Source: Patescibacteria group bacterium (GTDB lineage: Bacteria; Patescibacteriota; Minisyncoccia; Phycocordibacterales; UBA9973). Taken from it: a stretch of 64,000 bases of DNA. Of the stretch, positions 1 through 64,000 are shown one piece after another. The stretch lies in contig JAZKAB010000009.1 of assembly GCA_040389365.1 (NCBI GenBank), positions 44,816 to 108,815 of the forward strand, given 5' to 3'. How positions within the stretch are numbered: position 1 is the stretch's first letter; each line of letters starts with the position of its first letter. The position numbers and the translations under genes were made by a program. Below the pieces are notes generated by a model, which saw nothing but the letters and a program-made list of their open reading frames with translations, had not been told where the DNA came from and ran no database searches.

Positions 1-366
1 GAAATCGTCCGCACCGCAATCGCCTTCGGCATTGCTATCGGCATCGATACTGATCCTGCAGGCATTGCTCCATACATGCCGTATATCGAAAGCATTCAAT
101 GCATGGGCATCAAGAACGTCGGCTATCAGGGTCAGGCATTTGACGAGGGAGTATATGCGCAGATACAGAAGGTTAAGGAGCTCTACCCCGACAAGGCAAT
201 TGCGGTTGATGGCGGCGTGTCGCTAGAAAATGCAGTGCAGTTAGTTGAAGCGGGTGCGACCGAGCTGGTTATTGGCTCAGCGCTATTTCAGAATACCGAT
301 TCGCGCGGTACAATAGATACATTCTACAGACTATGCAACAGCGCGATTACACAATCAGAGAATTAG
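1..366 (+). CDS. rpe: ribulose-phosphate 3-epimerase, C-terminal part (5' end lies outside the window)
   Basis: The frame is open from nt 1. The sequence VGYQGQAF resembles the Rpe motif PGFGGQxF, and AIAVDGGVSLENAVQLVEAGATELVIGSALF matches the Rpe C-terminal barrel strands. Confidence 0.65.
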   Translation, partial: EIVRTAIAFGIAIGIDTDPAGIAPYMPYIESIQCMGIKNVGYQGQAFDEGVYAQIQKVKELYPDKAIAVDGGVSLENAVQLVEAGATELVIGSALFQNTDSRGTIDTFYRLCNSAITQSEN

Positions 367-1199
367 AGAGCAAGGCGAATGACATTCGCCAGTCTATTGT
401 CTCGATGCTGCTTGAAGCGGGAAGCGGCCACACTGCCGGACCGCTTGGCATGGCTGATGTCTTTACCGCCCTCTATTTCGAGCTTGCGCGCAATGACCCC
501 GAAAACCCGTCATGGCCTGAGCGCGATCGCATCGTGCTTTCAAACGGCCATATCTGCCCCGTCTTGTATGCGACGATGGCGCATGCGGGCTATTTTCCCG
601 TTGAGGAATTGCTGACTTTGAGAAAATACGGATCGCGACTGCAGGGGCACCCGCATCGCGACTTCTTGCCGTACCTGGAAAACTCTTCCGGGCCATTGGG
701 CAGCGGCCTGTCTCAGGCAATTGGCATGGCCATTGCAGACAGAATGGATAGCGGCATCGCTACAGAGCGCACCGTCTATTGCATGCTGGGAGACGGAGAG
801 CTCAACGAAGGCAACAATTGGGAGGCAATCATGCTGGGCGGCAAAGAGAAGCTCAACAATGTCATCGCTATCGTTGACCGCAACAACATACAGATTGACG
901 GCTATACCGAAGATATCATGCCGCTTGATTCTTTGACGGAGAAATGGGAAGCATTCAACTGGCACGTGCAGGAAATAGACGGCAACAATATGCAGGCTAT
1001 CATAGACGCAGTGCACACTGCCAAGGCAGTGTTTGAAAAGCCTTCAGTTATCATAGCCCGCACTATTCCAGGGAAGGGCGTAAAGGAATTCGAGCGAAAG
1101 TTCGAATGGCATGGCAAGGCGCCGAACAGAGAAGAGGCGAATATGGCGCTTGATGAATTGAGAACATTGGGAGGAAAGATAAGGAGCGAACATAAATAA
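333..1199 (+). CDS. transketolase, N-terminal (thiamine diphosphate-binding) subunit of a split enzyme
   Basis: The motifs GSGHTAGPLGMADV, LSNGH, GSRLQGHP and GDGELNEGNNWEA are classic transketolase N-terminal signatures. The gene is followed immediately by the C-terminal subunit gene. Confidence 0.85.
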   Translation: MQQRDYTIRELESKANDIRQSIVSMLLEAGSGHTAGPLGMADVFTALYFELARNDPENPSWPERDRIVLSNGHICPVLYATMAHAGYFPVEELLTLRKYGSRLQGHPHRDFLPYLENSSGPLGSGLSQAIGMAIADRMDSGIATERTVYCMLGDGELNEGNNWEAIMLGGKEKLNNVIAIVDRNNIQIDGYTEDIMPLDSLTEKWEAFNWHVQEIDGNNMQAIIDAVHTAKAVFEKPSVIIARTIPGKGVKEFERKFEWHGKAPNREEANMALDELRTLGGKIRSEHK

Positions 1200-1208
1200 A
1201 ATAAAAAA

Positions 1209-2201
1209 ATGCTCAACCCACAATTAAAACTCAATACAAACGTATTTGCCGATGATGTAGAGCAGGTGCCTATTCGCAAGGGCTTTGGCGAAGGGCTGGT
1301 GCAGGCAGGAGAGGCAAACAAGCAGGTTGTTGCGCTCTGTGCCGACCTGACTGAGTCAACGCAGATGCACTTGTTCAAGAACAAGTTTCCAGAACGCTTC
1401 GTTGAGATTGGCGTTGCTGAACAGAACCTTGCAACGGTTGCTTCAGGCATGGCAGCGATGGGCAAGTACCCGTTCTTCTCTTCATATGCCATGTTCAGTC
1501 CGGGGCGAAATTGGGAGCAGATCCGTACGACTATCTGCTATAACGATCGGCCGGCAGTTATTGTTGGCAGCCATGCCGGCGTATCTGTTGGCCCTGATGG
1601 CGGCACGCACCAGGCAATCGAAGACATGGCACTGATGCGCGTCTTGCCGCGCATGACAGTTATCTCGCCTTGCGACGCGATACAGGCCAAGCAGGCAACG
1701 CTTGCGCTCTCTGCCAACCCTCGCATTGCGTATCTTCGACTTGCGCGAGAAAAGACGCCGGTTATAACAACTGAAGAAACGCCGTTTGAAATAGGGAAAG
1801 GGCAGATACTGTTTCGCCCTGACGGCATCGCGCAGGTTGCCATTATCGCAACAGGCGGGCTTGTTGCGCACGCGCTTCGCGCTGCCAAGGATTTGGAAAA
1901 GAAACACATCAAGGCAGTTGTTGCCAATATACATACTATAAAGCCGATTGATACTGATCTCTTGGTACAGCTGGCCAAGGAAACAAAAGCAATTGTTTCT
2001 GTTGAAGAGCATCAGATTGCGGGAGGGTTAGGCAGCGCTATTGCTGAAACGCTGGCAACAAGAGTTCCGGTGCCGATGGAATTTATTGGCGTACAGGATG
2101 AGTTCGGCCAGTCAGGAACGCCGCAGGAACTGATTCAGAAATATGGCATGGATCAGGATGCGATTGTTGCGGCGGTACTGAAAGTGCTAGATAGGAAATA
2201 A
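1209..2201 (+). CDS. transketolase, C-terminal (pyrimidine-binding) subunit
   Basis: The product starts with FGEGLVQAGEANKQVVALCADLTESTQ. It has a pyrimidine-binding domain followed by a C-terminal transketolase domain, and the gene sits 10 nt after the N-terminal subunit gene. Confidence 0.85.
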   Translation: MLNPQLKLNTNVFADDVEQVPIRKGFGEGLVQAGEANKQVVALCADLTESTQMHLFKNKFPERFVEIGVAEQNLATVASGMAAMGKYPFFSSYAMFSPGRNWEQIRTTICYNDRPAVIVGSHAGVSVGPDGGTHQAIEDMALMRVLPRMTVISPCDAIQAKQATLALSANPRIAYLRLAREKTPVITTEETPFEIGKGQILFRPDGIAQVAIIATGGLVAHALRAAKDLEKKHIKAVVANIHTIKPIDTDLLVQLAKETKAIVSVEEHQIAGGLGSAIAETLATRVPVPMEFIGVQDEFGQSGTPQELIQKYGMDQDAIVAAVLKVLDRK

Positions 2202-2239
2202 TACATAACAAAAAAGCTCCTCGATGAGGGGCTTTTTTG

Positions 2240-3232
2240 CTATTCTAATATTGTAGCTTGATATTGCGCGGGTGCATTCACCAGATACTGCTGCAGGCTT
2301 TCCCTTGTCAGCAATCCTTTCTGCGCGCCGACATACTGCACGACAGACATGGAGTTGATTGGCCCCCATTGCAGCGCCTCAGGAACAGTCTTGCCTATAA
2401 GCAATGCAACTGAAACGGTTGAGGCAAACGCGTCTCCGGCACCGGTGCGCTCGAACGGGTCATGCGGGTATACGGGCATAAACCAGTGCGTCGTGCCGTC
2501 TGAGGCATACGCGCCCTTGATGCCGTCAGTTATGAAGACGAGCTTTGGTCCAAGTGCGTGCAGTGACTTGATCAGTTCCTTTACGTCATGCGTACTGTTT
2601 TTTGTTATAAGCTGCGCTTCTTCAAGGTTGCAGAAGAATGCATAGGTATTTGCATAGATATCTTTTAGTACTTCCGTGCCAAGCTTCATCTGGAACGTGC
2701 CTGGCTGGAATACCACTTTCATTTCAGAATGCTCCTTGATGAATGTTGCGATTTCAGCGTGATACGCTTCGGTATGGTCTCCGAGAGAAGAAAGGTACAG
2801 CATCTTAGGCGCGACGGTCAGTGCAGGCATCGCAACAGGGAATGTTGCATGCTTTACGAGAATGGTGCGCTCAACGCCATACCAGAGCACGTAGTGGTAA
2901 TTGGTCTTGATACCGTCATGCATGCCAACGTATTGCGTCTGTACGTTGTTTTTCTTCAATTCCTCAATGCAGTCTTTGCCTTGCTGGTCTTGTCCAACAT
3001 GCGCAAGCAATGCCGCTGAAAGGCCGAGGCGTGCAGCAGAAACTGCAGCATTGGCGCTATTGCCAACAGCCTTCACTTCTTCCATAGACTCGTACGGCAC
3101 CTTGTCGCCATAGCGAAAGGCAAGATTCGCATTGCTGCCGTCTGCAGCTGTTATGACTTCTGCGTCATTTACTCTGATAAACGCATCGGTTACCATGTCG
3201 CCGATAGCGAGAAAATCTATTTGTTGGTCCAT
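2240..3232 (-). CDS. PfkB/ribokinase-family carbohydrate kinase
   Basis: The product has an N-terminal DFLAIGDMVTDAF motif and a C-terminal GAGDAF anion-hole motif typical of the ribokinase superfamily. The start was chosen at MDQQIDF (nt 3232) to avoid overlapping fba. Confidence 0.65.
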   Translation of the reverse strand: MDQQIDFLAIGDMVTDAFIRVNDAEVITAADGSNANLAFRYGDKVPYESMEEVKAVGNSANAAVSAARLGLSAALLAHVGQDQQGKDCIEELKKNNVQTQYVGMHDGIKTNYHYVLWYGVERTILVKHATFPVAMPALTVAPKMLYLSSLGDHTEAYHAEIATFIKEHSEMKVVFQPGTFQMKLGTEVLKDIYANTYAFFCNLEEAQLITKNSTHDVKELIKSLHALGPKLVFITDGIKGAYASDGTTHWFMPVYPHDPFERTGAGDAFASTVSVALLIGKTVPEALQWGPINSMSVVQYVGAQKGLLTRESLQQYLVNAPAQYQATILE

Positions 3233-3248
3233 ATGATACAATTGTATC

Positions 3249-4115
3249 ATGAATACCCTTAAGGAATATATCGCGCAGGCGAGAGCAGAAAAGAAGGCAA
3301 TCGGCCATTTTAACTTTTCAAACATTGAGGGGCTCTATGCTATTGCGCGAGCGGCAAAGACGCTGGGCGTACCTGTTATTGTCGGCACGGCAGAGGGAGA
3401 AGAGGAGGCTGTGGGCACCAAGGCTGCCGTTGCATTGGTCCGCATCATTCGCGAAGAATGGCAGATCCCCATATTTCTCAATGCCGACCATCACTATAGC
3501 TTCGCGACGGTGAAGGCATGCATAGACGCAGGGTATGACTCGGTTATTTATGACGGGGCAAAGCTGACGTTCGAGGAAAACGTTGCCATCTCAAAGCAGT
3601 GCGTTGAATACGTGCGCCAGATCAGCGCTGCAACCGGCCGAGACATTCTTGTGGAGGTTGAGCTCGGCTATATTGGCGAAGGCTCAAAGCTTCGTGAAGA
3701 AATTCCTGAAGGATTAAGCGCTGTTACCAGTCCTGAAGAGGCTAAGCTCTTTCTTGATCAGACCGGCGCAGACATGCTTGCTCCCGCAGTTGGAAACTTT
3801 CACGGCATGCTCAAGCATGCTGACAAGCCGCGCTTGAATATAGACGCTATTAAAAAAATTGCAGCCATAACCGACAAGCCGTTGGTCTTGCACGGCGGCA
3901 GCGGGGAAGAGGCAGACTTTGATGCAGCTATTGATGCAGGCATTAGCATTATTCACGTAAATACAGAATTGCGCCGCGCCTTCACTTCAGCGCTCAAAGA
4001 TTATTTGAATGCCAATCCAGACGACATTGCGCCTTACAAGTACACGGCCAATGCGTCGCTTGCGATGGAGGCAGCGGTGACAAAGAATTTGAAGATATTT
4101 AACCGCATGAACTAA
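3249..4115 (+). CDS. fba: class II fructose/tagatose-bisphosphate aldolase
   Basis: The motifs GHFNF, LNADHH, VEVELGYIGEGS and LHGGSG are class II aldolase signatures. Confidence 0.85.
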   Translation: MNTLKEYIAQARAEKKAIGHFNFSNIEGLYAIARAAKTLGVPVIVGTAEGEEEAVGTKAAVALVRIIREEWQIPIFLNADHHYSFATVKACIDAGYDSVIYDGAKLTFEENVAISKQCVEYVRQISAATGRDILVEVELGYIGEGSKLREEIPEGLSAVTSPEEAKLFLDQTGADMLAPAVGNFHGMLKHADKPRLNIDAIKKIAAITDKPLVLHGGSGEEADFDAAIDAGISIIHVNTELRRAFTSALKDYLNANPDDIAPYKYTANASLAMEAAVTKNLKIFNRMN

Positions 4116-4116
4116 T

Positions 4117-5781
4117 ATGATTAACGTCTCAGACCTTCAGAAGCACGTGCATGGCGAAGTGATGGCAGACGAGCCGACGCTGATCAAGTATTCTCGCGAT
4201 GCCAGCCTTTTTGAAGTGCGGCCGGAAGCGGTTGTCTTTCCGAAAGATACTGCTGACGTGCAGGCGATCGTGCAGTATATTGCAGCGCACAAGGAGCAGG
4301 ACCCGTCGCTTTCAATCACCGCGCGCTCTGCCGGCACTGACATGTCTGGCGGCCCGCTGAACGAAAGCCTTATCATGGACTTTACCAAGTACATGCACAC
4401 GCTCGTGTCAGTTGATGACAATAGGGGCATTGCGCAGCCCGGCGTGTTCTATAGGGATTTTGAAAAGGAAACGCTGAAGCGCAATCGGCTTATGCCCGCA
4501 TATACTGCGTCTAAGGAACTAAATGCAATTGGCGGCATGGTCGCCAACAATTCAGGCGGCGAGAAGTCGATCAAGTATGGCAAGACAGAAAACTATGTCT
4601 TGCGTCAAAAGGTTGTCTTTTCAGACGGGAACGAGTATGAAGTGCAGCCGTTGAACAAAGAGGAGCTTGCTGCCAAGATGGCTCAGGGAGACTTTGAAGG
4701 CAACGTATACAAGCAGCTCTATGACCTTATCGAGCTGCACTATGACGCCATTCAGGCAGCGCGCCCGAACGTAACAAAAAACTCAGCCGGATACTATCTC
4801 TGGAATGTCTGGAACAGGGAGACAGGCATATTTGATCCAAACAAGGTACTCGTCGGCTCGCAAGGCACGCTTGCGCTGAGCACTGAAATTGAGCTAGGGC
4901 TGGTGCCCGTGCCGAAGCATTCGAAGATGGTGGTGATGTACTTGCCAACGATTGCTCGATTGGGAGAGGTTGTTGATACGGTGATGCGGTACAAGCCAGA
5001 AAGCTTCGAATCGTATGACGACTACAGCATGAAGCTTGCCATCAAGTTCTCGTTTGACTTCTTTTCGCAGCTTGGCTTCTGGGGCGCGATTAAGCTTGGC
5101 ATTCAGTTTATTCCTGATTTGTGGCAGGTGATCATCGGCGGCGTCCCGAAGCTTATCCTGATGGCAGAAGTGACCGGAGACGACGAGGCAGAGGTATTGG
5201 CGCGTGCCAATGCCATTAAGGCAGCGGTGAAGCCGTTTAAGTACAGCACCCATGTTGCGCGAAGCGCGGCTGAGGTTGAGAAATACTGGAAGATACGCAG
5301 AGAAAGCTTTAACCTGCTGCGCAAGCACGTGCAGGGAAAGCAGACCGCGCCTTTCATCGACGACATTATCGTTGACCCGCACAAGATGCCGGAATTCCTG
5401 CCGCAGCTGCAGGCGATTCTTGACCAGTATAAGCTCGTGTATACGATTGCGGGACACGCAGGCAATGGCAATTTTCATATCATTCCATTGATGGATCTGA
5501 ACAATCCTATTTCAAGCGACATCATCCTTGACCTTTCGAAGAAGGTCTACACGCTTGTTACCGCATACAAGGGCTCCATTACCGCCGAACACAATGACGG
5601 CATTATCCGCACGCCATTTCTTTCATACATGTATAGTCCAGAAATTATTCAACTGTTTGCCAAGGTCAAGGATATCTTTGACCCGCTGCATATCTTCAAT
5701 CCAGGCAAGAAGGTTGGGGGATCGTTTGAGTATATTGGCACGCACCTCGTAAAGTCTCATCCAGTTGCGCATAATTCATAA
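4117..5781 (+). CDS. FAD-binding oxidoreductase (FAD-linked oxidase, GlcD/D-lactate dehydrogenase-like)
   Basis: The product has a PCMH-type FAD-binding region (ARSAGTDMSGGPL, GGMVANNSGGEKS). A 554-aa length is typical for this family. Confidence 0.7.
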   Translation: MINVSDLQKHVHGEVMADEPTLIKYSRDASLFEVRPEAVVFPKDTADVQAIVQYIAAHKEQDPSLSITARSAGTDMSGGPLNESLIMDFTKYMHTLVSVDDNRGIAQPGVFYRDFEKETLKRNRLMPAYTASKELNAIGGMVANNSGGEKSIKYGKTENYVLRQKVVFSDGNEYEVQPLNKEELAAKMAQGDFEGNVYKQLYDLIELHYDAIQAARPNVTKNSAGYYLWNVWNRETGIFDPNKVLVGSQGTLALSTEIELGLVPVPKHSKMVVMYLPTIARLGEVVDTVMRYKPESFESYDDYSMKLAIKFSFDFFSQLGFWGAIKLGIQFIPDLWQVIIGGVPKLILMAEVTGDDEAEVLARANAIKAAVKPFKYSTHVARSAAEVEKYWKIRRESFNLLRKHVQGKQTAPFIDDIIVDPHKMPEFLPQLQAILDQYKLVYTIAGHAGNGNFHIIPLMDLNNPISSDIILDLSKKVYTLVTAYKGSITAEHNDGIIRTPFLSYMYSPEIIQLFAKVKDIFDPLHIFNPGKKVGGSFEYIGTHLVKSHPVAHNS

Positions 5782-5788
5782 ATAAAAA

Positions 5789-5815
5789 AAGCGCAGTTCA
5801 TTTAGAAATGCGCTT
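5789..5815. terminator. hairpin between convergent genes (aagcgca-N13-tgcgctt)
   Basis: A 7-bp stem is preceded by an A-run and lies between the + strand gene ending at 5781 and the - strand ORF ending at 5798. Confidence 0.35.
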
Positions 5816-6082
5816 CTGTACCTGATATTTTTTTAATGCCTGATCGGAAATATGAAATGGTCCATTGATATATCCGAGCACGCTGAACATAGCTCCAATT
5901 GCAAGGGAAAATCCTATAATAATTATAGCCTGCAAGGGGTTGTTATCCCGTAAGCCAAAGCTGTACGCGATCATGAACACAGCCGAGATAATAGTCAGGG
6001 CGATGCCATATTGGAAAGCGCCCAGCCATCTTCCTTTTGTAGTTTTCGAGAAGCTATCTTTCTTTGATTGTATGCTTTCCAT
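5798..6082 (-). CDS. small membrane protein, hypothetical
   Basis: A 94-aa ORF with two hydrophobic segments fills the gap upstream of the L25 gene. Confidence 0.35.
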   Translation of the reverse strand: MESIQSKKDSFSKTTKGRWLGAFQYGIALTIISAVFMIAYSFGLRDNNPLQAIIIIGFSLAIGAMFSVLGYINGPFHISDQALKKYQVQKRISK

Positions 6083-6164
6083 AACAATAGTTTTTTCTTA
6101 CTATATAACTAAAATATTTAAAGTCAACAAAATATTGCATATTTTCTCTTTTTCAGTATACTAA

Positions 6165-6788
6165 GTGCCTATGATTACCCTAGAAGCAACACAACGAAAC
6201 GGCTCAGCTGAAGCAATTCGCGAGCAAGACATGATCCCAGCAGTGTATTATGGCGCAGGCAGCGATGCGGTGTCTATTGCAGTTCCTGCAAAGGCATTTG
6301 CCAAGGTATTGAAGGAAGCAGGCGAAACTACTCCTGTTACCCTTACAATCGGCGGCGAAAAGATCAGCACTATCATTCATGACATGCAGCACAATCACCG
6401 CACTGGCGACGTGACGCACATAGACTTCCTGATCATCGACATGAAGCAGGAGCTTGAAGTGTCTGTGCCGCTTGAATTCGTCGGCACTGCAGAAGCTGAA
6501 AAGGCAGGCCTAGGAACAATCACCAAGGCTATCCACGAAGTGCAGGTATCTGCGCTTCCAGCAAACCTCCCTCACTCATTCGAGATTGACGTTACGAATC
6601 TTGCCACGCTTGAAGACCAGATTCACGTGAAGGACATCAAGCTGCCAAAGGGCGTAACGATGATCACTGACGGCGAAGAAGTCGTTGCAATGGTTGCTCA
6701 TTTCGTTGAAGAAGCGGAAGAAGCTCCAGCGCTTGACCTTTCTGCAATTGAAGTAGAAAAGAAAGGAAAGACAGAAGACGAGGAATAA
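6165..6788 (+). CDS. rplY: 50S ribosomal protein L25 (general stress protein Ctc form)
   Basis: The L25/Ctc N-domain is present (RNGSAEAIREQDMIPAVYYG...HDMQHNHRTGDVTHIDFL), followed by the long acidic C-terminal extension typical of Ctc. Confidence 0.85.
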   Translation: MPMITLEATQRNGSAEAIREQDMIPAVYYGAGSDAVSIAVPAKAFAKVLKEAGETTPVTLTIGGEKISTIIHDMQHNHRTGDVTHIDFLIIDMKQELEVSVPLEFVGTAEAEKAGLGTITKAIHEVQVSALPANLPHSFEIDVTNLATLEDQIHVKDIKLPKGVTMITDGEEVVAMVAHFVEEAEEAPALDLSAIEVEKKGKTEDEE

Positions 6789-6814
6789 TCACTTTCGTCA
6801 ATAGATTCTCATGT

Positions 6815-6840
6815 AAGACTCCTGGTATACTAGGAGTCTT
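6815..6840 (+). terminator. rho-independent terminator-like hairpin after the L25 gene
   Basis: The stem aagactcct pairs with aggagtctt across an 8-nt loop, immediately before the next gene. Confidence 0.45.
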
Positions 6841-6846
6841 ATTGTT

Positions 6847-8262
6847 ATGACCAACACATTGATTAAAAAGCTATTCATAGGGACACTCGCTATCCTTATG
6901 CCGTTATCATTTGTCCCTTTATTTAGCGTTAAAGAAGTAGAAGCTGCAAGTCCTGCAGTGTGTACTAATCCAAGTACGCCTGAAATAGCACAGGCCTGTG
7001 CCGACTATGAGGCTGAAAACAAGGTCTTGGCACAACTCCAGGCTCAGCTTGCCGCCCAGAAGGCAAAGAGCGGCTCGTTGCAGAAGAACGTTAATGCGCT
7101 TGTGTCTCAGATTACGACAACGCAGTCAAAGATTTCAAAGGAAATCAGCAACATTAATAGCCTGAGCATCCAGATTGGCGAGAAGCAGAAGGCTATTGGC
7201 GACTTGAACTCAGAACTTGACCGTCAGCATGCTTCTATGGCGCAGCTTATTACCCGCACTGACGAAATTGACCAGAAAGGCGCGGAATATGTACTGTTAA
7301 GCGCCGATTCTATTTCAACCTTCTATAAGGACCTTGATGACTTCTTTTCTATCAAGGAATCCCTATATGGCGCGCTGACGCGCGTGAAGGAAATTCGCAG
7401 CGTAACGCAGACCCAGGAACAGCAGCTGCAAGACAAGCAGTTCCAGGCGCTTGATGCAAAGAACGCATTGCTGAGCCAGAAAAACCAGCTTGCAACAAAC
7501 CAAAAGCAGGTGCAACAGCTGTTAACAAGCAGCAAGACCCAAGAGCAGCAGGAAGCGTCATTGGTGTCAGCGCAGCAGAAGAAGGTTTCAGCAATTGAAA
7601 GCAAGCTCTTCAGCTTCGCCGGAGGCGCAACGGGTGCTATTCCGTTCAGCCAGGCATACCAGTATGCCTCAGAAGCGTCGCGCGTTACCGGCGTGCGCGC
7701 AGCATTTATTCTCGCGATTCTGACTCAGGAATCTAATCTCGGAAAGAATGTCGGAACGTGCAATCGCCCTGGCGATCCCGTGTCTAAGAGCTACAAGAAC
7801 ATCATGCCTGGTCCTGTACAGAAGGCGGCAGGGAAGTCTTCTCGCGATGACCAGAGTGCCTTCCTGCGCATCACAGCCGCGCTTGGCTTGAACCCAGAAG
7901 TAACTCCTGTATCTTGTCCGATTGGAGGCGGCGGCTGGGGCGGAGCGATGGGTCCTGCACAGTTCATCCCAACAACATGGGAAGGTATTGCACCGCGCGT
8001 TGCCTCAAACCTTGGCAAGTCAACTGCTAATCCGTGGAATGCCCGCGACGCCATTATGGCCTCAGCGACATACTTGAAGGACCGCGGCGCGACAGGCGGG
8101 GAAACTAACGAGCGCAATGCAGCCTGCAAGTACTATTCTGGCCGCTCATGCGACGGCAAGACGCCAGCAAACAGCTTTTACGGAAACAGCGTTATGTCGC
8201 TTGCCCGCGGCATCCAGACCGATATTGACTATTTGGTACAATATGGCGTTTCAAAGCGATAG
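6847..8262 (+). CDS. secreted coiled-coil protein with a C-terminal lytic transglycosylase (SLT)-like domain
   Basis: It has a signal peptide and about 250 aa of Q/K-rich coiled coil. The C-terminus reads AAFILAILTQESNLG ... MASATYL, which is the E-S motif environment of SLT-domain transglycosylases. Confidence 0.45.
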   Translation: MTNTLIKKLFIGTLAILMPLSFVPLFSVKEVEAASPAVCTNPSTPEIAQACADYEAENKVLAQLQAQLAAQKAKSGSLQKNVNALVSQITTTQSKISKEISNINSLSIQIGEKQKAIGDLNSELDRQHASMAQLITRTDEIDQKGAEYVLLSADSISTFYKDLDDFFSIKESLYGALTRVKEIRSVTQTQEQQLQDKQFQALDAKNALLSQKNQLATNQKQVQQLLTSSKTQEQQEASLVSAQQKKVSAIESKLFSFAGGATGAIPFSQAYQYASEASRVTGVRAAFILAILTQESNLGKNVGTCNRPGDPVSKSYKNIMPGPVQKAAGKSSRDDQSAFLRITAALGLNPEVTPVSCPIGGGGWGGAMGPAQFIPTTWEGIAPRVASNLGKSTANPWNARDAIMASATYLKDRGATGGETNERNAACKYYSGRSCDGKTPANSFYGNSVMSLARGIQTDIDYLVQYGVSKR

Positions 8263-8308
8263 TATAAGGGCTTGAAATCCCTGCAAACTATGCTACAATA
8301 GACCAACT

Positions 8309-8560
8309 ATGAAAAAAGACACCCATCCCAAGAACTTCCGCGACGTGGTATTTCATGACAACTCGTCTGATACTGATTTCGTGATCGCTTCTACCGTACG
8401 AACTACAGAGACCATTACGAAAGACGGCAAGGAATACCCAATGTTCCGCGTTGAAATTTCAAGCGCCTCTCATCCGTTCTATACCGGTACTGAAAAGGTT
8501 ATCGACACTGCCGGACGCGTTGATCGCTTCAACAAGCGTCGCGCTGCATCAGCAAAGTAA
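8309..8560 (+). CDS. rpmE: 50S ribosomal protein L31 (non-zinc type B)
   Basis: The product starts MKKDTHPK and contains [21 protein letters not shown]. It has no CxxC pair, which marks it as type B. Confidence 0.85.
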
Positions 8561-8570
8561 CGCTGCTATA

Positions 8571-8597
8571 AAAAGCCACTTCGCCGTGGCTTTTTAT
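8571..8597 (+). terminator. terminator hairpin after rpmE
   Basis: The hairpin is aaagccac-ttcgcc-gtggcttt followed by a run of T. Confidence 0.5.
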
Positions 8598-8614
8598 ATT
8601 GCTACACTATACCC

Positions 8615-9556
8615 ATGATCGACATCGACGCCTTAAAAAAGAATCACAAGACCCAATACCTCGCAGAGCAGTACGAAGGTCTTTTGAAGCAGGAGGCTGA
8701 AACGCAGGCGCTTGCCGAGACAGACTCTTCAATGAAGGAAATGGCGCAGGACGAGCTTGAGGCTATTGCCGTGCAGAAGAGCGCGCTTGAAGCGCAGTTC
8801 ATAGCGATCGAAGAGTCAGAAAAGGAAGAGGAGGAGTTTCCAAACGAAATCATTCTTGAAGCCCGTGCAGGCGCGGGCGGCGACGAGGCGAACCTCTTCG
8901 CGCACCAGCTGGTTGAAATGTATTGCCGCTTTGCCGAAAGCAAGGGATGGCAATGGAAGATGACCGACGACATGAGCGTTGAAATCAAGGGGAAGGACGT
9001 GTATCGCTTGCTGCGCTTCGAGACAGGAGTGCACCGCGTGCAGCGCGTTCCTGCAACTGAAAAGAACGGCCGCATCCACACCTCGACTGCGTCCATTGCC
9101 ATTCTGCCTATTAAGAAAAAGGTGACATTTGAAATCAATCCGGCAGACTTGGACATGGAATATTCTCGCTCAGGCGGCGCGGGCGGGCAGAACGTCAACA
9201 AGGTTGAGACGGCCGTGCGCCTCATACACCGCCCGACAGGCATCGACGTGCGCTCAACCAGCGAGCGCAGCCAGCTTGGCAACCGCGAGAAGGCCTTTGC
9301 CATTCTGACTGCCAAGCTGCAGCAAATGAAGGAAGCTGAAGAGGCTGCAAAGTATGCCGGCGATCGCAAGAGCCAGATCGGCACTGCTGATCGCAGCGAA
9401 AAGATTCGTACCTATAACTTCCCGCAAGACCGCCTCACCGACCACCGCATTCGCCAGAACTTCTCCAATATTGAAGGCATTATGGCAGGCAAGCTGGATA
9501 AGGTTATCGACGCGGTGCAGACAGGAGAGTTTGGCGACGCAGCGGAGGAGGAATAG
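8615..9556 (+). CDS. prfA: peptide chain release factor 1
   Basis: It has the GGQ motif ([18 protein letters not shown]) and a PxT tripeptide (RVPATE), which is the RF1 type. There is no internal frameshift site of the kind found in the RF2 gene. Confidence 0.8.
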
Positions 9557-9562
9557 TGCGGC

Positions 9563-9590
9563 TTGAATAAACGCCAGAATTTGGTATAGT
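9563..9590 (+). promoter_or_regulatory. candidate sigma70-like promoter for tRNA-Ile (TTGAAT-16-TATAGT)
   Basis: The -35 and -10 hexamers lie 15 nt upstream of the mature tRNA 5' end. Confidence 0.3.
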
Positions 9591-9605
9591 ACTGCAGTCA
9601 ACCAC

Positions 9606-9677
9606 GCGTGCATAGTTCAGTGGTAGAACGCTGTCCTGATAAGACAGAGGTCCATGGTCCGATTCCATGTGCACGCA
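9606..9677 (+). tRNA. tRNA-Ile (anticodon GAU)
   Basis: It is a 72-nt cloverleaf with a 7-bp acceptor stem (GCGTGCA/TGCACGC), D-loop AGTGGTA, anticodon stem CTGTC/GACAG, loop CTGATAA and T-loop TCCGATT. Confidence 0.8.
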
Positions 9678-9683
9678 CAAAAA

Positions 9684-9713
9684 AACGCCTCTTCGCTATT
9701 GCGAGGAGGCGTT
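9684..9713. terminator. bidirectional terminator hairpin (13-bp stem, loop tatt)
   Basis: The arm aacgcctcttcgc pairs with gcgaggaggcgtt. It lies between the tRNA on the + strand and the convergent - strand gene. Confidence 0.6.
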
Positions 9714-9718
9714 TGCCG

Positions 9719-10075
9719 TTAGGGAAGCAGTGCTTCAATGGTAGGCGGGCCATCTTGCTCGTCTTTGAAAGGAAGCGTTGTGCTGCCAATTACCGCTTCT
9801 TTCAGCTCATAGCTGATATTGCGATGTTCTGTCGCAGCAAAGTCTTCTTTGCCGTCGCCATTGCAGTCGATTGCATAGAGCGAGCCTCTCATGCCAATGA
9901 TCGTGCCGCGCCATATCCATGCAGTATCGGCTGCGGATGCTTCCGAGCGATGCATGTACTTAATGTTTGCCCTTACAGCGGCTAATTCCTCTTCTCTGTC
10001 AAAAGAAGTTTTTTGAAAAGAAAGGATCACGCAGAATCCTACCGCGATAAGCAATATGATATCTCTTTTTAACAT
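9719..10075 (-). CDS. hypothetical secreted protein
   Basis: The ORF has a signal-peptide-like start (MLKRDIILLIAVGFCVILSF). The longer ORF extends to 10102. Confidence 0.4.
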   Translation of the reverse strand: MLKRDIILLIAVGFCVILSFQKTSFDREEELAAVRANIKYMHRSEASAADTAWIWRGTIIGMRGSLYAIDCNGDGKEDFAATEHRNISYELKEAVIGSTTLPFKDEQDGPPTIEALLP

Positions 10076-10127
10076 AACGATGTGTTTTTCATACCATATC
10101 ACATTTTTCTATTTTGTCAAAAAAAAA

Positions 10128-10146
10128 GCCGCCTAGGGGAGGCGGC
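10128..10146 (-). terminator. terminator hairpin (gccgcc-tagggga-ggcggc) with a T-run on the - strand
   Basis: The hairpin overlaps the stop codon of the 10133..10366 ORF. A run of T follows on the - strand at 10120-10127. Confidence 0.45.
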
Positions 10147-10366
10147 CAGTTTGGCTGTGATAGACACGGTGTATGAACGACCTGATCATAATGGCGCAGT
10201 ACGTGCCAATGAAGAAAAGCACTCCCGGAGCTAGTCCGGGCAGATAGGACGGAAGCGTGCCGGAGAACAGCCTGACGGAAAGTGCGGTCAGCAACGCTCC
10301 GAACGGAGAGAGGTACAGGCATGCGGTGAACAGTGCAGCAATGCGAAGGGCGCGAGATCTTTTCAT
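10133..10366 (-). CDS. small hydrophobic protein, hypothetical
   Basis: A 77-aa ORF with two hydrophobic helices. A terminator lies at its 3' end. Confidence 0.3.
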   Translation of the reverse strand: MKRSRALRIAALFTACLYLSPFGALLTALSVRLFSGTLPSYLPGLAPGVLFFIGTYCAIMIRSFIHRVYHSQTGRLP

Positions 10367-10440
10367 AAGCTAACGAATAAGGTTTTAATTAATTTAGCAC
10401 GCATTTACATTTCGTCAAGAGCAGGGTAGAATGGGGCATC

Positions 10441-11160
10441 ATGATACTCAACATTGTCGCGACGCCCATAGGAAATCTTGCCGACATATCTTTGCGCGCA
10501 AAGGAAATGCTCGAGACCGCAACGCTCGTGATTGCAGAAGATACGCGCTCTACCAAGAAGCTGCTCACCCTCCTGGGCATGAACAGCCACAAGGAGTTTC
10601 TTTCTTCGCATGCGCAAAGCAGCGCTCATTCGCTCGACAAGACGCTTGAAGCCTGCGCGGCGCATGCAGTAATTGCGCTTGTCACTGATGCCGGCACGCC
10701 TGCTATTTCTGACCCCGGCTCATTCTTTATCAGCCATTTCAGAGCACTGTACCCAGACGCGCTTGTAGTGCCCATTCCGGGGCCTTCAGCCGCTATTGCT
10801 GCCTTGTCCGTATCAGGCTTTCCCTCAAGCCATTTTGAATTCATGGGCTTCATACCGCATAAGAAGGGGCGCCAGACGCTGTTTCATGCATTGAAGGAAA
10901 AGGAGCATGCCGTTGTGCTGTACGAGTCGCCGCATCGCATTCTCAAGACGCTTGAAGCGCTCGATGAGCATTTGGGCGACAGGTTGATCATGATCGGTCG
11001 CGAGATGACCAAGCAGTTTGAAGAATACCCCGTTAACACTGCCGGTGCATTGCTTGCATACTATACCGAGCATCCTGACAAGGTACGAGGAGAGTTCGTC
11101 ATCGTCATCAGCCCAGAGGGCTACCATCAGTCAGCATCGTCTGATACAATAGAGGAATGA
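10441..11160 (+). CDS. rsmI: 16S rRNA (cytidine1402-2'-O)-methyltransferase
   Basis: It has the tetrapyrrole-methylase fold motifs ILNIVATPIGNLADIS, AEDTR and LVTDAGTPAISDPG. Confidence 0.85.
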   Translation: MILNIVATPIGNLADISLRAKEMLETATLVIAEDTRSTKKLLTLLGMNSHKEFLSSHAQSSAHSLDKTLEACAAHAVIALVTDAGTPAISDPGSFFISHFRALYPDALVVPIPGPSAAIAALSVSGFPSSHFEFMGFIPHKKGRQTLFHALKEKEHAVVLYESPHRILKTLEALDEHLGDRLIMIGREMTKQFEEYPVNTAGALLAYYTEHPDKVRGEFVIVISPEGYHQSASSDTIEE

Positions 11161-11372
11161 TTGGCAAGCTTCGAGTATTATTCTGGTTGGGCATCGTGAT
11201 GCTCTTTTTGCCGTTCTTCGGCATTCCTAATGTATGGAAAACAGTCATCGCAATTGCCATCGGCATTGCGCTTGTTGCATTGGCAATACTGCTGCGAACG
11301 CAGTATCGCGCAGTGCGCACCATTATCCGCAATCTAGAGCAGGCAGCTGCAGGACAAACGCTTCATGAATAA
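11157..11372 (+). CDS. small membrane protein, hypothetical
   Basis: A 71-aa product with two TM helices. Its start overlaps the rsmI stop by ATGA, and the ORF ends inside the start of the ctpA-like gene. Confidence 0.4.
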   Translation: MIGKLRVLFWLGIVMLFLPFFGIPNVWKTVIAIAIGIALVALAILLRTQYRAVRTIIRNLEQAAAGQTLHE

Positions 11373-12621
11373 CGAAACAGAAAACACAGAATCAAACGCA
11401 AAGCCAACGCAGGTCAAGACTGCGCTGCGTATTATTAGCGCTCTTGCAGTTATTGCAGCGGTCTTTCTTGCCGGCGTGTATATTGGCTATGCCAACCGTC
11501 CTGCATTTGCAAAAGTGACTGACATCGTGCACCAGGGCACTCCCGCAACTATTGCCACAACTGCAGACTTTGCGCCATTTTGGAAGGCCTGGCAGGTTGT
11601 TGACCAGAATTTCCCAGGAGCAGACAAGGTAGCGGCTCAGGATCGCATGTATGGCGCTATTAAGGGCATGCTGGCGTCATTTGGCGACCCGTATACCACC
11701 TTCTTCACTCCGTCTGAGAATACGCAATTCCAAAGCCAGATTGCCGGCTCGTTCAGCGGCATTGGCATTGAGATTGGCAAGAAAGACAATATACTGACCG
11801 TTATCGCGCCGCTAAAAGGCACCCCTGCAGAGATTGCCGGCATCAAGTCAGGCGACAAGATTGCAAAGATCAATGATACTGACACTGGTACGATCACGAT
11901 CGATCAGGCAATTGACCTCATTCGCGGCAAGGATGGTACTGTTGTTTCTTTGACCATCGTACGCGAAGGCGTTGCTGCGCCAAAGGTCTATGACATTACA
12001 AGAGCGACAATCGACCTTCCAACAGTTAATACAGAAGTTCGCCCTGACCAGCGGGTATTCGTTATTCATCTTTATAACTTCTCAGCAAACTCAGCAACGC
12101 TTTTCAAGAAGGCTCTGAACGAATACAAGGCATCTGGATATCATAATCTCTTGCTTGACCTTCGCGGCAATCCAGGCGGCTATCTTGAAGCGGCAGTACA
12201 AATCGGCAGCTCATTCGTTCCGGAAGGGAAGGTGATTGTAAAGGAGATTGGCAAGACGCCAGAAGACGTTTCTTCGCACAACAGTACGGGACCTGTTATT
12301 TTCCCAAGCACTGACAAGCTCATCGTGCTTGTCGACAAGGGTTCAGCATCAGCGGCAGAAATTCTTGCGGGAGCGCTCGCCGAGCAAGGCGTCGGCATGC
12401 TCGTTGGCCAGCAGACATTCGGCAAGGGCTCTGTGCAGCAGGTGATTCAGGTGACAAAAGATACTGCTATGAAGGTGACTATTGCGAAATGGTATACGCC
12501 AAACGGCGTGTCTATCTCAGAAAAGGGATTGACTCCGCATATCATTATCCCTGTTGATCCGACTGCCAAGACTGATACCCAGCTTGCCAAGGCAATTGAC
12601 CTCTTCGCCCACCCGCAGTAA
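11365..12621 (+). CDS. S41 family C-terminal processing peptidase (PDZ + peptidase S41)
   Basis: It has an N-terminal TM anchor, a PDZ domain (GIGIEIG...GDKIAKIND), and the S41 motifs LLLDLRGNPGG and LVDKGSASAAEI. Confidence 0.8.
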   Translation: MNNETENTESNAKPTQVKTALRIISALAVIAAVFLAGVYIGYANRPAFAKVTDIVHQGTPATIATTADFAPFWKAWQVVDQNFPGADKVAAQDRMYGAIKGMLASFGDPYTTFFTPSENTQFQSQIAGSFSGIGIEIGKKDNILTVIAPLKGTPAEIAGIKSGDKIAKINDTDTGTITIDQAIDLIRGKDGTVVSLTIVREGVAAPKVYDITRATIDLPTVNTEVRPDQRVFVIHLYNFSANSATLFKKALNEYKASGYHNLLLDLRGNPGGYLEAAVQIGSSFVPEGKVIVKEIGKTPEDVSSHNSTGPVIFPSTDKLIVLVDKGSASAAEILAGALAEQGVGMLVGQQTFGKGSVQQVIQVTKDTAMKVTIAKWYTPNGVSISEKGLTPHIIIPVDPTAKTDTQLAKAIDLFAHPQ

Positions 12622-12632
12622 GATGGAAGGGT

Positions 12633-13067
12633 ATGAAAGTTATTCTGTTAAAAGCCGTACCAAAGGTCGGCAAGGCTAATGATATTGTCGAGGTAAGCGA
12701 AGGCTATGCGCGCAATGCGCTCCTGGCCAAGAAGCTCGCCGTTATCGCAACTCCCCAGGCGATTGCCGAGGTAGAGCGCAGGGCGCAGAACAAGATTGCA
12801 GAAAAGAATATTCAGCATGCTTTGCTGGACAAGGCCATTCAAAGCCTTGAAGGCCAGACCTTGGCGTATCCTGCAAAAGCCAATGAGAAGGGAAGCCTAT
12901 TCTCAAAGATTAGCACGCAGGACATTAGCAAGGCATTGCTGGATCAGCACCGCATTGCAATTGATCCGGTGCTTATGACAATGGAGCCAATCAAGCAGGT
13001 TGGCTCATATACTGTTTCTATAAAGGACGGGGAATACAGCTCATCATTTACCGTATTGGTTAAATAA
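12633..13067 (+). CDS. rplI: 50S ribosomal protein L9
   Basis: The N-terminus MKVILLKAVPKVGKANDIVEVSEGYARN matches L9. Confidence 0.85.
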   Translation: MKVILLKAVPKVGKANDIVEVSEGYARNALLAKKLAVIATPQAIAEVERRAQNKIAEKNIQHALLDKAIQSLEGQTLAYPAKANEKGSLFSKISTQDISKALLDQHRIAIDPVLMTMEPIKQVGSYTVSIKDGEYSSSFTVLVK

Positions 13068-13069
13068 CA

Positions 13070-13100
13070 AAAAAACCTCTCACTAGAGAGGTTTTTTTGT
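13070..13100. terminator. bidirectional terminator between the convergent rplI and rpmA genes
   Basis: The arm acctctc pairs with gagaggt across the loop actag, with a flanking A-run and T-run. Confidence 0.65.
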
Positions 13101-13381
13101 TATCGTGAGTCTACGATGTTTGCCATCTTGCGAACGGTAGTTGTACCATCGAAGTTTAGCTTGCGCTTCTGGCTGAACTTAACGAATCCAGGCTTCAAAG
13201 CGTAGAGCGTGTGGTCTCTGCCAATCCCTACAGCCTTTCCGGCTAGGATCTTCGTACCGCGCTGGCGAACGATGATAGCGCCAGCAATTGCTGTCTGCCC
13301 ATCGTATAGCTTGGTACCAAGATATTTTGGTTGCGAATCATTTAGGTTTTTTGCCGCTCCTTGGGCTTTCTTATGTGCCAT
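13100..13381 (-). CDS. rpmA: 50S ribosomal protein L27
   Basis: The product starts [12 protein letters not shown] and contains [26 protein letters not shown]. Confidence 0.85.
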
Positions 13382-13428
13382 AGTGGTAGCATAATAGCCT
13401 AAACGCCTTTCTGTGTCAATCTCTCTAT

Positions 13429-13830
13429 TTGGGGTATACTAGTGCCATGCGGGCCTTTATCGCCAGACATACTAAGACGCTTTTTGCCTTCACGGGTGCC
13501 CTGGCGGTCATCTTGGCCTTTTATACGGGGTATTTAGAGGGAAAACAGTCGAACACTATGCAGCCCGTTACGCTGTCTTGCAAAGACAACGTATTAGATA
13601 AATTGTCAATACCTGTCGAGGCATTGGCAAATGGAGTAGTGGCGCATGCTGCCGCAGCTCCTGTGCCCGTTCCCGGTACGGCAAAAGGGAAGTATATGGG
13701 CTCAAAGAACAGCACGAAATATTATCTGCCGACATGCAGTGCAGCGAAGCGCATCAAGCCTGAAAACTATATCTGGTTCAGCACGGAAGAGGATGCGCGA
13801 TTGCAGGGCTATACTCCAGGAAAATGTTAA
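13429..13830 (+). CDS. membrane-anchored hypothetical protein with a C-terminal Ada-like metal-binding-type motif
   Basis: It has an N-terminal TM helix. The C-terminus [37 protein letters not shown] follows the pattern YHxPxC...RIxxEN..F.....A...GY.PC..C. Confidence 0.4.
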
Positions 13831-14741
13831 AATCAATTCTATCACTATCTATAATGGCAGCGTTCGGACTGCTCGTCTTCGCCCTGGTCTTGCCGACGCA
13901 GGCGAATGAGGTGGCACAGCGCGTGCTTGGAGGCGCTATAATGATAAACAACGCAGTGGGCGTGAACAGCGCGCCAGTGAAGACTATTTCAAATGCTGTC
14001 ACGTCAGTTATCTCAACAGTCGTGTCAGAAGAAAAGCCTGCGGCAAAGAAAGACAATTCGCCGCTCTCCATTGAAAATATTATTGACGCAACGAACGTTG
14101 AGCGCGTGAAGGCGAATCTGCCGCCGCTGAAGACCGATGCCAAGCTTGCTGCGTCTGCGAAGATAAAGGTTGATGATATGATCAAGAACCACTATTTTGA
14201 GCACACGTCTCCGGCAGGAAAAACTGTTGCCGACTTGGGCAATCAGGTTGGCTATGACTATGTCGTTATGGGAGAGAACCTGGCACTGGGAGACTTTTCC
14301 AATGCGACAGAACTGCTGCAGGCATGGATGAATAGTCCCGGGCATCGCGCTAACGTATTGAATGCATCATACGAAGAGATTGGCGTCTATGCGGCACAGG
14401 GCACGTATCAGGGCCGCACTGTGTGGTTTGCAGTGCAGCACTTCGGCACAGAGCGGGGAGTGTGCCCTAGCCTGAATGCGGCGCTTAAGACGTCTATCAA
14501 CACCCTCAATGCCCGCATCAAGACCCAGGAAGGGCAGATAACTGCATTGCGAAAGCAAATAGAAGCTCCAGACCACGTACAAGGGCAGGCATACAGCGCC
14601 CTTATCGCGCAATTCAATGCGCTGGTAGCCTCATACAATTCAGATGTCACCTTGTCACAGCAGAAGGTTGGCGAATACAACAGGCAGGTTGTTACGTTCA
14701 ACAAGTGCTTGAGCCAATACCAAGTATCTTTAACTGAATAG
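13824..14741 (+). CDS. secreted CAP/SCP (PR-1-like, YkwD-type) domain protein with a C-terminal coiled coil
   Basis: It has a signal peptide and the CAP motifs HYFEHTSP and GENLALGDFSNATELLQAWMNSPGHRANVLN. Confidence 0.7.
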   Translation: MLKSILSLSIMAAFGLLVFALVLPTQANEVAQRVLGGAIMINNAVGVNSAPVKTISNAVTSVISTVVSEEKPAAKKDNSPLSIENIIDATNVERVKANLPPLKTDAKLAASAKIKVDDMIKNHYFEHTSPAGKTVADLGNQVGYDYVVMGENLALGDFSNATELLQAWMNSPGHRANVLNASYEEIGVYAAQGTYQGRTVWFAVQHFGTERGVCPSLNAALKTSINTLNARIKTQEGQITALRKQIEAPDHVQGQAYSALIAQFNALVASYNSDVTLSQQKVGEYNRQVVTFNKCLSQYQVSLTE

Positions 14742-14802
14742 TTTTCAACACCTTTATTGACTTTGTCAATAAAGGGGAGTAGAGTAGGGAAAACTCAAAA
14801 CA

Positions 14803-15278
14803 TGAATAAAGCATTAACTAAACGGAAGCTTAAGCGGCAGACGCTTAAGCATGCAGTCTCGCAGAATTTAATTCTATCGGTGCTCATTCCTATCGCAACG
14901 GTACTCTTTGTTATAGGCGCACTGTTCGTAGCACTTCCAATTGTGCTCGCTGTACGTACTCAAACCTTACCGCCAGGCTCCCAAGCTCTAAGCGTGGGCA
15001 GCATGGCCGGGTTCGTAGCAATGCTGGTAATATTTCTTGCTGCCATGCTTGAGCTAGCAGTGCGGCTCGTTGGCTCAAATAAGAAGCTTCAGAGGGCATA
15101 CTTGCAGGCAAAGGTAGACGCATTTAACAAGTGCGACAAAGAGAAGTCTGGCAAGGTACTCGCAGCAACGCTGGAGAACAATGCAATGCTTAAAGAGCAG
15201 TTTTTAAAAATTGACGATCAGTGGCAAAAGCTCAGACAAGATTGCAATGAGGCTGAAAATTTTTTAAAAACAATTTAA
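14803..15278 (+). CDS. membrane protein, hypothetical
   Basis: The ORF is open from 14757. An 11-bp hairpin at 14748-14773 overlaps that upstream start, so the Met at 14803 (MNKALTK...) is preferred. The product has two TM helices followed by a coiled coil. Confidence 0.4.
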
Positions 15279-15285
15279 AATTTAG

Positions 15286-15322
15286 AATCCCGTAGGGCAG
15301 GCTGCTCGCGGGATTTTTTTTT
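15286..15322 (+). terminator. strong rho-independent terminator (aatcccg...cgggatt followed by T9)
   Basis: A GC-rich hairpin is followed by a run of nine T. It marks the end of the housekeeping block. Confidence 0.65.
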
Positions 15323-15671
15323 ATTGGAATAGGAAGCATCTTTATTGCTGTATAAAGTGCGCTAGGGAGTATGTATAAGAAATTATATTAACGTCGCACA
15401 ATTAAGCCTTATGCGACAAGCTTTTTAATACAATCCACACAATCCACAGCCTATATATGCCTATCTATAAATATTATAAAAATAATATATATGAGATATT
15501 CTTGTGGAAAACTTTATACAGATCGTTAATATCATCGGATTTTGGCATCTATTTTTCTTCGTACTTTTGCTGGGAACAATCCTAGTTGCACTTTTCTACA
15601 TCGCGCTCTCATGGATGGCTTACGGTATCGCTCGCGCTTGGCGCATCGGTATCAAAGGGTCACGCTAAAAC

Positions 15672-16064
15672 GTGCGTCCCATCCCTGAAAAACTAAAAAA
15701 GGAAATGGCCAATGACCCGTACTACGGACAATGCTGCCGCTCTGCCACTGGAGAGTGCAACGGACGCATTACCTGGGAGCACGCGATCATCTACGCCGGA
15801 CGACAGCTCAACGAGAAGTGGGCTATCATTCCTCTTTGCGCCTACCATCATTCCGTTGACCAGCACCAGGACGGCGACGGCCTCAATAAGGAGCTCAACA
15901 TCGCCATTGCCCTCAATCGCGCTACTAATGCGGAGCTTTTCGCCATTTCGAAAGCGACCGACTATATGCGCATGCGCTCGAACCTCAACCTAAAGTATTC
16001 TTTGGGTCTTTCGACGCGACCGCCTACTCCATTGCCAGTCGATCCTTATGAGATCGAGCTATGA
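15672..16064 (+). CDS. HNH endonuclease
   Basis: The product reads CCRSATGECNGRITWEHAIIYAGRQLNEKWAIIPLCAYHH, an HNH motif with Cys and His zinc ligands. HNH nucleases commonly sit next to terminase modules in phages. Confidence 0.7.
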   Translation: MRPIPEKLKKEMANDPYYGQCCRSATGECNGRITWEHAIIYAGRQLNEKWAIIPLCAYHHSVDQHQDGDGLNKELNIAIALNRATNAELFAISKATDYMRMRSNLNLKYSLGLSTRPPTPLPVDPYEIEL

Positions 16065-16396
16065 GAAAGAAGGCTGACATACAGCTGGACCTCGACCAGA
16101 CGATCCGCGAGCGCGATCAGGCAATAAAAGCATTGGGAGACAGCCAGAAGCTGCTCGAGCAGTGCAAGGGAGACGTAATAAGCTTCCGAAACCATCTCGA
16201 GTTCATCGGCAACATGGCCTTCGGTCCCAACTGGATACAGGAGCACTCGATATTCGAGCTCTCAGAAAAGGTGAGGGAAATAATATTCCACCACAACCGC
16301 CTCGAGGGAGGCAGGGACGAAATGGTAAGGCTCTTCAAGCAGTACCACCCTACAGAAAATTTAGCAGCCAAGAAAAAACCACATGCAAAACCCTGA
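16061..16396 (+). CDS. hypothetical phage early protein
   Basis: A 111-aa ORF whose start is coupled to the upstream stop (ATGA). Confidence 0.35.
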   Translation: MRKKADIQLDLDQTIRERDQAIKALGDSQKLLEQCKGDVISFRNHLEFIGNMAFGPNWIQEHSIFELSEKVREIIFHHNRLEGGRDEMVRLFKQYHPTENLAAKKKPHAKP

Positions 16397-16739
16397 AATA
16401 CAAGACATACCGAGAAGCGTCCTCAACCGCTACCTCTCGATGGAAGCCGAATGGATAGACAAGATGTTTGCCGAGCACTGGCCCTCGATATTCTCATGGT
16501 ACGCAAGATCGGCAAACGCGCGGCTGTCAAAGGGTAAAAGGCAGTGGCTCTTCGGAAGAATGCTCACGTTTCTATTCGCCAAGCTCTCCGGACTCACCGT
16601 CCACCGCAACAAGAACATGGAGATGGTGAAGCGCAACGGATTCAGAAACGAGAACGCAATCATTACGAAAAGCGTAACGGTAACTATTAGAAAGCACGAC
16701 AAAGAAGTCGCTAAGGCAGAGTTTCAACTATATGGGTAA
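16383..16739 (+). CDS. hypothetical phage protein
   Basis: A 118-aa ORF in a tightly packed same-strand array. Confidence 0.35.
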   Translation: MQNPEIQDIPRSVLNRYLSMEAEWIDKMFAEHWPSIFSWYARSANARLSKGKRQWLFGRMLTFLFAKLSGLTVHRNKNMEMVKRNGFRNENAIITKSVTVTIRKHDKEVAKAEFQLYG

Positions 16740-16932
16740 AGGACTAGAACGAACAGAAATACTAAGAAAGCCGTGCCCCCAATGCAAGGGCCACGGATAT
16801 GTGACAGGACAGAACGGCGTAGAGTCATTCTGCGAATACTGCATGGGGTCGGGAACACTGGAAAAGGAAGTGCCGTACAAGTTCGATGGCGAAAGGTCAG
16901 CCGAAGAGGTCAAGGAGATCTGGGAGGAATAG
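16732..16932 (+). CDS. small DnaJ-type zinc-finger protein (2x CxxCxGxG)
   Basis: It carries CPQCKGHG and CEYCMGSG, two canonical CxxCxGxG repeats. Confidence 0.4.
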   Translation: MGKGLERTEILRKPCPQCKGHGYVTGQNGVESFCEYCMGSGTLEKEVPYKFDGERSAEEVKEIWEE

Positions 16933-17107
16933 GAAGAGAATCCTTACCCCCAACATCCCGCCCGGCATAGATCCGGACGACTACTGCTCGCGCTGCCACT
17001 ATCCCATTGAGGGAATGAGGTTCAGAGACCTCTCAGCCGTGCGGTCCATACACCTCTGCCTGTACATGTGCGCATACTGCCAAGACCAGGAAAATAAATC
17101 CGTTTAA
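16886..17107 (+). CDS. zinc-ribbon small protein, hypothetical
   Basis: The product contains CSRCHY...CAYCQ. It overlaps the upstream ORF by 47 nt, so its start is uncertain. Confidence 0.25.
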   Translation: MAKGQPKRSRRSGRNRKRILTPNIPPGIDPDDYCSRCHYPIEGMRFRDLSAVRSIHLCLYMCAYCQDQENKSV

Positions 17108-17625
17108 TGCCATTTATTATGAGAAAAGGTAAAGAAAAGGAACTCGACTATATTCCCGAAACATGCACCTGCTGCTCTCAGACCACCACCTACGCGCTCA
17201 CTCTCGACCGCGGATCGGTGGAGATACTGAAAAAGCTCGCAAGGTATATCGGGAGAAAGGGAGAGAACGTCGTATGTCCCCGAAAGGAAAAGGAATGCGG
17301 CCTCACCCAGAACGAGATTTGCAATCTCATACGCCCGCGGTCCCACGGCCTGATCGCTCCATACAAGGATCTGCCCGGACACTTCGTACTCACGAGAAAG
17401 GGCGCACAATTCCTTCACGGAAAAGAAATTCCCAAAACAGCCATACGCAGCAAGGTAGAAAACCGAACGCTCGGATACTGGAAGGAGGAAGAAGACAAGT
17501 GCACCATAGCGGACTTCGACAACGGGTCCACGTATTGGGAAGGAATGCAGTACGACATTGTCAACGAAATAGTGGTCCCGTTCGCGGTCCCGTCGTCTAC
17601 CCAGCCAACCTTATTCGCAATATGA
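17107..17625 (+). CDS. hypothetical phage protein (Cys-rich N-terminus)
   Basis: A 172-aa product with diverse composition. The overlapping alternative frame is Arg/His-rich and low-complexity. Confidence 0.35.
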   Translation: MPFIMRKGKEKELDYIPETCTCCSQTTTYALTLDRGSVEILKKLARYIGRKGENVVCPRKEKECGLTQNEICNLIRPRSHGLIAPYKDLPGHFVLTRKGAQFLHGKEIPKTAIRSKVENRTLGYWKEEEDKCTIADFDNGSTYWEGMQYDIVNEIVVPFAVPSSTQPTLFAI

Positions 17626-18134
17626 AATATTATTCAAACAAGCCAAAGACAAGAATCATAGTGCTCTTCGATGACGGCCTCCTCGAGCACTACCACTCAA
17701 TTGCCGCAAAGGACATGCCGTCGTTTGACGTCCTATCCACCCAGTTCGTGAAGATGCCCCAGGACAAGCCCCGCATCCCGAGCAGCCCGAGAGAGGGAAC
17801 GAATACGGAGATAGTGATACGCGCCGCGCTGCTCGGAAAGCTCTCAAACGAGATCCATCAGGAAACCGGCGTGCCTATCACTTCCGTCTATACCATCATG
17901 TCCAACGCGAGAAAGGCGGGACTCATCCCGAAAGACCTGCCTGCCTCAGTGGAGAGCGAGGAAACGATCGCCGAAGCCCTCAAGGAGGAAATGGTGATCG
18001 ACCGAATCAGGGAGTTATGGGTTGATACCGACATGGATACCCGCGAAGTGTGCGAGGAGCTCGGCATATCGCTTGCCTACTTTAACAGCCTAATTGTGGA
18101 GAACAACATCTGCAAGACAATCAGTCAATTATGA
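17622..18134 (+). CDS. DNA-binding protein with two helix-turn-helix-like segments
   Basis: The start MKYYSNKP is coupled by ATGA to the upstream stop. The two HTH-like segments are IVIRAALLGKLSNEIHQETGVPITSVYTIMSNARKAG and TREVCEELGISLAYFNSLI. Confidence 0.4.
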   Translation: MKYYSNKPKTRIIVLFDDGLLEHYHSIAAKDMPSFDVLSTQFVKMPQDKPRIPSSPREGTNTEIVIRAALLGKLSNEIHQETGVPITSVYTIMSNARKAGLIPKDLPASVESEETIAEALKEEMVIDRIRELWVDTDMDTREVCEELGISLAYFNSLIVENNICKTISQL

Positions 18135-18433
18135 AAAAACTGCATTGGATGTGCGAAAGATTCCATTCCACTGATTTAGCTGGTGCGCCGTGCCCGAAGT
18201 GCGCTAATTTCAAATGCGGTAAGAGCTATTCTGAAAAGCTAAGGGAACAAGTCGATGCGATCCCCAGAGAAATGAAGCAGGCGTTGCTGGATAACGTATG
18301 GTCAGGGATGAAGCTTGGCGAAGCTGCAGTAAAGGCCGGATTCAAAGAAGACGATACTCCTATATACGCTCAGATAATGTCTGACAACATTGAAAACAAT
18401 AACTATTACTCGCTAAGAAAACAGGTTGCATAA
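18131..18433 (+). CDS. hypothetical zinc-ribbon/HTH small protein
   Basis: It has a CPKCANFKC motif followed by an HTH-like stretch (KQALLDNVWSGMKLGEAAVKAGF). Confidence 0.35.
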   Translation: MKKLHWMCERFHSTDLAGAPCPKCANFKCGKSYSEKLREQVDAIPREMKQALLDNVWSGMKLGEAAVKAGFKEDDTPIYAQIMSDNIENNNYYSLRKQVA

Positions 18434-18728
18434 AATGCCAAAACTAACTGACGTCCAAAACACGATACTCAAAGCATTCTTCGATCTTCAAATGACCGAT
18501 GAAGGGTATTTCAACGACGACGAAACGCCGTTGATGCTTTACAGCAGGCTTGAAGAAAAGACCGGCATAAAAAAAGCCTATCTTCAAATCGAGGTAAGGG
18601 AGCTGCGCAATATGGGCATCCTATGGCTTGCCCAGGCTGTAGACCAGGACTATGTCCCAAGCGGCAGTGGATGGTGCCTTACTGATCCTAAAGGAGTCGA
18701 TATTGTCAGAGAATTATTTTTCACATAA
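18426..18728 (+). CDS. hypothetical phage protein
   Basis: A 100-aa ORF with coupled start and stop. Confidence 0.35.
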   Translation: MHKMPKLTDVQNTILKAFFDLQMTDEGYFNDDETPLMLYSRLEEKTGIKKAYLQIEVRELRNMGILWLAQAVDQDYVPSGSGWCLTDPKGVDIVRELFFT

Positions 18729-18730
18729 AT

Positions 18731-19339
18731 ATGGACGAACACGTATCCAACTGCTGCAAGGCTGCAATAAAGAATGTACAGGTCCCGGGCGGCAACTTCA
18801 TGTCCATCTGCAAGCAGTGCGAGCAGGAGTGCGACCTTATCCCTGCAGAGCAGGAGCCGGACGATACTGACTGCGGTAACAAGGACTTCCGAGTTATCTG
18901 CCGCCAGCCGTTCTGCAAGAGCTGCAAGCCGAAAGCTCCGAGAAGAATTGAAGACCTTGGCGAAACCATAACCCCTTCGAACATAGTGGGAGTATTCACT
19001 GGAGCTATTCAAAAGATCAACGAGCACAACGTATTTGACCGCATGGTCCCAGCAAGCCAGCTGAGAGAAAAGCCCATAGACCTCATGTTTGTAGTAGGAT
19101 GGCTGCTTTCTGACGATACTGGCACTTCAAGCAAGGCGTTGTGCCGCCACATGCTCGGAATAAAGGGCGATCATTGCGCCCCAAGCGACCAGGGAGACAG
19201 GGGTAGGTGCATAAGGCTTCTGAAAATGGTCCCGCAGTGGTTTGACCGCCTCAACGAGATGTCAATGTACCCGGACTGGAGAGAGCAGGTAATGCTGATC
19301 CAGGGAGAGATGAATATTATTAAGGTTCCACTAGTTTAA
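18731..19339 (+). CDS. cysteine-rich hypothetical protein
   Basis: It has more than 12 Cys residues in multiple CxxC pairs (CKQCEQEC, CKSCKPK). Confidence 0.35.
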   Translation: MDEHVSNCCKAAIKNVQVPGGNFMSICKQCEQECDLIPAEQEPDDTDCGNKDFRVICRQPFCKSCKPKAPRRIEDLGETITPSNIVGVFTGAIQKINEHNVFDRMVPASQLREKPIDLMFVVGWLLSDDTGTSSKALCRHMLGIKGDHCAPSDQGDRGRCIRLLKMVPQWFDRLNEMSMYPDWREQVMLIQGEMNIIKVPLV

Positions 19340-19346
19340 ATTATTT

Positions 19347-19634
19347 ATGAAAGTAGACTATTCTCCGCGAAGAAGCGGCAAAACAACACGACTCATAGAA
19401 TATATGAGAGCAACGCCAGGAGCTGTAATGCTCACGTTTAACTACAATATGGCAATGATTCTTAAGGGCGAGTACCCGGATCTTGCCGACAGGATAGTTG
19501 ACTGGAAGAGCTATACCCCGTTTATCAACAGTTCGGTAAGGCCGATTAAGGAAGTGGTGATAGACAATGCCGACCTTGTGATCAGCCAGCTTTTCAAGCT
19601 ACCAGTTACCAGAATTAGCATGAGCGAGGAATAG
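19347..19634 (+). CDS. hypothetical phage protein
   Basis: A 95-aa ORF. Confidence 0.3.
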   Translation: MKVDYSPRRSGKTTRLIEYMRATPGAVMLTFNYNMAMILKGEYPDLADRIVDWKSYTPFINSSVRPIKEVVIDNADLVISQLFKLPVTRISMSEE

Positions 19635-19635
19635 T

Positions 19636-20097
19636 ATGGAAACAAAATACTACCTCACATATGACGATTCTCTGCTAGTAGTGGTCGATGGAACCATAGC
19701 CGTATTGCCGCCCCTCACTTTCAGGGAGGTCCCAGAAAGCTTTATAAGGGAAATTCCGCACCTTTCCCAAGTCCAAGTGATTGAAAAGGTCACTGATCCC
19801 AAATACAAGATTCTTGCCGTAGGAGTTTCTGACGTTCCTCCGAAGGGACGAGGCCGTCCAAAGAAAGTGGTCCCAGAGGCCGCTGACAAGGGCAGGGTCG
19901 AAGTTAAGCAGAAAGTGTCCTTCGCGAAGCGCGAGGAGCTCGTAAGAGCCTATGGGCGCACTGTGGTAAACAAGGTAATAGACATGGCTCTGGTAGGCGA
20001 GGAAGAGCAGACGATTGCCGACGACAGCGACGTTAACCTTAAGGTAAAGCACGTTCGCATCATCAAGGATCAGCTAGGGATGGAGCTGGAGAAGTAG
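19636..20097 (+). CDS. hypothetical protein with an AT-hook-like motif (PKGRGRPKK)
   Basis: A 153-aa product carrying a GRGRPKK AT-hook motif. Confidence 0.35.
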   Translation: METKYYLTYDDSLLVVVDGTIAVLPPLTFREVPESFIREIPHLSQVQVIEKVTDPKYKILAVGVSDVPPKGRGRPKKVVPEAADKGRVEVKQKVSFAKREELVRAYGRTVVNKVIDMALVGEEEQTIADDSDVNLKVKHVRIIKDQLGMELEK

Positions 20098-20098
20098 G

Positions 20099-20293
20099 AT
20101 GGAAGAAGGTAAAGATTTTATAAATACCAGAGGTAAGACCATCGAGCAGTTAGATGAGGAGTGGAAAGCCATGGGAAAGCCACCGCTTGCATTCATTGAT
20201 GACATTGAGGGAAGGCTATATCTATCCAAAATGCTTCCATCTATGCCTGGAGAGAAAAATAAGAGCCATATACCATGGCTAAAAGGAAAATAA
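20099..20293 (+). CDS. hypothetical small protein
   Basis: A 64-aa ORF. Confidence 0.25.
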   Translation: MEEGKDFINTRGKTIEQLDEEWKAMGKPPLAFIDDIEGRLYLSKMLPSMPGEKNKSHIPWLKGK

Positions 20294-20322
20294 TCAATTA
20301 TCAGAGCAATAGAGATAACATT

Positions 20323-20604
20323 ATGAACAAAGAACCAAAAAACAATTTCATGTGCGAGATGTGTGCAAAGAAAATATCTTCGTTTGAAGCCTTTGAAAGG
20401 GGAGGTTATATCTACTGCACCGAATGTGTAAATAAATTGGAACAGAAAGAAGCTCAAAAAAGACAGCCAATGGTCATTCAGTTCGGAATATTCCCCAAGT
20501 GGTGGAAGTTCCAGTCCCAGACCATCTATAACACCTCATACATATGGAAAAGGGTGGGATGGCTAGGTATTTCTATTGCGTGGGTAGACAAATATTTGCA
20601 ATAA
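20323..20604 (+). CDS. zinc-ribbon small protein
   Basis: The product contains CEMCAKK...CTECVNK. The ORF is open from 20275, and the start at MNKEPK was chosen to avoid overlap. Confidence 0.3.
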   Translation: MNKEPKNNFMCEMCAKKISSFEAFERGGYIYCTECVNKLEQKEAQKRQPMVIQFGIFPKWWKFQSQTIYNTSYIWKRVGWLGISIAWVDKYLQ

Positions 20605-20613
20605 ATTTCCCAA

Positions 20614-20865
20614 ATGAAGCAAGAAACATACAGAAGTAATGGTTATCGACAGGTCCTGGTATGCAGATCTAAAGTCTTCTATCGGACAAAGGCACTCGCA
20701 TGGGATAAGTCACTGTTCTTTTTCAGGCAGTTCGGCGAATATGAGGTCCCATACAGGTGCAAGCACTGTTCCCGGTATCATCTTTCAAAAAAATGGAACG
20801 AAGAACAACCTTCACTAGAGTTTATAGAGGGATTCAATAAGTGGTTTGGCCGGGAAGTTCTGTAG
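20614..20865 (+). CDS. hypothetical small protein
   Basis: An 83-aa ORF containing a CKHCSRYH motif. Confidence 0.3.
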   Translation: MKQETYRSNGYRQVLVCRSKVFYRTKALAWDKSLFFFRQFGEYEVPYRCKHCSRYHLSKKWNEEQPSLEFIEGFNKWFGREVL

Positions 20866-20918
20866 CTATCACAGAGATCTTAAGACTGTCAAATTAAGTC
20901 TATATTATTAAAGGATAT

Positions 20919-21443
20919 ATGGCAGCTAACAAAACCTCTCCAAAGATCCCCAAGGAGAAGACACTAAAAAATATCAACCATGAGCTTTTCTGCATGCTCT
21001 ATGCTGGCGGCGCAAACCCTGACTTCTTTGGCAACGCATCGAAATCATACCTTGCCGCCTTCAAATACGACGAGCAGATCAACAAGCTCGAAGAGGAGCT
21101 GAAAACCATTCCCTATAGCAAGGACAAGGAGCGAAAAGAGAAGCAGTCTGCCATCCTCAAGGTGAACAATTCAGCCAGAGTCCTTGGAAATAGGCTTTTA
21201 ACAAAGGTAGACATAAAGGCAAGAGTGGCAGTGCTTTACAAGGCGCTATATACGCACGATGCAGCCGATCAGTCTCTTGCATATGCAATGCGCCAGCGCA
21301 AGGATATAGCCTCTGCAGTAAGCGCCGTGAAGGAATACAACCGCGTTACCAAGCGCGTTGAGGAAAAGGTAGAGATCACCAACAAGGTATACCGCTGGGC
21401 AACTACAGAAGAGGAAGCGAAGACAGCCGCAAACGGCGGCTAA
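20919..21443 (+). CDS. terminase small subunit (Terminase_2-like)
   Basis: The N-terminus ELFCMLYAGGANPDFFGNASKSYLAAFKYDE matches the F-C..Y...GN...AY..AGY pattern of phage TerS. It lies directly upstream of the large terminase gene. Confidence 0.55.
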   Translation: MAANKTSPKIPKEKTLKNINHELFCMLYAGGANPDFFGNASKSYLAAFKYDEQINKLEEELKTIPYSKDKERKEKQSAILKVNNSARVLGNRLLTKVDIKARVAVLYKALYTHDAADQSLAYAMRQRKDIASAVSAVKEYNRVTKRVEEKVEITNKVYRWATTEEEAKTAANGG

Positions 21444-21660
21444 TGACAGCAAATGATATGTCATGCACAGGCGATAAAACTTTCATCAGTGCCGCTTGTG
21501 CTTGGTATGTCAAAGCGGCGACATATCACCACAGTCATATGCTCGCTAAGTGTCCTGACAAACCGTAACTAATTGTTATAGACAAAACAGGGCTTGGGAC
21601 TCCTTCCGGCATGGGCCGGGTATCTGACCTTCGGGTCTATGATGTAAATTCTCGTTCGAA
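21444..21660 (+). promoter_or_regulatory. structured non-coding region between terS and the terL operon (candidate packaging site or regulatory RNA)
   Basis: Inverted repeats are present: gatatgtc (21455) with gacatatc (21520), gccgctt with aagcggc, ccggcatgggccgg, and gaccttcgggtc with a UUCG loop. The region has no ORF. Confidence 0.3.
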
Positions 21661-21675
21661 TCGAGGGGGTTCCAC

Positions 21676-22065
21676 ATGCTAAAGGTTTCAAAGGAAATGC
21701 ATCCAATATATTACGAGTGCAAGCGACGCTTCGGAGTGAGCTGGGACGGCGGCGTATGCTGCGTATATGGCGACACTGCATACTGCAAGTACGACCTTCG
21801 ACCTGACGTTATCGCCCATGAGTCTGTTCACGTGCGCCAGCAGAGCGAAATGGGCCCTATGGAATGGTGGAAGCGGTACTTTGCGGACAAGAAGTTCCGA
21901 CTGGAGCAGGAGATCGAGGCATACAAGGAGCAAATGAAGTTTGTCCGTGAGAACTGCAGTAGGGACTTCAAGCGCGACATACTGAGAAAGTGCGCCCATG
22001 ACCTTGCGGGTCCGATGTACGGAAACATGATCACCTTATCAGAAGCATTCTCGATACTGGAATGA
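21676..22065 (+). CDS. small HExxH-motif protein (putative minimal metallopeptidase), hypothetical
   Basis: It has an AHESVHVRQ (HExxH) motif. The RBS is GAGGGGG. Its stop overlaps the terL start. Confidence 0.35.
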   Translation: MLKVSKEMHPIYYECKRRFGVSWDGGVCCVYGDTAYCKYDLRPDVIAHESVHVRQQSEMGPMEWWKRYFADKKFRLEQEIEAYKEQMKFVRENCSRDFKRDILRKCAHDLAGPMYGNMITLSEAFSILE

Positions 22066-23486
22066 TCAACGAGGCCATCATCCCCTATAAGCCCCGAAAC
22101 TGGGCTCTAAAGTTCCATAACACGCTTGTCCGATGGATCGTGCTCATCATCCACCGCCGAGGCGGTAAGACGACTGCAGCGCTTAATCACCTGGTACGCG
22201 ACGCGCTCAACCATCCAAAGACGCGCTATGCCTATATCGCTCCTACCCACAAGCAGGCAAAGCGAATCGTATGGGGCATGGTGAAGGAATACACCGCGCC
22301 CATCGACGGCATCAGGTACAACGAGGGCGAGCTGCTCGTTAAGTTCAAGAACGGATCGGAGCTCATGGTAGTCGGATCGGACAATCCGGACTCATTGCGC
22401 GGTATTGCGCTATGGGGCTGCTTTCTCGACGAGTATCCCTTGCAGTCTCCATTGGTGTTTACGGAGATCATTACCAAATGTCTTGCCGACCACTTGGGCT
22501 ACTGTATCTTCGGTGGGACTCCGAAGGGCAAGGGACACTTCTTCCGCATCTATCAGGTCGCTCAGGATCACCCAGAGTGGTGCCTTGTGTACAGAACCAT
22601 TGATGACTCATTGAAATACGAGGAGGGCGAGACCATTACGCGCCTTACTCAGGCATTGAAGGATGACCGAGAGCTCGTGAGAACAGGGCTTATGACGCAG
22701 GACGAGTTCGATCAGGAGTGGTACAACTCGTTCGAAGCTGCCGTTAAGGGCGCCGTATACCGCGCAGAGCTTGCAAAGGCCCGCGAAGAGGAGCGCATTA
22801 CCAAGTTCGTTGCCCATGATCCGCACTTGCTGACTCATACCGTATGGGACTTGGGGATAAACAAGGGGAACAGCATGTCTATCGGCTGGTACCAGAAGTA
22901 CGGCAACGAGGTCCGCATGATCGACTATTACGAGAACATAGGCCAGGGATTCGCACACTACATCAAGATAGTTAAGGAAAAGCCGTATATCTACGGCAAG
23001 CACTTCGCCCCCCATGATATCAAGGTGAGAGAGCTCGGCACAGGAGTAACCCGCTATGATACTGCTGAGAAGCTGGGGCTGACGTTCGAGCTGGATGCTG
23101 ACGGTAAGTCCGCAGTGCCGAGAGTCTCGATTGATGACGGCATAGACAAGGCGCGAGCGATGTTCAACCGAATATTCATTTGTGCCAAGAAGTGCGAGCA
23201 GTTTCTGGACTTCATCGGCATGTACCACTACAAGTTTGACGAGAAGAAGGGAATATTCACGAAGGAGCCGTACCATGATTTCAGTTCCAATGGCGCAGAC
23301 CAGTTCCGCTATGCCGCTTTGTGCGAAGACCAGATGGTAAACGAGATGGCCGTAGTCGCTCCTACTCCAACGCCCGAAGTCTCAGTCAAGGACGAGTTTG
23401 TCGGACAGGAAGGATACAATGATGGAGACAGGCATCCTATGTTCCAGGGTGTGGATATCGGCATGATGGGGCAGCCTAAACCTTAA
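22062..23486 (+). CDS. terminase large subunit
   Basis: It has a Walker A-like motif (HRRGGKTTAAL) in an N-terminal ATPase domain and a C-terminal nuclease domain. The 474-aa length is typical of TerL. Confidence 0.85.
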   Translation: MINEAIIPYKPRNWALKFHNTLVRWIVLIIHRRGGKTTAALNHLVRDALNHPKTRYAYIAPTHKQAKRIVWGMVKEYTAPIDGIRYNEGELLVKFKNGSELMVVGSDNPDSLRGIALWGCFLDEYPLQSPLVFTEIITKCLADHLGYCIFGGTPKGKGHFFRIYQVAQDHPEWCLVYRTIDDSLKYEEGETITRLTQALKDDRELVRTGLMTQDEFDQEWYNSFEAAVKGAVYRAELAKAREEERITKFVAHDPHLLTHTVWDLGINKGNSMSIGWYQKYGNEVRMIDYYENIGQGFAHYIKIVKEKPYIYGKHFAPHDIKVRELGTGVTRYDTAEKLGLTFELDADGKSAVPRVSIDDGIDKARAMFNRIFICAKKCEQFLDFIGMYHYKFDEKKGIFTKEPYHDFSSNGADQFRYAALCEDQMVNEMAVVAPTPTPEVSVKDEFVGQEGYNDGDRHPMFQGVDIGMMGQPKP

Positions 23487-23519
23487 TAGTTGAGTGCTTT
23501 AGTTAGTAGACTTTAGGGA

Positions 23520-25535
23520 ATGGATACCACTACCGAAGAAACTACTTACGTGAAGACTGCGAAGGAGAAGCTTGCAGACAAGGCCCTCGCAGTTGCCATA
23601 AAGCAATTCGATACAGCGACTCTTTTCCAAAAGCCCGTATTCGATCGCATTCAGAAGAACGAAGACATGCTTGCGGGCAAGTCAGCTCCTGCATTGAAGG
23701 GGCGCAACAACGTTCCTCTCGACACTGTGATCATGAACGGCTTTCAGGACACCATGCTTGCGGGCACGGACGAGCCGGTCAATGTGAAGTTCAAGAACCA
23801 GCGAGAGCAGGATCTCAAGTCTTCACGAAAGGTGAGCGCCGTATGGGAAAGAGAAAAGCAGCCTTCACGTGGCAACTTCGACGCCTTCATTCTCGATTCA
23901 AAGTGGCTGGCATCAACGTCAGGACGTGGCTTTATCAAGCACTGGGTTGAGTCATTACCGAAGTTCCGCGCCTGCATGGATGCTGTAGACCACTTCGACA
24001 TGCTCGCTGAGCCTATGGGCGGTCCATACTTAGACAGGCACCTATTCAAGGGGCAGCAGAACATCTTCCGTACAAACGGCGAGCTTGACGCTATGGTGGC
24101 TGCAGGCGTATACAATGCCAATCAGGTAAGCCTGCTCAAGGCCGCATTCACTCCGGAGATGCGAAAGCAGAACGAAGACCGCTACAAGTTCAAGCTTATG
24201 CGCTACGCCGCAATGGGCATGGACGTTTCAAGCAATGACTTCATCGGAGAAGCACTATATGGAATGGTGGAATGGGTAATGTTCTTCGAAGGGGAATGGC
24301 GCTACATGGTTTTCTCATACCAGGCAAAGACATGGGTGAGATTCGAGCTTTTGTCTGACGTATTCGCTCATGCGAAGGATTATCCTGGCCGCGGCTCATG
24401 GGTATCTTATGCTACCAACCGCCATCCTAAGATGTTCTGGTCACGCGCTATCCTGGACGACATTCGCCCTATCGCCTACACCATGAAGAAGGTGCTAAAC
24501 CTCTCATTGGACAACCTCGAGAAGCGAAACTGGGACATGAAGGCCTACGATCCGAAGGTTTTCACCGATCCTACCCAACTTTTATACAAGCAAGACGGAC
24601 TTGCAAAGGCTACTCTCGAGCGAGGAAAGTCTATTCAGGCCGGCATATACCAATTTACTACGCCCGACACTACAGGCATCACGATCAACCTCAACGAGTA
24701 TCTTGACCGTTTCATTTCAACGAAGACCGGCGTGACTACAGAAAGCCAGGGTGACGCGGATGCTCAGACTAACGGCATCTATTTCGGCAACCTGCAGCAG
24801 TCTCAGAACCGCCTAAGCCTCAAGAACAAGATGTTCATGCAAGCCGTATACGATATCGGCGTCATTTTCGACTACGGATGCTGGGAGCACCTAAACGAGA
24901 AATATGCAGTGAAGATAATGGGTCCAAGCGGCATCGAATGGGAAGAGGAAGTCCGAAGAGACGACCTTGAGCGCGAGTTCAGCATCGACATTACCGGCGG
25001 AAACGACGAGGAAAAGCAGAACGCGGAGATGCTTGCCCGAAAGAACCAGACTCTTGCTTCCATTGAGCTCAATCCGGCACTCATGTCAAAGGTAAATCCT
25101 ATGTGGATGCTTCGAGAGAAGCTCACTGCAGGAGGCTATGACGACGAGAAGATCCGCGTTGCGCTTGATACTCAGAACGACGGCGACGAGGAGATATTCT
25201 CAGAAGCCGCGGAAGCCATCTATATGATCGTTGAAGGCAAGAAGCCCAAGCTTAACCGCGGAGCTACAAGCGGATACGTGCAGAAGATCGTTGATTTCTG
25301 TTATGACACCGAAAGCCTTTCAGACCAGGTATTTGCAAACCTCATGGCATTTGCCGAACTTCACATTCCTATCGCTCAGCAGAACATGATCCGCCGAGCA
25401 CGCTCAGTCATCGCTACTCAGGGCGGCGACGTAATGGGAATGAACGCCCAGAATGCAGATCAGGCAGCTCGAGACCTTACTACTATTCCTGCTCCGGCAA
25501 CAGCTCCAGTAACGCCAACGGTACCAGTTGCATAA
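23520..25535 (+). CDS. putative portal protein
   Basis: A 671-aa gene lies immediately after terL, which is the conserved TerL-portal order. There is no recognisable motif, so the call rests on position and size. Confidence 0.5.
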   Translation: MDTTTEETTYVKTAKEKLADKALAVAIKQFDTATLFQKPVFDRIQKNEDMLAGKSAPALKGRNNVPLDTVIMNGFQDTMLAGTDEPVNVKFKNQREQDLKSSRKVSAVWEREKQPSRGNFDAFILDSKWLASTSGRGFIKHWVESLPKFRACMDAVDHFDMLAEPMGGPYLDRHLFKGQQNIFRTNGELDAMVAAGVYNANQVSLLKAAFTPEMRKQNEDRYKFKLMRYAAMGMDVSSNDFIGEALYGMVEWVMFFEGEWRYMVFSYQAKTWVRFELLSDVFAHAKDYPGRGSWVSYATNRHPKMFWSRAILDDIRPIAYTMKKVLNLSLDNLEKRNWDMKAYDPKVFTDPTQLLYKQDGLAKATLERGKSIQAGIYQFTTPDTTGITINLNEYLDRFISTKTGVTTESQGDADAQTNGIYFGNLQQSQNRLSLKNKMFMQAVYDIGVIFDYGCWEHLNEKYAVKIMGPSGIEWEEEVRRDDLEREFSIDITGGNDEEKQNAEMLARKNQTLASIELNPALMSKVNPMWMLREKLTAGGYDDEKIRVALDTQNDGDEEIFSEAAEAIYMIVEGKKPKLNRGATSGYVQKIVDFCYDTESLSDQVFANLMAFAELHIPIAQQNMIRRARSVIATQGGDVMGMNAQNADQAARDLTTIPAPATAPVTPTVPVA

Positions 25536-25920
25536 AACTATGGCCATTCAAGAATTACCACTATTGGAAAAGATCACACAGCTCAAGGCAAAGCTCTTTG
25601 GAGCCGACCAGGATCATATGGATACAGTCCTGGAATGGGAGCGACAGGCAAAGGAGGCGCTCATCAATGACGACCTTGCAGGCCATGAGGGCATACAGCG
25701 CATCATTGCGAAGATTACCGAGGACATAGCCGACATCGACAGCATTCTCCATACGGGGTATTCAAAGGACGTTTCTGACGGCGACCGCGACCGAATGCTC
25801 GACATGAAGAACTTCTACCAGTGGTTCCTCACCTTCTTCACCTCTGCCCAGTCAAAGATCATGGAGCTGGGGGAAACGCTCGACTTGCAACTTAATAATG
25901 AAGAGTCTCAAGATTTATAA
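25528..25920 (+). CDS. hypothetical head-module protein
   Basis: A 130-aa acidic product. The gene overlaps the portal gene stop. Confidence 0.35.
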   Translation: MHKTMAIQELPLLEKITQLKAKLFGADQDHMDTVLEWERQAKEALINDDLAGHEGIQRIIAKITEDIADIDSILHTGYSKDVSDGDRDRMLDMKNFYQWFLTFFTSAQSKIMELGETLDLQLNNEESQDL

Positions 25921-26329
25921 TGAAATTATGAAAAGTATATTCCGCAAAAAAGAAGACACTATGTCGTACACGGTCCCTGACTTCGCTCATGCGCACAAGG
26001 ATCTTCTTGTCATCGTATGCGATCCCAAGACTGACAACATCTTCGTGGGATATGGCGACCAGATAGTATCAGGTCGCATCAAGACAGCTCTCGGCAAGGA
26101 GCTGAACGTAGTAAGAAACGTTCTTGACCACTCTCAGTTCAAGGAAAATGTGAACCCTTTTATTACGGGCATCATGGAAGTATTGCAGCTTCCTCTCAAG
26201 GCAGGCAACCAGCTCTATCAGTTCATTGACGGGGCGTTGTTCGCCATCTCGAAGGCATTGCGTAAGGATAAGCCCCCTGAAAACGGCGTGGCTTCTCCTT
26301 ATCATAAAGCCCTCGTGAACAACGAATAA
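25898..26329 (+). CDS. hypothetical head-module protein
   Basis: A 143-aa ORF. Confidence 0.35.
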   Translation: MKSLKIYNEIMKSIFRKKEDTMSYTVPDFAHAHKDLLVIVCDPKTDNIFVGYGDQIVSGRIKTALGKELNVVRNVLDHSQFKENVNPFITGIMEVLQLPLKAGNQLYQFIDGALFAISKALRKDKPPENGVASPYHKALVNNE

Positions 26330-26351
26330 TTAACAATAAACAATCAGTATT

Positions 26352-26837
26352 ATGGCAAACAAAACAAAACCACAAACAGTTGCAGAAGCAAAAGCGCTAG
26401 GAATCGTATTCGATGAGGGTATGACTCAGAAGGATATCCAGGCGCTTATCGATGCGAAAGCACCGGGCAACACTCCAGAAATGGAAACAATTACTATTGA
26501 CGAAGACTATCTTGCTGCTCATCCAGAACTTGCAGCACAAGGCTTCACAGTAGGTCAGACAACAGAAGTAGTTAAGGCTGCTCCGACTCCTGCTGCTCCG
26601 GCACCAGTAGAAGAGCCTGTAGACGCACTGGACGAGTCTACAAAGACAGCGGTCCCTACTAACCAGTTCATCGTTCGACAGGTGGCAGAAGGCAAGTTCC
26701 GTCTGTACAACCCTCTCGGACAGGCTGCTAGTCACATCGCGGACAACCAAGAAGAGATCGTTAAGATCAACAAGGCCTCAGCTCGCTTCAACGCATTGCG
26801 CAACGCGAACGAGGGAATCAAGCCAGTACAGGCTTAG
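26352..26837 (+). CDS. hypothetical head-module protein (Ala/Pro-rich linker)
   Basis: A 161-aa ORF. Confidence 0.35.
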   Translation: MANKTKPQTVAEAKALGIVFDEGMTQKDIQALIDAKAPGNTPEMETITIDEDYLAAHPELAAQGFTVGQTTEVVKAAPTPAAPAPVEEPVDALDESTKTAVPTNQFIVRQVAEGKFRLYNPLGQAASHIADNQEEIVKINKASARFNALRNANEGIKPVQA

Positions 26838-27102
26838 CACTTTCAAAAATTGAAAATCTCTCCAACCGACTATCGCCATCTGGTGGTATCGACTTTGCTT
26901 TTTGCACTAGTTAAAGGTTCTGGAGAGATCCTTGTGCGAACTCAGAAAGCAAAATCGATATCGTCAGAAGTGATGATCTCGCTTTTTAGTTTTGAGTGTC
27001 TAAAAGGCTTAAAAAACAAAACACCAATTGAGGCTGGTTGCGCCCACTATTAACAGTAAATGCGCCCCCGAAGGAGATTACGGGTTACGAAATCCTACAA
27101 AC

Positions 27103-28041
27103 ATGGCTAATAACCAACAAGAATCGCACGCGGACGATCATGGGCTCCAGAACCTTCCCCAAAAGGAACGCGAAGAGACTCAAAAAATCCTAGACGAGCT
27201 CCAGGAAGGCGAAAAGGATAACACCGAAGCGCCTGAAAAGGAGACCGAAAAACCTCAGAAGCAAGAAGAGGCAGAGACTCCTGCAAAGGAAGAACCTAAA
27301 GAAGGCGAAGAAAAGCCCGATTCTGAGAAAGGCGAAAAGAAGGAGCGACGCGAGACAGGACTTGTTCCTGCATGGAAGCTGGGAATGGAAAAGACCCGCG
27401 CTGCCAAAGTGGAAGCTGATCTTAAAGCCGATATCGAAAATCTCAAGAACGGTACTCTACCTGAAAAGAAGCAAGACGAATCCAAGGAAGAAGACGTTGA
27501 CATTGACGCTGTTGCCAAGGCAATCATCGAAAAGCATGACGTTCAAGACCCCGAGGTTATTGAGGACATCTTCAAGGCAATCAAAGGATATGTTTCAAAG
27601 CAGTCCGCATTGCCTGCAGACCTTCAAGCAAAACTTGCCCAAATTGACGAAATTAAGGCAGCAGAAGAGATCAAGGTTGAGGAAGCAAACTTCAACCGAG
27701 ACTTCGACAAAGACATTCTCCCGCTTATCAAGTCAGAATATGGCGAAGATATCACGGACGAGAAAGTCGCTGAAATTAAGGAAAAGCTCAAGGAAATTGC
27801 TTACTCTCCGGAATACGCAAAGGTCCCGTATGACGAGATCTATCATGGAAAGCGAGACTTTAGAGGTGTCGTTGCTCCAAAGAAGAAGTCTGCAGAAGGC
27901 ACACGCGAATCATCAATCAATCTCAAGGCAGGCGAAACAAACTACTCTGAGCTGACTGACGCGGAAGCGGCTGCACTCTCTCCTGAGGAGTTCCAGAAAT
28001 ACTCCGACAATATGGCCAAGAATGAGCGTCAATCGAAATAA
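27103..28041 (+). CDS. acidic Lys/Glu-rich scaffolding-like protein
   Basis: The product has highly charged KE-rich repeats (EKETEKPQKQEEAETPAKEEPKEGEEKPDSEKGEKK) and sits directly upstream of the capsid candidate. The ORF is open from 27028, so the start is uncertain. Confidence 0.4.
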   Translation: MANNQQESHADDHGLQNLPQKEREETQKILDELQEGEKDNTEAPEKETEKPQKQEEAETPAKEEPKEGEEKPDSEKGEKKERRETGLVPAWKLGMEKTRAAKVEADLKADIENLKNGTLPEKKQDESKEEDVDIDAVAKAIIEKHDVQDPEVIEDIFKAIKGYVSKQSALPADLQAKLAQIDEIKAAEEIKVEEANFNRDFDKDILPLIKSEYGEDITDEKVAEIKEKLKEIAYSPEYAKVPYDEIYHGKRDFRGVVAPKKKSAEGTRESSINLKAGETNYSELTDAEAAALSPEEFQKYSDNMAKNERQSK

Positions 28042-28084
28042 GTAAGGTAGGGGATTACATTTACAAATAATCCTTTTAAACATT

Positions 28085-29293
28085 ATGTTAAACGCACTGA
28101 CTCCAATGAGTCCTACATACTGGTCAAAGCGAATGGGCTACAAGCTCTACAAGACGGATATCTTCCGTTCACTCGCTAACTTCGAAGAGCAAGCAACTCT
28201 TACGGATGGCCAGAAGGTTGATCGACCTTATCGAGCAAACATTGTTAGTGAAAACTACAGTAAGGGTACAGCGCTTACGGCGCAAGACCTTACTGCAACA
28301 TCTGATCAGCTTACAGTTGATACTGTTAAGGCTATGTTGCTCTACGTGGATAACGTGGACAAGATCCAAAACAAGTACTCTGCAGCTAACCAGTGGATTG
28401 ATGAAGCGGGCCACCGCTTGTCAAACTCTATCGATGCAAAGTTCCTTTACCAGGTGTTCCAGGCTAACAACACTGTCGATGACGGTGATCTAGGCGGAAC
28501 TGCTGGCGACGGGCTTACATTGACGACAGGCAACGTTCTTGACGTGTTCGGCGCGATTAACCTCAAGCTTGACGCAAACAACGTTCCTGACGATGCAGGC
28601 TCTCGTTTCTTCGCTTTCTCTCCTCAGTTCTACAACGTGCTATGGAAATACCTAGCCGGAAAGGAAAGTTTGCTTGGAGACAAGACAGGCGAAAACGGCA
28701 ACATTGGTACTTACGCAGGCTTGCGCTTGTTCAAGACCAATAACCTTACAGGTTCTGCTCGTTGGACTCCTGCAAACCGTCCTTCTGCTGCTGACACTAT
28801 CACTATTCAGGGAATCACTTTCACTTTCCAGACCACTATCGGTACTGGAGCTGGAGCTGTTCTCTCAGTGACTGACACTTCTACGACTCTTGGCAACCTT
28901 GTTGCCTTGATCAACGCAGGCGGTGTTGGAGATGGCGTGAATAACGTATCTTTGTCACTAGCAAACCAGCGTGTCGTACAAGACTGGGTAGCCGTTAACG
29001 GTACTACTTACGTTGAAGTGCGCGCGATGGGATCTTCATACCTTACAGTTACTGGCTCAGACGTTGCAGACGTATGGACAGCGACTCAGCAGATCCAGAA
29101 CAACATTGCTGGACGAAAGGGAGTATCAATCGACGCCGTGATCCAGAAGGAACCGGGCGTAGAAATGGGCTCTACTATCGCTGCAGGCAAGTCTGGTATG
29201 AACATTCTCCCTATGACATTGTTCGGCGTTTACGTCTTCAATCAGGGCAAGAATGAACTAGTTCGCGTAAAGATTCGTACTGACGCTTTCTAG
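28085..29293 (+). CDS. putative major capsid protein
   Basis: A 402-aa gene follows the scaffold-like gene. Codon usage looks highly expressed. The assignment is by position, with no diagnostic motif. Confidence 0.45.
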   Translation: MLNALTPMSPTYWSKRMGYKLYKTDIFRSLANFEEQATLTDGQKVDRPYRANIVSENYSKGTALTAQDLTATSDQLTVDTVKAMLLYVDNVDKIQNKYSAANQWIDEAGHRLSNSIDAKFLYQVFQANNTVDDGDLGGTAGDGLTLTTGNVLDVFGAINLKLDANNVPDDAGSRFFAFSPQFYNVLWKYLAGKESLLGDKTGENGNIGTYAGLRLFKTNNLTGSARWTPANRPSAADTITIQGITFTFQTTIGTGAGAVLSVTDTSTTLGNLVALINAGGVGDGVNNVSLSLANQRVVQDWVAVNGTTYVEVRAMGSSYLTVTGSDVADVWTATQQIQNNIAGRKGVSIDAVIQKEPGVEMGSTIAAGKSGMNILPMTLFGVYVFNQGKNELVRVKIRTDAF

Positions 29294-29356
29294 CTGCGCT
29301 GCACTCTTAACAGATAAGTTGATCGGGTAGTTCCGGTCCTCTCAAAACATAGCTTA

Positions 29357-29722
29357 ATGTCTAAATCAATCACGAGAAACTACGTGTTTCGAGACTCTAA
29401 GGGTATCTTCGTTCGCCGAAAGACTGCTACGGCAGTGACGCAGAACAACGCTGTTCGCTCACAGATCACCTCTGAATCTCTTACTACGGCAGCAGCCGCA
29501 GTTTACACGCTGACTCTGACAAACAACCTGATCAAGGCTGACTCGCTCGTCATGGCATCGGTTAAATACGGTGGCTCTACGACAGGAACTCCTGCCGTAG
29601 CCATGGTAACACCAGCCGACGGCAGCGTAGTCATCAAGATCCAGAACATTCACGCCTCAGCTGCTTTCAACGGCACGATCGTAGTGGATGTATACCTTGT
29701 CAGAAACTCACCTGCAAACTAG
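29357..29722 (+). CDS. hypothetical virion protein
   Basis: A 121-aa ORF. Confidence 0.35.
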   Translation: MSKSITRNYVFRDSKGIFVRRKTATAVTQNNAVRSQITSESLTTAAAAVYTLTLTNNLIKADSLVMASVKYGGSTTGTPAVAMVTPADGSVVIKIQNIHASAAFNGTIVVDVYLVRNSPAN

Positions 29723-29797
29723 GTCATCTCACTCTGTCCCTTTACGGGGGCGGGGATGGGCTGATCTAAGACCCCTTATCAAAGTAATTTTTATCTT

Positions 29798-30178
29798 ATG
29801 AAGACAATCATCATATCAACAGTTATCGCACTAGGAATACTATTCGGGGCATATCATATCGCCAAGCCTCAGAGCTTCGGAGCGGCAAACGCGCCTACGC
29901 TTCTTAAAAATGCTACCAATACCGGCGTAGCAGTAGGCGTTGCGTCTGCGGCTATCCTTACGACCAATACTGCCAGACAAAATGCAGTTATCGTGAATGG
30001 CGGATCGAACGCTGTATATCTCGGCTTCGGCACAGCGGCTGTAGTGGGCCAGGGCGTGTATCTCGCGCCAAGTGGAGGAACGTACCAGATAAATGATCAG
30101 AACCTCTACATAGGGGCAATCAACGGCATTACGAGCACTCAGACTTCGCAGGTAACAGCCTTGGAGATAAAGCAATAA
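29798..30178 (+). CDS. small secreted/membrane-anchored virion-associated protein
   Basis: A 126-aa product with an N-terminal hydrophobic helix. Confidence 0.35.
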   Translation: MKTIIISTVIALGILFGAYHIAKPQSFGAANAPTLLKNATNTGVAVGVASAAILTTNTARQNAVIVNGGSNAVYLGFGTAAVVGQGVYLAPSGGTYQINDQNLYIGAINGITSTQTSQVTALEIKQ

Positions 30179-30182
30179 TCCT

Positions 30183-31028
30183 ATGAGCATTCAGATCCAG
30201 CCACAGCAGAACTTCGCCATAGTGAGACAGCTTCCAGATCCTTCGGATGTGGCGACTTATTACGTGCGCTGCGAGATCCGCAATGCTCAGACGGACGCGA
30301 TCATTCCGGTAAGGAATCTTGCATACCTCAACATGACAGACAAGGGGTCCCGGCGTTTCATTGGCATATTCCAGGCTCCTGCTGACGTGCATGGCCAAGG
30401 GCTGCTGATATCGGTGAAGACAACCGTATATACGGACTCAGGCTATACGACAAAGTCGGATACCTACAACGAGGAGATGGAGACATATCTCGTATTGGAG
30501 CGATTCAATCCTAACGAGGTGATCCGCCAGATGGGTCCCGCTCTAGGGGGTGAGGATATCGACTATAAGAAGATTGAGAAAATGATCATCAAGGCAGTCA
30601 AGGAAAACTTGCCGGAAGAGCAGGAGGAGAAAACAGACGAAACTGTCATAAGGGCCATTGGGTCACTCGAAAAGAAACTAGCTGACATCTCTATATTGGT
30701 TGGAAAGATCGAAAGCCCCAAGGAGACAATTGAAAAGGCTCCTGAGACTAAGATTGAAGCTTCGCCTGACTTCTCTCCTGTAACAGACACAATCAAGGAA
30801 ACCAGCAAGAACGTTACAAAAGCGCTTGCGGGCGTATTGGACGTTGTGCAAAAGGTGCAAGAGACACTTTATTCAATGGAAGAAAAACATGTTGAAGACA
30901 AAAAGATAAAAAAGGCTATCGAGACAAAAGCGACTCACGACAAGAGAGCCGCTGAAATAGTTAATGGGCTAACAACTGCAGCGCCTGTAGATCATTCAGC
31001 GCGCGCAAAGGAGTTAATCAATGGGTAG
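30183..31028 (+). CDS. hypothetical structural protein with a C-terminal coiled coil
   Basis: A 281-aa ORF. Confidence 0.4.
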   Translation: MSIQIQPQQNFAIVRQLPDPSDVATYYVRCEIRNAQTDAIIPVRNLAYLNMTDKGSRRFIGIFQAPADVHGQGLLISVKTTVYTDSGYTTKSDTYNEEMETYLVLERFNPNEVIRQMGPALGGEDIDYKKIEKMIIKAVKENLPEEQEEKTDETVIRAIGSLEKKLADISILVGKIESPKETIEKAPETKIEASPDFSPVTDTIKETSKNVTKALAGVLDVVQKVQETLYSMEEKHVEDKKIKKAIETKATHDKRAAEIVNGLTTAAPVDHSARAKELING

Positions 31029-32985
31029 TTCAGGAACAATAGACAAGCTCTTCAAGGTCTTCACCGACGGCATTACCATACTGGGAAACGGAACTCGCAA
31101 CGATCCCTTGCGATCTGCGCTTTCCGGAGAGACGCCGCTTTCGTTCACTGGCGCCGTAGACGGCGTAAACCGAGTGTTCATAATGAACATTGCGCCAAGC
31201 CCAACCACTTCTGCCAAGATCTGGGACGGGCCGGCATATACGACTCAGGGCGTTGACTACGACATTTCTGGAACCACTCTGACATACCGCGTCGGACATG
31301 CTCCTTCGAGTCTTGACGGCCTGTCAGGCTTCGCAGGAATCGGAGTAACTGGCTCAAGCGTCATCACGATCGCCTCGATTGCTAGCATGCGACTGCTCGC
31401 GTCTGCCATATCAGGAGCGCTGTACTATGTTAGCGCAGCCGGGTATCAGGGCTTTTTCTACTATGACTCAACCGACACCACAAGCTCTGACAACACCGGA
31501 ACAGTGGTAGTATCGGGAACTTACCGGTTCAAGAGAGTGTTTACCGGCGACGTTTGCGCCACATGGTTCGGCGTAGTCGCAGACGCTGTGTTTGGCGCGT
31601 CAAACGTTGTTACAGGTACCGACAACACAACTGCAATGCAGCTTGCTGTTGACTCGCTTGTGAACTTTTCAGGAGGAACTCTTTTATTGCCGAAAGGAAA
31701 ATATCTGCAGAACGGAACAGTGTACATCAATCCATTGCTGACAAATCAGGTTCCCATAACAATCAAGGGAGATACTTCTAACAACCGCGTCGGTCAGGGC
31801 AACGGTTATGGCGGAACCGTCATTGCGAGAAACGTAACTGGAGACTTCTTCCGAGTGAACCTTACTAGTGGTGGAGTTGCTTTCGTTAATCCTGGATTCC
31901 AGTACTTTAGCTTTGCCGCTGAAAACCTATTCTTTGTCGGCAAGAAGGTAAATACTGGTGACAGTACAGTTCTAGGCATCAAGGCTTTCAACATGTTCAG
32001 AACAAGAAGCATTATGAAGAACATCACTTGTCAGCTTATCGACTATGGCGTGTATCAGGCTCCGACAGATGCTGACCTGAACCAGAACTACTGCGACCAG
32101 AGCACCTACAACAATATCTACTTCGAATCTCCGACACTGGGAGGACTATACCTGTATAACGCCGACGCGTGCGTGCTTAACAATATCAATTTCGAGCACG
32201 TTCTTCCGCAGTCAACATTCAACAAGGGCATAGTGATCGACCATGGAGACGGTGCCTCAATTAGAGGTGTGGTGAGCTGGACAAATACGACAGGCGTTAC
32301 TGTTCCTCCTGCGACGTCTGACAGCGCAATTATCTATCTCGATACGACCTCGAATGTATCTATCAACGGGATCCACGCTGAAAACGTGCTGCATACGCTA
32401 TGCGTTTTCTCGGTGAACAGCGCCACCACGACGACCGTCAAGAACGTGCAGATGCGCTTTGATGGAAACACCATGTTCAAGCTTACGAACGTGAAGGGAG
32501 TCTCTATCGAGGGATGGTCAATGCAGGCATCTCCTCTTTCTGGTTTTTACGATATACAGTACGTTGGCTCAGGCAACGAGAACGTGACCTACTCAAACGT
32601 GAACTTCAAGACCGGCTCGCCATCATTCGCTGAGAGAGCGATGGTCGTGAACACTACCGGCGGAGTGCGCGGCTTCTACAGCAATCCTTCCGACCTCGTT
32701 CCCATTGTCGCTACTGACGCCGACCTTGCGGCGGTTGGCGGAGCGATTTACCGACTTCCGGTAATTACCGCGAACCGCGTCATCACCCTTCCGAGCGCCA
32801 TCCATGCCCCAGGGCAGGAAATAGTGTTCTGGAACCTCAATACCAGCGGGTTCACATGGACGTTCCTTGCGTCGGCAGGAGCAGACATGAAAATACCTTC
32901 CGGAGCGACTATAACAGCATTTCCGAATAGCACCGTGGTAGTCGCCAAGGGATACGGAACCACTAACTGGCTAAAAACCAACTAA
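31021..32985 (+). CDS. tailspike / receptor-binding protein with a right-handed parallel beta-helix (pectate-lyase-like) fold
   Basis: Repetitive beta-helix rungs are rich in N, G, V, I and T (IKGDTSNNRVGQGNGYGGTVIARNVTG, NNINFEHV, NVSINGIHAENV). The product is 654 aa. Confidence 0.5.
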   Translation: MGSSGTIDKLFKVFTDGITILGNGTRNDPLRSALSGETPLSFTGAVDGVNRVFIMNIAPSPTTSAKIWDGPAYTTQGVDYDISGTTLTYRVGHAPSSLDGLSGFAGIGVTGSSVITIASIASMRLLASAISGALYYVSAAGYQGFFYYDSTDTTSSDNTGTVVVSGTYRFKRVFTGDVCATWFGVVADAVFGASNVVTGTDNTTAMQLAVDSLVNFSGGTLLLPKGKYLQNGTVYINPLLTNQVPITIKGDTSNNRVGQGNGYGGTVIARNVTGDFFRVNLTSGGVAFVNPGFQYFSFAAENLFFVGKKVNTGDSTVLGIKAFNMFRTRSIMKNITCQLIDYGVYQAPTDADLNQNYCDQSTYNNIYFESPTLGGLYLYNADACVLNNINFEHVLPQSTFNKGIVIDHGDGASIRGVVSWTNTTGVTVPPATSDSAIIYLDTTSNVSINGIHAENVLHTLCVFSVNSATTTTVKNVQMRFDGNTMFKLTNVKGVSIEGWSMQASPLSGFYDIQYVGSGNENVTYSNVNFKTGSPSFAERAMVVNTTGGVRGFYSNPSDLVPIVATDADLAAVGGAIYRLPVITANRVITLPSAIHAPGQEIVFWNLNTSGFTWTFLASAGADMKIPSGATITAFPNSTVVVAKGYGTTNWLKTN

Positions 32986-33001
32986 AACAATAATAAAAAA
33001 T

Positions 33002-34255
33002 ATGAAAAAACTACAAAACAACCTATTAGTACTCGTCGCAAGCGCATTCTTTGTCGCCACTGTAGCCGTTCCTCTTACGCAGGCGCTTCTGCCTGTAAAT
33101 TATGCAGATGCTTCTGCCGTAGTGGTGCAGCAGGGAGGCACCGGACGGCAGTCGTTTCAGGTGTTCGCCCCGATCATCGGCGGAGCAACGCAGACTGCCC
33201 AGGTCGGTCAGGTCTCGCTGAATACCAGTGGATTCGTTTTCACTTCGAACGGGGCAGGAGTCGCTCCGACATTTCAGGCGGCAATAGGCGCGGTATCGAG
33301 CGTGAGCAATTCCGACAGCTCGATTACCATCTCTCCTACAACAGGAGCCGTTGTCGCGTCAATTAACGTGGCAAACCCTAAGACTTGGACAGGGGCGCAG
33401 ACCGTATCTACAGTACCTTTTACAATTTCAGGAAACCAATCAGCGGCTGCGTGGACTACTAGCGGAAAGCAGCTTGTAATTTCAGCAGCTACATTGACCG
33501 ACACCACAAGCTCTGGAACTGTAACAACCAATACTGCAAGTGCTTTTGCAATCCCAGTATTCGCTGCATCTTCCGCGACTACTTACACAAACGGTACAAC
33601 CTTATACATTGCAGGTGCACCAACACCAGGAACAAATGTAACGATAACAAATACTTACTCACTTCTTGTGAATAGCGGATTCAGTGTATTCGGCGGAGGG
33701 CTGACTACTGGCACAGGACTGGGAAGCAATGCCAACGCATATATTAGCGGCGGTACTACTCTTACTTCTTCAAGCAATGCAGCGATTCTCTTTGCAGGTG
33801 CTGGAACGGCTCAGTTTAGGTCTGTCTTTACCGGAAACATTGCAACGACAGCGCTGACAGCAAACACATCTTCCGCAAACATAATTATCGGAAGCGGAAT
33901 ACAGACTACTGCGGCAACTGGCACTCACGCGCTTCTCGCCAACATGGTGGTCAACCCTCTGGGAACGGTTACCAGCGGTGGAGCGACCGTAACGAATACT
34001 GCTTCTCTTTACATCAATGGAGCAGGCTCGGGCGGCACCAGCAACTACGCCTTCTGGGTGAACTCAGGAGCCTCGAAGTTCGGCGGCACTGTCCAATTGA
34101 TGAACTACACCGTGGCAACACTGCCTACGGGCGTACAGGGCATGACAGCCTACGTTACGGACGCGCTCACTCCGACATTCGGAACAACGGTAGTGGGAGG
34201 CGGAGCGGTCGTCATTCCAGTGTTCTATAACGGATCAGCGTGGGTATCGTACTAG
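33002..34255 (+). CDS. Thr/Ser/Gly/Ala-rich repetitive fibre/adhesin-like protein with a signal-peptide-like N-terminus
   Basis: The product starts MKKLQNNLLVLVASAFFVATVAVPLTQA. The rest is low-complexity TGT/SGG repeats. Confidence 0.45.
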   Translation: MKKLQNNLLVLVASAFFVATVAVPLTQALLPVNYADASAVVVQQGGTGRQSFQVFAPIIGGATQTAQVGQVSLNTSGFVFTSNGAGVAPTFQAAIGAVSSVSNSDSSITISPTTGAVVASINVANPKTWTGAQTVSTVPFTISGNQSAAAWTTSGKQLVISAATLTDTTSSGTVTTNTASAFAIPVFAASSATTYTNGTTLYIAGAPTPGTNVTITNTYSLLVNSGFSVFGGGLTTGTGLGSNANAYISGGTTLTSSSNAAILFAGAGTAQFRSVFTGNIATTALTANTSSANIIIGSGIQTTAATGTHALLANMVVNPLGTVTSGGATVTNTASLYINGAGSGGTSNYAFWVNSGASKFGGTVQLMNYTVATLPTGVQGMTAYVTDALTPTFGTTVVGGGAVVIPVFYNGSAWVSY

Positions 34256-34261
34256 TAACAG

Positions 34262-34507
34262 ATGCAAAAAACTTACACAGCAACATTCCATATATCGACC
34301 GTTATTACTGTCATTATTGCGCTTGTTTTGCTTGCGGTATTAACATTGTGTTCTAAATTTGAGCCTCACAAGAAAGTTAAAATATGTAAAGACTTCAAGA
34401 CATGGGTCAGCGCGCAGGAAGCGTTCAATGCTGATTCGGTCAAGTATTCTGGTCTCGATAGGGACGGTGACAAAAGAGTCTGCGAATCAATGAAAAAATC
34501 CCTATGA
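34262..34507 (+). CDS. small single-TM protein (holin-like candidate)
   Basis: An 81-aa product with one TM helix. Confidence 0.3.
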   Translation: MQKTYTATFHISTVITVIIALVLLAVLTLCSKFEPHKKVKICKDFKTWVSAQEAFNADSVKYSGLDRDGDKRVCESMKKSL

Positions 34508-34776
34508 ATGAAGAACAAAATCCACACAATCCAAAGGTAACGATCAAGACGCAGAACTTCTTCGAGGCGGTGCGCATCAACTGGTCCATCATCATGTTTA
34601 TCGTCGCGATCTGCTTTGCGATGATCACCGCATATACAAACCTCAAAGAGGTCCAGGCGCAGACCACTACAAATACCAGCGACATCAAGTCTCTCGACCA
34701 GCGACTCAGCGACACCGAAGGCGACATAAAGGCAATTCGAGAGGGTATCGACTATTTAAAACTAAGAGCTCAATAA
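34504..34776 (+). CDS. small TM + coiled-coil protein (holin/spanin-like candidate)
   Basis: A 90-aa product with a TM helix followed by a coiled coil. Its start and stop are coupled to neighbouring genes. Confidence 0.3.
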   Translation: MNEEQNPHNPKVTIKTQNFFEAVRINWSIIMFIVAICFAMITAYTNLKEVQAQTTTNTSDIKSLDQRLSDTEGDIKAIREGIDYLKLRAQ

Positions 34777-35687
34777 TGGAAAAGACAGAAAAGAAAATTA
34801 AAGACGGACTGCTGCCATTGCCTGCAGACACTCGCGATTATCCTCACGCAATGGTATTCGGCGCCTTGCCGCTCAAGGCGCTCCCTTCCCAGGACTTTGC
34901 GGTAATGGAGCCATTGGGCATCAAAGACCAGTCCGCCACAGGAGACGAGGACTTTTGCACGGCTTTCAGCTCATGTGCCGTGTCAGAAGACCAGGAGTCA
35001 GTACTGCTTAACCCCGAGTACATTTTTATGAAGAGCAAGATCCTTTCCGGCGATCCGGAGAAGTGGGGCCAGGATCTCAGAGCGATTTGCAAGGCGCACT
35101 GTAAGTTCGGCACGATCGAACAGCAATACTTTCCATACCTCAACAACCCGCAGGAGCGGGACTTTTACGTTGATCCCAAGAACTGGAGCGAGGAGCTGGA
35201 CATGCTGGCTTTCGAGCACCGCAAGAACTCATTCTTCGCAGTGGACGGTCCGCATGACACGTTCGACAACTTCCGCATGACGCTATGGCAGAACAAGGAT
35301 CAGTTCCAGTCAATAGTTACAGGGGCAAACTGGAAGCCGTCATGGACTTCGGCTCCGGGCGGAATAATTTCTGAAACTGAAACTGCTGAGGAGGGAAGTC
35401 CTCATGCTTTTAAGATCTACGGCCAGAAGACTATCGACGGCAAGATGTACCTTGTGGCGCAGCTTTCAAACGGCATAGATATCGGAGACATGGGCATTTT
35501 CTATTTCCCTCGATCGGTAGTGAACAAGGAGTTTGTATTCGGCGCCTTTATCTTTCATGACATGCCGAAGGATATGGCTGCGTATCACGCAGAAAATGGC
35601 ATCTCGGTCCATGACTCGCTTCTCAAGAAGTTCATCAAGGTCATAAACAACATATTTATCAGCTATTTTAAGAGCAAACTACTATGA
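34776..35687 (+). CDS. papain-like (C1-type) cysteine peptidase-fold protein
   Basis: DFCTAFSSCA resembles the papain motif CGSCWAFS, and HAFKIYGQ resembles the catalytic His strand. Confidence 0.4.
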   Translation: MEKTEKKIKDGLLPLPADTRDYPHAMVFGALPLKALPSQDFAVMEPLGIKDQSATGDEDFCTAFSSCAVSEDQESVLLNPEYIFMKSKILSGDPEKWGQDLRAICKAHCKFGTIEQQYFPYLNNPQERDFYVDPKNWSEELDMLAFEHRKNSFFAVDGPHDTFDNFRMTLWQNKDQFQSIVTGANWKPSWTSAPGGIISETETAEEGSPHAFKIYGQKTIDGKMYLVAQLSNGIDIGDMGIFYFPRSVVNKEFVFGAFIFHDMPKDMAAYHAENGISVHDSLLKKFIKVINNIFISYFKSKLL

Positions 35688-36340
35688 ATGGAGACGAACT
35701 GGCAACGCAATTTAGAAACCTCGTAGACGACGACTTCGATACTACCCACATGTATCAGCTGTTTTCTCAGGCGAAGAACAATATCGAGCGAACATACAAG
35801 CCCGAGGTTCTCAAGAAGCTCGACCAGACTCAGACTTCAAGCGTTGGCGACTCGTACAATACCGCAAAGGCCCTGCCCGCAGACTTCCGCACATTCTGCA
35901 AGGTGTATCTTGGCCGGATTGAATACTTGTTCGTAACCTTCGAGCAGTCTGTAATGTATCGAAACGCTCCGCGCAAGATATTCGCCAATTATGGAGCGAA
36001 TACTTTTTCGCCTACAGGCCCGGTAAGCGTTGCCGACACATGGAGCATATTTTACATACCGAAGACGGAAGACTTTACCGAAGACAATGCCGACGAAGTG
36101 GTGTGCCTGTGGCCTTCTGAATTTCATCCGCTTATCCCATACGAGGCGGCGAAGATTTATCAGGCAAACATTGACGCCGACGCCATCGCATTTCGCATGT
36201 CAGCGGCTCAGGAAAAGGAATATGACCGTCTTCTCAATGCATTCATTCACTGGGATCACGACATCAAGCTCGCCGCGATGAATGGCCAGACAGGATTTGC
36301 AGATCAGGGAGATTATCCGATTGACATAGGAATGCTTTAG
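35684..36340 (+). CDS. hypothetical structural protein
   Basis: A 218-aa ORF. Confidence 0.4.
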   Translation: MNGDELATQFRNLVDDDFDTTHMYQLFSQAKNNIERTYKPEVLKKLDQTQTSSVGDSYNTAKALPADFRTFCKVYLGRIEYLFVTFEQSVMYRNAPRKIFANYGANTFSPTGPVSVADTWSIFYIPKTEDFTEDNADEVVCLWPSEFHPLIPYEAAKIYQANIDADAIAFRMSAAQEKEYDRLLNAFIHWDHDIKLAAMNGQTGFADQGDYPIDIGML

Positions 36341-36343
36341 CTT

Positions 36344-38299
36344 ATGGCTGACATTGTCCAAAAAAAGAACAGACTCGTTGAAACCTACAAGTACGGAGTG
36401 ATTTCGACGCTTGAGCCTATCACTATTCCTCCAGGAGCTGCTCAGGATTCACTTAACTGGCTCACTATGGGCGACCATATCGAGCTTCGGCGCGGTTTCG
36501 AGTACATCGGCACTGAATCGGTAAACGAGGGCGTAGGGAAGGCCACAGGGCTCCGCAAGGTGGTGCTGGCAAGCGGCGCAGAGCGCATATTCGGCTCTTA
36601 CGGAAAGAAGGCCAAATACTTTGACGACGTTACCACGAACGAATGGGTTGAGATCGGAACCGACATTCTCGGCAATAATGTCGTTGATGCCGACGGCATA
36701 GGGAAAGAGTCAGTCTCTTTCGAAGAATACGTAGGGCTTGCGGGAAATCAGCTTTTCATCAACTCAACCAATATTGGCGGCTACTACAAGGTAATGGTCG
36801 CAAATCCTACAGACTACACCAACATGTATGACAGCGCCAAGAACAAGAAGGGGCTCATCAAGATCGATAACAACCGAACGCTGCTATGGCAGACGCTAAA
36901 AGACCAAACAGGCCTTAACGGGTCATATATCGATACTCAGGCATACGTGACAGTCGCATCGGAAAGCATTGGCACTGGCGACGGAGCAGCGGTGACTTTC
37001 ACCGGCACACTTGCTTTCAGGGCTGCTAATCCTGTCAATACTGCTTTCGGCATCAGCGTTACCGATGGGGTGGAGACATTCACTGACGATTTCAACGGCA
37101 TCCTTATAGGGTCCCTTGGAGGCACTGGTACGATTAACTACACCACGGGCGCAATATCAGTGACCTTTGCTACCGCTCCTGCAGGCGCGGCAAACATTGA
37201 CGCTTCATACCAGCACGAGAACTCCAACACTCACGGCATCACCGACTTTACCAAGTCGCCTACCCGCCTTGCAGGCGAAGGATTCATTATTCGACAGGAT
37301 GCGGGAGGCGGAAAGTTTCAGACAGTGAAGTCTTACAACAACGTCTATTACTGCCTTCATATAAAGCGCTCATGGGCTCTTTCAATATCATCTGACGACT
37401 CAAGCGTGAACAACCAGCCGTATCGCCACAAGGTGGGCATCCCGAACGACCGCGCGGCCGTGGAAACAGGGGAGGGCGTCTATTATATCGACGAGACTGA
37501 CGAGAACGACACTCGTATTCGGCTGCTCACATACGACACTCAGGGATCAACCCAGGTGCTGCCGGTCCCTATTTCAAACAAGATAAACCTCAACAGGTTC
37601 ACTTGGGACAACGGCGCTTGCGGCAAGTACGGAGACTTCATCTACTTCGGCGGACGCGAAAAGACGTCGCTCGTGAACAATCGAACGCTCGTATACAACA
37701 AGCTCTACAGCTCATGGGACATTCTCGACTACTCGATCACCTGCAGCGATACCTATTTGGGAGCGCTCATCGCAGGCGACGGGTACAGCGACAACTTCAT
37801 GACGCTGTTTTCCGGCTTGGACGATATCGGATCGCCAATCTTCAACTACTGGGTAAGCGGAGAGGATCAGCTTGGACTTGACGGCCTCAAGAAGTCAAAG
37901 AAATTCAAGGTTCGCGGGGACATCGGTCCAGACCAGTCCATAAAACTGTCAGTGTCACTTGATAATGGTCCCTTCGTAGAGCTTCGAACCACTTCTGACA
38001 TTGCCGCTTCGACAGAAGACCGCGTTATCCATGCAATCGAGGGCGACGGGACATACGTTGACCGAGGAAATCGCGTCACTGTCGGTCCGAGAACTCTGGG
38101 CCGCGGAGAAGTTGGAGGCGGTGGAGACGGCATTGAGGCTTATCGATTCGAGAGAGAAATAGCCTTTCCTTTTGACAAGTTCGAGACAGCAACGCTGAAA
38201 GTGGAGGCAACTCGACTCGGATGGGCATCGCTCTCGCTTCACGGGTTCATGGACGTGCGGTTCAAAGGGGTGAAGACTCCGAGAAAGTATCGCGGATAA
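36344..38299 (+). CDS. large virion structural protein (tail/baseplate-like)
   Basis: A 651-aa product. Confidence 0.45.
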   Translation: MADIVQKKNRLVETYKYGVISTLEPITIPPGAAQDSLNWLTMGDHIELRRGFEYIGTESVNEGVGKATGLRKVVLASGAERIFGSYGKKAKYFDDVTTNEWVEIGTDILGNNVVDADGIGKESVSFEEYVGLAGNQLFINSTNIGGYYKVMVANPTDYTNMYDSAKNKKGLIKIDNNRTLLWQTLKDQTGLNGSYIDTQAYVTVASESIGTGDGAAVTFTGTLAFRAANPVNTAFGISVTDGVETFTDDFNGILIGSLGGTGTINYTTGAISVTFATAPAGAANIDASYQHENSNTHGITDFTKSPTRLAGEGFIIRQDAGGGKFQTVKSYNNVYYCLHIKRSWALSISSDDSSVNNQPYRHKVGIPNDRAAVETGEGVYYIDETDENDTRIRLLTYDTQGSTQVLPVPISNKINLNRFTWDNGACGKYGDFIYFGGREKTSLVNNRTLVYNKLYSSWDILDYSITCSDTYLGALIAGDGYSDNFMTLFSGLDDIGSPIFNYWVSGEDQLGLDGLKKSKKFKVRGDIGPDQSIKLSVSLDNGPFVELRTTSDIAASTEDRVIHAIEGDGTYVDRGNRVTVGPRTLGRGEVGGGGDGIEAYRFEREIAFPFDKFETATLKVEATRLGWASLSLHGFMDVRFKGVKTPRKYRG

Positions 38300-38336
38300 T
38301 CTAAATTTTAAAAGTAGCAAGTTATAAAATATAAGT

Positions 38337-47510: not shown

Positions 47511-47672
47511 ATGACCCTAAAGACACCAGTAAAAGAAATATCGGAAAAGCTTGGCGTCAGCACCCAGGCTGTTTACCTGTGGAAGGCCGGCAAGTCTTTG
47601 CCTTCTTCCAAGAACCTGCTAAAGCTTGCGGAAATGGAAGGAACGACAGTGGACAGCCTTCTAAATAGCTAG
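47511..47672 (+). CDS. Cro/XRE-like helix-turn-helix regulator (53 aa)
   Basis: MTLKTPVKEISEKLGVSTQAVYLWKAGKSLPSSKNLLKLAEMEG is a classic Cro/CI-type HTH. It is not in the ORF track because it is shorter than 60 aa. Confidence 0.5.
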   Translation: MTLKTPVKEISEKLGVSTQAVYLWKAGKSLPSSKNLLKLAEMEGTTVDSLLNS

Positions 47673-47682
47673 CCTCTCAAGT

Positions 47683-49143
47683 GTGTACACTTTGTACATG
47701 CTTATATTAGACATTTTCGATCGCTTCTTCGGAAGAAATGGCCAGCAGGTTATAGACCCCGAGGCAGTATCAGTAAAAAAGTACCCGCTCAGCGCCCATC
47801 TCAACGATCCCGACTCCCGCGACGTTTCCTATCCGTTCGTTGCCGGATCGATCGCGCCTTCGTTTCCAGCGCAATACAATACGGACGTATCTCACATGAC
47901 CCGTCTATGGCAGGGATATTTGGGTACCTGCGTGGCGCACTGCTACGAATTCATCAAGCGGCTTCTTGATTTCAATGAGACTGGTGCCGAGACAATATAT
48001 TCCCGCCGCTTTCTCTATGTTCTAACCCGTCGCTTCACGAATGCGGTGAATACCGACTCTGAGCAGAACCAGGGGCTTTCTCCTCGTGATGCTGCAAAGA
48101 TACTCGCTACGGCAGGAATTGCTAAGGATAGCGGCCAGGATGACAACAGTCTTCCTCATAGTGCTTACGTGAACAGTTATGTTGTTACTGATGCCATGAG
48201 AAGCGAGGCGGCACTTTACCGATCCGGAGGATTCGCGTTTCCTATCATCGACTCCAGCGTCCTAAAGAAGGCGATCATGCAGAACAAGGCGGTAGGAGTG
48301 ACTATCGGGATAGACTGGTCCAAAGTCTCGCCTGACGGCACCGTGCGCCCTCCTGCGGTCCTTGCAGGCTTCCATGAGGTTGCCCTGTACGGATGGGAGA
48401 CTGTCAGCGGAAAGGAGCGCTTCATCGCCCGAAACTGGTGGCCAGAATTGCCAAACCTTTACATAAACAGCGAAGACATTGAAAAGGTAGTATACGACTC
48501 GATCGTCTTTACGGACATTCCGAACGATCTTCTTTTGCGAGCAAAGCAGCGGCAGTACGTGTTCCTCACCGATCTCAAGCAGGGAATAGTGAGCGACGCG
48601 GTAGTCCAGCTGCAGAAGTGCCTGAAAGAATACGGCCTTTTCTCGGCGGCATTCAGCAGGTCTTTCGGCCCCGCTACGCTGCAGGCAGTGAAGGATTTCC
48701 AGAAACTGAAAGGCCTGACAGCTGACGGCGCATTAGGGCCGAAGAGTCGCGCCGCTCTCAACGAGTCGGCAGGGAATACGCTTTCAAAGTCAAGGCTCGA
48801 CTTGTGGTGCGAGGCGGCGAAGAATATGGACGGGGCAAAGTCCTATCTCAACAATCCTGGCAATATCCGCTGCAACGCGATAATGAACAAGAACGCGATA
48901 AGCGTAAGCAACAACGGCTTCTGCATGTTCCCTACATACGAGGCAGGGTACAAGGCCCTGCGCGATATGTTTATCCGAGCAGCTACCATAGGCACTGCAA
49001 ACTATCAGCCGACAATGACCCTGTATCAGTTCTATGCGAAATATGCTCCTTCTAACGACGGCAACGATCCGAACCATTATGCCGAATATGTGGCGACCCA
49101 TATTGGAGTATCACCTAGCACGATGATCAAGGATCTGGTATAA
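47683..49143 (+). CDS. putative endolysin: papain-like cysteine peptidase + PG_binding_1 peptidoglycan-binding domain + unknown C-terminal domain
   Basis: WQGYLGTCVAHCYEF (Q...C) and GFHEVALYGWE (His strand) match the papain pattern. DAVVQLQKCLKEYGLFSAAFSRSFGPATLQAVKDFQKLKGLTADGALGPKSRAAL is a PG_binding_1 repeat. Confidence 0.55.
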   Translation: MYTLYMLILDIFDRFFGRNGQQVIDPEAVSVKKYPLSAHLNDPDSRDVSYPFVAGSIAPSFPAQYNTDVSHMTRLWQGYLGTCVAHCYEFIKRLLDFNETGAETIYSRRFLYVLTRRFTNAVNTDSEQNQGLSPRDAAKILATAGIAKDSGQDDNSLPHSAYVNSYVVTDAMRSEAALYRSGGFAFPIIDSSVLKKAIMQNKAVGVTIGIDWSKVSPDGTVRPPAVLAGFHEVALYGWETVSGKERFIARNWWPELPNLYINSEDIEKVVYDSIVFTDIPNDLLLRAKQRQYVFLTDLKQGIVSDAVVQLQKCLKEYGLFSAAFSRSFGPATLQAVKDFQKLKGLTADGALGPKSRAALNESAGNTLSKSRLDLWCEAAKNMDGAKSYLNNPGNIRCNAIMNKNAISVSNNGFCMFPTYEAGYKALRDMFIRAATIGTANYQPTMTLYQFYAKYAPSNDGNDPNHYAEYVATHIGVSPSTMIKDLV

Positions 49144-49334
49144 GATCCATAATACCCAGATAGTATATAAAAAAGCCTTATTTTCTGGTGACTTATCCAC
49201 AGGTATTGCACATTTCTGCAAAATAAGTAGTATACTGTGTGTATTAAAAGTAAGGTGTCCGCCCATAGAAAAAGCCCTCAAACGCGTTAATGAGAGCTTA
49301 ATCTAGGTTTAATGCAAAATAAAGAAAGTCTAGC

Positions 49335-49365
49335 CCTCAGTTTTAAAACTGAGGTTTTCTTATTT
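49335..49365. terminator. bidirectional terminator (perfect palindrome cctcagttttaaaactgagg followed by a T-run)
   Basis: A 20-nt perfect palindrome is followed by ttttcttattt. Confidence 0.55.
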
Positions 49366-49388
49366 CCACTTGGAACCTCTGAATGTTA

Positions 49389-49544
49389 TTACTTGCACAT
49401 GCCGTGTTCGGGGCAGAATGGTGGCCAGCTACGGAGACCGTAAAGGCGGGCATTCTTGCACACACCATTTGGACAGATCACTGTACGGAACAGCATCTTT
49501 TTGCCACAAACGGGACACAGACACGGCTTTTTTGAATTTGCCAT
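49389..49544 (-). CDS. Cys-rich 51-aa protein (MANSKKPCLCPVCGKKMLFRTVICPNGVCKNARLYGLRSWPPFCPEHGMCK), hypothetical
   Basis: It has eight Cys in 51 aa arranged as CxCxxC...CPxxxC. The terminator palindrome lies 35 nt downstream on the - strand. Confidence 0.3.
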   Translation of the reverse strand: MANSKKPCLCPVCGKKMLFRTVICPNGVCKNARLYGLRSWPPFCPEHGMCK

Positions 49545-49654
49545 ATTTGGTTGTAGTGTTCGATAGTTTGGTTAAGAGGTCGATCCCTCTCCCGCATGCC
49601 TGAAATTTCTGAAGCAATGGCTGGGTAACTAACAACTGTTGATAGTGGGAGTGA

Positions 49655-49815
49655 TGTAGTGAGAAACAAAAATGTCCTGCACTACGTTCTATAGGTTGCG
49701 GCGGCCAAACAAAGAATTTGTTTGAACATCTACAATTGTAGGTATTCAAGTGATGCGAATCACCTTTCAACCTACAGAACGTAAAGCAGGACATGCTGCT
49801 TTGTTTGACTCTCTC
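49655..49815. promoter_or_regulatory. extended imperfect palindromic element downstream of the integrase gene (candidate att / recombinase-binding region or ncRNA)
   Basis: Long inverted repeats are tcctgcactacgttctataggttg (49674) against caacctacagaacgtaaagcagga (49767), and gagaaacaaaaatgtcctgc against gcaggacatgctgctttgtttgac. Central mini-palindromes are ctacaattgtag and gtgatgcgaatcac. Confidence 0.35.
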
Positions 49816-49884
49816 GTGCATCACTACGAGTTAATTTTTTAAAACTGATCCCATTATAGCATATTTTTATGTAAAAGTTAAATC

Positions 49885-50715
49885 CTAAATGTATTTTTTA
49901 GCCAGTCGCTTGAACTCGTCCGGCAGTAGGGATGTATACATTTGAGTCGATATGATGGTCCGGTGCCTCAGCACTTCCTTGATGTCATTGAGGTGTGCCC
50001 CGTCCTTGAGCATCTTGTGCGCTTTCCCGTGCCTGAACATGTGCGGATGGACATTGTGACCTATTCCGGCATTCGTCGCTACTGAGGCGACCCAGCGCTC
50101 TACAGAGCGGGTAGTGATGCGCTCGCCCTTGCGGTTCGTGAACAGCGCGGGGTGCTCGTCAAGGCAAAGCTTGGTCCCTATGTACCGCATCAAGAGCTTG
50201 TGAGATTTTCCGCTCCACATGATCCAATCCATATGCCTGTTTTTCTTGGTGACGATCTTGGCGAAGTGGCGAGTGTTCTTTATATCGAGCACGTCCAGGT
50301 CGCACAATTCAGATACTCGTATGCCCGTACTCCACAATAGGTTGATGACAAGCTTCTTCTGCAGGGAATAGTACTCCCATTCGCTCAGCGACTTGTCCAT
50401 CATCCTGAACTCCTGCTCCGTAATGAAAGAGACGGGCTCAGGGGTAAATTTTGGCCGCTTGATCAGCTTCGGGTTTACCTCGGTGCGGTAGTATGAAAAG
50501 AAGTCTTTCAGTATGTTTACATAATAGACTATGGTTCTCGGCTTGAACGGGAGGGAAGCGATGAAGCTGGTAACGTCGCTTTGCGCTATCTTTGTCATCT
50601 CCTTTGAGCAGTGCTTCTCGAATGCTGCCAAGCACGGCGCATAGGAAATAGAGGCGGGAACCGCGTAGCTCCTTTTCCAATCCAGATATTCAGTTATTGC
50701 TCTTGATATATGCAT
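49885..50715 (-). CDS. tyrosine recombinase / phage integrase (XerD-like)
   Basis: It has the C-terminal catalytic motifs HMFRHGKAHKML...LRHRTIISTQMYT (R-H-R-Y). The ORF is open to 50814, and the start at MHISRAITEY is preferred. Confidence 0.75.
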   Translation of the reverse strand: MHISRAITEYLDWKRSYAVPASISYAPCLAAFEKHCSKEMTKIAQSDVTSFIASLPFKPRTIVYYVNILKDFFSYYRTEVNPKLIKRPKFTPEPVSFITEQEFRMMDKSLSEWEYYSLQKKLVINLLWSTGIRVSELCDLDVLDIKNTRHFAKIVTKKNRHMDWIMWSGKSHKLLMRYIGTKLCLDEHPALFTNRKGERITTRSVERWVASVATNAGIGHNVHPHMFRHGKAHKMLKDGAHLNDIKEVLRHRTIISTQMYTSLLPDEFKRLAKKYI

Positions 50716-50943
50716 AAAACACAAAACCGCGGGGAAAAACCGCGGTTCGTGCTGTTGCAACATAGCCCAAAAGAGGGCCACGATCAGTATAGCAAAATCC
50801 ATTGTTTTCCCCATACCCTTGCGGGCACGTCCTTTGCAGGCAACGGCGTTATTCGGTTATGTTCGCATATTAACCTTATATTAGATTATGTCAAGTAGGG
50901 AAGCATCTTAATACTTTTATGCTCAAGTTCTATACTTTTAAAC

Positions 50944-51156
50944 ATGAACACATATTCAGCAACTCAACAGTCAAACCTGGTGGCGATCGCGGGAGTAATA
51001 GCCCTCATTCTCAACCACTTCCATATCAACATCGGCAGCGATGACATCATGCTCCTGCTCGGCTCAGGCCTTGCGGTAATCGGCGTCGTTACTAACTGGG
51101 TGCACAGATACCAGAAAGGCGACCTTACTCTCGGAGGATTTAGAAAAGGGTACTAG
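50944..51156 (+). CDS. small membrane protein
   Basis: A 70-aa product with two TM helices. Confidence 0.35.
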   Translation: MNTYSATQQSNLVAIAGVIALILNHFHINIGSDDIMLLLGSGLAVIGVVTNWVHRYQKGDLTLGGFRKGY

Positions 51157-51164
51157 TCACTTAC

Positions 51165-51234
51165 TGCGGTTTAGTATAATGGTAGTACGCCGGGCTCATA
51201 TCCCGGAAGCGCTGTTCGATTCAGTCATCCGCAA
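51165..51234 (+). tRNA. tRNA-Met (anticodon CAU)-like, with two stem mismatches and a short variable region
   Basis: The fold has D-loop AATGGTA, anticodon stem CCGGG/CCCGG with three G:C pairs, loop CTCATAT and T-loop TTCGATT. Mismatches occur at 6:67 (T-T) and 49:65 (C-C), and the length is 70 nt. Confidence 0.5.
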
Positions 51235-51240
51235 CAATAA

Positions 51241-51268
51241 GAAAGCCCCTTTATAAAGGGGCTTTTGC
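51241..51268 (+). terminator. hairpin terminator after the tRNA (aaagccccttt-ata-aaggggcttt)
   Basis: An 11-bp stem is followed by ttgcc. Confidence 0.5.
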
Positions 51269-51403
51269 CTAGGCGGCTTGCGTTCCATCGATCGTTCGAT
51301 GAACTGTCTTTAATTTCTTTTTGTTGCTTGTGATCCTTACGAACCAGATGAAGATGGTGAAGGCTCCGAGAATGATGATTCCGATGATTACATATGGTCC
51401 CAT
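51269..51403 (-). CDS. 44-aa single-TM peptide, hypothetical
   Basis: MGPYVIIGIIILGAFTIFIWFVRITSNKKKLKTVHRTIDGTQAA. A hairpin follows its stop. Confidence 0.25.
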   Translation of the reverse strand: MGPYVIIGIIILGAFTIFIWFVRITSNKKKLKTVHRTIDGTQAA

Positions 51404-51932
51404 AGCTGACTGTTTTGTTAAGTCTACATCTTAAGAGCAGGAGTTATTAACATGTTCTTGCAAGTAATACTTGCACGCAATTTCAGGTGGTATATACTTA
51501 AGGAGGTTCGATAAAAACTTTATAGAAAGTCATACAAAAATCTTCCTCCAGTACGGGAAACGGCCGGGGATAAGTGGTGTATAAATCGGGATCTGAATGT
51601 TAACAACTTTTCGACGATAAAAAGTTACGGGGAGTTGTTATATTTTTATCCACAGTAACGTCGCACAATATATCTTTCGCGTCGTCTATATTCATTTTCA
51701 GCTATACTCTGTGTATGGCGCTGAATATCTACGCTGCAAATACTGGCATGTCGCATTCAATCGGTAGTCTCTAAACTCTTGGCTGTCATATCTAAAAGAT
51801 ATTGAACTTAGCATAAACGGCTGAGACGTCAGCTATGATTATGCGGAGCTGGAGGCTACCGAGTGAATGCAGACATATTGTCTTCTTTAAGATAATTCAG
51901 GGGAGACGCACTTCCCTTTCCTGTATAGTATT

Positions 51933-52301
51933 TTAAAACTCTCTTTTCTCGAAAGAAACGGCATGATTTACAATTTGGCCAGTGAACCACTGGCTATAAA
52001 AACAAAGGCGGATTGTAATTATTAAGTCTAGGATGTAAAGGGAAACCTTGCCATTCTGTGGAAATGAGCTGATCTGAAACAATACTGACAATACGATAGT
52101 AATTACTATAACTGTAAAATTGATAATTATTTTTCTACTATTTTCCCCTCGTGTAATTTTCAATGTAACTTCACCGCTCTTACTTTTGTGATCTTTCCAT
52201 CTTGAATACAAAAATAAGGTCACTATAATTATTTGTAAGATTATAAACCATAGCATATCACTTTGAATGAGAGTTGTTAGTTTGATTATGCAAATATTCA
52301 T
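51933..52301 (-). CDS. membrane protein, hypothetical (distal gene of the R-M operon)
   Basis: A 122-aa product with three TM helices. The DNA here is AT-rich. Confidence 0.35.
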   Translation of the reverse strand: MNICIIKLTTLIQSDMLWFIILQIIIVTLFLYSRWKDHKSKSGEVTLKITRGENSRKIIINFTVIVITIVLSVLFQISSFPQNGKVSLYILDLIITIRLCFYSQWFTGQIVNHAVSFEKREF

Positions 52302-52316
52302 ATTAATTAGTTATTA

Positions 52317-53576
52317 TTATATAGGCTCAACTATATCCATGGTTTTTAGATCAGGTTTTTTTTCAAGCATAGCGATTAAACATTTTCCTATATGATATCC
52401 AAGATTTACGGGAACTGCATTTCCGATTTGCTTATATTGAGATGATGTTGAACCTTGAAAATCCCAATTGTCAGGGAACGACTGTATACGCGCATATTCA
52501 CGAACCGTAAGAGGACGAGTTTCTTCTGGGTGACATCTTTCCGTTTGCTTTTGAGCGGGCGCACAGGTTAAAGTCAAACTTGGTTCATCCCAAGATAGCC
52601 TTCGTGCCATTCCTGTCTTGCCTCCTCCTAAATAAAAGCTTCCTTGCATATATTCTTTCTGAAGATCTATTGGAAGATCTCTCCAGTATCCCCCTTGTGG
52701 GATCAGGCTCAATATTTCCTTCTTTCTTTTAGGATATTGTTGCCCTGCTGATATTGGTACATTTTGCAAAGCCTCTCTTAAGCTAACTGTGTAATCTTGT
52801 TCTTTTGGAAAAAGTATAGGTAGGTCTAGGTCGTTGCGCACCCCTAAAATTACCAATCTTTCGCGTTTTTGTGCAACATCTAAGTATTGTGATCTAAGTA
52901 CTTTATAGGCAACTTTATATCCTAGCTCCTTTAGAACAGAGATAATTACCGGCAATGTTTTTCCTTCATCATGAGTCAATAAGCCTTTAACATTTTCACC
53001 CATAAAAATTTTAGGGCGTATTTCTTTTACACATCTTGCGAGTTCGAAAAACAACGTTCCGCGAGCGTCATTAAACCCCATTTTTTTCCCAGCTTCACTA
53101 AAAGCTTGGCAAGGAAACCCACCTTCAACAATATCTGCCTTATATCCGCTGAAATCAAAATCTCTTACATCGGCTCTAACCGCATTCCATTCCGGATGGT
53201 TCTTGTTTAGTGTAGAAACAGAATCCTTATCCAAATCAACCAGCAATGCATGCTTTAAACCAGCATTTTCAAAACCGAGTGCTGTTCCACCTGCACCTGC
53301 AAAAAGTTCCACCACCGTATAGCCGGTTTTTTTATTTGACTTAAGTACTTTGAATTTATTCCCATTGCTTTTTCCTGCAATTTTTTCCTGCAATTTTTTA
53401 ATTTCAGAAAAACTAAAAAGCCTATGATTTTGATCAGATCGAGTAGCTTTAATTAACCCTTTTTTTTCCCACCTTCTAATAGTATCGGTTGAAACGTCTA
53501 TTGCTTCTGCTGCCTCATGAACATTTAATAGCTTATCCATGGCTATAGTATATATTAGTACCCTTGCTATATGCAA
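52317..53576 (-). CDS. DNA (cytosine-5)-methyltransferase with an N-terminal helix-turn-helix domain
   Basis: It has motif I (ELFAGAGGTALGFENAG), motif IV (GGFPCQAFS), ENV, and an N-terminal HTH (LNVHEAAEAIDVSTDTIRRWEKKGLI). Confidence 0.8.
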   Translation of the reverse strand: MHIARVLIYTIAMDKLLNVHEAAEAIDVSTDTIRRWEKKGLIKATRSDQNHRLFSFSEIKKLQEKIAGKSNGNKFKVLKSNKKTGYTVVELFAGAGGTALGFENAGLKHALLVDLDKDSVSTLNKNHPEWNAVRADVRDFDFSGYKADIVEGGFPCQAFSEAGKKMGFNDARGTLFFELARCVKEIRPKIFMGENVKGLLTHDEGKTLPVIISVLKELGYKVAYKVLRSQYLDVAQKRERLVILGVRNDLDLPILFPKEQDYTVSLREALQNVPISAGQQYPKRKKEILSLIPQGGYWRDLPIDLQKEYMQGSFYLGGGKTGMARRLSWDEPSLTLTCAPAQKQTERCHPEETRPLTVREYARIQSFPDNWDFQGSTSSQYKQIGNAVPVNLGYHIGKCLIAMLEKKPDLKTMDIVEPI

Positions 53577-53581
53577 GGGTA

Positions 53582-54298
53582 CTAATATATTTTATCAAAT
53601 AATGCTTTGTAGGAATCAGATTTAATTAATTGGGTTGGCGATTTCTTCAGCGCAATGCATGTAATTAATATTAAATTCATATAAATTTTTTCCAAAGCAT
53701 TTGGGTCTCCCGTAGCTAGTTCATAAAAGCTTTTCCCATCAATAACCCTTATCTTTTCATTTATTGGACGCCTAGATTTTGAATTATTATCTGAAGGAGT
53801 AAAAGAATTATTATAAACTTTTTTATTTTTAGGTATTATTTCAACATAATATCCTATATATCCTTCATATGTAGTATTTAGTAAACCATTGAGATTGTCG
53901 TAAATAGCAGTTTTATGATTACCTTTAGTTGTATTATGCTTATTCTTAACCTCAGCTATTATTTTCTTTTTAGTATTCTTAACATCTATTATCTTCCCTG
54001 TCCCAAGGTTTTCCCAGCCCTTAAATGAGCCAATAACATTTTGGTGAAACTCACCTAGTGCATTCTGAAGGCTTTTTTGAATTTGACGTGCTTTTTCTTG
54101 TTCAATCCAATCGGAAATTGAAATGTTTTTTAAAAGGCTTTCGAATAAGGCAGAAAATGGGTCAACGGAGTTTTTATAGAAATCCGCATCGCTTTTTTCA
54201 AGAGATCTTTTAGCAACTGAAATAACCGCATTTACATGTTTTGTTAAATCTTCATTCGATATAAATGGTAATTCTGGCACTATAATCTTACTGTTCAT
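53582..54298 (-). CDS. putative type II restriction endonuclease (partner of the C5 methyltransferase)
   Basis: A 238-aa AT-rich gene lies immediately upstream of the MTase gene in the same operon. It has no diagnostic motif, and the call is by context. Confidence 0.45.
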   Translation of the reverse strand: MNSKIIVPELPFISNEDLTKHVNAVISVAKRSLEKSDADFYKNSVDPFSALFESLLKNISISDWIEQEKARQIQKSLQNALGEFHQNVIGSFKGWENLGTGKIIDVKNTKKKIIAEVKNKHNTTKGNHKTAIYDNLNGLLNTTYEGYIGYYVEIIPKNKKVYNNSFTPSDNNSKSRRPINEKIRVIDGKSFYELATGDPNALEKIYMNLILITCIALKKSPTQLIKSDSYKALFDKIY

Positions 54299-54393
54299 GT
54301 TGTTATGATATCTTAATCTTGTCGAAATTACCATCTCTTAAATTAGGCTATAATTTATCTTTTCTTGATACAATACTACAACATTTTACTTCT

Positions 54394-54819
54394 ATGCCCG
54401 ATATCTTCACCCCTCAAAAAAGAAGCGAGATCATGTCGCTCATTCGCTCAAAGAATACCAAACCTGAGCTGGTATTCTTCAGGCTGCTAAGCGTCGCCTT
54501 TCATTCAAAAGGCTATCGATACCGCAAGCACTATAATTCCCTTCCTGGGCGTCCTGACGCAGTGTTTGTATCTCGAAAAATAGCACTGTTTGTTGATGGC
54601 GATTTCTGGCACGGCTATCGATTCGATCTCGCAACGACAAGGCTTGCCGAAGGATACTGGAGGGACAAGATAGTGCGCAATATGCAGCGTGATAGAGCCG
54701 TAAATAGGAAGCTTAAGAAAGCAGGCTGGACTGTCATGCGCTTCTGGGAGCATGATGTAAAGAAGCATCCTGAGAAGATTGTATTAAAGATTGAAAAGAA
54801 GCTGCAGATTTCTGAATAA
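54394..54819 (+). CDS. vsr: very short patch repair endonuclease
   Basis: It has TPQKRSEIMSLIRSKNTKPE and FVDGDFWHG, which are Vsr family signatures. It is divergent from the REase gene. Confidence 0.8.
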   Translation: MPDIFTPQKRSEIMSLIRSKNTKPELVFFRLLSVAFHSKGYRYRKHYNSLPGRPDAVFVSRKIALFVDGDFWHGYRFDLATTRLAEGYWRDKIVRNMQRDRAVNRKLKKAGWTVMRFWEHDVKKHPEKIVLKIEKKLQISE

Positions 54820-54930
54820 TGGCAAATGTTATTTTTGTGCTATGATTAGTTCGTACTTGTACTTTTGATTTTTATAGTTTTTCAGCCCCATATTTCCAGC
54901 AACGGAAGTATGGGGTTTTTCATATATGCA

Positions 54931-54957
54931 ATAAAAAAGCCGAGGTTCTCTCGGCTT
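54931..54957 (-). terminator. terminator for the - strand methyltransferase gene (aagccgag-gttct-ctcggctt plus a T-run on the - strand)
   Basis: An 8-bp stem is followed by a T6 run on the - strand. Confidence 0.5.
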
Positions 54958-54963
54958 TAACAG

Positions 54964-55641
54964 TTACTTCTTCTTTTTCCTAAAGATCATTAGGTCATGA
55001 GTACACTGCATCCATAAGCACAGCTCGCTCTTTTCCCATGTAGAGCTATGCTCAGCATAGATTTCAAGCGAGTGCTCTTCGGCTAGTTCCCTAACATACT
55101 TATCTGCATAATAATACATGTTGACGATACCGTTAACATTTTCGCATACCTGCGGCTGCTGTCCCCATTCTTGCTGCTTGTACGAGATAAGGTCAGCAAT
55201 GAAATACCCTTCAGGTTTCAGTATGCGGCTAGCCTCTGAAAAAAGATTGCCTATACTGGAGAGATATCCAACAGATAGCAGGCATGTTGCGATTTTCGTG
55301 CTTGAGTCAGGAACGGGCAATGCTTCAGAAAGTACGTTGCAGATTGCTGAATTGATCTCGTACTCATCCATTTTTGTACGGTTTAAATAGTTGATCATTT
55401 GCGCAGATCCGTCTATCGCAAAACCTTTTTTCATTCCCAGGCGCTTAAGAAAGCACATAAGTGAAATTCCGGGGCCTGATGCAATATCGACCAGAGTATC
55501 GTCAGCAAATACCTCGGTGTCCAGCTCGCTGCAGACAAAGTCGGCTAGCTGCTCATGCACTATGAATCGTGCATCTTCAGAAAAGCTTTCGATAAAAGAC
55601 TCAATATCGACTTCGTATTGATAATAATGCAATGCTTCCAT
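54964..55641 (-). CDS. class I SAM-dependent methyltransferase
   Basis: It has a motif I-like segment (LVDIASGPGISLMCF) and the distal ILKPEGYFIADL motif. Confidence 0.6.
   Translation of the reverse strand: MEALHYYQYEVDIESFIESFSEDARFIVHEQLADFVCSELDTEVFADDTLVDIASGPGISLMCFLKRLGMKKGFAIDGSAQMINYLNRTKMDEYEINSAICNVLSEALPVPDSSTKIATCLLSVGYLSSIGNLFSEASRILKPEGYFIADLISYKQQEWGQQPQVCENVNGIVNMYYYADKYVRELAEEHSLEIYAEHSSTWEKSELCLWMQCTHDLMIFRKKKK

Positions 55642-64000: not shown

What the first reader, a model, noticed from the sequence alone, without database searches (positions are those of the whole stretch)
15330..51670. Integrated prophage with a complete morphogenesis module but no recognisable replication or CI-type repressor genes
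The element encodes an HNH nuclease, about 15 small Zn-ribbon and HTH proteins, TerS, TerL, a putative portal, scaffold, putative major capsid protein, tailspike, fibres, a lysin, a Cro-like protein, an integrase and a tRNA-like gene. It has no polymerase, helicase, primase, recombinase or Rep gene. It has no long HTH plus peptidase repressor. Nearly every gene is on one strand. Either replication relies on host functions plus the small early proteins, or this is a streamlined CPR-type temperate phage whose regulators are unrecognisable.
Basis: partly seen in the sequence, partly recalled or inferred. Interest (0 to 1): 0.6.

Follow-up and report, generated by a model that had tools for sequence, protein, structure and literature searches.

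The report
CPR prophage borrowing host DnaA origin
This is a real, precisely bounded 36-kb prophage in a tiny "candidate phyla radiation" bacterium that carries no DNA-replication genes of its own. It and its free-living relatives instead carry clusters of binding sites for the host's replication initiator DnaA, which suggests they copy themselves entirely with host machinery.

Summary
A 36,267-bp element is bounded by an exact 14-bp direct repeat (15389-15402 and 51656-51669). It sits in a Candidatus Nomurabacteria/Paceibacterota (CPR) genome. Four related genomes keep the uninterrupted attachment site and carry no prophage genes. TerS, TerL, an SU10-type portal and adaptor, the major capsid protein, a lysin, a tyrosine integrase and a true tRNA-Met are confirmed.

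No polymerase, helicase, primase, Rep or initiator was found by Pfam, PHROGs, PDB sequence search or two structure predictions. None was found in three related viral contigs either.

Two new findings:
- The relatives carry dense clusters of perfect DnaA boxes with oriC-like "box, spacer, DnaA-trio, AT-rich" modules at the start of the early genes. One relative also encodes a protein consisting only of DnaA domain IV. The prophage has a weaker version that straddles attP, so integration splits it.
- A repressor candidate is recognisable. It is a 53-aa Cro/CI-type HTH (Pfam HTH_3). A perfect palindrome, TGCAAG-N5-CTTGCA, occurs three times, each overlapping a promoter -35. One of these promoters reads across attP into the early genes.

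Best reading: a temperate CPR podophage that depends on host DnaA and the host replisome. The mechanism is inferred, not shown. Interest is moderate.

The parts
15389..15402 (+). attL core (14-bp direct repeat TAACGTCGCACAAT)
   Evidence: The 14-mer has exactly two copies in the window, with 0 expected. The left flank matches the attB of relatives.
15431..15448 (+). Tandem DnaA-box-like repeats, CAATCCACA twice. Each has 2 mismatches to TTATCCACA with the TCCACA core intact. They point into the AT-rich stretch.
15449..15502 (.). AT-rich stretch (about 81% A+T), a candidate unwinding element
   Evidence: Sequence read. On the minus strand it holds 7 consecutive NTN (DnaA-trio-type) triplets starting 16 nt after the box at 15503-15511.
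15503..15511 (-). DnaA box TTTTCCACA (1 mismatch), facing the AT-rich stretch
   Evidence: It is the only box in the whole window with at most 1 mismatch that is followed by at least 4 trio-type triplets.
15504..20865 (+). Early region of about 17 small ORFs (Zn-ribbon, HTH, wHTH, AT-hook). No recognisable replication enzyme.
15672..16064 (+). HNH-like protein, identified by motif only. Conserved in two relatives, where it lies near the terminase genes.
   Evidence: There was no Pfam, PHROG or PDB hit.
18731..19339 (+). 202-aa protein with N-terminal Cys clusters and a conserved helical C-terminal domain of unknown function
19347..19634 (+). Stand-alone 95-aa P-loop mini-ATPase with a RecA1-like helicase-type fold
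20919..21443 (+). Small terminase subunit
   Evidence: phrog_51, 6e-5. Homologues sit upstream of TerL in relatives.
22062..23486 (+). Large terminase subunit
   Evidence: phrog_2, 3e-32; PF03237, 6e-5.
23520..25535 (+). Portal protein (SU10 type)
   Evidence: PF23899, 1e-7, at 31.3 bits against a cut-off of 30. phrog_1216, 6e-9.
27028..28041 (+). Probable scaffolding protein: acidic, coiled-coil, directly upstream of the capsid gene
   Evidence: Inferred from position and composition. Conserved in relatives. No family hit.
28085..29293 (+). Major capsid protein (distantly P22-coat-like)
   Evidence: phrog_267, 1e-25. tblastn hits to capsid and 'P22 coat' genes at 22-26% identity. 75-83% identical in relatives.
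31021..34255 (+). Two large structural ORFs of 654 and 417 aa, possibly fibre or spike proteins
   Evidence: Only a weak tail-fibre PHROG hit, 2e-5, for 31021-32985. Otherwise no hits.
35684..36340 (+). Head-to-tail adaptor (SU10 type)
   Evidence: PF24175, 2.8e-6, at 28.3 bits against a cut-off of 27.
36344..41505 (+). Nozzle-like protein (651 aa), a 632-aa secreted or fibre-like protein, and a 421-aa protein. These are tail and ejection proteins by position.
   Evidence: Inferred from the position after the adaptor. 51-64% identical homologues lie in the same order in L104. No family hits.
41511..46679 (+). 1722-aa polyvalent or ejection-type protein with an ADP-ribosyltransferase-like segment (aa 327-439)
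   Evidence: PARP, 6.5e-5, and ART-PolyVal, 1.8e-3. Both are below the Pfam cut-offs. A 2171-aa counterpart exists in uvig124.
46685..47112 (-). Two small membrane proteins (62 and 78 aa) transcribed leftward from the switch region. GC is low.
   Evidence: Function unknown.
47126..47142 (.). Operator O1: TGCAAG-N5-CTTGCA, overlapping the -35 of the leftward promoter TTGCAA-16-TATTGT
   Evidence: One search gives 3 perfect copies in 64 kb, where about 0.004 are expected. The sequence was read.
47247..47263 (.). Operator O2, overlapping the -35 of the rightward promoter TTGCAA-16-TATACT (47259-47286)
47340..47507 (+). 55-aa zinc-ribbon protein, the first gene of the rightward switch operon
   Evidence: weak Zn-ribbon hits.
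47511..47672 (+). 53-aa Cro/CI-type HTH protein, the candidate immunity repressor
   Evidence: PF01381 HTH_3, 1.5e-6, at 28.6 bits against a cut-off of 23. Phage_CI_repr, 1e-3. P22_Cro, 0.014.
47683..49143 (+). Lysin with a peptidoglycan-binding domain
   Evidence: PF01471, 4e-12. Several endolysin PHROGs.
49193..49201 (+). Perfect DnaA box TTATCCACA in non-coding DNA
   Evidence: It is one of only two perfect boxes in the 64-kb window.
49672..49794 (.). Long hairpin with 27-nt arms, downstream of the integrase. Function unknown.
   Evidence: Folding gives z = -7.9. No Rfam family.
49885..50814 (-). Tyrosine integrase
   Evidence: PF00589, 2.9e-26; phrog_1, 1e-26.
51165..51235 (+). tRNA-Met (CAT) carried by the phage
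   Evidence: ARAGORN. Rfam tRNA at 51 bits. It lies inside the att-bounded element.
51459..51475 (.). Operator O3. It overlaps the -35 of the promoter-like site TTGCAC-16-TATACT (51471-51498), which reads rightward across attR, and across attP in the circular phage.
   Evidence: The sequence was read. The geometry is the same as at O2.
51646..51654 (+). Perfect DnaA box TTATCCACA, 1 nt from the attR core
51656..51669 (+). attR core (second copy of the 14-bp repeat)
   Evidence: The right flank matches the attB of relatives.

Best explanation
This is an intact temperate podovirus-type phage of a Candidatus Nomurabacteria (CPR) bacterium. A tyrosine integrase inserted it at a conserved 14-bp intergenic site.

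The phage encodes no replication enzymes or initiator. Its circular form carries, at the junction between the lysogeny/lysis end and the early genes, an oriC-like region. In order, this region holds an operator-controlled early promoter, a perfect DnaA box, the attP core, two tandem DnaA-box-like repeats, a 54-bp stretch of about 81% A+T, and an inward-facing DnaA box.

Host DnaA is proposed to bind there, open the AT-rich stretch and load the host helicase and replisome. Integration cuts this region in two at attP. That separates the early promoter and one DnaA box from the early genes and the rest of the origin.

The short Cro/CI-type HTH protein (47511-47672) is proposed to hold three promoters through the three identical palindromic operators.

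Shown: the boundaries, the empty sites, the gene content, the motifs and their statistics, and the conservation of DnaA-box modules in relatives.

Inferred: DnaA binding, origin function, which protein binds the operators, and the consequences of splitting the region.
For: - Mobility. An exact 14-bp repeat bounds the element. Uninterrupted attB sites and no prophage genes are found in related genomes.
- No replication gene in relatives either. uvig124 has 35.5 of its 40.2 kb assembled. L063 and L039 were also read.
- DnaA boxes in the window. Only two perfect TTATCCACA sites exist in 64 kb, and both lie in prophage non-coding DNA. The densest TCCACA cluster of the circularised phage is 4 sites in 122 bp, exactly across attP. 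None of 500 shuffles reached this density.
- DnaA boxes in relatives. uvig124 has 4 perfect boxes within 130 bp in the non-coding region that precedes its early genes. L063 has 15 boxes, 7 of them perfect, within 550 bp.
- oriC-like modules in relatives. L063, the L039/L103 contig and uvig124 carry a box, a 2-3-nt spacer and then CTA ATA GTA ATA... This matches the published basal unwinding system layout: B. subtilis TTATCCACA AATCCACAG GCC CTA CTA TTA.. (PMC8287927 and its supplement).
- A phage-encoded DnaA domain. L063 encodes a 104-aa protein consisting only of DnaA domain IV, placed among the boxes (PF08299, 4e-12).
- Regulation. The 53-aa ORF hits HTH_3. There are three perfect palindromes against about 0.004 expected. 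Each overlaps a -35 with a 16-nt spacer and a TAT..T -10.
Against: - The prophage's own module is weak. It has one perfect box next to attP, two boxes with 2 mismatches and one with 1 mismatch. A trio-type run occurs only at the 16-nt limit of the published search rule, and in AT-rich DNA, where such runs are easy to get.
- The tandem CAATCCACA repeats beside the core could instead be binding sites for the integrase or an accessory protein.
- DnaA-box clusters in phages can have non-replicative roles. The T5 injection-stop region is one example (bioRxiv 10.1101/866236).
- Only 2 of about 17 early proteins were examined by structure, so a novel initiator may be hidden among the wHTH and Zn-ribbon proteins.
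- The host's DnaA-box consensus and its oriC could not be examined.
- No attP junction was found in IMG/VR, so there is no direct evidence that the prophage excises or replicates.
Confidence: 0.5

Rival explanations
1. A novel phage initiator exists but cannot be recognised. One or more of the small early DNA-binding proteins binds the origin and recruits the host helicase. Candidates are the wHTH protein 17107-17625, the double-HTH protein 17622-18134 and the 202-aa protein 18731-19339, perhaps together with the RecA1-like mini-ATPase 19347-19634. Under this reading the DnaA boxes are only auxiliary, as in P1, F or pSC101 replicons.
For: - The early region is packed with DNA-binding motifs that have no family assignment.
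- The mini-ATPase has a helicase-type RecA1 fold and forms a conserved family.
- Homologues of the 18731 C-terminal domain sit in recombination/replication-type neighbourhoods, next to RecT and a PDDEXK-FtsK ATPase. Some are fused to a GKTT segment.
- That many iteron replicons combine DnaA boxes with their own Rep protein is general knowledge (reviewed in PMC4980987, listed).
Against: - No iteron array was found in the early region.
- Apart from the mini-ATPase, none of these proteins is conserved in the relatives that share the DnaA-box module.
- All are at most 202 aa, which is shorter than typical initiators.
- The mini-ATPase lacks a second RecA domain.
Confidence: 0.27
2. The DnaA-box clusters are not origins. 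They could tie the early promoter to the host's DnaA-ATP status. They could titrate DnaA to block host initiation. Or they could hold the entering DNA end, as proposed for T5. Replication would then start elsewhere by an unknown route, for example primed by transcription or dependent on recombination.
For: - The boxes lie at or just downstream of the early promoter.
- L063 encodes a protein consisting only of DnaA domain IV. Such a protein can bind boxes but cannot form an unwinding filament, which fits competition or regulation.
- There is a precedent: 8 conserved DnaA boxes in the T5 injection-stop region were judged unrelated to replication.
- Relatives carry RusA, which fits recombination-linked DNA metabolism.
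Against: The layout of box, short spacer, GAT-type trios and AT-rich stretch in three relatives is the specific signature of an unwinding module, not merely of DnaA binding. In one relative two such modules converge on the same AT-rich stretch. No alternative origin or replication protein was found.
Confidence: 0.15
3. The element is a defective or satellite-like prophage that lost its replication module and can no longer multiply on its own.
For: It has no replication genes. Its DnaA-box module is degenerate compared with relatives. No attP junction was found in IMG/VR.
Against: - All large ORFs are intact, and the att repeats are identical.
- Free viral contigs of the same lineage have the same gene repertoire and also lack replication genes, so nothing has been lost relative to them.
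- The full set of packaging, head, tail, lysis and integration genes is present.
Confidence: 0.06

Closest known systems
Bacterial chromosomal origin oriC with the basal unwinding system (DnaA boxes, spacer, DnaA-trios, AT-rich DNA; Richardson 2016 and Pelliciari 2021, PMC8287927)
   Same: The relatives L063, L103 and uvig124 carry one or two DnaA boxes, a 2-3-nt spacer, and at least 4-8 trio-type triplets beginning with the GAT complement, followed by AT-rich DNA. This closely parallels the B. subtilis element. In the window, inward-facing boxes flank an 81% A+T stretch.
   Different: The element lies on a phage genome with no dnaA or dnaN nearby. In the prophage the trios are poor and the boxes are degenerate. 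The attP core is embedded in the region. Function has not been tested.
Lambdoid and P22-like temperate phages (integrase, CI/Cro switch, O/P or gp18/gp12 replication genes)
   Same: It has a tyrosine integrase and att sites. It has a divergent promoter region with repeated palindromic operators and a Cro/CI-type HTH. The coat protein is distantly P22-like.
   Different: It has no initiator or helicase-loader genes. Its only HTH regulator is 53 aa and has no S24 peptidase domain. The switch module sits between the tail/ejection genes and the lysin, not beside the early genes.
Phage SU10 / Kuravirus-type podovirus virion proteins
   Same: The portal and adaptor match the Pfam families built on SU10, PF23899 and PF24175, just above their cut-offs. 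A large nozzle-like gene follows the adaptor.
   Different: There was no nucleotide or close protein similarity to any cultured phage. Kuraviruses are virulent and encode their own replication and transcription proteins (general knowledge).
T5-like phages' injection-stop region with 8 DnaA boxes (bioRxiv 10.1101/866236)
   Same: It is a conserved cluster of consensus and near-consensus DnaA boxes in non-coding DNA near the genome end that carries the first expressed genes.
   Different: T5 encodes a full replication apparatus and its origins lie elsewhere. The T5 boxes come in pairs inside inverted repeats and have no trio or AT-rich unwinding layout.
Proviruses of Patescibacteria reported from metagenomes (for example Hainich groundwater, PMC12960796)
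   Same: It is an integrated provirus in a Paceibacteria-class genome. Several related contigs come from the same kinds of groundwater and freshwater data sets.
   Different: Those surveys report prevalence (proviruses in 20% of Patescibacteria genomes). In the text searched, they do not report att sites, replication strategy or DnaA boxes.

Membership tests
Integrated temperate tailed phage (prophage) | Site-specific recombinase gene at one end | tested here: met
   49885-50814(-) hits PF00589 at 2.9e-26 and phrog_1 at 1e-26.
Integrated temperate tailed phage (prophage) | Direct att repeats at both ends, and an uninterrupted site in relatives | tested here: met
   The 14-bp exact repeat has 0 expected by chance. 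Uninterrupted attB sites occur in L003, L004, L006 and L026, and no prophage genes are present there.
Integrated temperate tailed phage (prophage) | Complete packaging, head, tail and lysis gene set | tested here: met
   TerS, TerL, portal, capsid protein, adaptor and lysin are identified. The tail proteins are assigned by position only.
Integrated temperate tailed phage (prophage) | Excision or induction: a circular attP junction, or particles | tested here: inconclusive
   The attP junction pattern is absent from IMG/VR.
Lambda-type CI repressor (HTH plus S24 autopeptidase) | N-terminal Cro/CI-type HTH | tested here: met
   47511-47672 hits PF01381 at 1.5e-6, above the cut-off. PF07022 Phage_CI_repr hits at 1e-3, below the cut-off.
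Lambda-type CI repressor (HTH plus S24 autopeptidase) | C-terminal S24 (LexA-like) peptidase or dimerisation domain | tested here: not met
   The protein is only 53 aa. No S24 hit occurs anywhere in the element.
Lambda-type CI repressor (HTH plus S24 autopeptidase) | Repeated palindromic operators overlapping promoters | tested here: met
   Three perfect TGCAAG-N5-CTTGCA sites each overlap a -35. Which protein binds them is not known.
DnaA-dependent origin with basal unwinding system (oriC type) | Cluster of DnaA boxes | tested here: met
   The window has 4 TCCACA-core boxes in 122 bp across attP, and 0 of 500 shuffles reach this density. Both perfect boxes of the window lie in prophage non-coding DNA. 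Relatives have 4-7 perfect boxes clustered.
DnaA-dependent origin with basal unwinding system (oriC type) | At least 3 DnaA-trios (NAN, ideally GAT) within 16 bp of a box, on the correct strand | tested here: inconclusive
   In the window this is met only at the limit: the box at 15503(-), a 16-nt spacer, then 7 triplets in AT-rich DNA. There are no trios after the tandem boxes. It is clearly met in the relatives L063, L103 and uvig124, with a 2-3-nt spacer and 4-8 triplets beginning with CTA, the complement of GAT. The rules come from PMC8287927.
DnaA-dependent origin with basal unwinding system (oriC type) | Adjacent AT-rich unwinding element | tested here: met
   15449-15502 is about 81% A+T, against about 50% for the element as a whole.
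DnaA-dependent origin with basal unwinding system (oriC type) | DnaA binding, strand opening and helicase loading at the site | not testable with these tools
   This needs biochemistry or in-vivo origin mapping.
SU10/Kuravirus-like podovirus virion module | SU10-type portal and adaptor | tested here: met
   PF23899 scores 31.3 bits against a cut-off of 30. PF24175 scores 28.3 bits against a cut-off of 27.
SU10/Kuravirus-like podovirus virion module | Overall genome relatedness to kuraviruses, including their replication and transcription genes | tested here: not met
   There were no matches to cultured kuraviruses. The capsid protein's best hits are P22-coat-like proteins at 22-26% identity. 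No replication genes are present.
Polyvalent protein with ADP-ribosyltransferase domain | ART catalytic domain above the family threshold | tested here: inconclusive
   PARP scores 23.0 bits against a cut-off of 26.7. ART-PolyVal scores 19.5 bits against a cut-off of 31.2.

The most novel reading that the evidence does not exclude
A lineage of CPR (Paceibacteria/Nomurabacteria) podophages has dispensed with every replication protein. It replicates from a phage-borne copy of the bacterial oriC unwinding module (DnaA boxes plus DnaA-trios), which the host's own DnaA fires. In the temperate member, attP is embedded inside this origin and early-promoter region. Integration therefore physically disconnects both the origin and the early promoter from the early genes, which gives a built-in off-switch that complements a minimal 53-aa repressor.
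Probability: 0.3. Interest if true: 0.75.

Novelty: new variant of a known kind. Interest (0 to 1): 0.55.

Why it matters
Almost nothing is known about how phages of CPR/Patescibacteria work, because there are no cultured phage-host pairs for this class.

If these phages really replicate from an oriC-like module with host DnaA alone, they would be a rare example of a tailed dsDNA phage with no initiator of its own. It would show that genome streamlining reaches the viruses of streamlined hosts. It would also provide a small, portable origin that functions in CPR bacteria, which could be useful for building genetic tools for organisms that currently have none.

The attP-in-origin layout would be a simple physical mechanism for keeping a prophage silent.

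If the DnaA boxes turn out to be regulatory instead, the finding reduces to an ordinary, poorly annotated prophage.

Tried and rejected
- Integration into the tRNA-Met gene: rejected. The tRNA lies inside the element, 420 bp from attR, and the att core is unrelated to it.
- Sequence search of the whole early region (a 2,145-aa concatenation) against the PDB found only a DnaJ-type zinc finger at E = 0.59. The same search for the structural proteins and for the 1722-aa protein found nothing.
- The word-indexed protein search for the mini-ATPase and for the L063 DnaA-domain-IV protein returned only the query itself. I therefore could not reach host DnaA loci to compare the phage module with a CPR oriC.
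- tblastn of early proteins against cultured phages returned only 'hypothetical protein' hits for 18731-19339 and none for the mini-ATPase.
- The idea that the mini-ATPase is a fragment of a helicase or terminase: rejected. Its 157 relatives are almost all stand-alone proteins of about 100 aa. It is not a full helicase, because it has only one RecA-like domain.
- The HNH label could not be verified. A 3-sequence profile against the PDB found nothing, and the second His of the motif is not conserved in uvig124.
- The attP junction search in IMG/VR found no hit.
- I could not fetch the last 4.6 kb of uvig124. Its position corresponds to the nozzle and fibre genes.
- The more distant TerL relatives (about 43% identity: L052, L055, L057) proved to be high-GC phages of other hosts and were not pursued.
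- Rfam found no family for the non-coding regions.
- GC skew is dominated by the one-strand gene orientation and did not help locate an origin.

Full report
**Observation**

The window contains a sharply bounded insertion. The 14-mer TAACGTCGCACAAT occurs exactly twice, at 15389-15402 and 51656-51669, with none expected by chance. Counting one core copy, the element is 36,267 bp.

To its left lie conserved host genes: a split transketolase, ribosomal proteins L25, L31, L9 and L27, RF1, tRNA-Ile, RsmI and a CAP-domain protein. A search with the 418-aa flank protein found 32 related loci in genomes named Candidatus Nomurabacteria, Paceibacterota, Parcubacteria and the like. The left flank is syntenic at 55-90% protein identity as far as the CAP-domain gene. 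None of these genomes carries any prophage gene.

Five of them contain the same 14-mer just after the CAP-domain gene. In four (L003, L004, L006, L026) the sequence continues as ..TTAACGTCGCACAATATATCTTTTACGAC... This matches the left flank of the window's attL and the right flank of its attR, so it is an uninterrupted attB. In L002 a different tyrosine integrase (27% identity) sits next to the same core, so the site is an integration hot spot. The protein collection gives the source as 'MAG... [Patescibacteria group bacterium]', on a contig of 113,115 bp.

**Gene content**

Profile searches confirm the following:
- TerS (phrog_51).
- TerL (phrog_2, 3e-32; PF03237).
- An SU10-type portal (PF23899) and adaptor (PF24175).
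- The major capsid protein (phrog_267, 1e-25).
- A lysin with a peptidoglycan-binding domain.
- A tyrosine integrase (PF00589, 3e-26).
- A genuine tRNA-Met inside the element.

Other points on gene content:
- No tape-measure, tube or sheath gene was found. Together with the portal and adaptor type, this points to a short-tailed phage.
- The 1722-aa protein at the end of the tail block has a sub-threshold ADP-ribosyltransferase-like segment. By position it looks like an ejection or polyvalent protein.
- The labels 'HNH', 'tailspike' and 'fibres' could not be verified.
- No cultured phage is close. The capsid protein's best hits are P22-coat-like genes at 22-26% identity.

**Search for replication genes**

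- Every ORF of the element was scanned against Pfam and PHROGs. Small ORFs were joined with linkers and later scanned one by one at relaxed thresholds.
- The whole early region was searched against all PDB sequences.
- None of these searches found a polymerase, primase, helicase, Rep, replisome organiser, DnaC/DnaD-like loader, SSB, RecT/Erf or transposase.

Two early proteins were taken further:

The right flank of the element is a low-GC restriction-modification island, not a replication module. However, about 15 small early ORFs were not examined by structure.

**Relatives**

TerL, capsid and nozzle queries recovered related viral contigs:
- uvig124 (IMGVR_UViG_3300014205_000124, 40.2 kb): capsid protein 77% and TerL 57% identical.
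- L060: capsid protein 83% identical.
- L063: TerL 59% identical.
- The L039/L103 contig: TerL 55% identical.
- L104: capsid protein 75% identical.

I assembled 35.5 kb of uvig124. Its gene order is a circular permutation of the prophage order. It has no integrase and no lysogeny block. It too has only small early genes, plus RusA, a peptide deformylase, an amidase and a holin-like gene. The 10 kb upstream of TerL in L063 and the 6.8 kb upstream in L039 encode methylases, HNH proteins, RusA, an Acb2/Tad1-type protein and a deformylase, but again no replication enzymes. The lack of replication genes is therefore a property of the lineage and not decay of this one prophage.

**DnaA boxes**

The window has only two perfect DnaA boxes (TTATCCACA). 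Both lie in non-coding prophage DNA: 49193-49201, and 51646-51654, which is one base from the attR core.

On the other side of the core, at attL, lie these features:
- Two tandem CAATCCACA repeats (15431-15448).
- A 54-bp stretch of about 81% A+T.
- An inward-facing TTTTCCACA (15503-15511, minus strand).

In the circularised phage these form the densest TCCACA cluster of the genome, 4 in 122 bp, a density reached by none of 500 shuffles.

The relatives show the same feature far more strongly:
- uvig124 has four perfect boxes within 130 bp in the non-coding region between its lysis genes and first early gene.
- L063 has 15 boxes (7 perfect) within 550 bp.
- L063 also encodes, among those boxes, a 104-aa protein that matches only DnaA domain IV (PF08299, 4e-12).

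The relatives carry the specific layout of the bacterial basal unwinding system. The B. subtilis element is TTATCCACA AATCCACAG GCC CTA CTA TTA CTT.. (supplement of PMC8287927). The phage elements are:
- L063: TTTTCCACA TATCCACAG GA CTA ATA GTA ATA ATA ATT CTT ATA.
- The L039/L103 contig: an almost identical element, plus a second, convergent one on the other strand.
- uvig124: TTTTCCACA GCA CTA ATA GTA ATA.

By the published search rules (box with at most 2 mismatches, spacer of at most 16 nt, at least 3 NAN trios), the window qualifies only at the limit. Its box at 15503 is followed, after 16 nt, by seven trio-type triplets inside AT-rich DNA. I rate that as inconclusive for the window and convincing for the relatives.

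**Regulation**

It is a Pfam-level Cro/CI-type HTH: HTH_3 at 1.5e-6, above the cut-off, with weak hits to Phage_CI_repr and P22_Cro.

A perfect 17-bp palindrome, TGCAAG-N5-CTTGCA, occurs three times in the window and nowhere else. About 0.004 perfect copies are expected for 12 specified bases.
- Two copies lie in the 227-bp divergent intergenic region upstream of the HTH operon, as part of a 24-nt inverted repeat.
- The third lies at 51459-51475.
- In all three, the right half-site overlaps a -35-like TTGCAA or TTGCAC, followed after 16 nt by TATACT or TATTGT.
- The third promoter reads rightward across attR. In the excised circle it would read across attP into the early genes.

So there is a recognisable, if minimal, switch. 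Which protein binds the operators is inferred, not shown.

**Proposed mechanism**

In the circular phage the order of features is:
1. Operator O3 with the early promoter.
2. A perfect DnaA box.
3. The attP core.
4. The tandem DnaA-box-like repeats.
5. The AT-rich stretch.
6. The inward-facing DnaA box.
7. The early genes.

I propose that host DnaA opens this region and the host replisome copies the phage. TerS and TerL then package the DNA. Integration at attP splits both the promoter-to-gene link and the box cluster. A strong host terminator at 15289-15328 insulates the early genes from upstream transcription. The short HTH protein keeps the three promoters in check. All steps beyond motif presence and conservation are inference. 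Confidence is about 0.5.

**Rival explanations**

- An unrecognised phage initiator among the small DNA-binding proteins, with the DnaA boxes as auxiliaries (0.27).
- The boxes are regulatory, titrate DnaA or act in DNA entry, as proposed for the T5 injection-stop region, with replication starting elsewhere (0.15).
- A defective element (0.06). This is unlikely because free relatives have the same repertoire and all ORFs are intact.

**Comparison and novelty**

Proviruses in Patescibacteria are known from surveys, which found them in 20% of genomes in Hainich groundwater (PMC12960796). The prophage as such is therefore a new member of a known kind.

My literature searches found no description of tailed phages that lack all replication genes yet carry oriC-type box-plus-trio modules, nor of an attP embedded in such a module. 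That absence is from a limited full-text library, not proof of novelty. I classify the finding as a new variant of a known kind, of moderate interest. It would be considerably more interesting if DnaA-driven replication is demonstrated.

**Limits**

- There was no access to reads, so excision and origin use are untested.
- The host's oriC and DnaA could not be retrieved.
- 4.6 kb of uvig124 was not fetched.
- Only two early proteins were modelled.
- Concatenating small ORFs for the profile scans slightly changes whole-sequence E-values.
- The trio criterion is weak in AT-rich DNA.

Noticed in passing
window 51165-51235: The phage-borne tRNA-Met(CAT) has three consecutive G:C pairs closing the anticodon stem (CCGGG/CCCGG). 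This is the hallmark of initiator tRNAs. Its 1:72 pair is a weak T:A pair. It may be an initiator-type tRNA carried by the phage.
   Followed up: no
window 51900-55650: A low-GC (34-40%) island lies directly right of attR. It holds an Eco47II-type restriction enzyme (53582-54334, minus strand), a C5 cytosine methylase fused to a MerR-type HTH (52317-53576, minus strand), a Vsr mismatch endonuclease (54319-54819) and a SAM methyltransferase (54964-55641, minus strand). It is probably a separately acquired defence island.
   Followed up: partly
L002 14050-15216 (Ca. Nomurabacteria RYN_399): A different tyrosine integrase (27% identical) lies next to the same 14-bp core in a related genome. The site after the CAP-domain gene is therefore an integration hot spot used by more than one element.
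   Followed up: partly
uvig124 (assembled from L058, L035 and L059), about 8850-8870: This relative has no visible integrase. Yet within its DnaA-box region it contains GTCGCACAATATATCTT, which is 10 nt of the att core plus 7 nt of the host-side attB flank. It could be a relic attP, or the sequence could have another function shared by host and phage, for example as a promoter.
   Followed up: no
L063 1761-2075: A 104-aa phage protein consists only of DnaA domain IV (PF08299, 4e-12). Its own coding sequence and flanks hold 15 DnaA boxes. The same contig has an Acb2/Tad1 hairpin-domain protein, which is an anti-CBASS/Thoeris sponge family.
   Followed up: partly
window 18731-19634; alignment A3; L106 10001-10363: Some homologues of the C-terminal domain of 18731-19339 carry an N-terminal 'GKTT' P-loop-like segment. 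In the window the very next gene is the mini P-loop ATPase. This suggests a functional pair. In an unrelated phage contig the homologue sits beside RecT and a PDDEXK-FtsK ATPase.
   Followed up: partly
window 49672-49794: A 123-nt near-perfect long hairpin (27-nt arms with an inner palindrome) lies just downstream of the integrase gene. Its folding z-score is -7.9 and it has no Rfam family. On the minus strand a 51-aa Cys-rich ORF follows it (49389-49544).
   Followed up: partly
window 41511-46679: The 1722-aa tail-end protein has a sub-threshold PARP/ART-PolyVal segment (aa 327-439), long helical regions with hydrophobic stretches, and a C-terminal DH...N motif that resembles an HNH nuclease. 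The counterpart in uvig124 is 2171 aa.
   Followed up: partly
window 34776-35687 and 47683-49143: Both proteins show Cys...His motifs that suggest papain-like peptidases (for example GTCVAHC...GFHEV in the lysin N-terminus). The phage may therefore carry two cell-wall peptidases. No family hit supports this.
   Followed up: no
window 15389-15402 and the attB of L003, L004, L006 and L026: The conserved host attB, TTAACGTCGCACAATATATCTTTTACGACG, contains a short inverted repeat (CGTCG...CGACG). It is invariant across genomes whose flanks have diverged, so it probably has a host function of its own. That function is unknown.
   Followed up: no

Follow-up and report, generated by a model that had tools for sequence, protein, structure and literature searches.

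A packed array of small non-structural genes in a prophage of a Patescibacteria chromosome

A small-gene array between an attachment site and the packaging genes

The window (the whole stretch of DNA analyzed, 64,000 nucleotides) carries a prophage of ~35.6 kb that spans approximately 15.33 to 50.91 kb, with host genes to its left and with lysin and integrase genes at its far end. A Dcm methylase is encoded in the host flank. The source MAG is named "Patescibacteria group bacterium" at NCBI, which indicates a CPR host and bears out the host assignment of the initial annotation. Local alignment of the sequences at the two junctions paired two candidate attachment cores, with a score that seven of 500 shuffles reached. 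No DNA similarity to the prophage was found among 50,697 deposited phage records. The features that frame the element are as follows.

15332-15345: probable attL core, GGAAGCATCTTTAT, matching 13 of 14 positions of 50899-50912, which adjoins the integrase gene
15346-15503, plus strand: AT-rich and non-coding, preceding the array; ACAATCCACA occurs twice in tandem at 15430-15448 (motif search)
20919-21443, plus strand: small terminase subunit (phrog_51), with homologues in the phage loci L003, L004, L029, and L032
22062-23486, plus strand: large terminase subunit (Pfam Terminase_6N and phrog_2), with relatives of up to 68% identity
49885-50814, minus strand: tyrosine integrase (Pfam Phage_integrase, 2.9e-26) at the right-hand prophage end
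50899-50912: probable attR core, GGAAGCATCTTAAT, from the same local alignment, followed by a tRNA-Met at 51165

The region between 16061 and 20865 is occupied by 14 head-to-tail ORFs of 64 to 202 aa. The small terminase gene forms the right-hand boundary of this block, and the genes for the large terminase, portal, and major head protein lie directly downstream. This order, with the integrase at the far end, supports the earlier assignment of the block to the non-structural region of a phage. All ORFs listed below are on the plus strand.

15504-15668, plus: 54-aa hydrophobic ORF that opens the array, codon-usage score positive
15672-16064, plus: 130-aa Cys/His-rich protein, with homologues 47-49% identical in L004 and L008
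16061-16396, plus: 111-aa ORFan V4478_03215, codon usage positive, NCBI-annotated, singleton cluster
16383-16739, plus: 118-aa basic protein V4478_03220, phmmer E = 4.5e-9 to L004 361-711
16732-16932, plus: 66-aa protein V4478_03225, one predicted zinc site from two CxxCxGxG motifs
16886-17107, plus: doubtful 73-aa ORF with two CxxC, negative codon-usage score, not publicly annotated
17107-17625, plus: 172-aa protein, N-terminal CxxC conserved, three homologues in a search of 5.8 billion proteins
17622-18134, plus: 170-aa acidic protein with two predicted HTH units, at approximately residues 45-105 and 120-165
18131-18433, plus: 100-aa protein V4478_03240 with an N-terminal C-x12-CxxC-x4-C, codon usage positive, singleton cluster
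18426-18728, plus: acidic ORFan of 97-100 aa (start TTG 18426 or ATG 18435), codon usage positive
18731-19339, plus: 202-aa two-module protein, N-terminal module with 10 Cys, C-terminal helical phage domain
19347-19634, plus: 95-aa protein with P-loop-like SGKTT and hhhhDNAD motifs, 36% identical homologue in L004
19636-20097, plus: 153-aa ORFan with PKGRGRPKK (AT-hook-like) at approximately residues 69-79, between its N- and C-terminal halves
20099-20293, plus: 64-aa ORFan V4478_03265, codon usage weakly positive, annotated, singleton cluster
20275-20604, plus: putative CxxC-x17-CxxC ribbon protein of 93-109 aa, annotated as 93 aa, weak codon-usage score
20614-20865, plus: doubtful 83-aa ORF, codon-usage score near zero or negative, not publicly annotated

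The array is co-directional and gap-free, with junctions of -47 to +9 nt and many ATGA-type overlaps, and the predicted pI values of its products run from 4.7 to 10.2, half of them acidic or neutral. The initial annotation's count of about 15 ORFs of 60-200 aa thus describes a real array, but the number is 14 and two of these are doubtful. Twelve of the 14 score positively for in-frame codon usage, and the same 12 are hypothetical proteins in the public annotation. Zero or negative scores are confined to the two unannotated ORFs, 16886-17107 and 20614-20865. On balance we lean slightly toward a reading wherein these two are chance frames and the stretches act as regulatory spacers, of 174 nt (16933-17106) and 314 nt (20605-20918), respectively. 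The second would lie just before the small terminase gene, at a possible location for a late promoter, and a promoter-like site is present at 20880-20908. However, such sites are as frequent in shuffled sequence, codon statistics are noisy for ORFs this short, and both frames fit the gap-free packing and carry CxxC motifs. The RNA fold of the 16933-17106 spacer is not better than those of its shuffles.

The AT-rich stretch at 15346-15503 may serve as an early promoter/operator region. Neither there nor in the array did promoter-like sites exceed the number expected by chance from shuffled sequence, and a terminator scan of the array gave no internal plus-strand terminator-like site. The labels "early" and "one operon" are applied to the block from its position. 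By eye, the 54-aa ORF at 15504 resembles a 62-aa ORF of L004 (5532-5720; YIALSW is common to both), and a phmmer match at E <= 0.01 was not found. The protein encoded at 15672 has an HNH-like look by eye and no match in Pfam, PHROG, NCBIfam, or PDB; its L008 homologue lies directly upstream of an ORF whose RusA-like look is likewise by eye only. V4478_03215 has no homologue in the phage loci compared, V4478_03240 has no family match in Pfam, PHROG, or NCBIfam, and the acidic ORF at 18426, called as 97 aa in L027, is without a match in family and PDB searches. The P-loop-like protein at 19347 gives weak, sub-threshold matches to AAA_24 and to a PHROG.

Cysteine motifs and candidate DNA-binding proteins

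The block contains 11 CxxC motifs in 1616 aa (6.8 per 1000 aa), a count reached by none of 5000 within-protein shuffles. The packaging, structural, and lysis proteins of the same prophage have none in 8653 aa, and the flanking non-prophage proteins have none in 6091 aa. The enrichment noted initially is therefore real, but the claim that many of the proteins carry CxxC pairs holds for fewer than suggested: among the well-supported proteins, at least two motifs occur only in those encoded at 16732, 18731, and 20275, one occurs in those at 17107 and 18131, and seven have none. Such a density is ordinary for a small-gene block of a phage. Indeed, the ren-nin-Q block of phage lambda has 11 CxxC in 1405 aa (7.8 per 1000 aa) as compared with 0.3 per 1000 aa in lambda structural proteins, and the small ORFs of 13 other phage loci mostly have 2-4.7 per 1000 aa (full range 0-4.7). 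Because its CxxC richness matches that of the lambda nin region, we do not regard the block as a special metal-protein toolkit. Zinc binding by its Cys-motif proteins is predicted from the motifs. Zinc ribbons would offer very small proteins a cheap route to fold and to bind DNA, RNA, or a partner protein, and their use here would be comparable to that in other phage early proteins.

The protein encoded at 16732-16932 carries the two canonical DnaJ-type CxxCxGxG fingers that were recognized at the outset, both exact (CPQCKGHG and CEYCMGSG). It aligns to two adjacent CxxCxGxG repeats in the E. coli DnaJ Cys-rich domain (1exk, residues 29-64), which we take to be repeats 2 and 3 and together to form one zinc site. 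Its homologues in L004 and L032 retain all four Cys, although the first motif of the L032 homologue is CxxCxxxG, and dN/dS is ~0.24. In L032 the gene for this homologue is directly followed by that for the small terminase. The DnaJ Cys-rich domain (PF00684) has four repeats where this protein has two, and the stand-alone 66-aa phage protein has neither a J domain nor C-terminal substrate-binding domains. All of its Pfam matches, to DnaJ_CXXCXGXG, to the single-zinc relatives DUF5351 and Anti-TRAP, and to Lar (19.2 bits, cut-off 28.6), are below threshold. The P2 Ogr, P4 Delta, and Mu Com proteins are small zinc-finger regulators of phages. By analogy, the proteins here may resemble them as phage products of 60-110 aa with one four-Cys zinc site encoded near late genes; a weak PHROG match to "anti-termination protein Q-like" (E = 0.0013) is the sole lead in this direction. 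The putative ribbon protein at 20275-20604 has an aromatic, hydrophobic C-terminus and sub-threshold zinc-finger matches only.

Further products are candidates for DNA binding. An exhaustive HMMER search with the protein encoded at 17622 gave only 16 hits, all weak. Of the 10 that were scanned, seven match HTH families and five contain repeated HTHs, which indicates a distant relationship to tandem proteins of the HTH_23 or sigma-70 region 4 type. The protein's own Pfam HTH matches (Sigma70_r4_2 and TrmB) all fall below the gathering score. Similarly, the GRGRPKK motif of 19636 is present as described, but its Pfam AT_hook score is 13.5 bits against a cut-off of 17.4, and a search of 5.8 billion proteins recovered only the protein itself. 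For the 17107 protein, the central helix-strand pattern might fit a winged helix, an assignment of low confidence; its AF2 model is poor (pLDDT 41). Its homologues occur in unrelated phages, and in L075 and L076 they are flanked by ERF or RecT recombination genes on one side and by HTH_36 initiator-like and IstB/DnaC-type genes on the other.

The protein encoded at 18731 joins a Cys-rich module (dN 0.17, dS saturated) to a conserved helical domain of phages, marked by the motif W.LSDDTGTSSK...DRGRCIRLLK. Elsewhere this C-terminal domain is encoded beside RecT or Rad52 genes, and it also occurs in five cultured phages.

Mosaic gene content and the search for replication genes

Related phages were located with the large terminase as anchor. 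In phages with 55-68% identical large terminases, and in the other searches made, nine of the 14 ORFs are without a detectable relative, so that the roles of these nine are guesses. The remaining five recur singly in other phages and in different neighborhoods. Homologues of 16383, 16732, and 19347 are found in the L004 phage in a different order, and the neighbors of the homologues of 17107 and of the 18731 C-terminal domain match no other ORF of the block in the loci examined. Co-occurrence as a set is not observed. The array is largely unconserved, the outcome that the initial annotation had named as evidence against its proposal, but purifying selection is evident in the two ORFs tested (16732 and the 18731 N-terminal module), and Cys ligands are retained in the conserved ORFs.

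Pfam, PHROGs, and NCBIfam recognize no classical replication protein in the prophage, in agreement with the initial annotation, nor an initiator, helicase loader, usual-size repressor, or recombinase. Its two best-sampled relatives, L004/L077 and L032, are likewise without polymerase, helicase, and primase. In L004/L077 the equivalent array is headed by RusA, a Holliday-junction resolvase (L004 2-364), directly followed by the homologue of 16383 (361-711), and L032 has a small ORF that by eye is like the DnaA domain IV HTH.

These observations lend some credit to the idea that the block is mainly a disguised minimal replication/recombination module, wherein one or more of the products of 17107, 17622, and 15672 would recognize the origin of the phage and bring host proteins of the replisome or of recombination to it. 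No classical replication gene would be seen because small DNA binders do the job. The predicted two-HTH protein and the setting of the only three relatives of 17107 are consistent with this proposal, which we nonetheless hold to be doubtful. Origin-like iterons were not found within the block, nor was homology to initiator families in Pfam, PHROGs, or NCBIfam, and the tools used are blind to very divergent replication proteins among the unassigned larger ORFs. Moreover, in L075 and L076 the relatives of 17107 are no substitutes for an initiator and loader, since normal ones are encoded beside them.

The scarcity of relatives, even among phages with similar large terminases, is also what would be expected of a hypervariable accessory or anti-defense island, whose small inhibitors of restriction or host immunity are rapidly swapped between phages. 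The block would be the first part transcribed if reading starts at the att-proximal end, the weak, sub-threshold Lar match of 16732 is to a restriction-alleviation zinc ribbon, and the host flank encodes the Dcm methylase. We consider this reading unlikely for the block at large: no anti-defense family is matched significantly in the family searches made, and conserved members occur elsewhere in replication-recombination contexts.

Least probable is the initial proposal of a dedicated host-takeover or DNA-compaction toolkit of metal-binding mini-proteins that replaces classical replication and regulatory proteins; the genuine CxxC enrichment, the AT-hook-like motif, the unrecognized replication and regulatory genes, and the precedent of small host-takeover gene blocks in phages speak for it, but lambda reaches equal Cys-motif density with its own O and P replication genes, several other phage loci examined are comparable, HU, IHF, H-NS, and histone-like families gave no match, the pI values are mixed, the AT-hook-like protein is an ORFan, and the genes do not travel together.

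Resemblance to nin-type gene blocks

The known arrangement closest to the array is the lambdoid nin region (ren-ninB..ninI-Q), wherein approximately 10 small, overlapping, co-directional genes lead from early functions to late or packaging genes. The two share Cys-motif density and mosaic gene content. Resolvase-type genes occur in lambdoid nin regions, and the RusA of L004/L077 provides a counterpart. In contrast, Pfam and PHROGs searches gave no homology to nin proteins, and lambda's region is placed after the clear replication genes O and P and before Q and the lysis genes, whereas here, in a CPR host, no replication gene is recognizable and the terminase genes follow the array directly. 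A cluster of many small early genes is also known as the host-takeover module of phage SPO1, described as 26 genes (bioRxiv 10.1101/569657). SPO1, however, is a large, virulent phage with documented host shut-off, whereas the prophage here is temperate and shares no homology with it. Integrated prophages of ~40 kb have been described in CPR genomes from groundwater MAGs (PMC12455944), a report that gives no gene-level account of a small-gene block.

Taken together, the evidence makes it probable that the ORFs of 16061-20865 form the non-structural ("delayed-early," nin-type) block of a podovirus-like prophage in a Patescibacteria (CPR) chromosome, temperate because it has an integrase. Reading would proceed rightward from the AT-rich region just inside attL, through a single array with tight packing and translational coupling, and on into the genes for the terminase and the virion. 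The products of the block would form a mixed set of independent small proteins and no single machine: a tandem-HTH DNA binder (17622), a CxxC protein with homologues in replication-recombination modules (17107), a one-zinc DnaJ-type mini-finger (16732), a P-loop-like mini-protein (19347), a widespread helical domain of phages with a Cys-rich module joined to it (18731), and several lineage-specific ORFans, one with an AT-hook-like motif. Mosaic exchange would add or remove these genes individually.

Jointly, such proteins could control phage development, by timing transcription, by recognizing the origin, or by recruiting host proteins for replication and recombination, and could also interfere with host defenses. 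The lambda nin region is dispensable. Because the prophage has no recognizable initiator, loader, usual-size repressor, or recombinase, its nin-type block may hold more essential functions than that of lambda.

Prophage limits and gene order

The block of small genes at 16061-20865 lies inside a prophage that extends from ~15.33 kb to 50.91 kb of the window, or about 35.6 kb. A direct repeat matching at 13 of 14 positions, GGAAGCATCTT(T/A)AT, is found at 15332-15345 and at 50899-50912, and its score was reached by 7 of 500 shuffles. This repeat is the probable att core delimiting the prophage. A tRNA-Met gene is located at 51165, 250 nt past the right copy, and does not overlap it. Exact look-ups place the sequence on a 113 kb contig of an NCBI MAG named 'Patescibacteria group bacterium', and thus the original guess that this is a phage of Patescibacteria (CPR) was right.

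Features of the prophage and its left flank
0-15.3 kb: left flank, ordinary chromosome with a split transketolase, PfkB kinase, class II aldolase, ribosomal protein L25, release factor, tRNA-Ile, RsmI-type methylase, S41 peptidase, L9 and a CAP-domain protein
Left end of the prophage, in order: small hydrophobic ORF, Cys/His-rich ORF (15672-16064, 130 aa), then the block 16061-20865
20919-21443: small terminase (phrog_51)
21676-22065: 129-aa HExxH protein, encoded between the two terminase genes
22062-23486: large terminase
23520-25535: portal
28085-29293: major head protein
35684-36340: SU10-type adaptor
41511-46679: 1722-aa protein with a weak ADP-ribosyltransferase-like match
46685-46873 and 46876-47112, minus strand: two small membrane ORFs
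47340-47507: 55-aa zinc ribbon
47511-47672: 53-aa HTH_3 / CI-like protein
After the HTH_3 protein: lysin with a peptidoglycan-binding domain
Far end of the prophage, minus strand: tyrosine integrase

The block comprises 14 plus-strand ORFs of 64-202 aa, with junctions of -47 to +9 nt, and forms a compact, co-directional array directly upstream of the packaging and late genes of this temperate phage. Using codon frequencies trained on 14 large prophage genes, we scored each ORF in frame against both shifted frames, and 12 of the 14 gave positive values. The exceptions, 16886-17107 and 20614-20865, are also the only two absent from every public annotation (locus tags in the region run from V4478_03215 to 03270). 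Rival plus-strand ORFs score as out-of-frame sequence, and most minus-strand rivals score below the chosen set.

No promoters, terminators or repeats above chance were detected within the block, and a search for iterons or operators there returned only short two-copy repeats at chance level. Upstream of the array, a 9-10 nt element, ACAATCCACA, occurs twice in tandem at 15430-15448. This tandem recurs with 18 of 19 positions (AAAATCCACACAATCCAAA) at 34517-34535, where ORF 34504-34776 of the structural module begins. It was set aside, given that the second copy is inside a probable gene and the overall count equals chance. An RNA element in the gap at 16933-17106 was likewise discarded, as the fold is no better than those of shuffles and Rfam returned nothing.

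Several other features of the window were recorded. The 129-aa protein at 21676-22065 carries an HExxH motif (AHESVH) and six Cys residues, has homologues immediately before the large terminase gene of two other phage loci (L029 and L076), and could serve as a small packaging accessory resembling a metalloprotease. The 1722-aa protein includes a sub-threshold PARP / ART-PolyVal stretch at residues ~327-439 and an HNH-like C-terminal tail, and looks like a 'polyvalent' ejected protein; a 2171-aa ORF occupies the same position in a related viral contig (L077, 632-7147). The minus-strand membrane ORFs, zinc ribbon and HTH_3 protein at 46685-47672 form an odd insert that separates virion genes from the lysin and could act as an immunity or regulatory switch; a homologue of the zinc ribbon is found in L076 (12620-12982). 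Outside the prophage, a low-GC island at 52000-55700 (GC 34-40% versus ~50%) contains a MerR-fused C-5 cytosine DNA methylase (52317-53576) and may be a restriction-modification or mobile island. In the left flank, the release-factor gene at 8615-9556 is called at just 313 aa and its PCRF match begins at profile position 32, so that its N-terminus may have been missed, either through the programmed frameshift that RF2 genes typically have or through a wrong start. Several relatives of the large terminase (L033, L044, L046, L060 and L069) come from '01um'-labelled fractions of 'Hain' samples. These labels presumably denote 0.1 µm filters and probably Hainich groundwater, an origin that fits free phage particles or ultra-small hosts.

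Cysteine motifs and the lambda nin region

The initial annotation described many CxxC motifs in the block, and this enrichment proved solid. All 11 motifs lie in a set of proteins with a Cys content of 2.66%, versus 0.50% for the packaging, structural and lysis proteins of the prophage, and none of 5000 within-protein shuffles reached this number. When the two doubtful ORFs are left out, eight motifs remain and the background is still far lower. Pairs of CxxC knuckles ~10-30 residues apart are present in the ORFs starting at 16732, 18731 (several) and 20275, as well as in the doubtful ORF 16886. These are predicted four-Cys zinc-binding mini-proteins.

CxxC motifs in the block and in comparison sets
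Block 16061-20865: 14 ORFs, 1616 aa, 11 CxxC, 6.8 per 1000 aa
Prophage packaging, structural and lysis proteins: 8653 aa, 0 CxxC
Flanking non-prophage proteins: 6091 aa, 0 CxxC
Lambda ren-nin-Q: 10 genes, 1405 aa, 11 CxxC, 7.8 per 1000 aa
Lambda structural proteins: 19 genes, 6019 aa, 2 CxxC, 0.3 per 1000 aa

The nin region of phage lambda is a known example of clustered small early phage genes. It encodes small proteins rich in Cys motifs at a density similar to that of the block (7.8 versus 6.8), although the block ORFs give no Pfam or PHROG match to Nin families. The greedy ORF call used for the block was also run on 13 other phage loci and gave 0-4.7 CxxC per 1000 aa for small ORFs (210 aa or fewer), with at least 2 in 8 of the 13 loci, and 0-1.6 for large proteins. 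The density of Cys motifs in the block is therefore not special, and the comparison with lambda is decisive. Lambda carries replication genes of its own, and thus Cys-rich mini-proteins at such a location say nothing about the replacement of replication proteins.

Block proteins and their relatives

Almost no block ORF receives an assignment from PHROGs, Pfam or NCBIfam, and NCBIfam and PDB sequence searches of the block proteins gave nothing significant. A blastn search of the whole block against 50,697 cultured-phage records found no match, and the same was true of tblastn searches against cultured phages with 16732, 17622 and the Cys/His protein at 15672. Scans of IMG/VR with 16732, 17622 and 19636 yielded no relatives, using a pattern-based search that depends on exact matches of eight residues and lacks the sensitivity needed for such proteins.

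The 66-aa protein at 16732-16932 had been noted for two canonical DnaJ-type fingers. The exact CxxCxGxG motifs are indeed present (CPQCKGHG and CEYCMGSG), with a score against Pfam DnaJ_CXXCXGXG (PF00684) of 22.1 bits (E = 1.8e-4) that falls short of the gathering cut-off (32.7 bits). The viral contig L004 and locus L032 encode homologues with 46-49% identity, in which the four Cys residues are invariant and one Gly varies, and dN/dS is ~0.24. Alignment to the Cys-rich domain of E. coli DnaJ (1exk) covers only two adjacent CxxCxGxG repeats, residues 29-64, with a marginal whole-sequence E of 0.026; the best PDB match, at a whole-sequence E of 9e-4, is a zinc-finger chain from a eukaryote (2mf8), none of its stretches passing alone. 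Whereas the DnaJ domain has four repeats and two zinc sites and belongs to a J-domain chaperone, the prophage protein has two repeats and no other domain. It fits the motif class of CxxCxGxG mini-fingers with a single predicted zinc.

The 202-aa protein at 18731-19339 begins with a 66-residue module containing 10 Cys residues. This module is 77% identical (67% over 82 aligned residues) to one soil-metagenome protein that keeps every Cys, with a dN of 0.17 and saturated dS. The C-terminal domain (~residues 120-196; motif W.LSDDTGTSSK...DRGRCIRLLK) is found in 25 other proteins recovered by the search and in five cultured phages, all annotated as hypothetical, and elsewhere adjoins RecT or Rad52 genes within comparable small-ORF arrays. 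This half of the protein is a widespread phage domain that folds confidently and corresponds to no known fold or function. Some homologues of the domain carry an N-terminal SPKAAGKTT segment. A 'Rosetta-stone' link between 18731 and 19347 was dropped, the likeness being a 9-residue P-loop-like motif only (E = 0.05).

Two HTH proteins had been proposed in the block, and one stands. The 170-aa protein at 17622-18134 drew only 16 weak matches (E = 2.5e-8 to 9e-4) when 1.84 billion representatives were searched exhaustively with HMMER. HTH families such as HTH_23 and Sigma70_r4 are present in 7 of 10 relatives scanned, five of which have several such units, and the two halves of 17622-18134 match stretches of these HTH-repeat proteins. 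Because its distant relatives carry HTH units, often repeated, this protein is predicted to be a two-HTH DNA binder, with direct Pfam matches that are sub-threshold (Sigma70_r4_2, 15.8 bits versus a cut-off of 25.7). No other block ORF has an HTH match in Pfam or NCBIfam.

Just three relatives of the adjacent 172-aa protein at 17107-17625 exist among 5.8 billion proteins, and its N-terminal CxxC is conserved in them. In loci L075 and L076, these relatives are flanked on one side by recombination genes (ERF, or RecT plus a PDDEXK/FtsK-type protein) and on the other by HTH_36 initiator-like and IstB/DnaC-type genes. An AlphaFold model built from the four-sequence alignment had a pLDDT of 41 and was unusable for structure search. 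The previously noted GRGRPKK motif, which is AT-hook-like, is present in 19636-20097 (as PKGRGRPKK), where Pfam AT_hook (PF02178) scores 13.5 bits versus a cut-off of 17.4 (E = 0.067); a search of 5.8 billion proteins with this sequence recovered only itself. The ORFs at 16383-16739 and 19347-19634 have homologues in L004, and no relative of any other block ORF was found in the loci fetched.

These data argue against the earlier reading of the block as a toolkit for host takeover or DNA compaction. Matches to nucleoid-associated families (HU, IHF, H-NS, histone-like) are absent among the block proteins in Pfam and NCBIfam, and the isoelectric points range from 4.7 to 10.2, with about half of the proteins acidic or neutral and not uniformly basic. 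Clusters of small early genes are well known in phages, as outlined for the SPO1 host-takeover module (bioRxiv 10.1101/569657). A module of that type would be expected to have early promoters and products that shut off the host; the promoter scan here did not rise above chance. The check for co-occurrence in related phage loci also went against a toolkit. L004 has the order 16383-like gene, DnaJ-finger gene, small terminase, Cys/His protein and 19347-like gene, L032 has the DnaJ-finger gene directly before the small terminase, and the neighbors of 17107 and 18731 homologues match no other block ORF. Because each conserved gene turns up singly elsewhere, in differing orders and among differing neighbors, the pattern points to a mosaic accessory or early region rather than a co-adapted set.

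Replication functions in the prophage and its relatives

The initial annotation also saw the block as a substitute for classical replication proteins, and as to the lack of recognisable proteins of that kind it is borne out. Searches of the entire prophage with Pfam, PHROGs and NCBIfam recognised no polymerase, primase, helicase, loader, initiator or recombinase, and the same is true of L004/L077 and L032. The contig L004/L077 (40 kb) is apparently near-complete and carries, in order, a giant protein, amidase, RusA, small ORFs, the small terminase, more small ORFs, peptide deformylase and the large terminase. L032 contains lysis genes, small ORFs, a Dcm methylase, the DnaJ-finger gene, the small terminase, an apparent peptide deformylase and the large terminase.

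A modest possibility is that replication in this phage lineage depends on the replisome of the host, which a small, unrecognised protein would recruit. It is not a finding, since divergent proteins escape profile libraries and checks based on structure were limited. We consider it improbable that the window prophage, L004/L077 and L032 constitute a lineage without canonical initiator, helicase, loader, primase and polymerase in which a zinc or HTH protein of the block, such as the 17107 family or 17622, would start replication as a new kind of adaptor, binding the origin and serving the reduced replisome of an ultra-small host. Of the three, only the window prophage is shown to have a CPR host. 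A defective prophage that has lost its replication module by deletion is an unlikely explanation, because L004/L077 and L032 share the layout.

Two further observations concern these relatives. By eye, a 104-aa ORF of L032 (1761-2075) resembles a stand-alone HTH of the DnaA domain IV type (...AHARFVAYYILNKYYRVTISDIARLFNKDHSSIINGVDKV) and may be a small origin-binding protein. The peptide deformylase of L004 (8447-8932; Pfam 2.9e-11) is located just upstream of the large terminase, an ORF in the matching position of L032 (9079-9555) looks homologous to it by eye, and the window prophage has no such gene.

The best description is that of a small-gene block of the nin type, belonging to a temperate prophage of a CPR bacterium, one that would be delayed-early judging by its position. 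Tiny CxxC-rich ORFs directly upstream of a terminase gene are the normal appearance of a phage delayed-early region, and by themselves indicate no special system. Prophages of Patescibacteria have already been reported (PMC12455944). The phage gene content of these bacteria is still poorly described, and the element analyzed here is a well-delimited prophage in one of their genomes. The only thread worth following is that of a phage lineage without a replication gene recognisable by current profile libraries.

Follow-up and report, generated by a model that had tools for sequence, protein, structure and literature searches.

Why does a phage encode a papain-like peptidase and two small membrane proteins in the middle of its tail genes? 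The question is raised by a 64,000-nucleotide stretch of a Patescibacteria chromosome (the window), which contains a prophage of about 36 kb belonging to the SU10-like podovirus type. The sole candidate attachment site found is a 14-bp direct repeat at 15389 and 51656, of which about 0.1 would be expected by chance. Three open reading frames of 81, 90 and 303 amino acids are present on the plus strand between 34262 and 35687, and their anatomy resembles that of a lysis cassette, as a preliminary description of this DNA had noticed. The same description suggested that the peptidase is carried by the virion and used at entry, especially if the host is an epibiont attacking another cell envelope. 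Nothing speaks for the epibiont part of this suggestion: the prophage forms part of a Patescibacteria chromosome, and the envelope concerned is thus that bacterium's own. The explanation that accounts best for the three ORFs, and on which our judgement is evenly balanced, is that they form a portable auxiliary lysis module acting from within and made up of one or more membrane partners and a C1A peptidase.

Gene order around the cassette

The cassette was thought to lie between fibre genes. This holds for its upstream side, where a fibre-like gene (31021-32985) is followed by the gene of a 417-aa fibre-like protein with a Sec-signal-like N-terminus (33002..34255, plus strand), the usual type of neighbour 5' of the module. 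Hydrophobic N-termini are frequent among the adjoining fibre-like proteins, and a transmembrane (TM) segment alone is therefore a weak argument at this locus. The downstream neighbours are not fibre genes. They encode an SU10-type head-to-tail adaptor (35684..36340, plus strand; PF24175, E 5e-8), the start of which overlaps the stop of the peptidase gene, and a nozzle-like protein (36344-38299). Overlapping or abutting stop and start codons run from the 81-aa ORF to the adaptor gene (ATGA at 34504 and 35684, TAATG at 34776). A scan for promoters and terminators between 28 and 47.9 kb found no more sites than in shuffled sequence, so there is no sign that the module is a separate transcription unit.

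There are two C1A paralogues per genome. The second enzyme of the window phage, a 486-aa protein (47683..49143, plus strand), consists of a C1A peptidase (residues ~35-290), a PG_binding_1 domain (305-359) and an 'NNPG' domain (~375-486), which bears out its earlier description as a papain-like enzyme with a PG-binding domain. A 70-aa protein with two predicted TM segments (50944..51156, plus strand) is a holin candidate. The gene of a tyrosine integrase (49885..50814, minus strand; PF00589, E 2.9e-26) is located between the two. The 70-aa protein has no match in Pfam or PHROGs, or among GenBank phages. Its homologues are found directly 3' of the 486-type enzyme in locus L015 and inside the 303-type cassettes of loci L006 and L013 (tblastn E 7e-22, 1e-12 and 6e-12). 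Because a two-TM holin candidate is positioned 3' of the 486-type enzyme in 6/6 contexts, the 486-aa protein is taken to be the main endolysin, as had been supposed.

The peptidase and its small membrane neighbours

The AF2 model of the 303-aa protein (34776..35687, plus strand) has a two-lobe papain fold (pLDDT 94.8, pTM 0.92). The best Foldseek match in the PDB is xylellain, a C1A peptidase of Xylella fastidiosa (3OIS, E 3.8e-12), followed by Der p 1 and cathepsins B, K, L and S. A profile of the family finds the same entry with E 5.4e-12, and xylellain is also the best sequence-profile and fold match of the 486-aa enzyme. The structural comparison places both enzymes among the papain-fold C1A peptidases, not among non-peptidase folds.

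The two motifs recognized earlier, DFCTAFSSC (residues 59-67, with Cys61) and HAFKIYGQ (210-217, with His210), are in place. Q52, C61 and H210 are invariant across 37 homologues and align with the Gln of xylellain, the Cys of its 'GSC' and the His of its 'GHA'. The helix 61-74 of the model begins at C61. The position of papain Asn175 is occupied by Q229 (QLSNG), which is nearly invariant in the homologues, whereas xylellain has an Asn there (NSWG). Some homologues keep NSWG, and the 486-aa enzyme retains Asn251 at the third catalytic position. Both window enzymes have in common with xylellain the N-terminal GxxP..D.RDFS stretch as well as the Gln-Cys-His-Asn/Gln positions. The identity, however, is only 19-22%, and the 303-aa protein differs from xylellain not only in the residue at the Asn175 position but also in belonging to a phage cassette with membrane proteins and in having relatives fused to wall-lytic or wall-binding domains.

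In single-sequence searches the 303-aa protein had no Pfam match at E<0.1, wall-binding domains included, no match in PHROGs and, by tblastn, none among GenBank phages; phmmer against the PDB returned only cathepsin S with E 1.4. PF00112 is matched by 14 of the 37 homologues (best E 4.4e-9). Since the protein itself falls under the Pfam threshold, its C1A membership rests on the profile and the fold and not on a single-sequence HMM score. On these grounds we are confident in assigning it to the papain family as a xylellain-like C1A peptidase with predicted activity. The protein contains no hydrophobic segment and its N-terminus is hydrophilic, so it has no signal peptide. An N-terminal pro-region was considered and set aside: the alignment spans xylellain residues 29 onwards only, and the N-terminus of the window protein is therefore treated as part of the mature fold. 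An amphipathic C-terminal helix (residues ~282-302, hydrophobic moment 0.5-0.6) is conserved.

Each of the two small proteins contains one strong TM segment. The Kyte-Doolittle 19-mer maximum is 2.87 in the 81-aa protein (34262..34507, plus strand; residues 11-29) and 2.24 in the 90-aa protein (34504..34776, plus strand; residues 25-43). In the former, a single-pass membrane protein, the TM segment is followed by an Excalibur-like Cys...LDRDGDKRVCE domain. Its motif, CKDF..AQ..LDRDGDKRVCE, is of the type of the calcium-binding model motif C..F...AQ...LDxDxDGxxCE. The match to the Excalibur family PF05901 (E 0.0068, 17.2 bits) is under the gathering cut-off of 22, and phrog_5854 is matched with E 3.7e-7. 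The GenBank phage matches of the small TM proteins are confined to the Excalibur motif in Microbacterium phages.

The 90-aa protein, a candidate membrane partner of the peptidase, has a short N-terminus, the TM segment and a C-terminal coiled-coil helix, the heptad pattern of which is equalled by one in 2000 composition shuffles. Its family matches are all sub-threshold (DUF2730, 0.0074; DivIC; FtsL_2), as are those of relatives (XhlA, 0.008-0.013; Phage_holin_1, 0.027; DUF2570, 0.023; the Rz-like spanin phrog_739, 0.0012). Against Pfam and PHROGs, neither the 81-aa nor the 90-aa protein matches a holin, spanin or XhlA family above threshold. Both ORFs fit the generic description of a holin, being small, with at least one TM segment, a charged C-terminus and an adjacent lysin.

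Distribution of the peptidase and its fusions

The nozzle-like protein was used to fetch 80 loci, and in all of them the adaptor and nozzle-like genes are adjacent (80/80). A C1A peptidase precedes the adaptor in 29 of them, 21 being of the window type and 8 belonging to a second C1A subfamily, and small TM ORFs are found just 5' of the peptidase in 26 of these 29. In the other 51 loci the MCP gene, a g281-like gene or others adjoin the adaptor directly. The slot before the adaptor is thus devoid of a C1A peptidase in 64% of the related adaptor-nozzle phages. The embedded peptidase does not share the conservation of the tail machinery and is not a core tail or virion gene.

All 13 SU10-like loci fetched via C1A homology have the peptidase gene before the adaptor. 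Versions of the enzyme bearing LysM occur in the same slot, and a phage with such a version contains an NNPG-like stretch in an 820-aa protein encoded after the nozzle, which could be the entry lysin of that phage. Related phages have the NNPG domain within large ORFs just 3' of the nozzle. These ORFs are positioned like genes of tail or ejection proteins and could supply the entry function.

Four other phage backbones also have the pair of a small TM/coiled-coil protein and a C1A peptidase beside CHAP-like, M23 or SLT-like enzymes and two-TM holin candidates. The block of L006 encodes a TM-Excalibur protein with an architecture equal to that of the 81-aa protein, a TM-coiled coil protein, C1, a CHAP-like enzyme, a two-TM protein and a secreted SLT-like enzyme. 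That of L013 is composed of TM, TM-coiled coil, C1-NNPG and two-TM proteins, and that of L017 of TM-coiled coil, C1 with an SLT-like tail and two-TM proteins. L024 has coiled coil-TM, TM, C1, M23 (E 2.4e-8) and two-TM proteins. The holin candidate is 0-2 kb from the peptidase in all four. In L006, L013 and L024 the two-TM protein is a member of the two related families that are also found after the 486-type enzyme; the L017 protein shows only weak similarity to them. A locus search from a single L006 protein yielded no hits.

A small TM/coiled-coil ORF is at most two genes 5' of the peptidase in about 16 of 19 contexts (fetched via C1A homology or relatives); pairwise BLAST similarity between such partners is weak. 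Fibre-like genes with hydrophobic N-termini are positioned 5' of the module in most contexts examined, a check that covered loci other than L013 and L017; in L011 and L026 the fibre-like gene lacks a hydrophobic N-terminus. The module follows fibre-like genes anywhere, and because these precede the adaptor in the lineage of the window phage, it is located inside the tail block. In L025 the peptidase gene comes right after the capsid gene and before a neck-sized gene, with no small TM partner, and in L026 it is among structural genes. The 388-aa protein of L026 and the 146-aa protein of L025 are not detectable as adaptors.

The peptidase family comprises 557 cluster representatives at E<=1e-30. 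At 50% identity there are 140 representatives, 31 of them with a length of 390 aa or more. Of these 31, 13 contain the NNPG domain seen in the 486-type endolysin, and others have C-terminal tails that were assigned by motif reading as SLT-like, CHAP-like or amidase-like. LysM is found on three homologues of the 303-aa protein. Overall, fusions to wall-lytic or wall-binding domains are seen in about one-fifth of the relatives.

Possible lysis from within and competing explanations

As an auxiliary lysis module, the three proteins might work as follows. The 303-aa enzyme, which has neither a signal peptide nor a pro-region, would be made in the cytoplasm already mature and would most likely cleave peptide links of the cell wall (peptidoglycan stems or cross-bridges). 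Unable to cross the membrane alone, it would act late, at the end of infection. The 81-aa protein, with its Excalibur-like ectodomain, and the coiled-coil 90-aa protein may gate, tether or release the peptidase at the membrane, their nearest analogy being a holin or the accessory protein XhlA. The main part in lysis would fall to the endolysin-holin pair (47683-49143 and 50944-51156), with the module in an auxiliary role. The fold, the catalytic residues, synteny, domain fusions and non-core distribution are what the analysis establishes; the substrate, the timing (exit rather than entry) and the role of the two small proteins we infer.

XhlA has a coiled coil. In PBSX of Bacillus subtilis this membrane protein, which works with the holin, is needed for lysis together with XhlB and XlyA (PMC5589764). 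The two systems are alike in having a small membrane protein, a two-TM holin and a signal-less wall hydrolase, and relatives of the 90-aa protein match XhlA weakly (E 0.008-0.013, sub-threshold). They differ in that the TM segment of the 90-aa protein is on the N-terminal side, the window enzyme is a peptidase and not an amidase, and the holin candidate is 15 kb away from the module.

There are counterpoints to a lysis module. A complete set of endolysin and holin candidate is present elsewhere in the window phage and in its relative DRR213774_2914, which makes a second exit enzyme look redundant. Translation of the peptidase gene is coupled to that of the adaptor gene. An alternative reading of the L006 and L024 blocks is a tail-associated C1A peptidase followed by a separate lysis cassette, and the L025 peptidase, amid capsid and neck-sized genes, has no small TM partner.

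A second lysin usually marks a virion-associated enzyme. The 303-aa peptidase might accordingly reside in the tail or neck and open the wall locally at DNA injection, the 47683-49143 product being the endolysin. This was the original proposal, and we regard it as rather unlikely. The presence of two wall enzymes in one genome, of which one has a holin candidate as its partner, would fit it, as would the abutment of the peptidase and adaptor genes in the 13 C1A-fetched and 29 of the 80 surveyed loci and the peptidases found among structural genes in L025 and L026. The window protein has no wall-binding domain, and docking to the virion could take place through its conserved C-terminal helix. 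However, most phages with the same adaptor-nozzle tail leave the slot empty of peptidase, and where the enzyme is present it is nearly always accompanied by small membrane proteins, for which a virion enzyme would have no use. The protein also lacks a domain for structural attachment, LysM versions are found in the same slot, the large post-nozzle ORFs could serve entry instead through their NNPG domain, and in other backbones the peptidase shares a block with further lysins and two-TM holin candidates.

Among podoviruses, phi29 gp13 and T7 gp16 are virion-associated wall hydrolases. SU10, the nearest structurally studied tail type, has a transglycosylase ejection protein, gp20 (PMC9509320). 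The window phage resembles all three in encoding a second wall enzyme within its structural genes. Those hydrolases, however, are either ejection or tail-tip proteins, with genes that come after the tail genes, or parts of larger structural proteins, whereas the window peptidase is free-standing, has membrane-protein neighbours and is absent from most related tails.

C1A enzymes normally cleave ordinary L-peptide bonds. This preference, and the location of the module 3' of fibre-like genes with Sec-signal-like N-termini in most contexts examined, would suit a protease that cuts S-layer or wall-anchored proteins instead of peptidoglycan as the last lysis step, or processes the upstream signal-bearing fibre-like proteins. 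We consider such an activity improbable, and slightly more so its specific form, in which the peptidase and a single-pass coiled-coil partner constitute a membrane-tethered device that either strips a protein envelope layer from the ultra-small Patescibacteria cell, lysis thereby gaining a distinct final step, or frees the signal-anchored fibre-like proteins encoded upstream. Against it are the fusions to NNPG and to the motif-read SLT-, CHAP- and amidase-like domains, a classic two-enzyme architecture of peptidoglycan lysins, and no S-layer gene was identified here.

Least probable is a morphogenetic protease maturing head or tail proteins, or a membrane module expressed in lysogeny (e.g. for superinfection exclusion) with no role at the wall: the module does sit inside a structural operon, its L025 copy right after the capsid gene, and the TM-Excalibur protein is similar to small surface proteins of prophages, but portal, scaffold and capsid genes are not adjacent to the peptidase gene in the window, no promoter of its own is detectable, and the morphogenetic protease was set aside on the wall-directed fusions of relatives and the absence of the peptidase from the majority of related phages that have these capsid and tail genes.

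Cwp84, a C1A enzyme with wall-anchoring repeats, is a cellular S-layer maturation protease of Clostridioides difficile; it differs from the lysis module proposed here in not being a phage lysis factor and in its anchoring domains. The papain-fold Cys-His lysin domains of the same clan, CHAP (C51), NlpC/P60 (C40) and Amidase_5, cut peptidoglycan peptides or the MurNAc-L-Ala bond and often carry a second lytic and a binding domain (PMC10318531; bioRxiv 10.1101/2025.01.22.634383). The acquisition of xylellain-type C1A genes by tailed phages is already on record (PMC10380794), and in the literature no function has been published for the phage copies. Among the papers that could be searched, none was found that links PF00112 or Peptidase_C1 to endolysins, and a search for the lysis of Patescibacteria by phages yielded nothing except one unrelated phage.

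Genome annotation and the design of enzybiotics are both guided by the catalogue of lysins by catalytic domain. Here, a full C1A domain of the papain family, of the xylellain type, recurs as a predicted wall-directed enzyme of Patescibacteria-linked phages, the link being based on the window prophage and on the MAGs into which related contigs were binned. If the activity is real, it would add a new catalytic family to the endolysin repertoire and would explain why standard annotation finds no lysin here, since the 303-aa protein has no Pfam or PHROGs match. The protein-directed device, if true, would go beyond another peptidoglycan endopeptidase and define a new class of factors in phage lysis or assembly. 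A real wall-directed activity would also give a first handle on how phages lyse bacteria of the candidate phyla radiation, the envelope of which is poorly known.

The prophage and its embedded cassette

The window is a stretch of Patescibacteria chromosome with an integrated SU10-like podovirus prophage of ~36 kb, at about 15.4-51.7 kb. Cellular DNA flanks it on both sides, with genes for transketolase, aldolase, ribosomal protein L25, a release factor and an S41 peptidase on the left, and a restriction-modification system and a P-type ATPase on the right. The restriction-modification pair (52317-54334) lies immediately to the right of the prophage in an island of 34% GC and consists of an Eco47II-type endonuclease and a C5-cytosine methylase that carries a fused MerR HTH. 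The prophage, whose tail type resembles that of SU10 (PMC9509320), encodes a terminase, an SU10-type portal and adaptor, a nozzle-like 651-aa protein, a 1722-aa polyvalent protein (41511-46679), an integrase (49885-50814, minus strand) and a tRNA-Met (51165-51235). The polyvalent protein has a PARP/ADP-ribosyltransferase-like stretch (aa 327-439; PF00644 6.5e-5 and PF18760 1.8e-3, both sub-cut-off) and may be an ejected effector. The 14-bp direct repeat TAACGTCGCACAAT is intergenic at both 15389 and 51656, giving a prophage span of 15389-51669; it may be the attachment core, which, at a chance expectation of about 0.1, is not proven. Related contigs of free phages measure 36-41 kb. Two contigs of this phage group that have the size of a whole phage (38-40 kb), L005 (JAFCGI010000010.1) and L006 (JAZJXR010000025.1), were assigned to MAGs carrying the labels Pacearchaeota archaeon and Patescibacteria; the Pacearchaeota label is probably a binning artefact.

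Three plus-strand ORFs form the cassette: an 81-aa ORF (34262-34507), a 90-aa ORF (34504-34776) and a 303-aa C1A peptidase gene (34776-35687). Overall span and protein lengths are those of the preliminary description, whose observation of the cassette is confirmed. The ORFs are joined by stop/start overlaps, the last of which reaches the adaptor gene (35684-36340), and neither an intergenic gap nor an enriched promoter or terminator signal lies between the cassette and the neighbouring structural genes. Each small protein contains one strong hydrophobic stretch, in agreement with the TM segments first assigned to them, at aa 11-29 (KD 2.87) in the 81-aa and aa 25-43 (KD 2.24) in the 90-aa protein. 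The latter, for which a coiled coil had been proposed, has a C-terminal heptad pattern that was matched by just 1 of 2000 composition shuffles. The 81-aa protein matches phrog_5854 in PHROGs and ends in CKDF..AQ..LDRDGDKRVCE, a sub-threshold Excalibur match (E 0.0068). No described holin family was matched by either protein.

Sec-signal-like hydrophobic N-termini, such as MKKLQNNLLVLVASAFFVATVAVPLTQALL, are found on fibre-like or structural-block proteins encoded in the window (29798-30178, 33002-34255 and 38337-40235) and in L001, L004, L006-L010, L012, L024 and L025. In most of the examined contexts, a gene for such a protein lies ahead of the C1A module. Tail fibres are expected to assemble in the cytoplasm, and signal-like N-termini are thus odd. 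Because several fibre-like neighbours also start hydrophobic, the presence of a TM segment carries less weight by itself in this setting.

Queried as a single sequence, the 303-aa protein gave no match in Pfam or PHROGs. A first search retrieved 99 homologues, and an exhaustive one (E<=1e-30) 557 cluster representatives. The identical protein is annotated on a 113-kb contig of a Patescibacteria MAG. In an alignment of 37 homologues, 14 of which match Peptidase_C1, residues Q52, C61 and H210 never vary and Q229 hardly does. The family profile matches xylellain (3OIS) over nearly the full length (5.4e-12) and aligns these four residues with the papain positions Gln19, Cys25, His159 and Asn175. 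AlphaFold gives a confident model (pLDDT 94.8), and the structures closest to it are xylellain, followed by mite, plant and animal C1A enzymes. Catalytic residues, profile and predicted fold all support the original identification of a papain-like peptidase, and a non-peptidase fold can be dismissed since both profile and fold are C1A. The 303-aa protein lacks both a signal peptide and a TM segment, and its C-terminal end is an amphipathic helix. Xylellain-type C1A genes have already been recorded in tailed phages, without function (PMC10380794).

Membrane partners and the pre-adaptor slot

Among 19 contexts fetched via C1 homology or its relatives, the peptidase has a small single-TM protein directly upstream in 13, an upstream partner with a weaker hydrophobic segment in two more, and a small single-TM protein two genes upstream in a further two. 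The partner is usually a TM segment with a coiled coil, or a coiled coil with a C-terminal TM segment. In backbones that lack an SU10-like adaptor downstream, the partner and C1 pair is closely grouped in a single block with further lysins and a holin candidate that has two TM segments. The block reads TM-Excalibur, TM-coiled coil, C1, CHAP-like, 2-TM and secreted SLT-like in L006; TM, TM-coiled coil, C1-NNPG, homing HNH genes and 2-TM in L013; TM-coiled coil, C1 with an SLT-like tail and 2-TM in L017; and coiled coil-TM, TM, C1, M23 and 2-TM in L024. The two-TM proteins of L006, L013 and L024 are of the families found after the 486-type enzyme discussed below, to which that of L017 is weakly similar. 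The lysis region of L013 is interrupted by four HNH-type endonuclease ORFs (L013 11283-13885), which separate the C1-NNPG lysin from the holin candidate.

The slot before the adaptor was surveyed in 80 IMG/VR loci, out of 240 relatives, fetched via the nozzle-like protein (36344-38299 in the window). The adaptor is followed by the nozzle in all 80. The gene directly before the adaptor encodes a 303-type C1A peptidase in 21 loci, a C1A peptidase of a second, divergent subfamily in 8, a g281-like protein in 17, the capsid protein (MCP) in 18 and something else in 16. Small TM ORFs lie just upstream in 26 of the 29 peptidase loci. The second subfamily (328-400 aa; L032, L033, L040, L041, L046, L053, L062 and L074) is very divergent, with motifs DTxMCVSFS and HEVAIxGY, and small TM ORFs precede it too. 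Its Q, C, H and D are invariant; its profile matches cathepsin K (1.9e-7) and, in hhalign, the first family (91.5%).

The probable main endolysin and the NNPG domain

The 486-aa enzyme (47683-49143) has a C1A domain in its N-terminal part, then PG_binding_1, and at its C-terminus a domain here named NNPG. In the relative DRR213774_2914 (L001 and L015), which has both C1A genes, the 486-type gene is directly followed by that of a 72-aa two-TM protein, homologous to window ORF 50944-51156 (tblastn 7e-22); in the window the integrase gene separates the two. The same order, with a related two-TM protein after the 486-type gene, recurs in L016, L019, L020 and L021. This succession, seen in six of six contexts, supports the earlier proposal that the enzyme at 47683 is the true endolysin, the two-TM protein being a holin candidate. 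Between the 1722-aa gene and the endolysin lies a low-GC (about 41%) spot (46685-47672), which may be a moron or regulatory insert. On the minus strand it carries two small membrane ORFs, of 62 aa (2 TM) and 78 aa (1 TM). It also has a zinc-ribbon ORF of 55 aa, and an HTH_3 regulator of 53 aa immediately precedes the endolysin.

The NNPG domain comprises about 110 aa (aa ~375-486; window 48805-49143), with N391-P392-G393-N394 invariant. It has no sequence match in Pfam or PDB, and its PHROGs matches are exclusively annotated endolysin or tape measure. Besides the window it was found in L013, L018, L022, L023, L072, L076 and P0122, as the C-terminal end of either C1A lysin type, as a stand-alone protein, or within large ORFs downstream of the nozzle that probably encode virion proteins. 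The domain probably serves wall lysis or wall binding and is of an undescribed type.

The papain-fold domains known from lysins come from families other than C1A, namely CHAP, NlpC/P60 and Amidase_5 (PMC10318531; bioRxiv 10.1101/2025.01.22.634383). The literature search found no paper connecting PF00112 with endolysins.

Exit, entry and substrate

We favour, with moderate confidence, a role for the cassette as an auxiliary lysis module serving exit. Its three-part logic resembles that of PBSX XhlA-XhlB-XlyA (PMC5589764). The membrane partners of the peptidase would fit such a role, as would its position beside further lysins and holin candidates where the backbone differs, the LysM versions that occupy the same pre-adaptor slot, and its non-core distribution. 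Candidates for an entry enzyme that are encoded elsewhere also speak for exit: large post-nozzle ORFs of L072 and L076 contain the NNPG domain, one of L018 does so more weakly, and in L023 the domain is part of an 865-aa protein. In SU10 an ejection protein acts as the entry enzyme, and its gene follows those of the tail (PMC9509320).

That the peptidase is instead a virion-associated entry enzyme, as the preliminary description had suggested, is the less likely of these two main options and appears doubtful. In its favour, the genome already has a complete endolysin and a holin candidate, the peptidase gene is tightly coupled to the adaptor gene and lies among structural genes in L025 and L026, the small cassette proteins have no match among described holin families, and several adjoining fibre-like proteins also have hydrophobic, signal-like starts. 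However, the partners, the lysin and holin blocks, the LysM versions and the non-core distribution all favour exit.

A wall-directed role of the peptidase is well supported at the level of sequence, because the multi-domain architecture seen among its relatives is that of peptidoglycan lysins. Among 140 representative relatives, 31 have at least 390 aa; 13 of these carry a C-terminal NNPG domain, and the tails of some others, read by motif only, are SLT-like (ES...GxxQ), CHAP-like (GDII..GHVGIV) or amidase-like. LysM is present in three homologues of the 303-aa protein. One caution is that the model of the 486-aa enzyme also matches Cwp84, a wall-anchored C1A protease that cleaves an S-layer precursor, so the substrate may be a protein; still, a protein-directed envelope protease is improbable, and other roles for the cassette are more improbable again.

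By the evidence of the membrane partners, the other backbones and the 80-locus survey, the embedded peptidase is an accessory found in the company of fibre-like genes and of small membrane proteins, and not a fixed part of the tail.

Follow-up and report, generated by a model that had tools for sequence, protein, structure and literature searches.

The prophage and its integrase gene

The window, by which we mean the whole 64,000-nt stretch analysed here, carries a tailed-phage genome of roughly 36 kb (about 15.4 to about 51.7 kb) within a Patescibacteria MAG. Host genes for transketolase, aldolase, the proteins L25 and L9 and a release factor occupy the window from position 1 to about 15.3 kb, and host genes, represented by a P-type ATPase, are found again by about 57 kb. 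The phage encodes a terminase (22062), a portal (23520), a major head protein (28085), an endolysin-like protein (47683-49143) and a Xer-like tyrosine integrase (int; Table 1), which over its full length scored 160 bits against the NCBIfam model for XerA, 130 bits against XerC and 126 bits against XerD, all below the equivalog cut-offs of 220-335. tRNA genes adjoin the integrase module within the phage, both in the window (tRNA-Met, 51165-51235) and in the related loci L001 (2463-2549) and L100 (2597-2669); a repeat of the tRNA 3' half was not found at the other prophage end.

A nested palindrome downstream of the integrase gene

About 55-70 nt past the int stop codon and on the same strand begins a long imperfect palindrome (hp2), which the original prediction had correctly placed immediately downstream of the integrase. 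The nested palindrome of about 160 nt described there is real, with a slightly larger extent of about 183 nt, and all four sequence pairs that were singled out are present in the sequence (Table 1). The main arms are separated by 69 nt, and pairing reaches outwards to 49650-49656 / 49819-49825. When folded as RNA, hp2 proved structured far beyond chance on both strands, with minimum free energies of about -69 kcal/mol (-68.6 to -69; z -5.8) for the plus strand and -71.4 to -71.7 kcal/mol (z -8.95) for the minus strand; in both cases 0 of 200 dinucleotide shuffles were as stable. After correction for GC content, hp2 is in the top three of the 180-nt windows of the 64 kb by degree of structure. 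It is a real palindrome that is very unlikely to have arisen by chance, and an assembly chimera is an unlikely source, given an imperfect palindrome with three different internal hairpins.

Table 1. Positions of the palindrome, its parts and neighbouring features in the window, and of related features in loci of integrase relatives
Feature	Position	Strand	Remarks
Xer-like tyrosine integrase (int), 276 aa as called in the MAG	49885..50715	-	Pfam PF00589 Phage_integrase match
Sigma-70-type promoter TTAACT-17-TATAAT with extended -10 TG	49853..49881	-	motif scan, 10/12 with TG
Whole nested palindrome (hp2)	49650..49832	-	minus-strand RNA: 64-bp branched hairpin; outer stems, 27-bp main stem, three small hairpins at the tip
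hp2 main stem, 5' arm AUGUCCUGCUUUACGUUCUGUAGGUUG	49768..49794	-	repeat search, 27 nt, 89% complementary
hp2 main stem, 3' arm CAACCUAUAGAACGUAGUGCAGGACAU	49672..49698	-	GC-rich base GCAGGAC abuts the U-tract
hp2 U-rich tract UUUUGUUUCUCAC	49659..49671	-	directly 3' of the stem base, reading AUUUUUGUUUCU
Small hairpin a, GGUGAU-UCGC-AUCACU	49749..49764	-	centroid structure
Central hairpin b	49724..49747		core of the 28-bp palindrome, contains ctacaattgtag
Small hairpin c, AACAA-AUUCU-UUGUU	49708..49722	-	predicted structure
Arm pair tcctgcactacgttctataggttg / caacctacagaacgtaaagcagga	49675-49698 / 49768-49791		original prediction
Arm pair gagaaacaaaaatgtcctgc / gcaggacatgctgctttgtttgac	49661-49680 / 49786-49809		original prediction
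Mini-palindrome ctacaattgtag	49730-49741		original prediction
Mini-palindrome gtgatgcgaatcac	49750-49763		original prediction
Small hairpin CTCGTGCATCACTACGAG + TTAATTTTTT	49813..49840	+	terminator-like for plus-strand transcripts; overlaps hp2 outer stem
Hairpin terminator	49335..49354		common to convergent plus-strand unit 49193-49365 and minus-strand unit
51-aa Cys-rich ORF MANSKKPCLCPVCGKK..., uncalled	49389..49544	-	110 nt downstream of hp2
TTATCCACA sites	window 49193-49365 (plus), 51646-51654; L001-L004, L099, L100, L102, L104, L011		in relatives just after int
R2 RNA	L001 4159-4343; L005 3385-3562; L007 3385-3564; L019 2422-2607; L020 3382-3575	same as int	just downstream of int
int 5' leader in relatives	L001 ~2879-3003; L002 ~2959-3100; L004 ~2874-3003; L099 ~2918-3045; L100 ~2998-3128; L102 ~2885-3018; L104 ~1881-2059; L016 2341-2383		also in L010, L011, L013, L008, L026
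Clade core site in relatives	L001 3979; L102 4231; L004 4152; L104 3416		also in L008-L029

The interior of hp2 holds three small hairpins. The central one lies within a 28-bp palindrome, TTGAACATCTA-CAATTG-TAGGTATTCAA (49722-49749), with 14-nt arms matching at 86% (repeat search), the loop of hairpin a reads GCGA on the plus strand, a GNRA tetraloop, and hairpin c is followed by the unpaired junction UGGCCGCCG (49707-49699). In the predicted structure the U-tract can pair with an upstream A-tract, AAACAAAG (49805-49799), as in bidirectional terminators. The long stem of the minus-strand RNA includes three G·U pairs, two in the main-stem helix (49784/49682 and 49775/49691) and one in the adjacent outer helix (49799/49671). 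On the plus strand each of these three pairs is an A·C mismatch, and the fold of that strand has a single G·U in the long stem. ARAGORN found no tRNA or tmRNA in hp2, and a 131-aa ORF across it, checked for coding potential, is absent from a 15-billion-protein collection.

The promoter in the spacer between int and hp2 lies 14-20 nt upstream of hp2 on the minus strand, with a predicted start at about 49846, 14 nt ahead of the hp2 5' end (49832). Only five sites in the two strands of the window (128 kb in total) reach 10/12 or more with TG, this promoter among them, and the chance of such a promoter in the right orientation within the 70-nt spacer is about 0.003. Downstream of hp2, the uncalled 51-aa Cys-rich ORF may be carried as cargo by the same transcription unit; the 15-billion-protein collection contains neither it nor a homologue. 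A second Cys-rich ORF of 55 aa (47340-47507, plus strand) has only weak Pfam matches and no PHROG match. Both contain a CPxCGK motif and have the look of a zinc ribbon, have nothing else in common, and each is preceded, about 70-110 nt upstream, by one of the window's two long hairpins.

Conservation of the palindrome

Integrase relatives with 22-61% identity were gathered from Logan, NCBI, JGI, IMG/VR and GTDB genomes, and their loci were labelled L001 and onwards; a search of IMG/VR with the single protein gave no close relatives. A single-sequence covariance model of hp2 (R1) found no homologue besides hp2 itself in 41 related loci. Exact and degenerate patterns recovered nothing from viral contigs and metagenomes except one chance match inside a CDS (L107), blastn gave no match in deposited phage genomes, and local alignments of hp2 with the long hairpins of relatives and with hp1 scored no higher than shuffled sequences. 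Rfam contained no match to hp2 at the gathering threshold, the only hits in the window being two tRNAs, and at E-values up to 10 hp2 matched only generic long-hairpin miRNA models (20-24 bits against gathering thresholds of 90-180). The 64-kb window contains no second copy, and no flanking direct repeat or target-site duplication was seen. hp2 therefore fails the comparison with related elements that had been proposed as its check: it is an orphan, with no homologue in the loci and collections searched.

Structured RNAs around the integrase genes of relatives

Five of the relatives carry a conserved RNA of about 180 nt just downstream of int (model R2; Table 1), with 40 predicted pairs, of which 12 are compensatory, a 13-bp closing stem, GUGCAGGAG/CUCCUGCAC, and no Rfam match. 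In L005 (3631-3726) and L020 (3703-3798) it is followed by a DUF3800-V RNA (RF02964). On the window, R2 gave no match with default filters and, with filters off, 6.6 bits on the bare hp2 hairpin only. hp2 matches none of the RNAs of the relatives; it has their position, strand, size and closing-stem design.

Most close relatives also encode a unit that combines a TTATCCACA box, a promoter, a short structured RNA with the att core and a terminator. The perfect DnaA-box-like TTATCCACA stands 4-15 nt upstream of a promoter with a TTGCAC -35 and a TATAAT-like -10 element, from which the short RNA leads to an intrinsic terminator. As the short RNA of the relatives crosses the att core, integration would break it. 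The counterpart in the window, on the plus strand at 49193-49365, comprises the box, promoter and short RNA without the att core, and a second TTATCCACA of the window directly abuts the core sequence at 51656.

An HNH endonuclease gene directly follows the int stop codon in L103-L106 (e.g. L104, 2930-3298), which shows the int-downstream spot to be an insertion hot spot. Furthermore, L002 contains two direct copies of a half-site, AACGTCGCACAAT (4350-4362 and 5728-5749), 1.4 kb apart and bracketing three small genes; over 22 nt the second copy matches positions 51654-51675 of the window without a difference. One possibility is that the integrase inserted the bracketed segment, as a small element, at the phage's own att site.

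On the other side of the gene, a conserved structured 5' leader of int was identified by direct extraction and descriptor search (window 50716-50894, minus strand; relatives in Table 1). It starts with a promoter containing a perfect TTGACA and continues with a three-way junction in which a stem CCRTTG/CARYGG encloses two GNRA-capped hairpins (in the window CCGTTG-CCTGCAAAGG-...-CCCGCAAGGG-...-CAATGG, 50846-50799). The junction is followed by a conserved GCTATAMT, a further hairpin, and a hairpin with UUUGUGUUUUAUG abutting the start codon. From locus to locus, the stems show full covariation. This leader, which is not in Rfam, resembles an attenuator that governs integrase expression in riboswitch-like fashion or under protein control.

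A putative RNA element on the integrase strand

Of the readings offered by the original prediction, a structured ncRNA has the best anatomical fit to hp2, with its own promoter, G·U asymmetry and U-tract, and lacks the support of conservation. We tentatively favour a minus-strand RNA that would serve as an oversized intrinsic terminator or 3' stabiliser of the int message and, from its own promoter, would yield an RNA of about 185 nt or a leader attenuator of a small ORF; we infer transcription, termination, any processing and any trans-acting role from sequence features. In this model hp2 would be transcribed from two sources, by read-through from int and from the strong extended -10 promoter. 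The transcript would fold into the branched hairpin with its GC-rich lower stem, GUCCUGC/GCAGGAC, and run directly into AUUUUUGUUUCU, the stem and U-tract together acting as the oversized intrinsic terminator. Termination here would end the int mRNA and provide it with a stable 3' hairpin, the near-continuous duplex of about 34 bp would be a substrate for RNase III, and int would be insulated from the convergent plus-strand units. The transcript from the internal promoter would either be released as a hairpin RNA or act as attenuator ahead of the 51-aa Cys-rich ORF.

Several features point to the minus strand. The exceptional fold is better on this strand (z -8.95 against -5.78), the three long-stem G·U positions are A·C on the other, no gene is called across hp2, and the upstream TTAACT-17-TGcTATAAT contains the only TGnTATAAT of the window. 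The U-tract abuts the stem base (minus strand ...GCAGGACAUUUUUGUUUCU), and the A-tract/stem/U-tract layout is like that of the terminators at 49335-49354 and 51242-51265. The hp2 tail CATTTTTGTTTCTCAC also resembles GGTTTTTTGTTTTCTAC, the tail of the int-distal terminator of L001. No other minus-strand terminator was found by terminator scan between the int stop codon and the next gene, and the relatives have a canonical one 150-500 nt past int. The position of hp2 is moreover a hot spot for RNA genes in relatives.

Other features speak against a minus-strand RNA. There is neither a homologue nor covariation, and a DNA palindrome yields the same fold statistics on both strands; the two strands differ little in energy (-71.4 and -68.6 kcal/mol), and the GNRA loop lies on the plus strand, as do a terminator-like hairpin and T-run (49813-49840). 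In place of the compact loop of 3-8 nt found in intrinsic terminators, hp2 has a branched 69-nt interior with three hairpins, which is atypical, and the terminator scan does not call it because this "loop" exceeds 8 nt. The outer stems (49650-49664 / 49810-49825) could not form if the transcript ended in the U-tract, and efficient termination would leave the 51-aa ORF without a promoter. The segments of hp2 that are exposed in the fold found only chance 10-12-mers as antisense targets within the window.

One known element close to the favoured minus-strand RNA in layout is the sib / tI retroregulator of lambda, an RNase III-sensitive hairpin-terminator downstream of int. Like sib, hp2 closely follows the int 3' end on the same strand as a stable hairpin that carries a U-run, and its duplex of more than 22 bp has the length of an RNase III substrate; by analogy, it would set the 3' end and stability of the int mRNA. 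It differs from sib in being about three times larger and branched, in having its own promoter and in sharing no sequence similarity. Whereas attP lies between int and sib in lambda, so that integration uncouples them, the candidate att site of the present prophage is on the other side of int and the hairpin remains coupled to int after integration. Searches of the literature on retroregulation and on Patescibacteria prophage att sites yielded nothing directly applicable. Bidirectional Rho-independent terminators likewise combine an A-tract, a GC-rich stem and a U-tract between convergent units, but hp2 departs from them in its stem of at least 27 bp, its three-hairpin interior in place of a short loop, its extra outer pairing beyond the tracts and its escape from the scanner. 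The R2 and DUF3800-V RNAs of the relatives resemble hp2 in length, in position and strand next to a homologous integrase, and in the long stem that closes the 5' and 3' ends around a multibranch interior; they differ in interior architecture, and neither sequence nor model matches.

Alternative explanations

A DNA-level role, in which hp2 would be a protein-binding palindrome of two inverted 27-bp sites around the central 28-bp palindrome, is regarded as unlikely. Such a palindrome could be an operator or looping site, a cruciform, an element of a replication origin or an accessory site for recombination or packaging. The nearly equal fold energies of the two strands would suit this explanation, as would the DnaA-box-like TTATCCACA 460 nt from hp2. 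That DNA operators can mimic RNA hairpins in this phage is illustrated by the hairpin at 47120-47270, which is an operator pair. This explanation does not transfer to hp2, however, because the hp2 arms, unlike operators, are not self-palindromic, and because their sequence is unique in the window. Furthermore, no operator or integrase-site motif occurs within hp2, a protein-site model has no need of three mutually unrelated internal hairpins, and on one strand every mismatch is of the G·U type.

The hairpin at 47120-47270 (z -8.9), the second long hairpin of the window, is a DNA feature formed by two copies of the palindromic operator TTGCAAG-N5-CTTGCAA (47125-47143 and 47246-47264), which lie on either side of two GC-rich hairpins in a region of divergent promoters. 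A third copy (51458-51476) overlaps a promoter at about 51471-51498 that is oriented towards the candidate att site. A small HTH gene near the operators (53-aa HTH_3, 47511-47672) is likely to encode a repressor or Cro.

It appears rather improbable that hp2 works on the plus strand, as an RNA transcribed from the left and ended by the hairpin and T-run at 49813-49840, or as a bidirectional back-up terminator; in either form it would block antisense read-through into int or make an antisense RNA of about 265 nt. hp2 does lie between convergent transcription units, the plus strand has the GNRA loop GCGA, CTCGTGCATCACTACGAG with TTAATTTTTT is terminator-like and a motif scan placed a 9/12 promoter at 49538-49567. 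That promoter is weak, however, and the plus-strand unit is already served by a good terminator at 49335-49354; the T-rich run starts 5 nt past the main stem and is poorer, and both the G·U pattern and the strong promoter argue for the minus strand.

We consider it distinctly improbable that hp2 is without function, either as a selfish or relic palindromic insert of the MITE or ERIC kind or as the decayed relic of a palindromic attP. Like hp2, ERIC, MITE and Correia-type repeats are imperfect palindromes, of 130-180 bp and in transcribed intergenic regions, that fold as RNA hairpins. An orphan absent from the relatives and collections searched would be expected of such an insert, the region 3' of int is variable and a hot spot for insertions (the HNH gene in L103-L106, and different RNAs and small ORFs), and in L004 and L100 the att core lies inside a long palindrome at the same relative position. 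In contrast to those repeats, hp2 occurs once in 64 kb, shows no target-site duplication and has no relatives in the collections searched. It also contains no remnant of the GTCGCA core, and the strong promoter and U-tract frame it precisely.

There is only a slim prospect that hp2 is a lineage-specific member of an undescribed class of phage RNAs linked to integrases, located 3' of Xer-like integrase genes. Such a class would include the R2 RNA and the att-spanning promoter-RNA-terminator units of the relatives, and its members might control recombination (directionality, fate of the int mRNA, choice of site) and not act as passive terminators.

Probable core recombination sites of the integrase clade

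The original prediction had also offered hp2 as an attP-like region bound by the recombinase or as a Xer-type site. The integrase is indeed Xer-like, the hp2 centre lies about 150 nt past the int stop codon, at the distance of the core site in relatives, and the central 28 bp (49722-49749) have 11-6-11 geometry with 9/11 arm symmetry, as in Xer/dif core sites with their 11-6/8-11 inverted arms; any 28-bp palindrome would fit this geometry. hp2 matches neither the dif consensus nor the site of the integrase clade, however. No dif-like sequence was found anywhere in the window with up to 3 mismatches to the consensus DBBBCSBATAATRTAYATTATGTHAANT, and the clade motif described below is absent from 49650-49832. 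Segments of hp2 of at least 12 nt did not recur beyond chance near the candidate prophage ends or elsewhere in the window. Comparison with integron systems was equally negative: integron integrase models scored 27-48 bits against cut-offs of 265-435 (one of them 48 bits against 265), the window has no cassette array, and the outer ends GAGAAAC...GTTTGAC do not fit the R''/R' boxes of attC, which read RYYYAAC...GTTRRRY. With the clade core absent, no dif match, no conservation and no repetition at the prophage ends, hp2 was rejected as an att or Xer site, and its use by the integrase as an internal attP-like, Xer/dif-type or attC/CTX-type folded single-strand site is highly improbable.

A Xer-style site with inverted arms was instead located elsewhere. 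The palindrome GTCGYAHAA-N6/7-TTDTRCGAC, with at most 1 mismatch per arm, occurs in 15 of the 35 loci from related integrases and in none of the 75 more distant ones (404 kb). It lies mostly downstream of int, 130-470 nt past the gene in most of the 15 loci, and is probably the cognate core site of this clade of Xer-like integrases, as judged from sequence comparison. The window contains the full motif once (15393-15417, within a site spanning 15391-15419; 0.00 expected by chance), and this copy fits an 11-7-11 reading, as a site of a Xer-like enzyme should. In a half-site at 51660, within 51656-51680, the left arm is retained and the right one is degenerate, which would be expected of a half derived from attB. 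The two sites flank the phage genes, and because the clade core motif occurs there, as a full site and a half-site, 15.39 kb and 51.66 kb are taken as the candidate attL and attR of a prophage of about 36.3 kb. Both share the 14-nt identity TAACGTCGCACAAT (15389 and 51656), a match that alone is within chance for regions of this size. GTCGCACAAT is also found just downstream of int in L001, L002, L004, L102 and L104, with variants in more distant relatives. The spacers of the 15393 and 51660 sites differ, so that the crossover point is not fixed exactly, and no empty attB was found, contigs with the flanking host genes being identical short fragments that end before the junctions.

Significance and further observations

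Taken alone, hp2 is single-copy and unconserved, and its most likely job, ending or stabilising the int message or giving rise to a small phage RNA, is an ordinary one; it is a new orphan example of a familiar type of element. The main value of its analysis is corrective, in that it separates a striking palindrome from the recombination site and locates the probable Xer-style core site of the clade. In phages of Patescibacteria and of some Bacteroidota, structured RNAs are densely packed beside these integrase genes, namely the 5' leader with its two GNRA hairpins and a terminator at the start codon, the 3' RNA of about 180 nt and DUF3800-V. If these RNAs control integrase expression, they would offer a first handle on the control of lysogeny in phages of an uncultured radiation. 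The conserved int leader is more promising than hp2, and both the leader and the clade core site merit a study of their own.

The phage also encodes a protein of 1722 aa (41511-46679) with weak PARP and ART-PolyVal (ADP-ribosyltransferase) matches, which may be a polyvalent injected or tail protein. Directly outside the candidate attR, a restriction enzyme of the Eco47II type and a C5-cytosine methylase that carries an N-terminal MerR-type HTH are encoded at 52317-54334, in a stretch of low GC content (0.34). A third long hairpin (51748-51880, z -5.1) is located just outside the candidate attR, and its arms open with ATGTCGCATTCAATCGG, a variant of the GTCGCA motif.

Follow-up and report, generated by a model that had tools for sequence, protein, structure and literature searches.

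A conserved palindromic predicted operator between the restriction and methyltransferase genes of an Eco47II-family system in a Patescibacteria genome

A conserved palindrome separates the restriction endonuclease (REase; gene R) and C5-cytosine methyltransferase (MTase; gene M) of a restriction–modification (R–M) pair in a Patescibacteria genome, and we report it here as the predicted operator of the MTase's own N-terminal helix–turn–helix (HTH). As an R–M system the locus is routine: R, M and the neighbouring Vsr of this MAG have already been annotated by NCBI, in entries of 100% identity, the R-then-HTH-M pair is known from hundreds of species, and the pair itself is an ordinary, horizontally acquired Eco47II-family system. 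The palindrome, by contrast, supplies a clean, testable operator–repressor pair for a very widespread MTase family, and extends the principle of an MTase acting as its own controller to another DNA-binding fold and to a tandem order with R first. Our overall reading, to which we assign a probability of roughly 0.8, is that ~51670–54360 is an acquired 2.7-kb islet that carries an Eco47II/Sau96I-family R–M system with a self-controlled MTase and that occupies a hotspot between a phage attB site and vsr.

All positions are those of the window, the whole 64,000-nt stretch of DNA that was analysed (Table 1). A preliminary description had listed an REase, an HTH-fused C5-MTase, a membrane protein and a divergent Vsr, and all of these ORFs were recovered, with extents before start correction of 51933–52301, 52317–53576 and 53582–54334 on the minus strand for the membrane protein, MTase and REase and of 54319–54819 on the plus strand for Vsr. 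NCBI annotation and homologues place the starts of R, M and Vsr at the ATGs at 54298, 53540 and 54394. Because of these corrected starts, R and vsr do not overlap and are instead separated by a 95-bp divergent intergenic gap, and M starts downstream of R, after a 41-bp spacer.

Table 1. Features of the R–M locus and the adjoining prophage, in window coordinates
Feature	Position	Strand	Basis or detail
Prophage, ~36.3 kb	15389–51669	.	PHROGs matches, att repeats
Prophage integrase	49885–50814	-	PHROGs
Phage-borne tRNA-Met	51165–51235		
attR core TAACGTCGCACAAT, 14-bp direct repeat	51656–51669	.	twin attL at 15389–15402
Locus	51933–54819		R, M and membrane protein on (-); vsr divergent on (+)
Small membrane protein, 122 aa, 2–3 TM segments	51933–52301	-	hydropathy
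C5-cytosine MTase with N-terminal MerR-type winged HTH, 407 aa	52317–53540	-	Pfam, TIGR00675
MTase catalytic domain, ~aa 74–395	52356–53321	-	
MTase HTH, ~aa 4–56	53373–53531	-	
Predicted M promoter	53547–53576	-	-35-like TTGCAT 53571–53576, 18-nt spacer, -10 TATACT 53547–53552
Predicted operator, perfect 27-bp palindrome AGTACCCTTGC-ATATA-GCAAGGGTACT	53557–53583	-	sequence, conservation
REase, Eco47II family, 238 aa	53582–54298	-	Pfam RE_Eco47II PF09553, PADLOC REase_II, NCBI
Divergent R/vsr intergenic region	54299–54393	.	holds islet right junction
Vsr, 141 aa	54394–54819	+	TIGR00632, NCBI MES2225011.1
Intrinsic terminator 3' of vsr	54884–54917	+	14-pair stem, then T-run

Profile matches place the locus among Type II R–M systems of the Eco47II/Sau96I family. 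For the REase, the Pfam RE_Eco47II match has E = 2e-55 (187.9 bits; cut-off 25.9); the protein also matches the PADLOC model REase_II, and carries the NCBI name Eco47II family restriction endonuclease at 100% identity. The Eco47II family has been placed in PD-(D/E)XK, with Eco47II and Sau96I sharing 33% identity (PMC3045609); the core of the present REase takes the form D-x10-E-V-K, with D105, E116 and K118 invariant in 26 homologues, a set that includes this protein. Its partner matches Pfam DNA_methylase (PF00145) at E = 7e-82 and TIGR00675 at 262 bits, and has motifs I, IV (PCQ), VI (ENV), VIII and X. The proposal of a Type II system in which the REase gene precedes that of an HTH-fused C5-MTase is supported. 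The locus shares with Eco47II/Sau96I systems the PF09553 REase, the PD-(D/E)XK residues and a complete C5-MTase partner, but stands apart in that its nearest sequenced relatives are only 66% (R) and 83% (M) identical. R and M are both predicted to be active enzymes.

The pair is predicted to recognise GGNCC and to yield 5-methylcytosine (5mC), the specificity on the ground of family membership only. GGNCC has been demonstrated in the literature for the family members Eco47II, Sau96I and MAGa3950, and DNA modified by MAGa3950 resisted Sau96I, which served to cleave GGNCC sites; in M. hominis, for the Eco47II homologue/DCM4, GGNCC is predicted only and the methylome signal is near background. 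The preliminary description had proposed comparing motif depletion between prophage and host. That comparison gave nothing specific: Markov observed/expected ratios for GGNCC are 0.99 in the prophage and 1.15 in the host, with no specific avoidance in either, so motif usage lends no independent support to the specificity. [quoted passage not shown] We nevertheless consider this unlikely, given that the REase ORF is full length and keeps every invariant family residue, including D-x10-E-x-K, that the three best PADLOC MTase models each align in a single unbroken piece across the target-recognition region, and that GGNCC is demonstrated for three members of the family.

The N terminus of the MTase is a MerR-type winged HTH. 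It matches Pfam MerR, MerR_1 and HTH_17, each above cut-off, and a 407-position PADLOC Type II MTase model aligns with the protein from end to end, covering the N-terminal domain. An AF2 model of residues 1–75 (pLDDT 79.7) has as its top Foldseek matches the DNA-bound MerR-type winged HTHs of RacA, BldC, GlnR/TnrA, NmlR, CadR and MtaN, GlnR/TnrA and several others having been solved with DNA bound. The HTH–MTase fusion is common to 120 of the 120 best homologues, and the recognition helix, DTIRRW(E/D)KKGLI, is nearly invariant. A linker joins the winged HTH to the MTase, and the MerR coiled-coil/effector domain is missing. In this respect it resembles minimal MerR-like binders (GlnR/TnrA, RacA and BldC), which have the same winged fold and likewise no long coiled coil or effector domain, except that here the HTH is fused to an enzyme.

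Several lines of evidence point to the palindrome as the operator bound by this HTH. First, the sequence is both rare and conserved. A zero-mismatch search for CCNTTGC-N5-GCAANGG finds the palindrome as its sole match in the window; across 63 loci the consensus is ATAACC[CAT]TTGCAT[AT]ATGCAA[GT]GGTTAT, and the palindrome is ~23-fold enriched over locus background. Second, the palindrome occurs with the HTH: of 68 loci with this HTH, 66 have it at the start of M, and none of 13 loci lacking the HTH has a convincing copy. These 13 were called by tblastn using this particular HTH, and the N terminus of at least one related plasmid system is MerR-like but more diverged. Third, the nearly invariant recognition helix is matched by an invariant operator half-site. 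The palindrome contains no GGNCC and is distinct from the predicted methylation site.

The palindrome begins within the REase stop codon and, in the predicted M promoter, spans the -35-like hexamer and the spacer. The ATG of M stands only 6 nt after the -10 element, and M mRNA is therefore probably leaderless. Related loci have a comparable arrangement: TTGCAT or TTGCCT is found in the left half-site, a -10 element lies at a 17-bp spacer in 37 of 63 loci and at 17–18 bp in 48, TATAAT is perfect in 26 of 63, and an operator-to-ATG geometry of 19–22 nt is common to 18 of 63. A generic promoter scan gave the predicted promoter no score, because TTGCAT fits TTGACA at only three of six positions; promoters of Patescibacteria are uncharacterised. 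A separate, apparently M-specific predicted promoter between the two genes resolves the puzzle of the gene order, which, as the preliminary description noted, puts the toxic gene first.

A different function for the palindrome would be as an RNA hairpin only, terminating or stabilising the REase transcript, with the role of the HTH lying elsewhere. In many loci the palindrome does begin at the stop codon of R, and as RNA it folds at -20.3 kcal/mol; because this fold is stable, the hairpin could additionally act on R read-through transcripts. As the sole function, however, it is quite improbable. No T-run follows the palindrome and a terminator scan made no call there; its arms are perfectly complementary in only 21 of 63 sites, and what is conserved is the sequence itself, beyond pairing, with an information content of 2.0 bits at 11 positions. 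Further, in four loci with convergent genes the palindrome stays at the M start, far from the 3' end of R, and it is missing where this HTH is missing.

The conserved palindrome, its co-occurrence with the HTH and its position over the predicted M promoter bear out the suggestion of a built-in controller, which very probably takes the form of self-repression of M. In the working model, the MTase would be transcribed from its own promoter in the R–M spacer, and the HTH, as a dimer, would bind the 27-bp palindrome over the -35-like hexamer and spacer. In a naive cell, where nothing yet represses it, the M promoter would be the first to fire, leading to methylation of the genome; accumulating M would then turn off its own promoter, holding the M:R ratio down to a level that permits restriction of incoming DNA. 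R would be expressed from a weak, unregulated upstream promoter, and T:G mismatches arising from 5mC deamination would be repaired by the adjacent Vsr. In the divergent R/vsr intergenic region, a generic promoter scan found no strong consensus promoter for R, and a motif scan of the window found no copy of the operator. The expected effect is repression through occlusion and not activation through DNA distortion, because the spacer is 17–18 bp as opposed to the 19–20 bp of MerR-activated promoters.

Two other modes of control were rejected. Control by a C protein is contradicted by the absence of a separate small Xre-type C gene from the islet (ORF list and Pfam) and of a conserved motif (C-box) upstream of R across related loci. 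A MerR-family activator is contradicted by the missing C-terminal coiled-coil/effector domain and by the 17–18-bp spacer in 48 of 63 loci.

Self-repression of this kind has precedents in the dual-function MTase repressors M.SsoII/M.Ecl18kI, M.MspI and M.EcoRII (PMC2760811, PMC12707154). Like these, the present protein is a C5-MTase with an N-terminal HTH, and its predicted operator is likewise palindromic and lies off the methylation site and on the M promoter; in both, autogenous repression of M is the expected outcome (PMC2760811, PMC12707154). [quoted passage not shown] Gene order differs as well: here it is tandem, R then M, with the operator in the R–M spacer, whereas M.SsoII-type systems are divergent and share an intergenic region. 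The tandem layout of R followed by the HTH-M gene was seen in 64 of 82 related loci examined (L002–L004 and L006–L085). Activation of R by promoter competition, as described for Ecl18kI, is unlikely here, because the operator lies upstream of R in only 1 of 64 loci. In tandem R-then-M operons of the EcoRI type, M also has its own promoters; the present locus differs from them in that its M promoter lies in a dedicated spacer with a predicted operator for the MTase HTH.

MTases with such a MerR-type, probably self-regulating domain would form a class spread over hundreds of species and especially common in Patescibacteria, and appear to lack an experimental description. We give even odds to a wider, joint proposition: that the MerR-type (not Xre) repressor domain of Eco47II-family MTases, acting on a conserved ~23–27 bp operator over a dedicated, often leaderless M promoter in tandem R-then-M operons, constitutes an independently evolved class of self-regulating MTases, and that the small membrane protein may contribute to defence or exclusion as an accessory factor.

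The islet was acquired horizontally, as the preliminary description had proposed, because it is absent from a relative, L197, whose flanks are 90–93% identical DNA. L197 has the same backbone and vsr, without the prophage and without R–M, and R–M is also missing from a second relative, L198; the islet is therefore not a fixture of all relatives. Homology to L197 resumes at ~54360 by eye and at 54390, 4 bp before the vsr ATG, by blastn. Between its attB and vsr, L197 has a different AT-rich 1.2-kb cassette, in which tblastx found no remnants of R or M, and the difference between the two genomes is best described, from this alignment, as the exchange of one cassette for another within bacterial DNA. 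The nearest homologue of M, 83% identical, has unrelated flanking sequences. Composition agrees with acquisition: GC is 0.30 in R, 0.38 in M and 0.31 in the membrane-protein ORF, compared with 0.48 for the window. The AT-rich islet of the preliminary description is confirmed for these three genes, but the block stops at ~54360 rather than 54830, because the GC of Vsr is host-like (0.46). The islet thus occupies a variable spot between the phage attB site and the resident vsr, and this near-isogenic comparison finds an R–M cassette and a prophage each in a variable hotspot by vsr in a reduced CPR genome.

The prophage does adjoin the islet, as had been noted. It has PHROGs matches to a terminase, portal, major head protein, endolysin and integrase, and is absent as a whole from L197 and L198. 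In L197, attB is present once, as TAACGTCGCACAA, at the very point where homology to the left flank of the window ends (15401), and what lies to the right of this attB matches what lies to the right of attR (TCTTTCGCG). The islet directly adjoins the right side of attR, and R–M (52317–54298) lies outside the att repeats. Joint mobilisation with the prophage, which the preliminary description had raised, is thus unsupported, also by the near-absence of the family from viral sequences: 50,697 phage records gave no match to the Eco47II family and 2.9 million viral contigs gave ~9 clear relatives, none above 43% identity, compared with at least 464 in species-representative genomes. For these reasons we regard it as very unlikely that R–M is a prophage cargo (moron) that arrived with the phage, even though the islet starts ~270 bp from the prophage end, near the integrase and tRNA-Met, and the two together make up one contiguous 39-kb difference relative to L197. 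The att cores enclose phage genes only, in agreement with the single attB of L197, and the different cassette between attB and vsr in that genome also argues against cargo; the prophage-borne reading fails on location.

Vsr, which had been counted as part of the islet, is instead, by comparison with relatives, a resident backbone gene outside it, beside which R–M was inserted. Orthologues 98% (L197) and 78% (L198) identical hold the same backbone position without R–M, and a Vsr is found with only 4 of 80 loci of the Eco47II family. Joint acquisition of Vsr, R and M as a three-gene 5mC module has in its favour the direct, divergent juxtaposition, the known association of Vsr with C5-MTases and the presence of Vsr within 6 kb of 4 of 80 related loci, one of which (L076) has the same layout. 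It is nonetheless extremely improbable in view of those orthologues, of a GC content that differs from that of R and M (0.46 versus 0.30–0.38) and of the blastn homology that resumes just before the vsr ATG. Adjacency, whether to Vsr or to the prophage, should not be read as co-acquisition. The protein itself matches TIGR00632 at 121.3 bits (cut-off 97.85) and resembles E. coli Vsr in retaining the equivalents of the catalytic Asp51, His69 and Asp97 (D55, H73 and D100, all invariant). It departs from E. coli Vsr at the zinc site (Cys66, His71, Cys73 and Cys117), where Cys66 is replaced by D and Cys117 by H and the His71/Cys73 region is gapped; the same loss is seen in 13 homologues, across the whole Patescibacteria clade.

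The small membrane-protein gene lies 15 nt downstream of M in the same direction. Its partnership with R–M is not conserved, with a homologue near 0 of 80 Eco47II-family loci, and none of Pfam, NCBIfam and PADLOC gives the protein a match above cut-off. At 90% identity it forms a singleton cluster; its family comprises 50 representatives at E ≤ 1e-3, of which the best is 47% identical. Neighbours of these homologues include an Eco57I-type MTase with an SNF2/PLD protein, an HNH protein, a CD-NTase, a serine recombinase with an Xre repressor and a phage packaging gene. The protein thus belongs to a small, uncharacterised family whose members occur in mobile or defence settings.

Four open reading frames (ORFs) lie within positions 51930–54830, as a preliminary description made from the sequence had reported, and matches to Pfam, NCBIfam and PADLOC bear out its reading of three of them as a restriction endonuclease (R), a C5-methyltransferase fused to a helix-turn-helix (HTH) domain (M) and a divergent Vsr. 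PADLOC labels R, M and vsr as REase_II, MTase_II and Vsr, and NCBI, where the window belongs to a 113-kb contig of a MAG titled 'Patescibacteria group bacterium', annotates them as an Eco47II family restriction endonuclease (238 aa), a DNA (cytosine-5-)-methyltransferase (407 aa) and a very short patch repair endonuclease (141 aa). On the basis of these annotations and of homologue lengths, the start of R was corrected to 54298, that of M to 53540 and that of Vsr to 54394. The AT-richness ascribed to the whole segment holds for R, M and the membrane-protein ORF (GC 0.30, 0.38 and 0.31, versus 0.48 for the window) but not for vsr, whose GC of 0.46 is host-like. The islet is an ordinary Type II restriction–modification (R–M) system, correctly spotted, from a known and already annotated family, and its interest is low to moderate. 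What is new is a conserved operator, predicted from sequence, that would substantiate self-regulation by a MerR-type methyltransferase fusion, together with the finding, from a near-isogenic comparison, that the islet is distinct from the prophage and from vsr alike.

Coordinates and supporting evidence for features in the window
Feature	Position	Strand	Evidence
Homology block 1 with L197	6247–9728		blastn, 93% identity
tRNA-Ile	9606–9678		
Small indel hotspot	9729–10139		~410 bp; 11 bp in L197
Homology block 2 with L197	10140–15401		blastn, 90% identity
Prophage	15389–51669		Bounded by 14-bp repeats
Left 14-bp repeat	15389–15402		
tRNA-Met (anticodon CAT)	51165–51235		
Right 14-bp repeat	51656–51669		
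R–M islet	~51670–54360		
Membrane protein, 122 aa	51933–52301	-	ORF
C5-cytosine methyltransferase with N-terminal HTH (ORF)	52317–53576	-	Pfam DNA_methylase, E=7e-82; MerR, MerR_1 and HTH_17 above cut-offs
Predicted M promoter, -10 (TATACT)	53547–53552		
Palindrome, 27 bp	53557–53583		
Predicted M promoter, -35-like (TTGCAT)	53571–53576		
Restriction endonuclease (ORF)	53582–54334	-	Pfam RE_Eco47II, E=2e-55; 187.9 bits, cut-off 25.9
vsr, divergent (ORF)	54319–54819	+	NCBIfam TIGR00632, 121.3 bits, cut-off 97.85
Homology block 3 with L197	54390–54819		blastn, 92% identity
Antisense ORF over vsr, 87 aa	54505–54768	-	L001 positions 3240–3503
Small genes right of vsr	54830–57400		

The 41-bp spacer between R and M, TACCCTTGCATATAGCAAGGGTACTAATATATACTATAGCC, is followed directly by ATG and contains a perfect 27-bp palindrome. 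Several observations support this palindrome as the predicted operator for the methyltransferase's own HTH. First, the same element (consensus ATAACC[CAT]TTGCAT[AT]ATGCAA[GT]GGTTAT) occurs in the spacers of 63 loci whose endonucleases are only 44–66% identical to that of the window. Second, in our survey of 82 related loci (L002–L004 and L006–L085), 66 of the 68 with a window-type HTH have a copy no more than 250 bp from the M start, and none of the 13 in which such an HTH was not detectable has a convincing one. Third, near the M start the element is enriched about 23-fold over the background of these loci (65 observed, 2.8 expected). Fourth, in the four loci with convergent genes it stays at the M start, distant from the 3′ end of R. 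A terminator scan did not call the palindrome, as no T-run follows it; further, of its 63 copies just 21 have fully complementary arms, whereas 11 positions never vary, which favours a protein site over an RNA hairpin. No operator copy or conserved motif was found upstream of the endonuclease gene.

The predicted operator overlies part of a predicted M promoter. Among the 63 loci, a -35-like hexamer, TTGCAT or TTGCCT, falls in the left half-site, with a -10 element at a 17-bp spacer in 37 and a perfect TATAAT in 26. The predicted M promoter of the window has an 18-nt spacer, and the M ATG lies 6 nt past the -10, a geometry common to 18 of the 63 loci, which would imply a leaderless M mRNA. Shine–Dalgarno-like sequences are rare ahead of both genes in Eco47II-family loci (found for R in 5 of 64 and for M in 3 of 64), which fits leaderless or Shine–Dalgarno-independent initiation. 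In 29 loci (for example, L025, L037, L039, L043, L059 and L062), the operator centre is 4 nt, CCNTTGCCTAGGCAANGG, and in many of these another conserved inverted repeat, ATGATAG-N8-10-CTATCAT, follows the -10 and precedes the M start; this repeat, absent from the window, might serve as a further operator or form a 5′-UTR hairpin.

On the protein side, the recognition helix, DTIRRW(E/D)KKGLI, hardly varies within the family, and an AlphaFold model of M residues 1–75 (pLDDT 79.7) best matches DNA-bound MerR-type winged HTH proteins, namely RacA, BldC, GlnR/TnrA, NmlR, CadR and MtaN. The suggestion in the preliminary description that the HTH is a built-in controller gains substance from the co-occurrence of HTH and operator, as predicted self-repression. 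In the best-supported mechanism, the N-terminal domain would autogenously repress a dedicated M promoter, which would explain how an operon with the toxic gene first is safely established. The principle of self-regulating methyltransferases is known from M.SsoII/Ecl18kI, M.MspI and M.EcoRII (PMC2760811; PMC12707154). The domain here is of MerR type, however, whereas that of M.SsoII was modelled on the Xre/434-repressor type (PMC3978073), and the genes are in tandem rather than divergent as in the M.SsoII/Ecl18kI-type precedents. In the literature searched, we found no description of a MerR-type methyltransferase fusion or of this operator.

The endonuclease family is widespread: the protein collection contains 917 relatives (E<=1e-5) and species-representative genomes at least 464, spread over Patescibacteria, Proteobacteria, cyanobacteria and other groups. 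The MerR-plus-DNA_methylase architecture is common to all of the 120 best methyltransferase homologues (68–83% identity). At 64 of the 82 surveyed loci R is followed in tandem by HTH-M, at 4 the two genes converge, and at 13 the methyltransferase has no detectable HTH of this kind. Vsr is nearby in only 4 of 80 GTDB loci and a homologue of the 122-aa membrane protein in none of the related R–M loci surveyed, so the conserved unit comprises R and HTH-M only. A mobilizable plasmid copy of the family from an isolate, Psychrobacter pA15P1 (NZ_MN657035.1), has divergent M and R; the N terminus of its methyltransferase is MerR-like and more diverged (VSKRNMEAWEKNGKL), and no CCNTTGC palindrome is visible in its M/R intergenic region.

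Both enzymes look functional, judging from their intact motifs. M carries all C5-methyltransferase motifs (FxGxG, PCQ, ENV, QxRxR and GNAV), and the D-x10-E-x-K signature of R (D105, E116, K118) is invariant in an alignment of 26 homologues, in agreement with the published assignment of Eco47II, 33% identical to Sau96I, to the PD-(D/E)XK superfamily (PMC3045609). Because the Eco47II-family members covered by the cited literature have GGNCC as their shown or predicted specificity (including PMC3045609), GGNCC is predicted, by family inference only, as the target here. The prophage contains 75 GGNCC sites, and under a maximal-order Markov model the motif depletion relative to the host that had been proposed as a check did not appear, observed/expected ratios being 0.99 in the prophage and 1.15 in host segments. 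Low ratios from a plain base-composition model were discounted, as unrelated palindromic pentamers showed them too.

The origin of the islet was clarified by a relative, contig JAWVHH010004842.1 (L197), found through its 98%-identical Vsr. Its backbone encodes RF, RsmI-like, CtpA, L9, L27, a CAP-domain protein and a 172-aa protein, then an unrelated AT-rich 1.2-kb cassette, then vsr. A more distant relative, L198 (Vsr 78% identical), has the same backbone-to-vsr arrangement. Homology of the window to L197 on the left stops exactly at the 14-bp sequence TAACGTCGCACAAT, which occurs twice in the window and once in L197, where its right flank resembles that of the window's second copy. These repeat positions and the comparison with L197 and L198 delimit the prophage, which carries terminase, portal, major head protein, endolysin, integrase and tRNA-Met genes, and place the R–M islet outside it, in bacterial DNA; co-mobilisation with the prophage, as had been entertained, is thereby not supported. 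Both prophage and R–M are absent from L197, whose flanks are 90–93% identical, and the proposal that the islet was acquired came through this comparison intact. Its proposed coupling to Vsr did not: vsr occupies the matching backbone position in L197, without R–M, and in L198, and is resident there, the islet simply happening to lie next to it.

None of 50,697 phage records matched the Eco47II-type family; 2.9 million viral contigs yielded only about nine clear relatives, all below 44% identity, and plasmids five matches. In the viral contigs, the prophage terminase has relatives and the integrase none. An attachment site in tRNA-Met was rejected, as no stretch of 11 or more nucleotides of the tRNA recurs in the window; since this tRNA lies inside the attachment boundaries and the homologous host stretch of L197 and L198 holds tRNA-Ile only, it appears to be phage-borne rather than the integration target. 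Directly 3′ of tRNA-Ile, a segment missing from L197 is a second small indel hotspot. Repeats flanking the islet were limited to chance 8-mers, and an Rfam scan of 49000–56500 returned nothing besides tRNA. Synteny through a P-type ATPase was uninformative, as relatives on metagenome contigs (~70% identical) lack a common local gene order.

The membrane protein is not part of the Eco47II-type system. Pfam, NCBIfam and PADLOC gave it no domain above cut-off; it clusters alone at 90% identity and shows no homology to the ORF that follows M in the nearest R–M relative. An exhaustive HMMER search placed it in a small family, with 50 representatives (E<=1e-3), of which the best is 47% identical. 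Among the neighbours of seven homologues (L200, L202–L207), those directly upstream are an HNH protein and, co-directional, an Eco57I-type N6-methyltransferase accompanied by an SNF2/PLD protein; the others are a ComM-like ATPase, a phage packaging gene, a CD-NTase, and a large serine recombinase together with an Xre repressor. These neighbours indicate that the family travels in mobile or defence contexts.

Throughout the Patescibacteria Vsr clade, aligned with the window protein (54394–54819), the E. coli zinc ligands are missing, with D, N, T or G in place of C66 and H in place of C117, and the catalytic Asp and His residues are retained. A contig from SRR26324622 is identical to window 50199–58007. 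The antisense ORF that the gene caller placed over vsr on a Logan contig is an annotation artefact. To the right of vsr, beyond the end of the available L197 sequence, lie small genes for a 225-aa SAM-methyltransferase and for DUF2795, SHOCT and DUF1801 proteins; their GC of 0.40–0.44 is lower than that of the host, and the variable region may therefore reach beyond vsr to the right.
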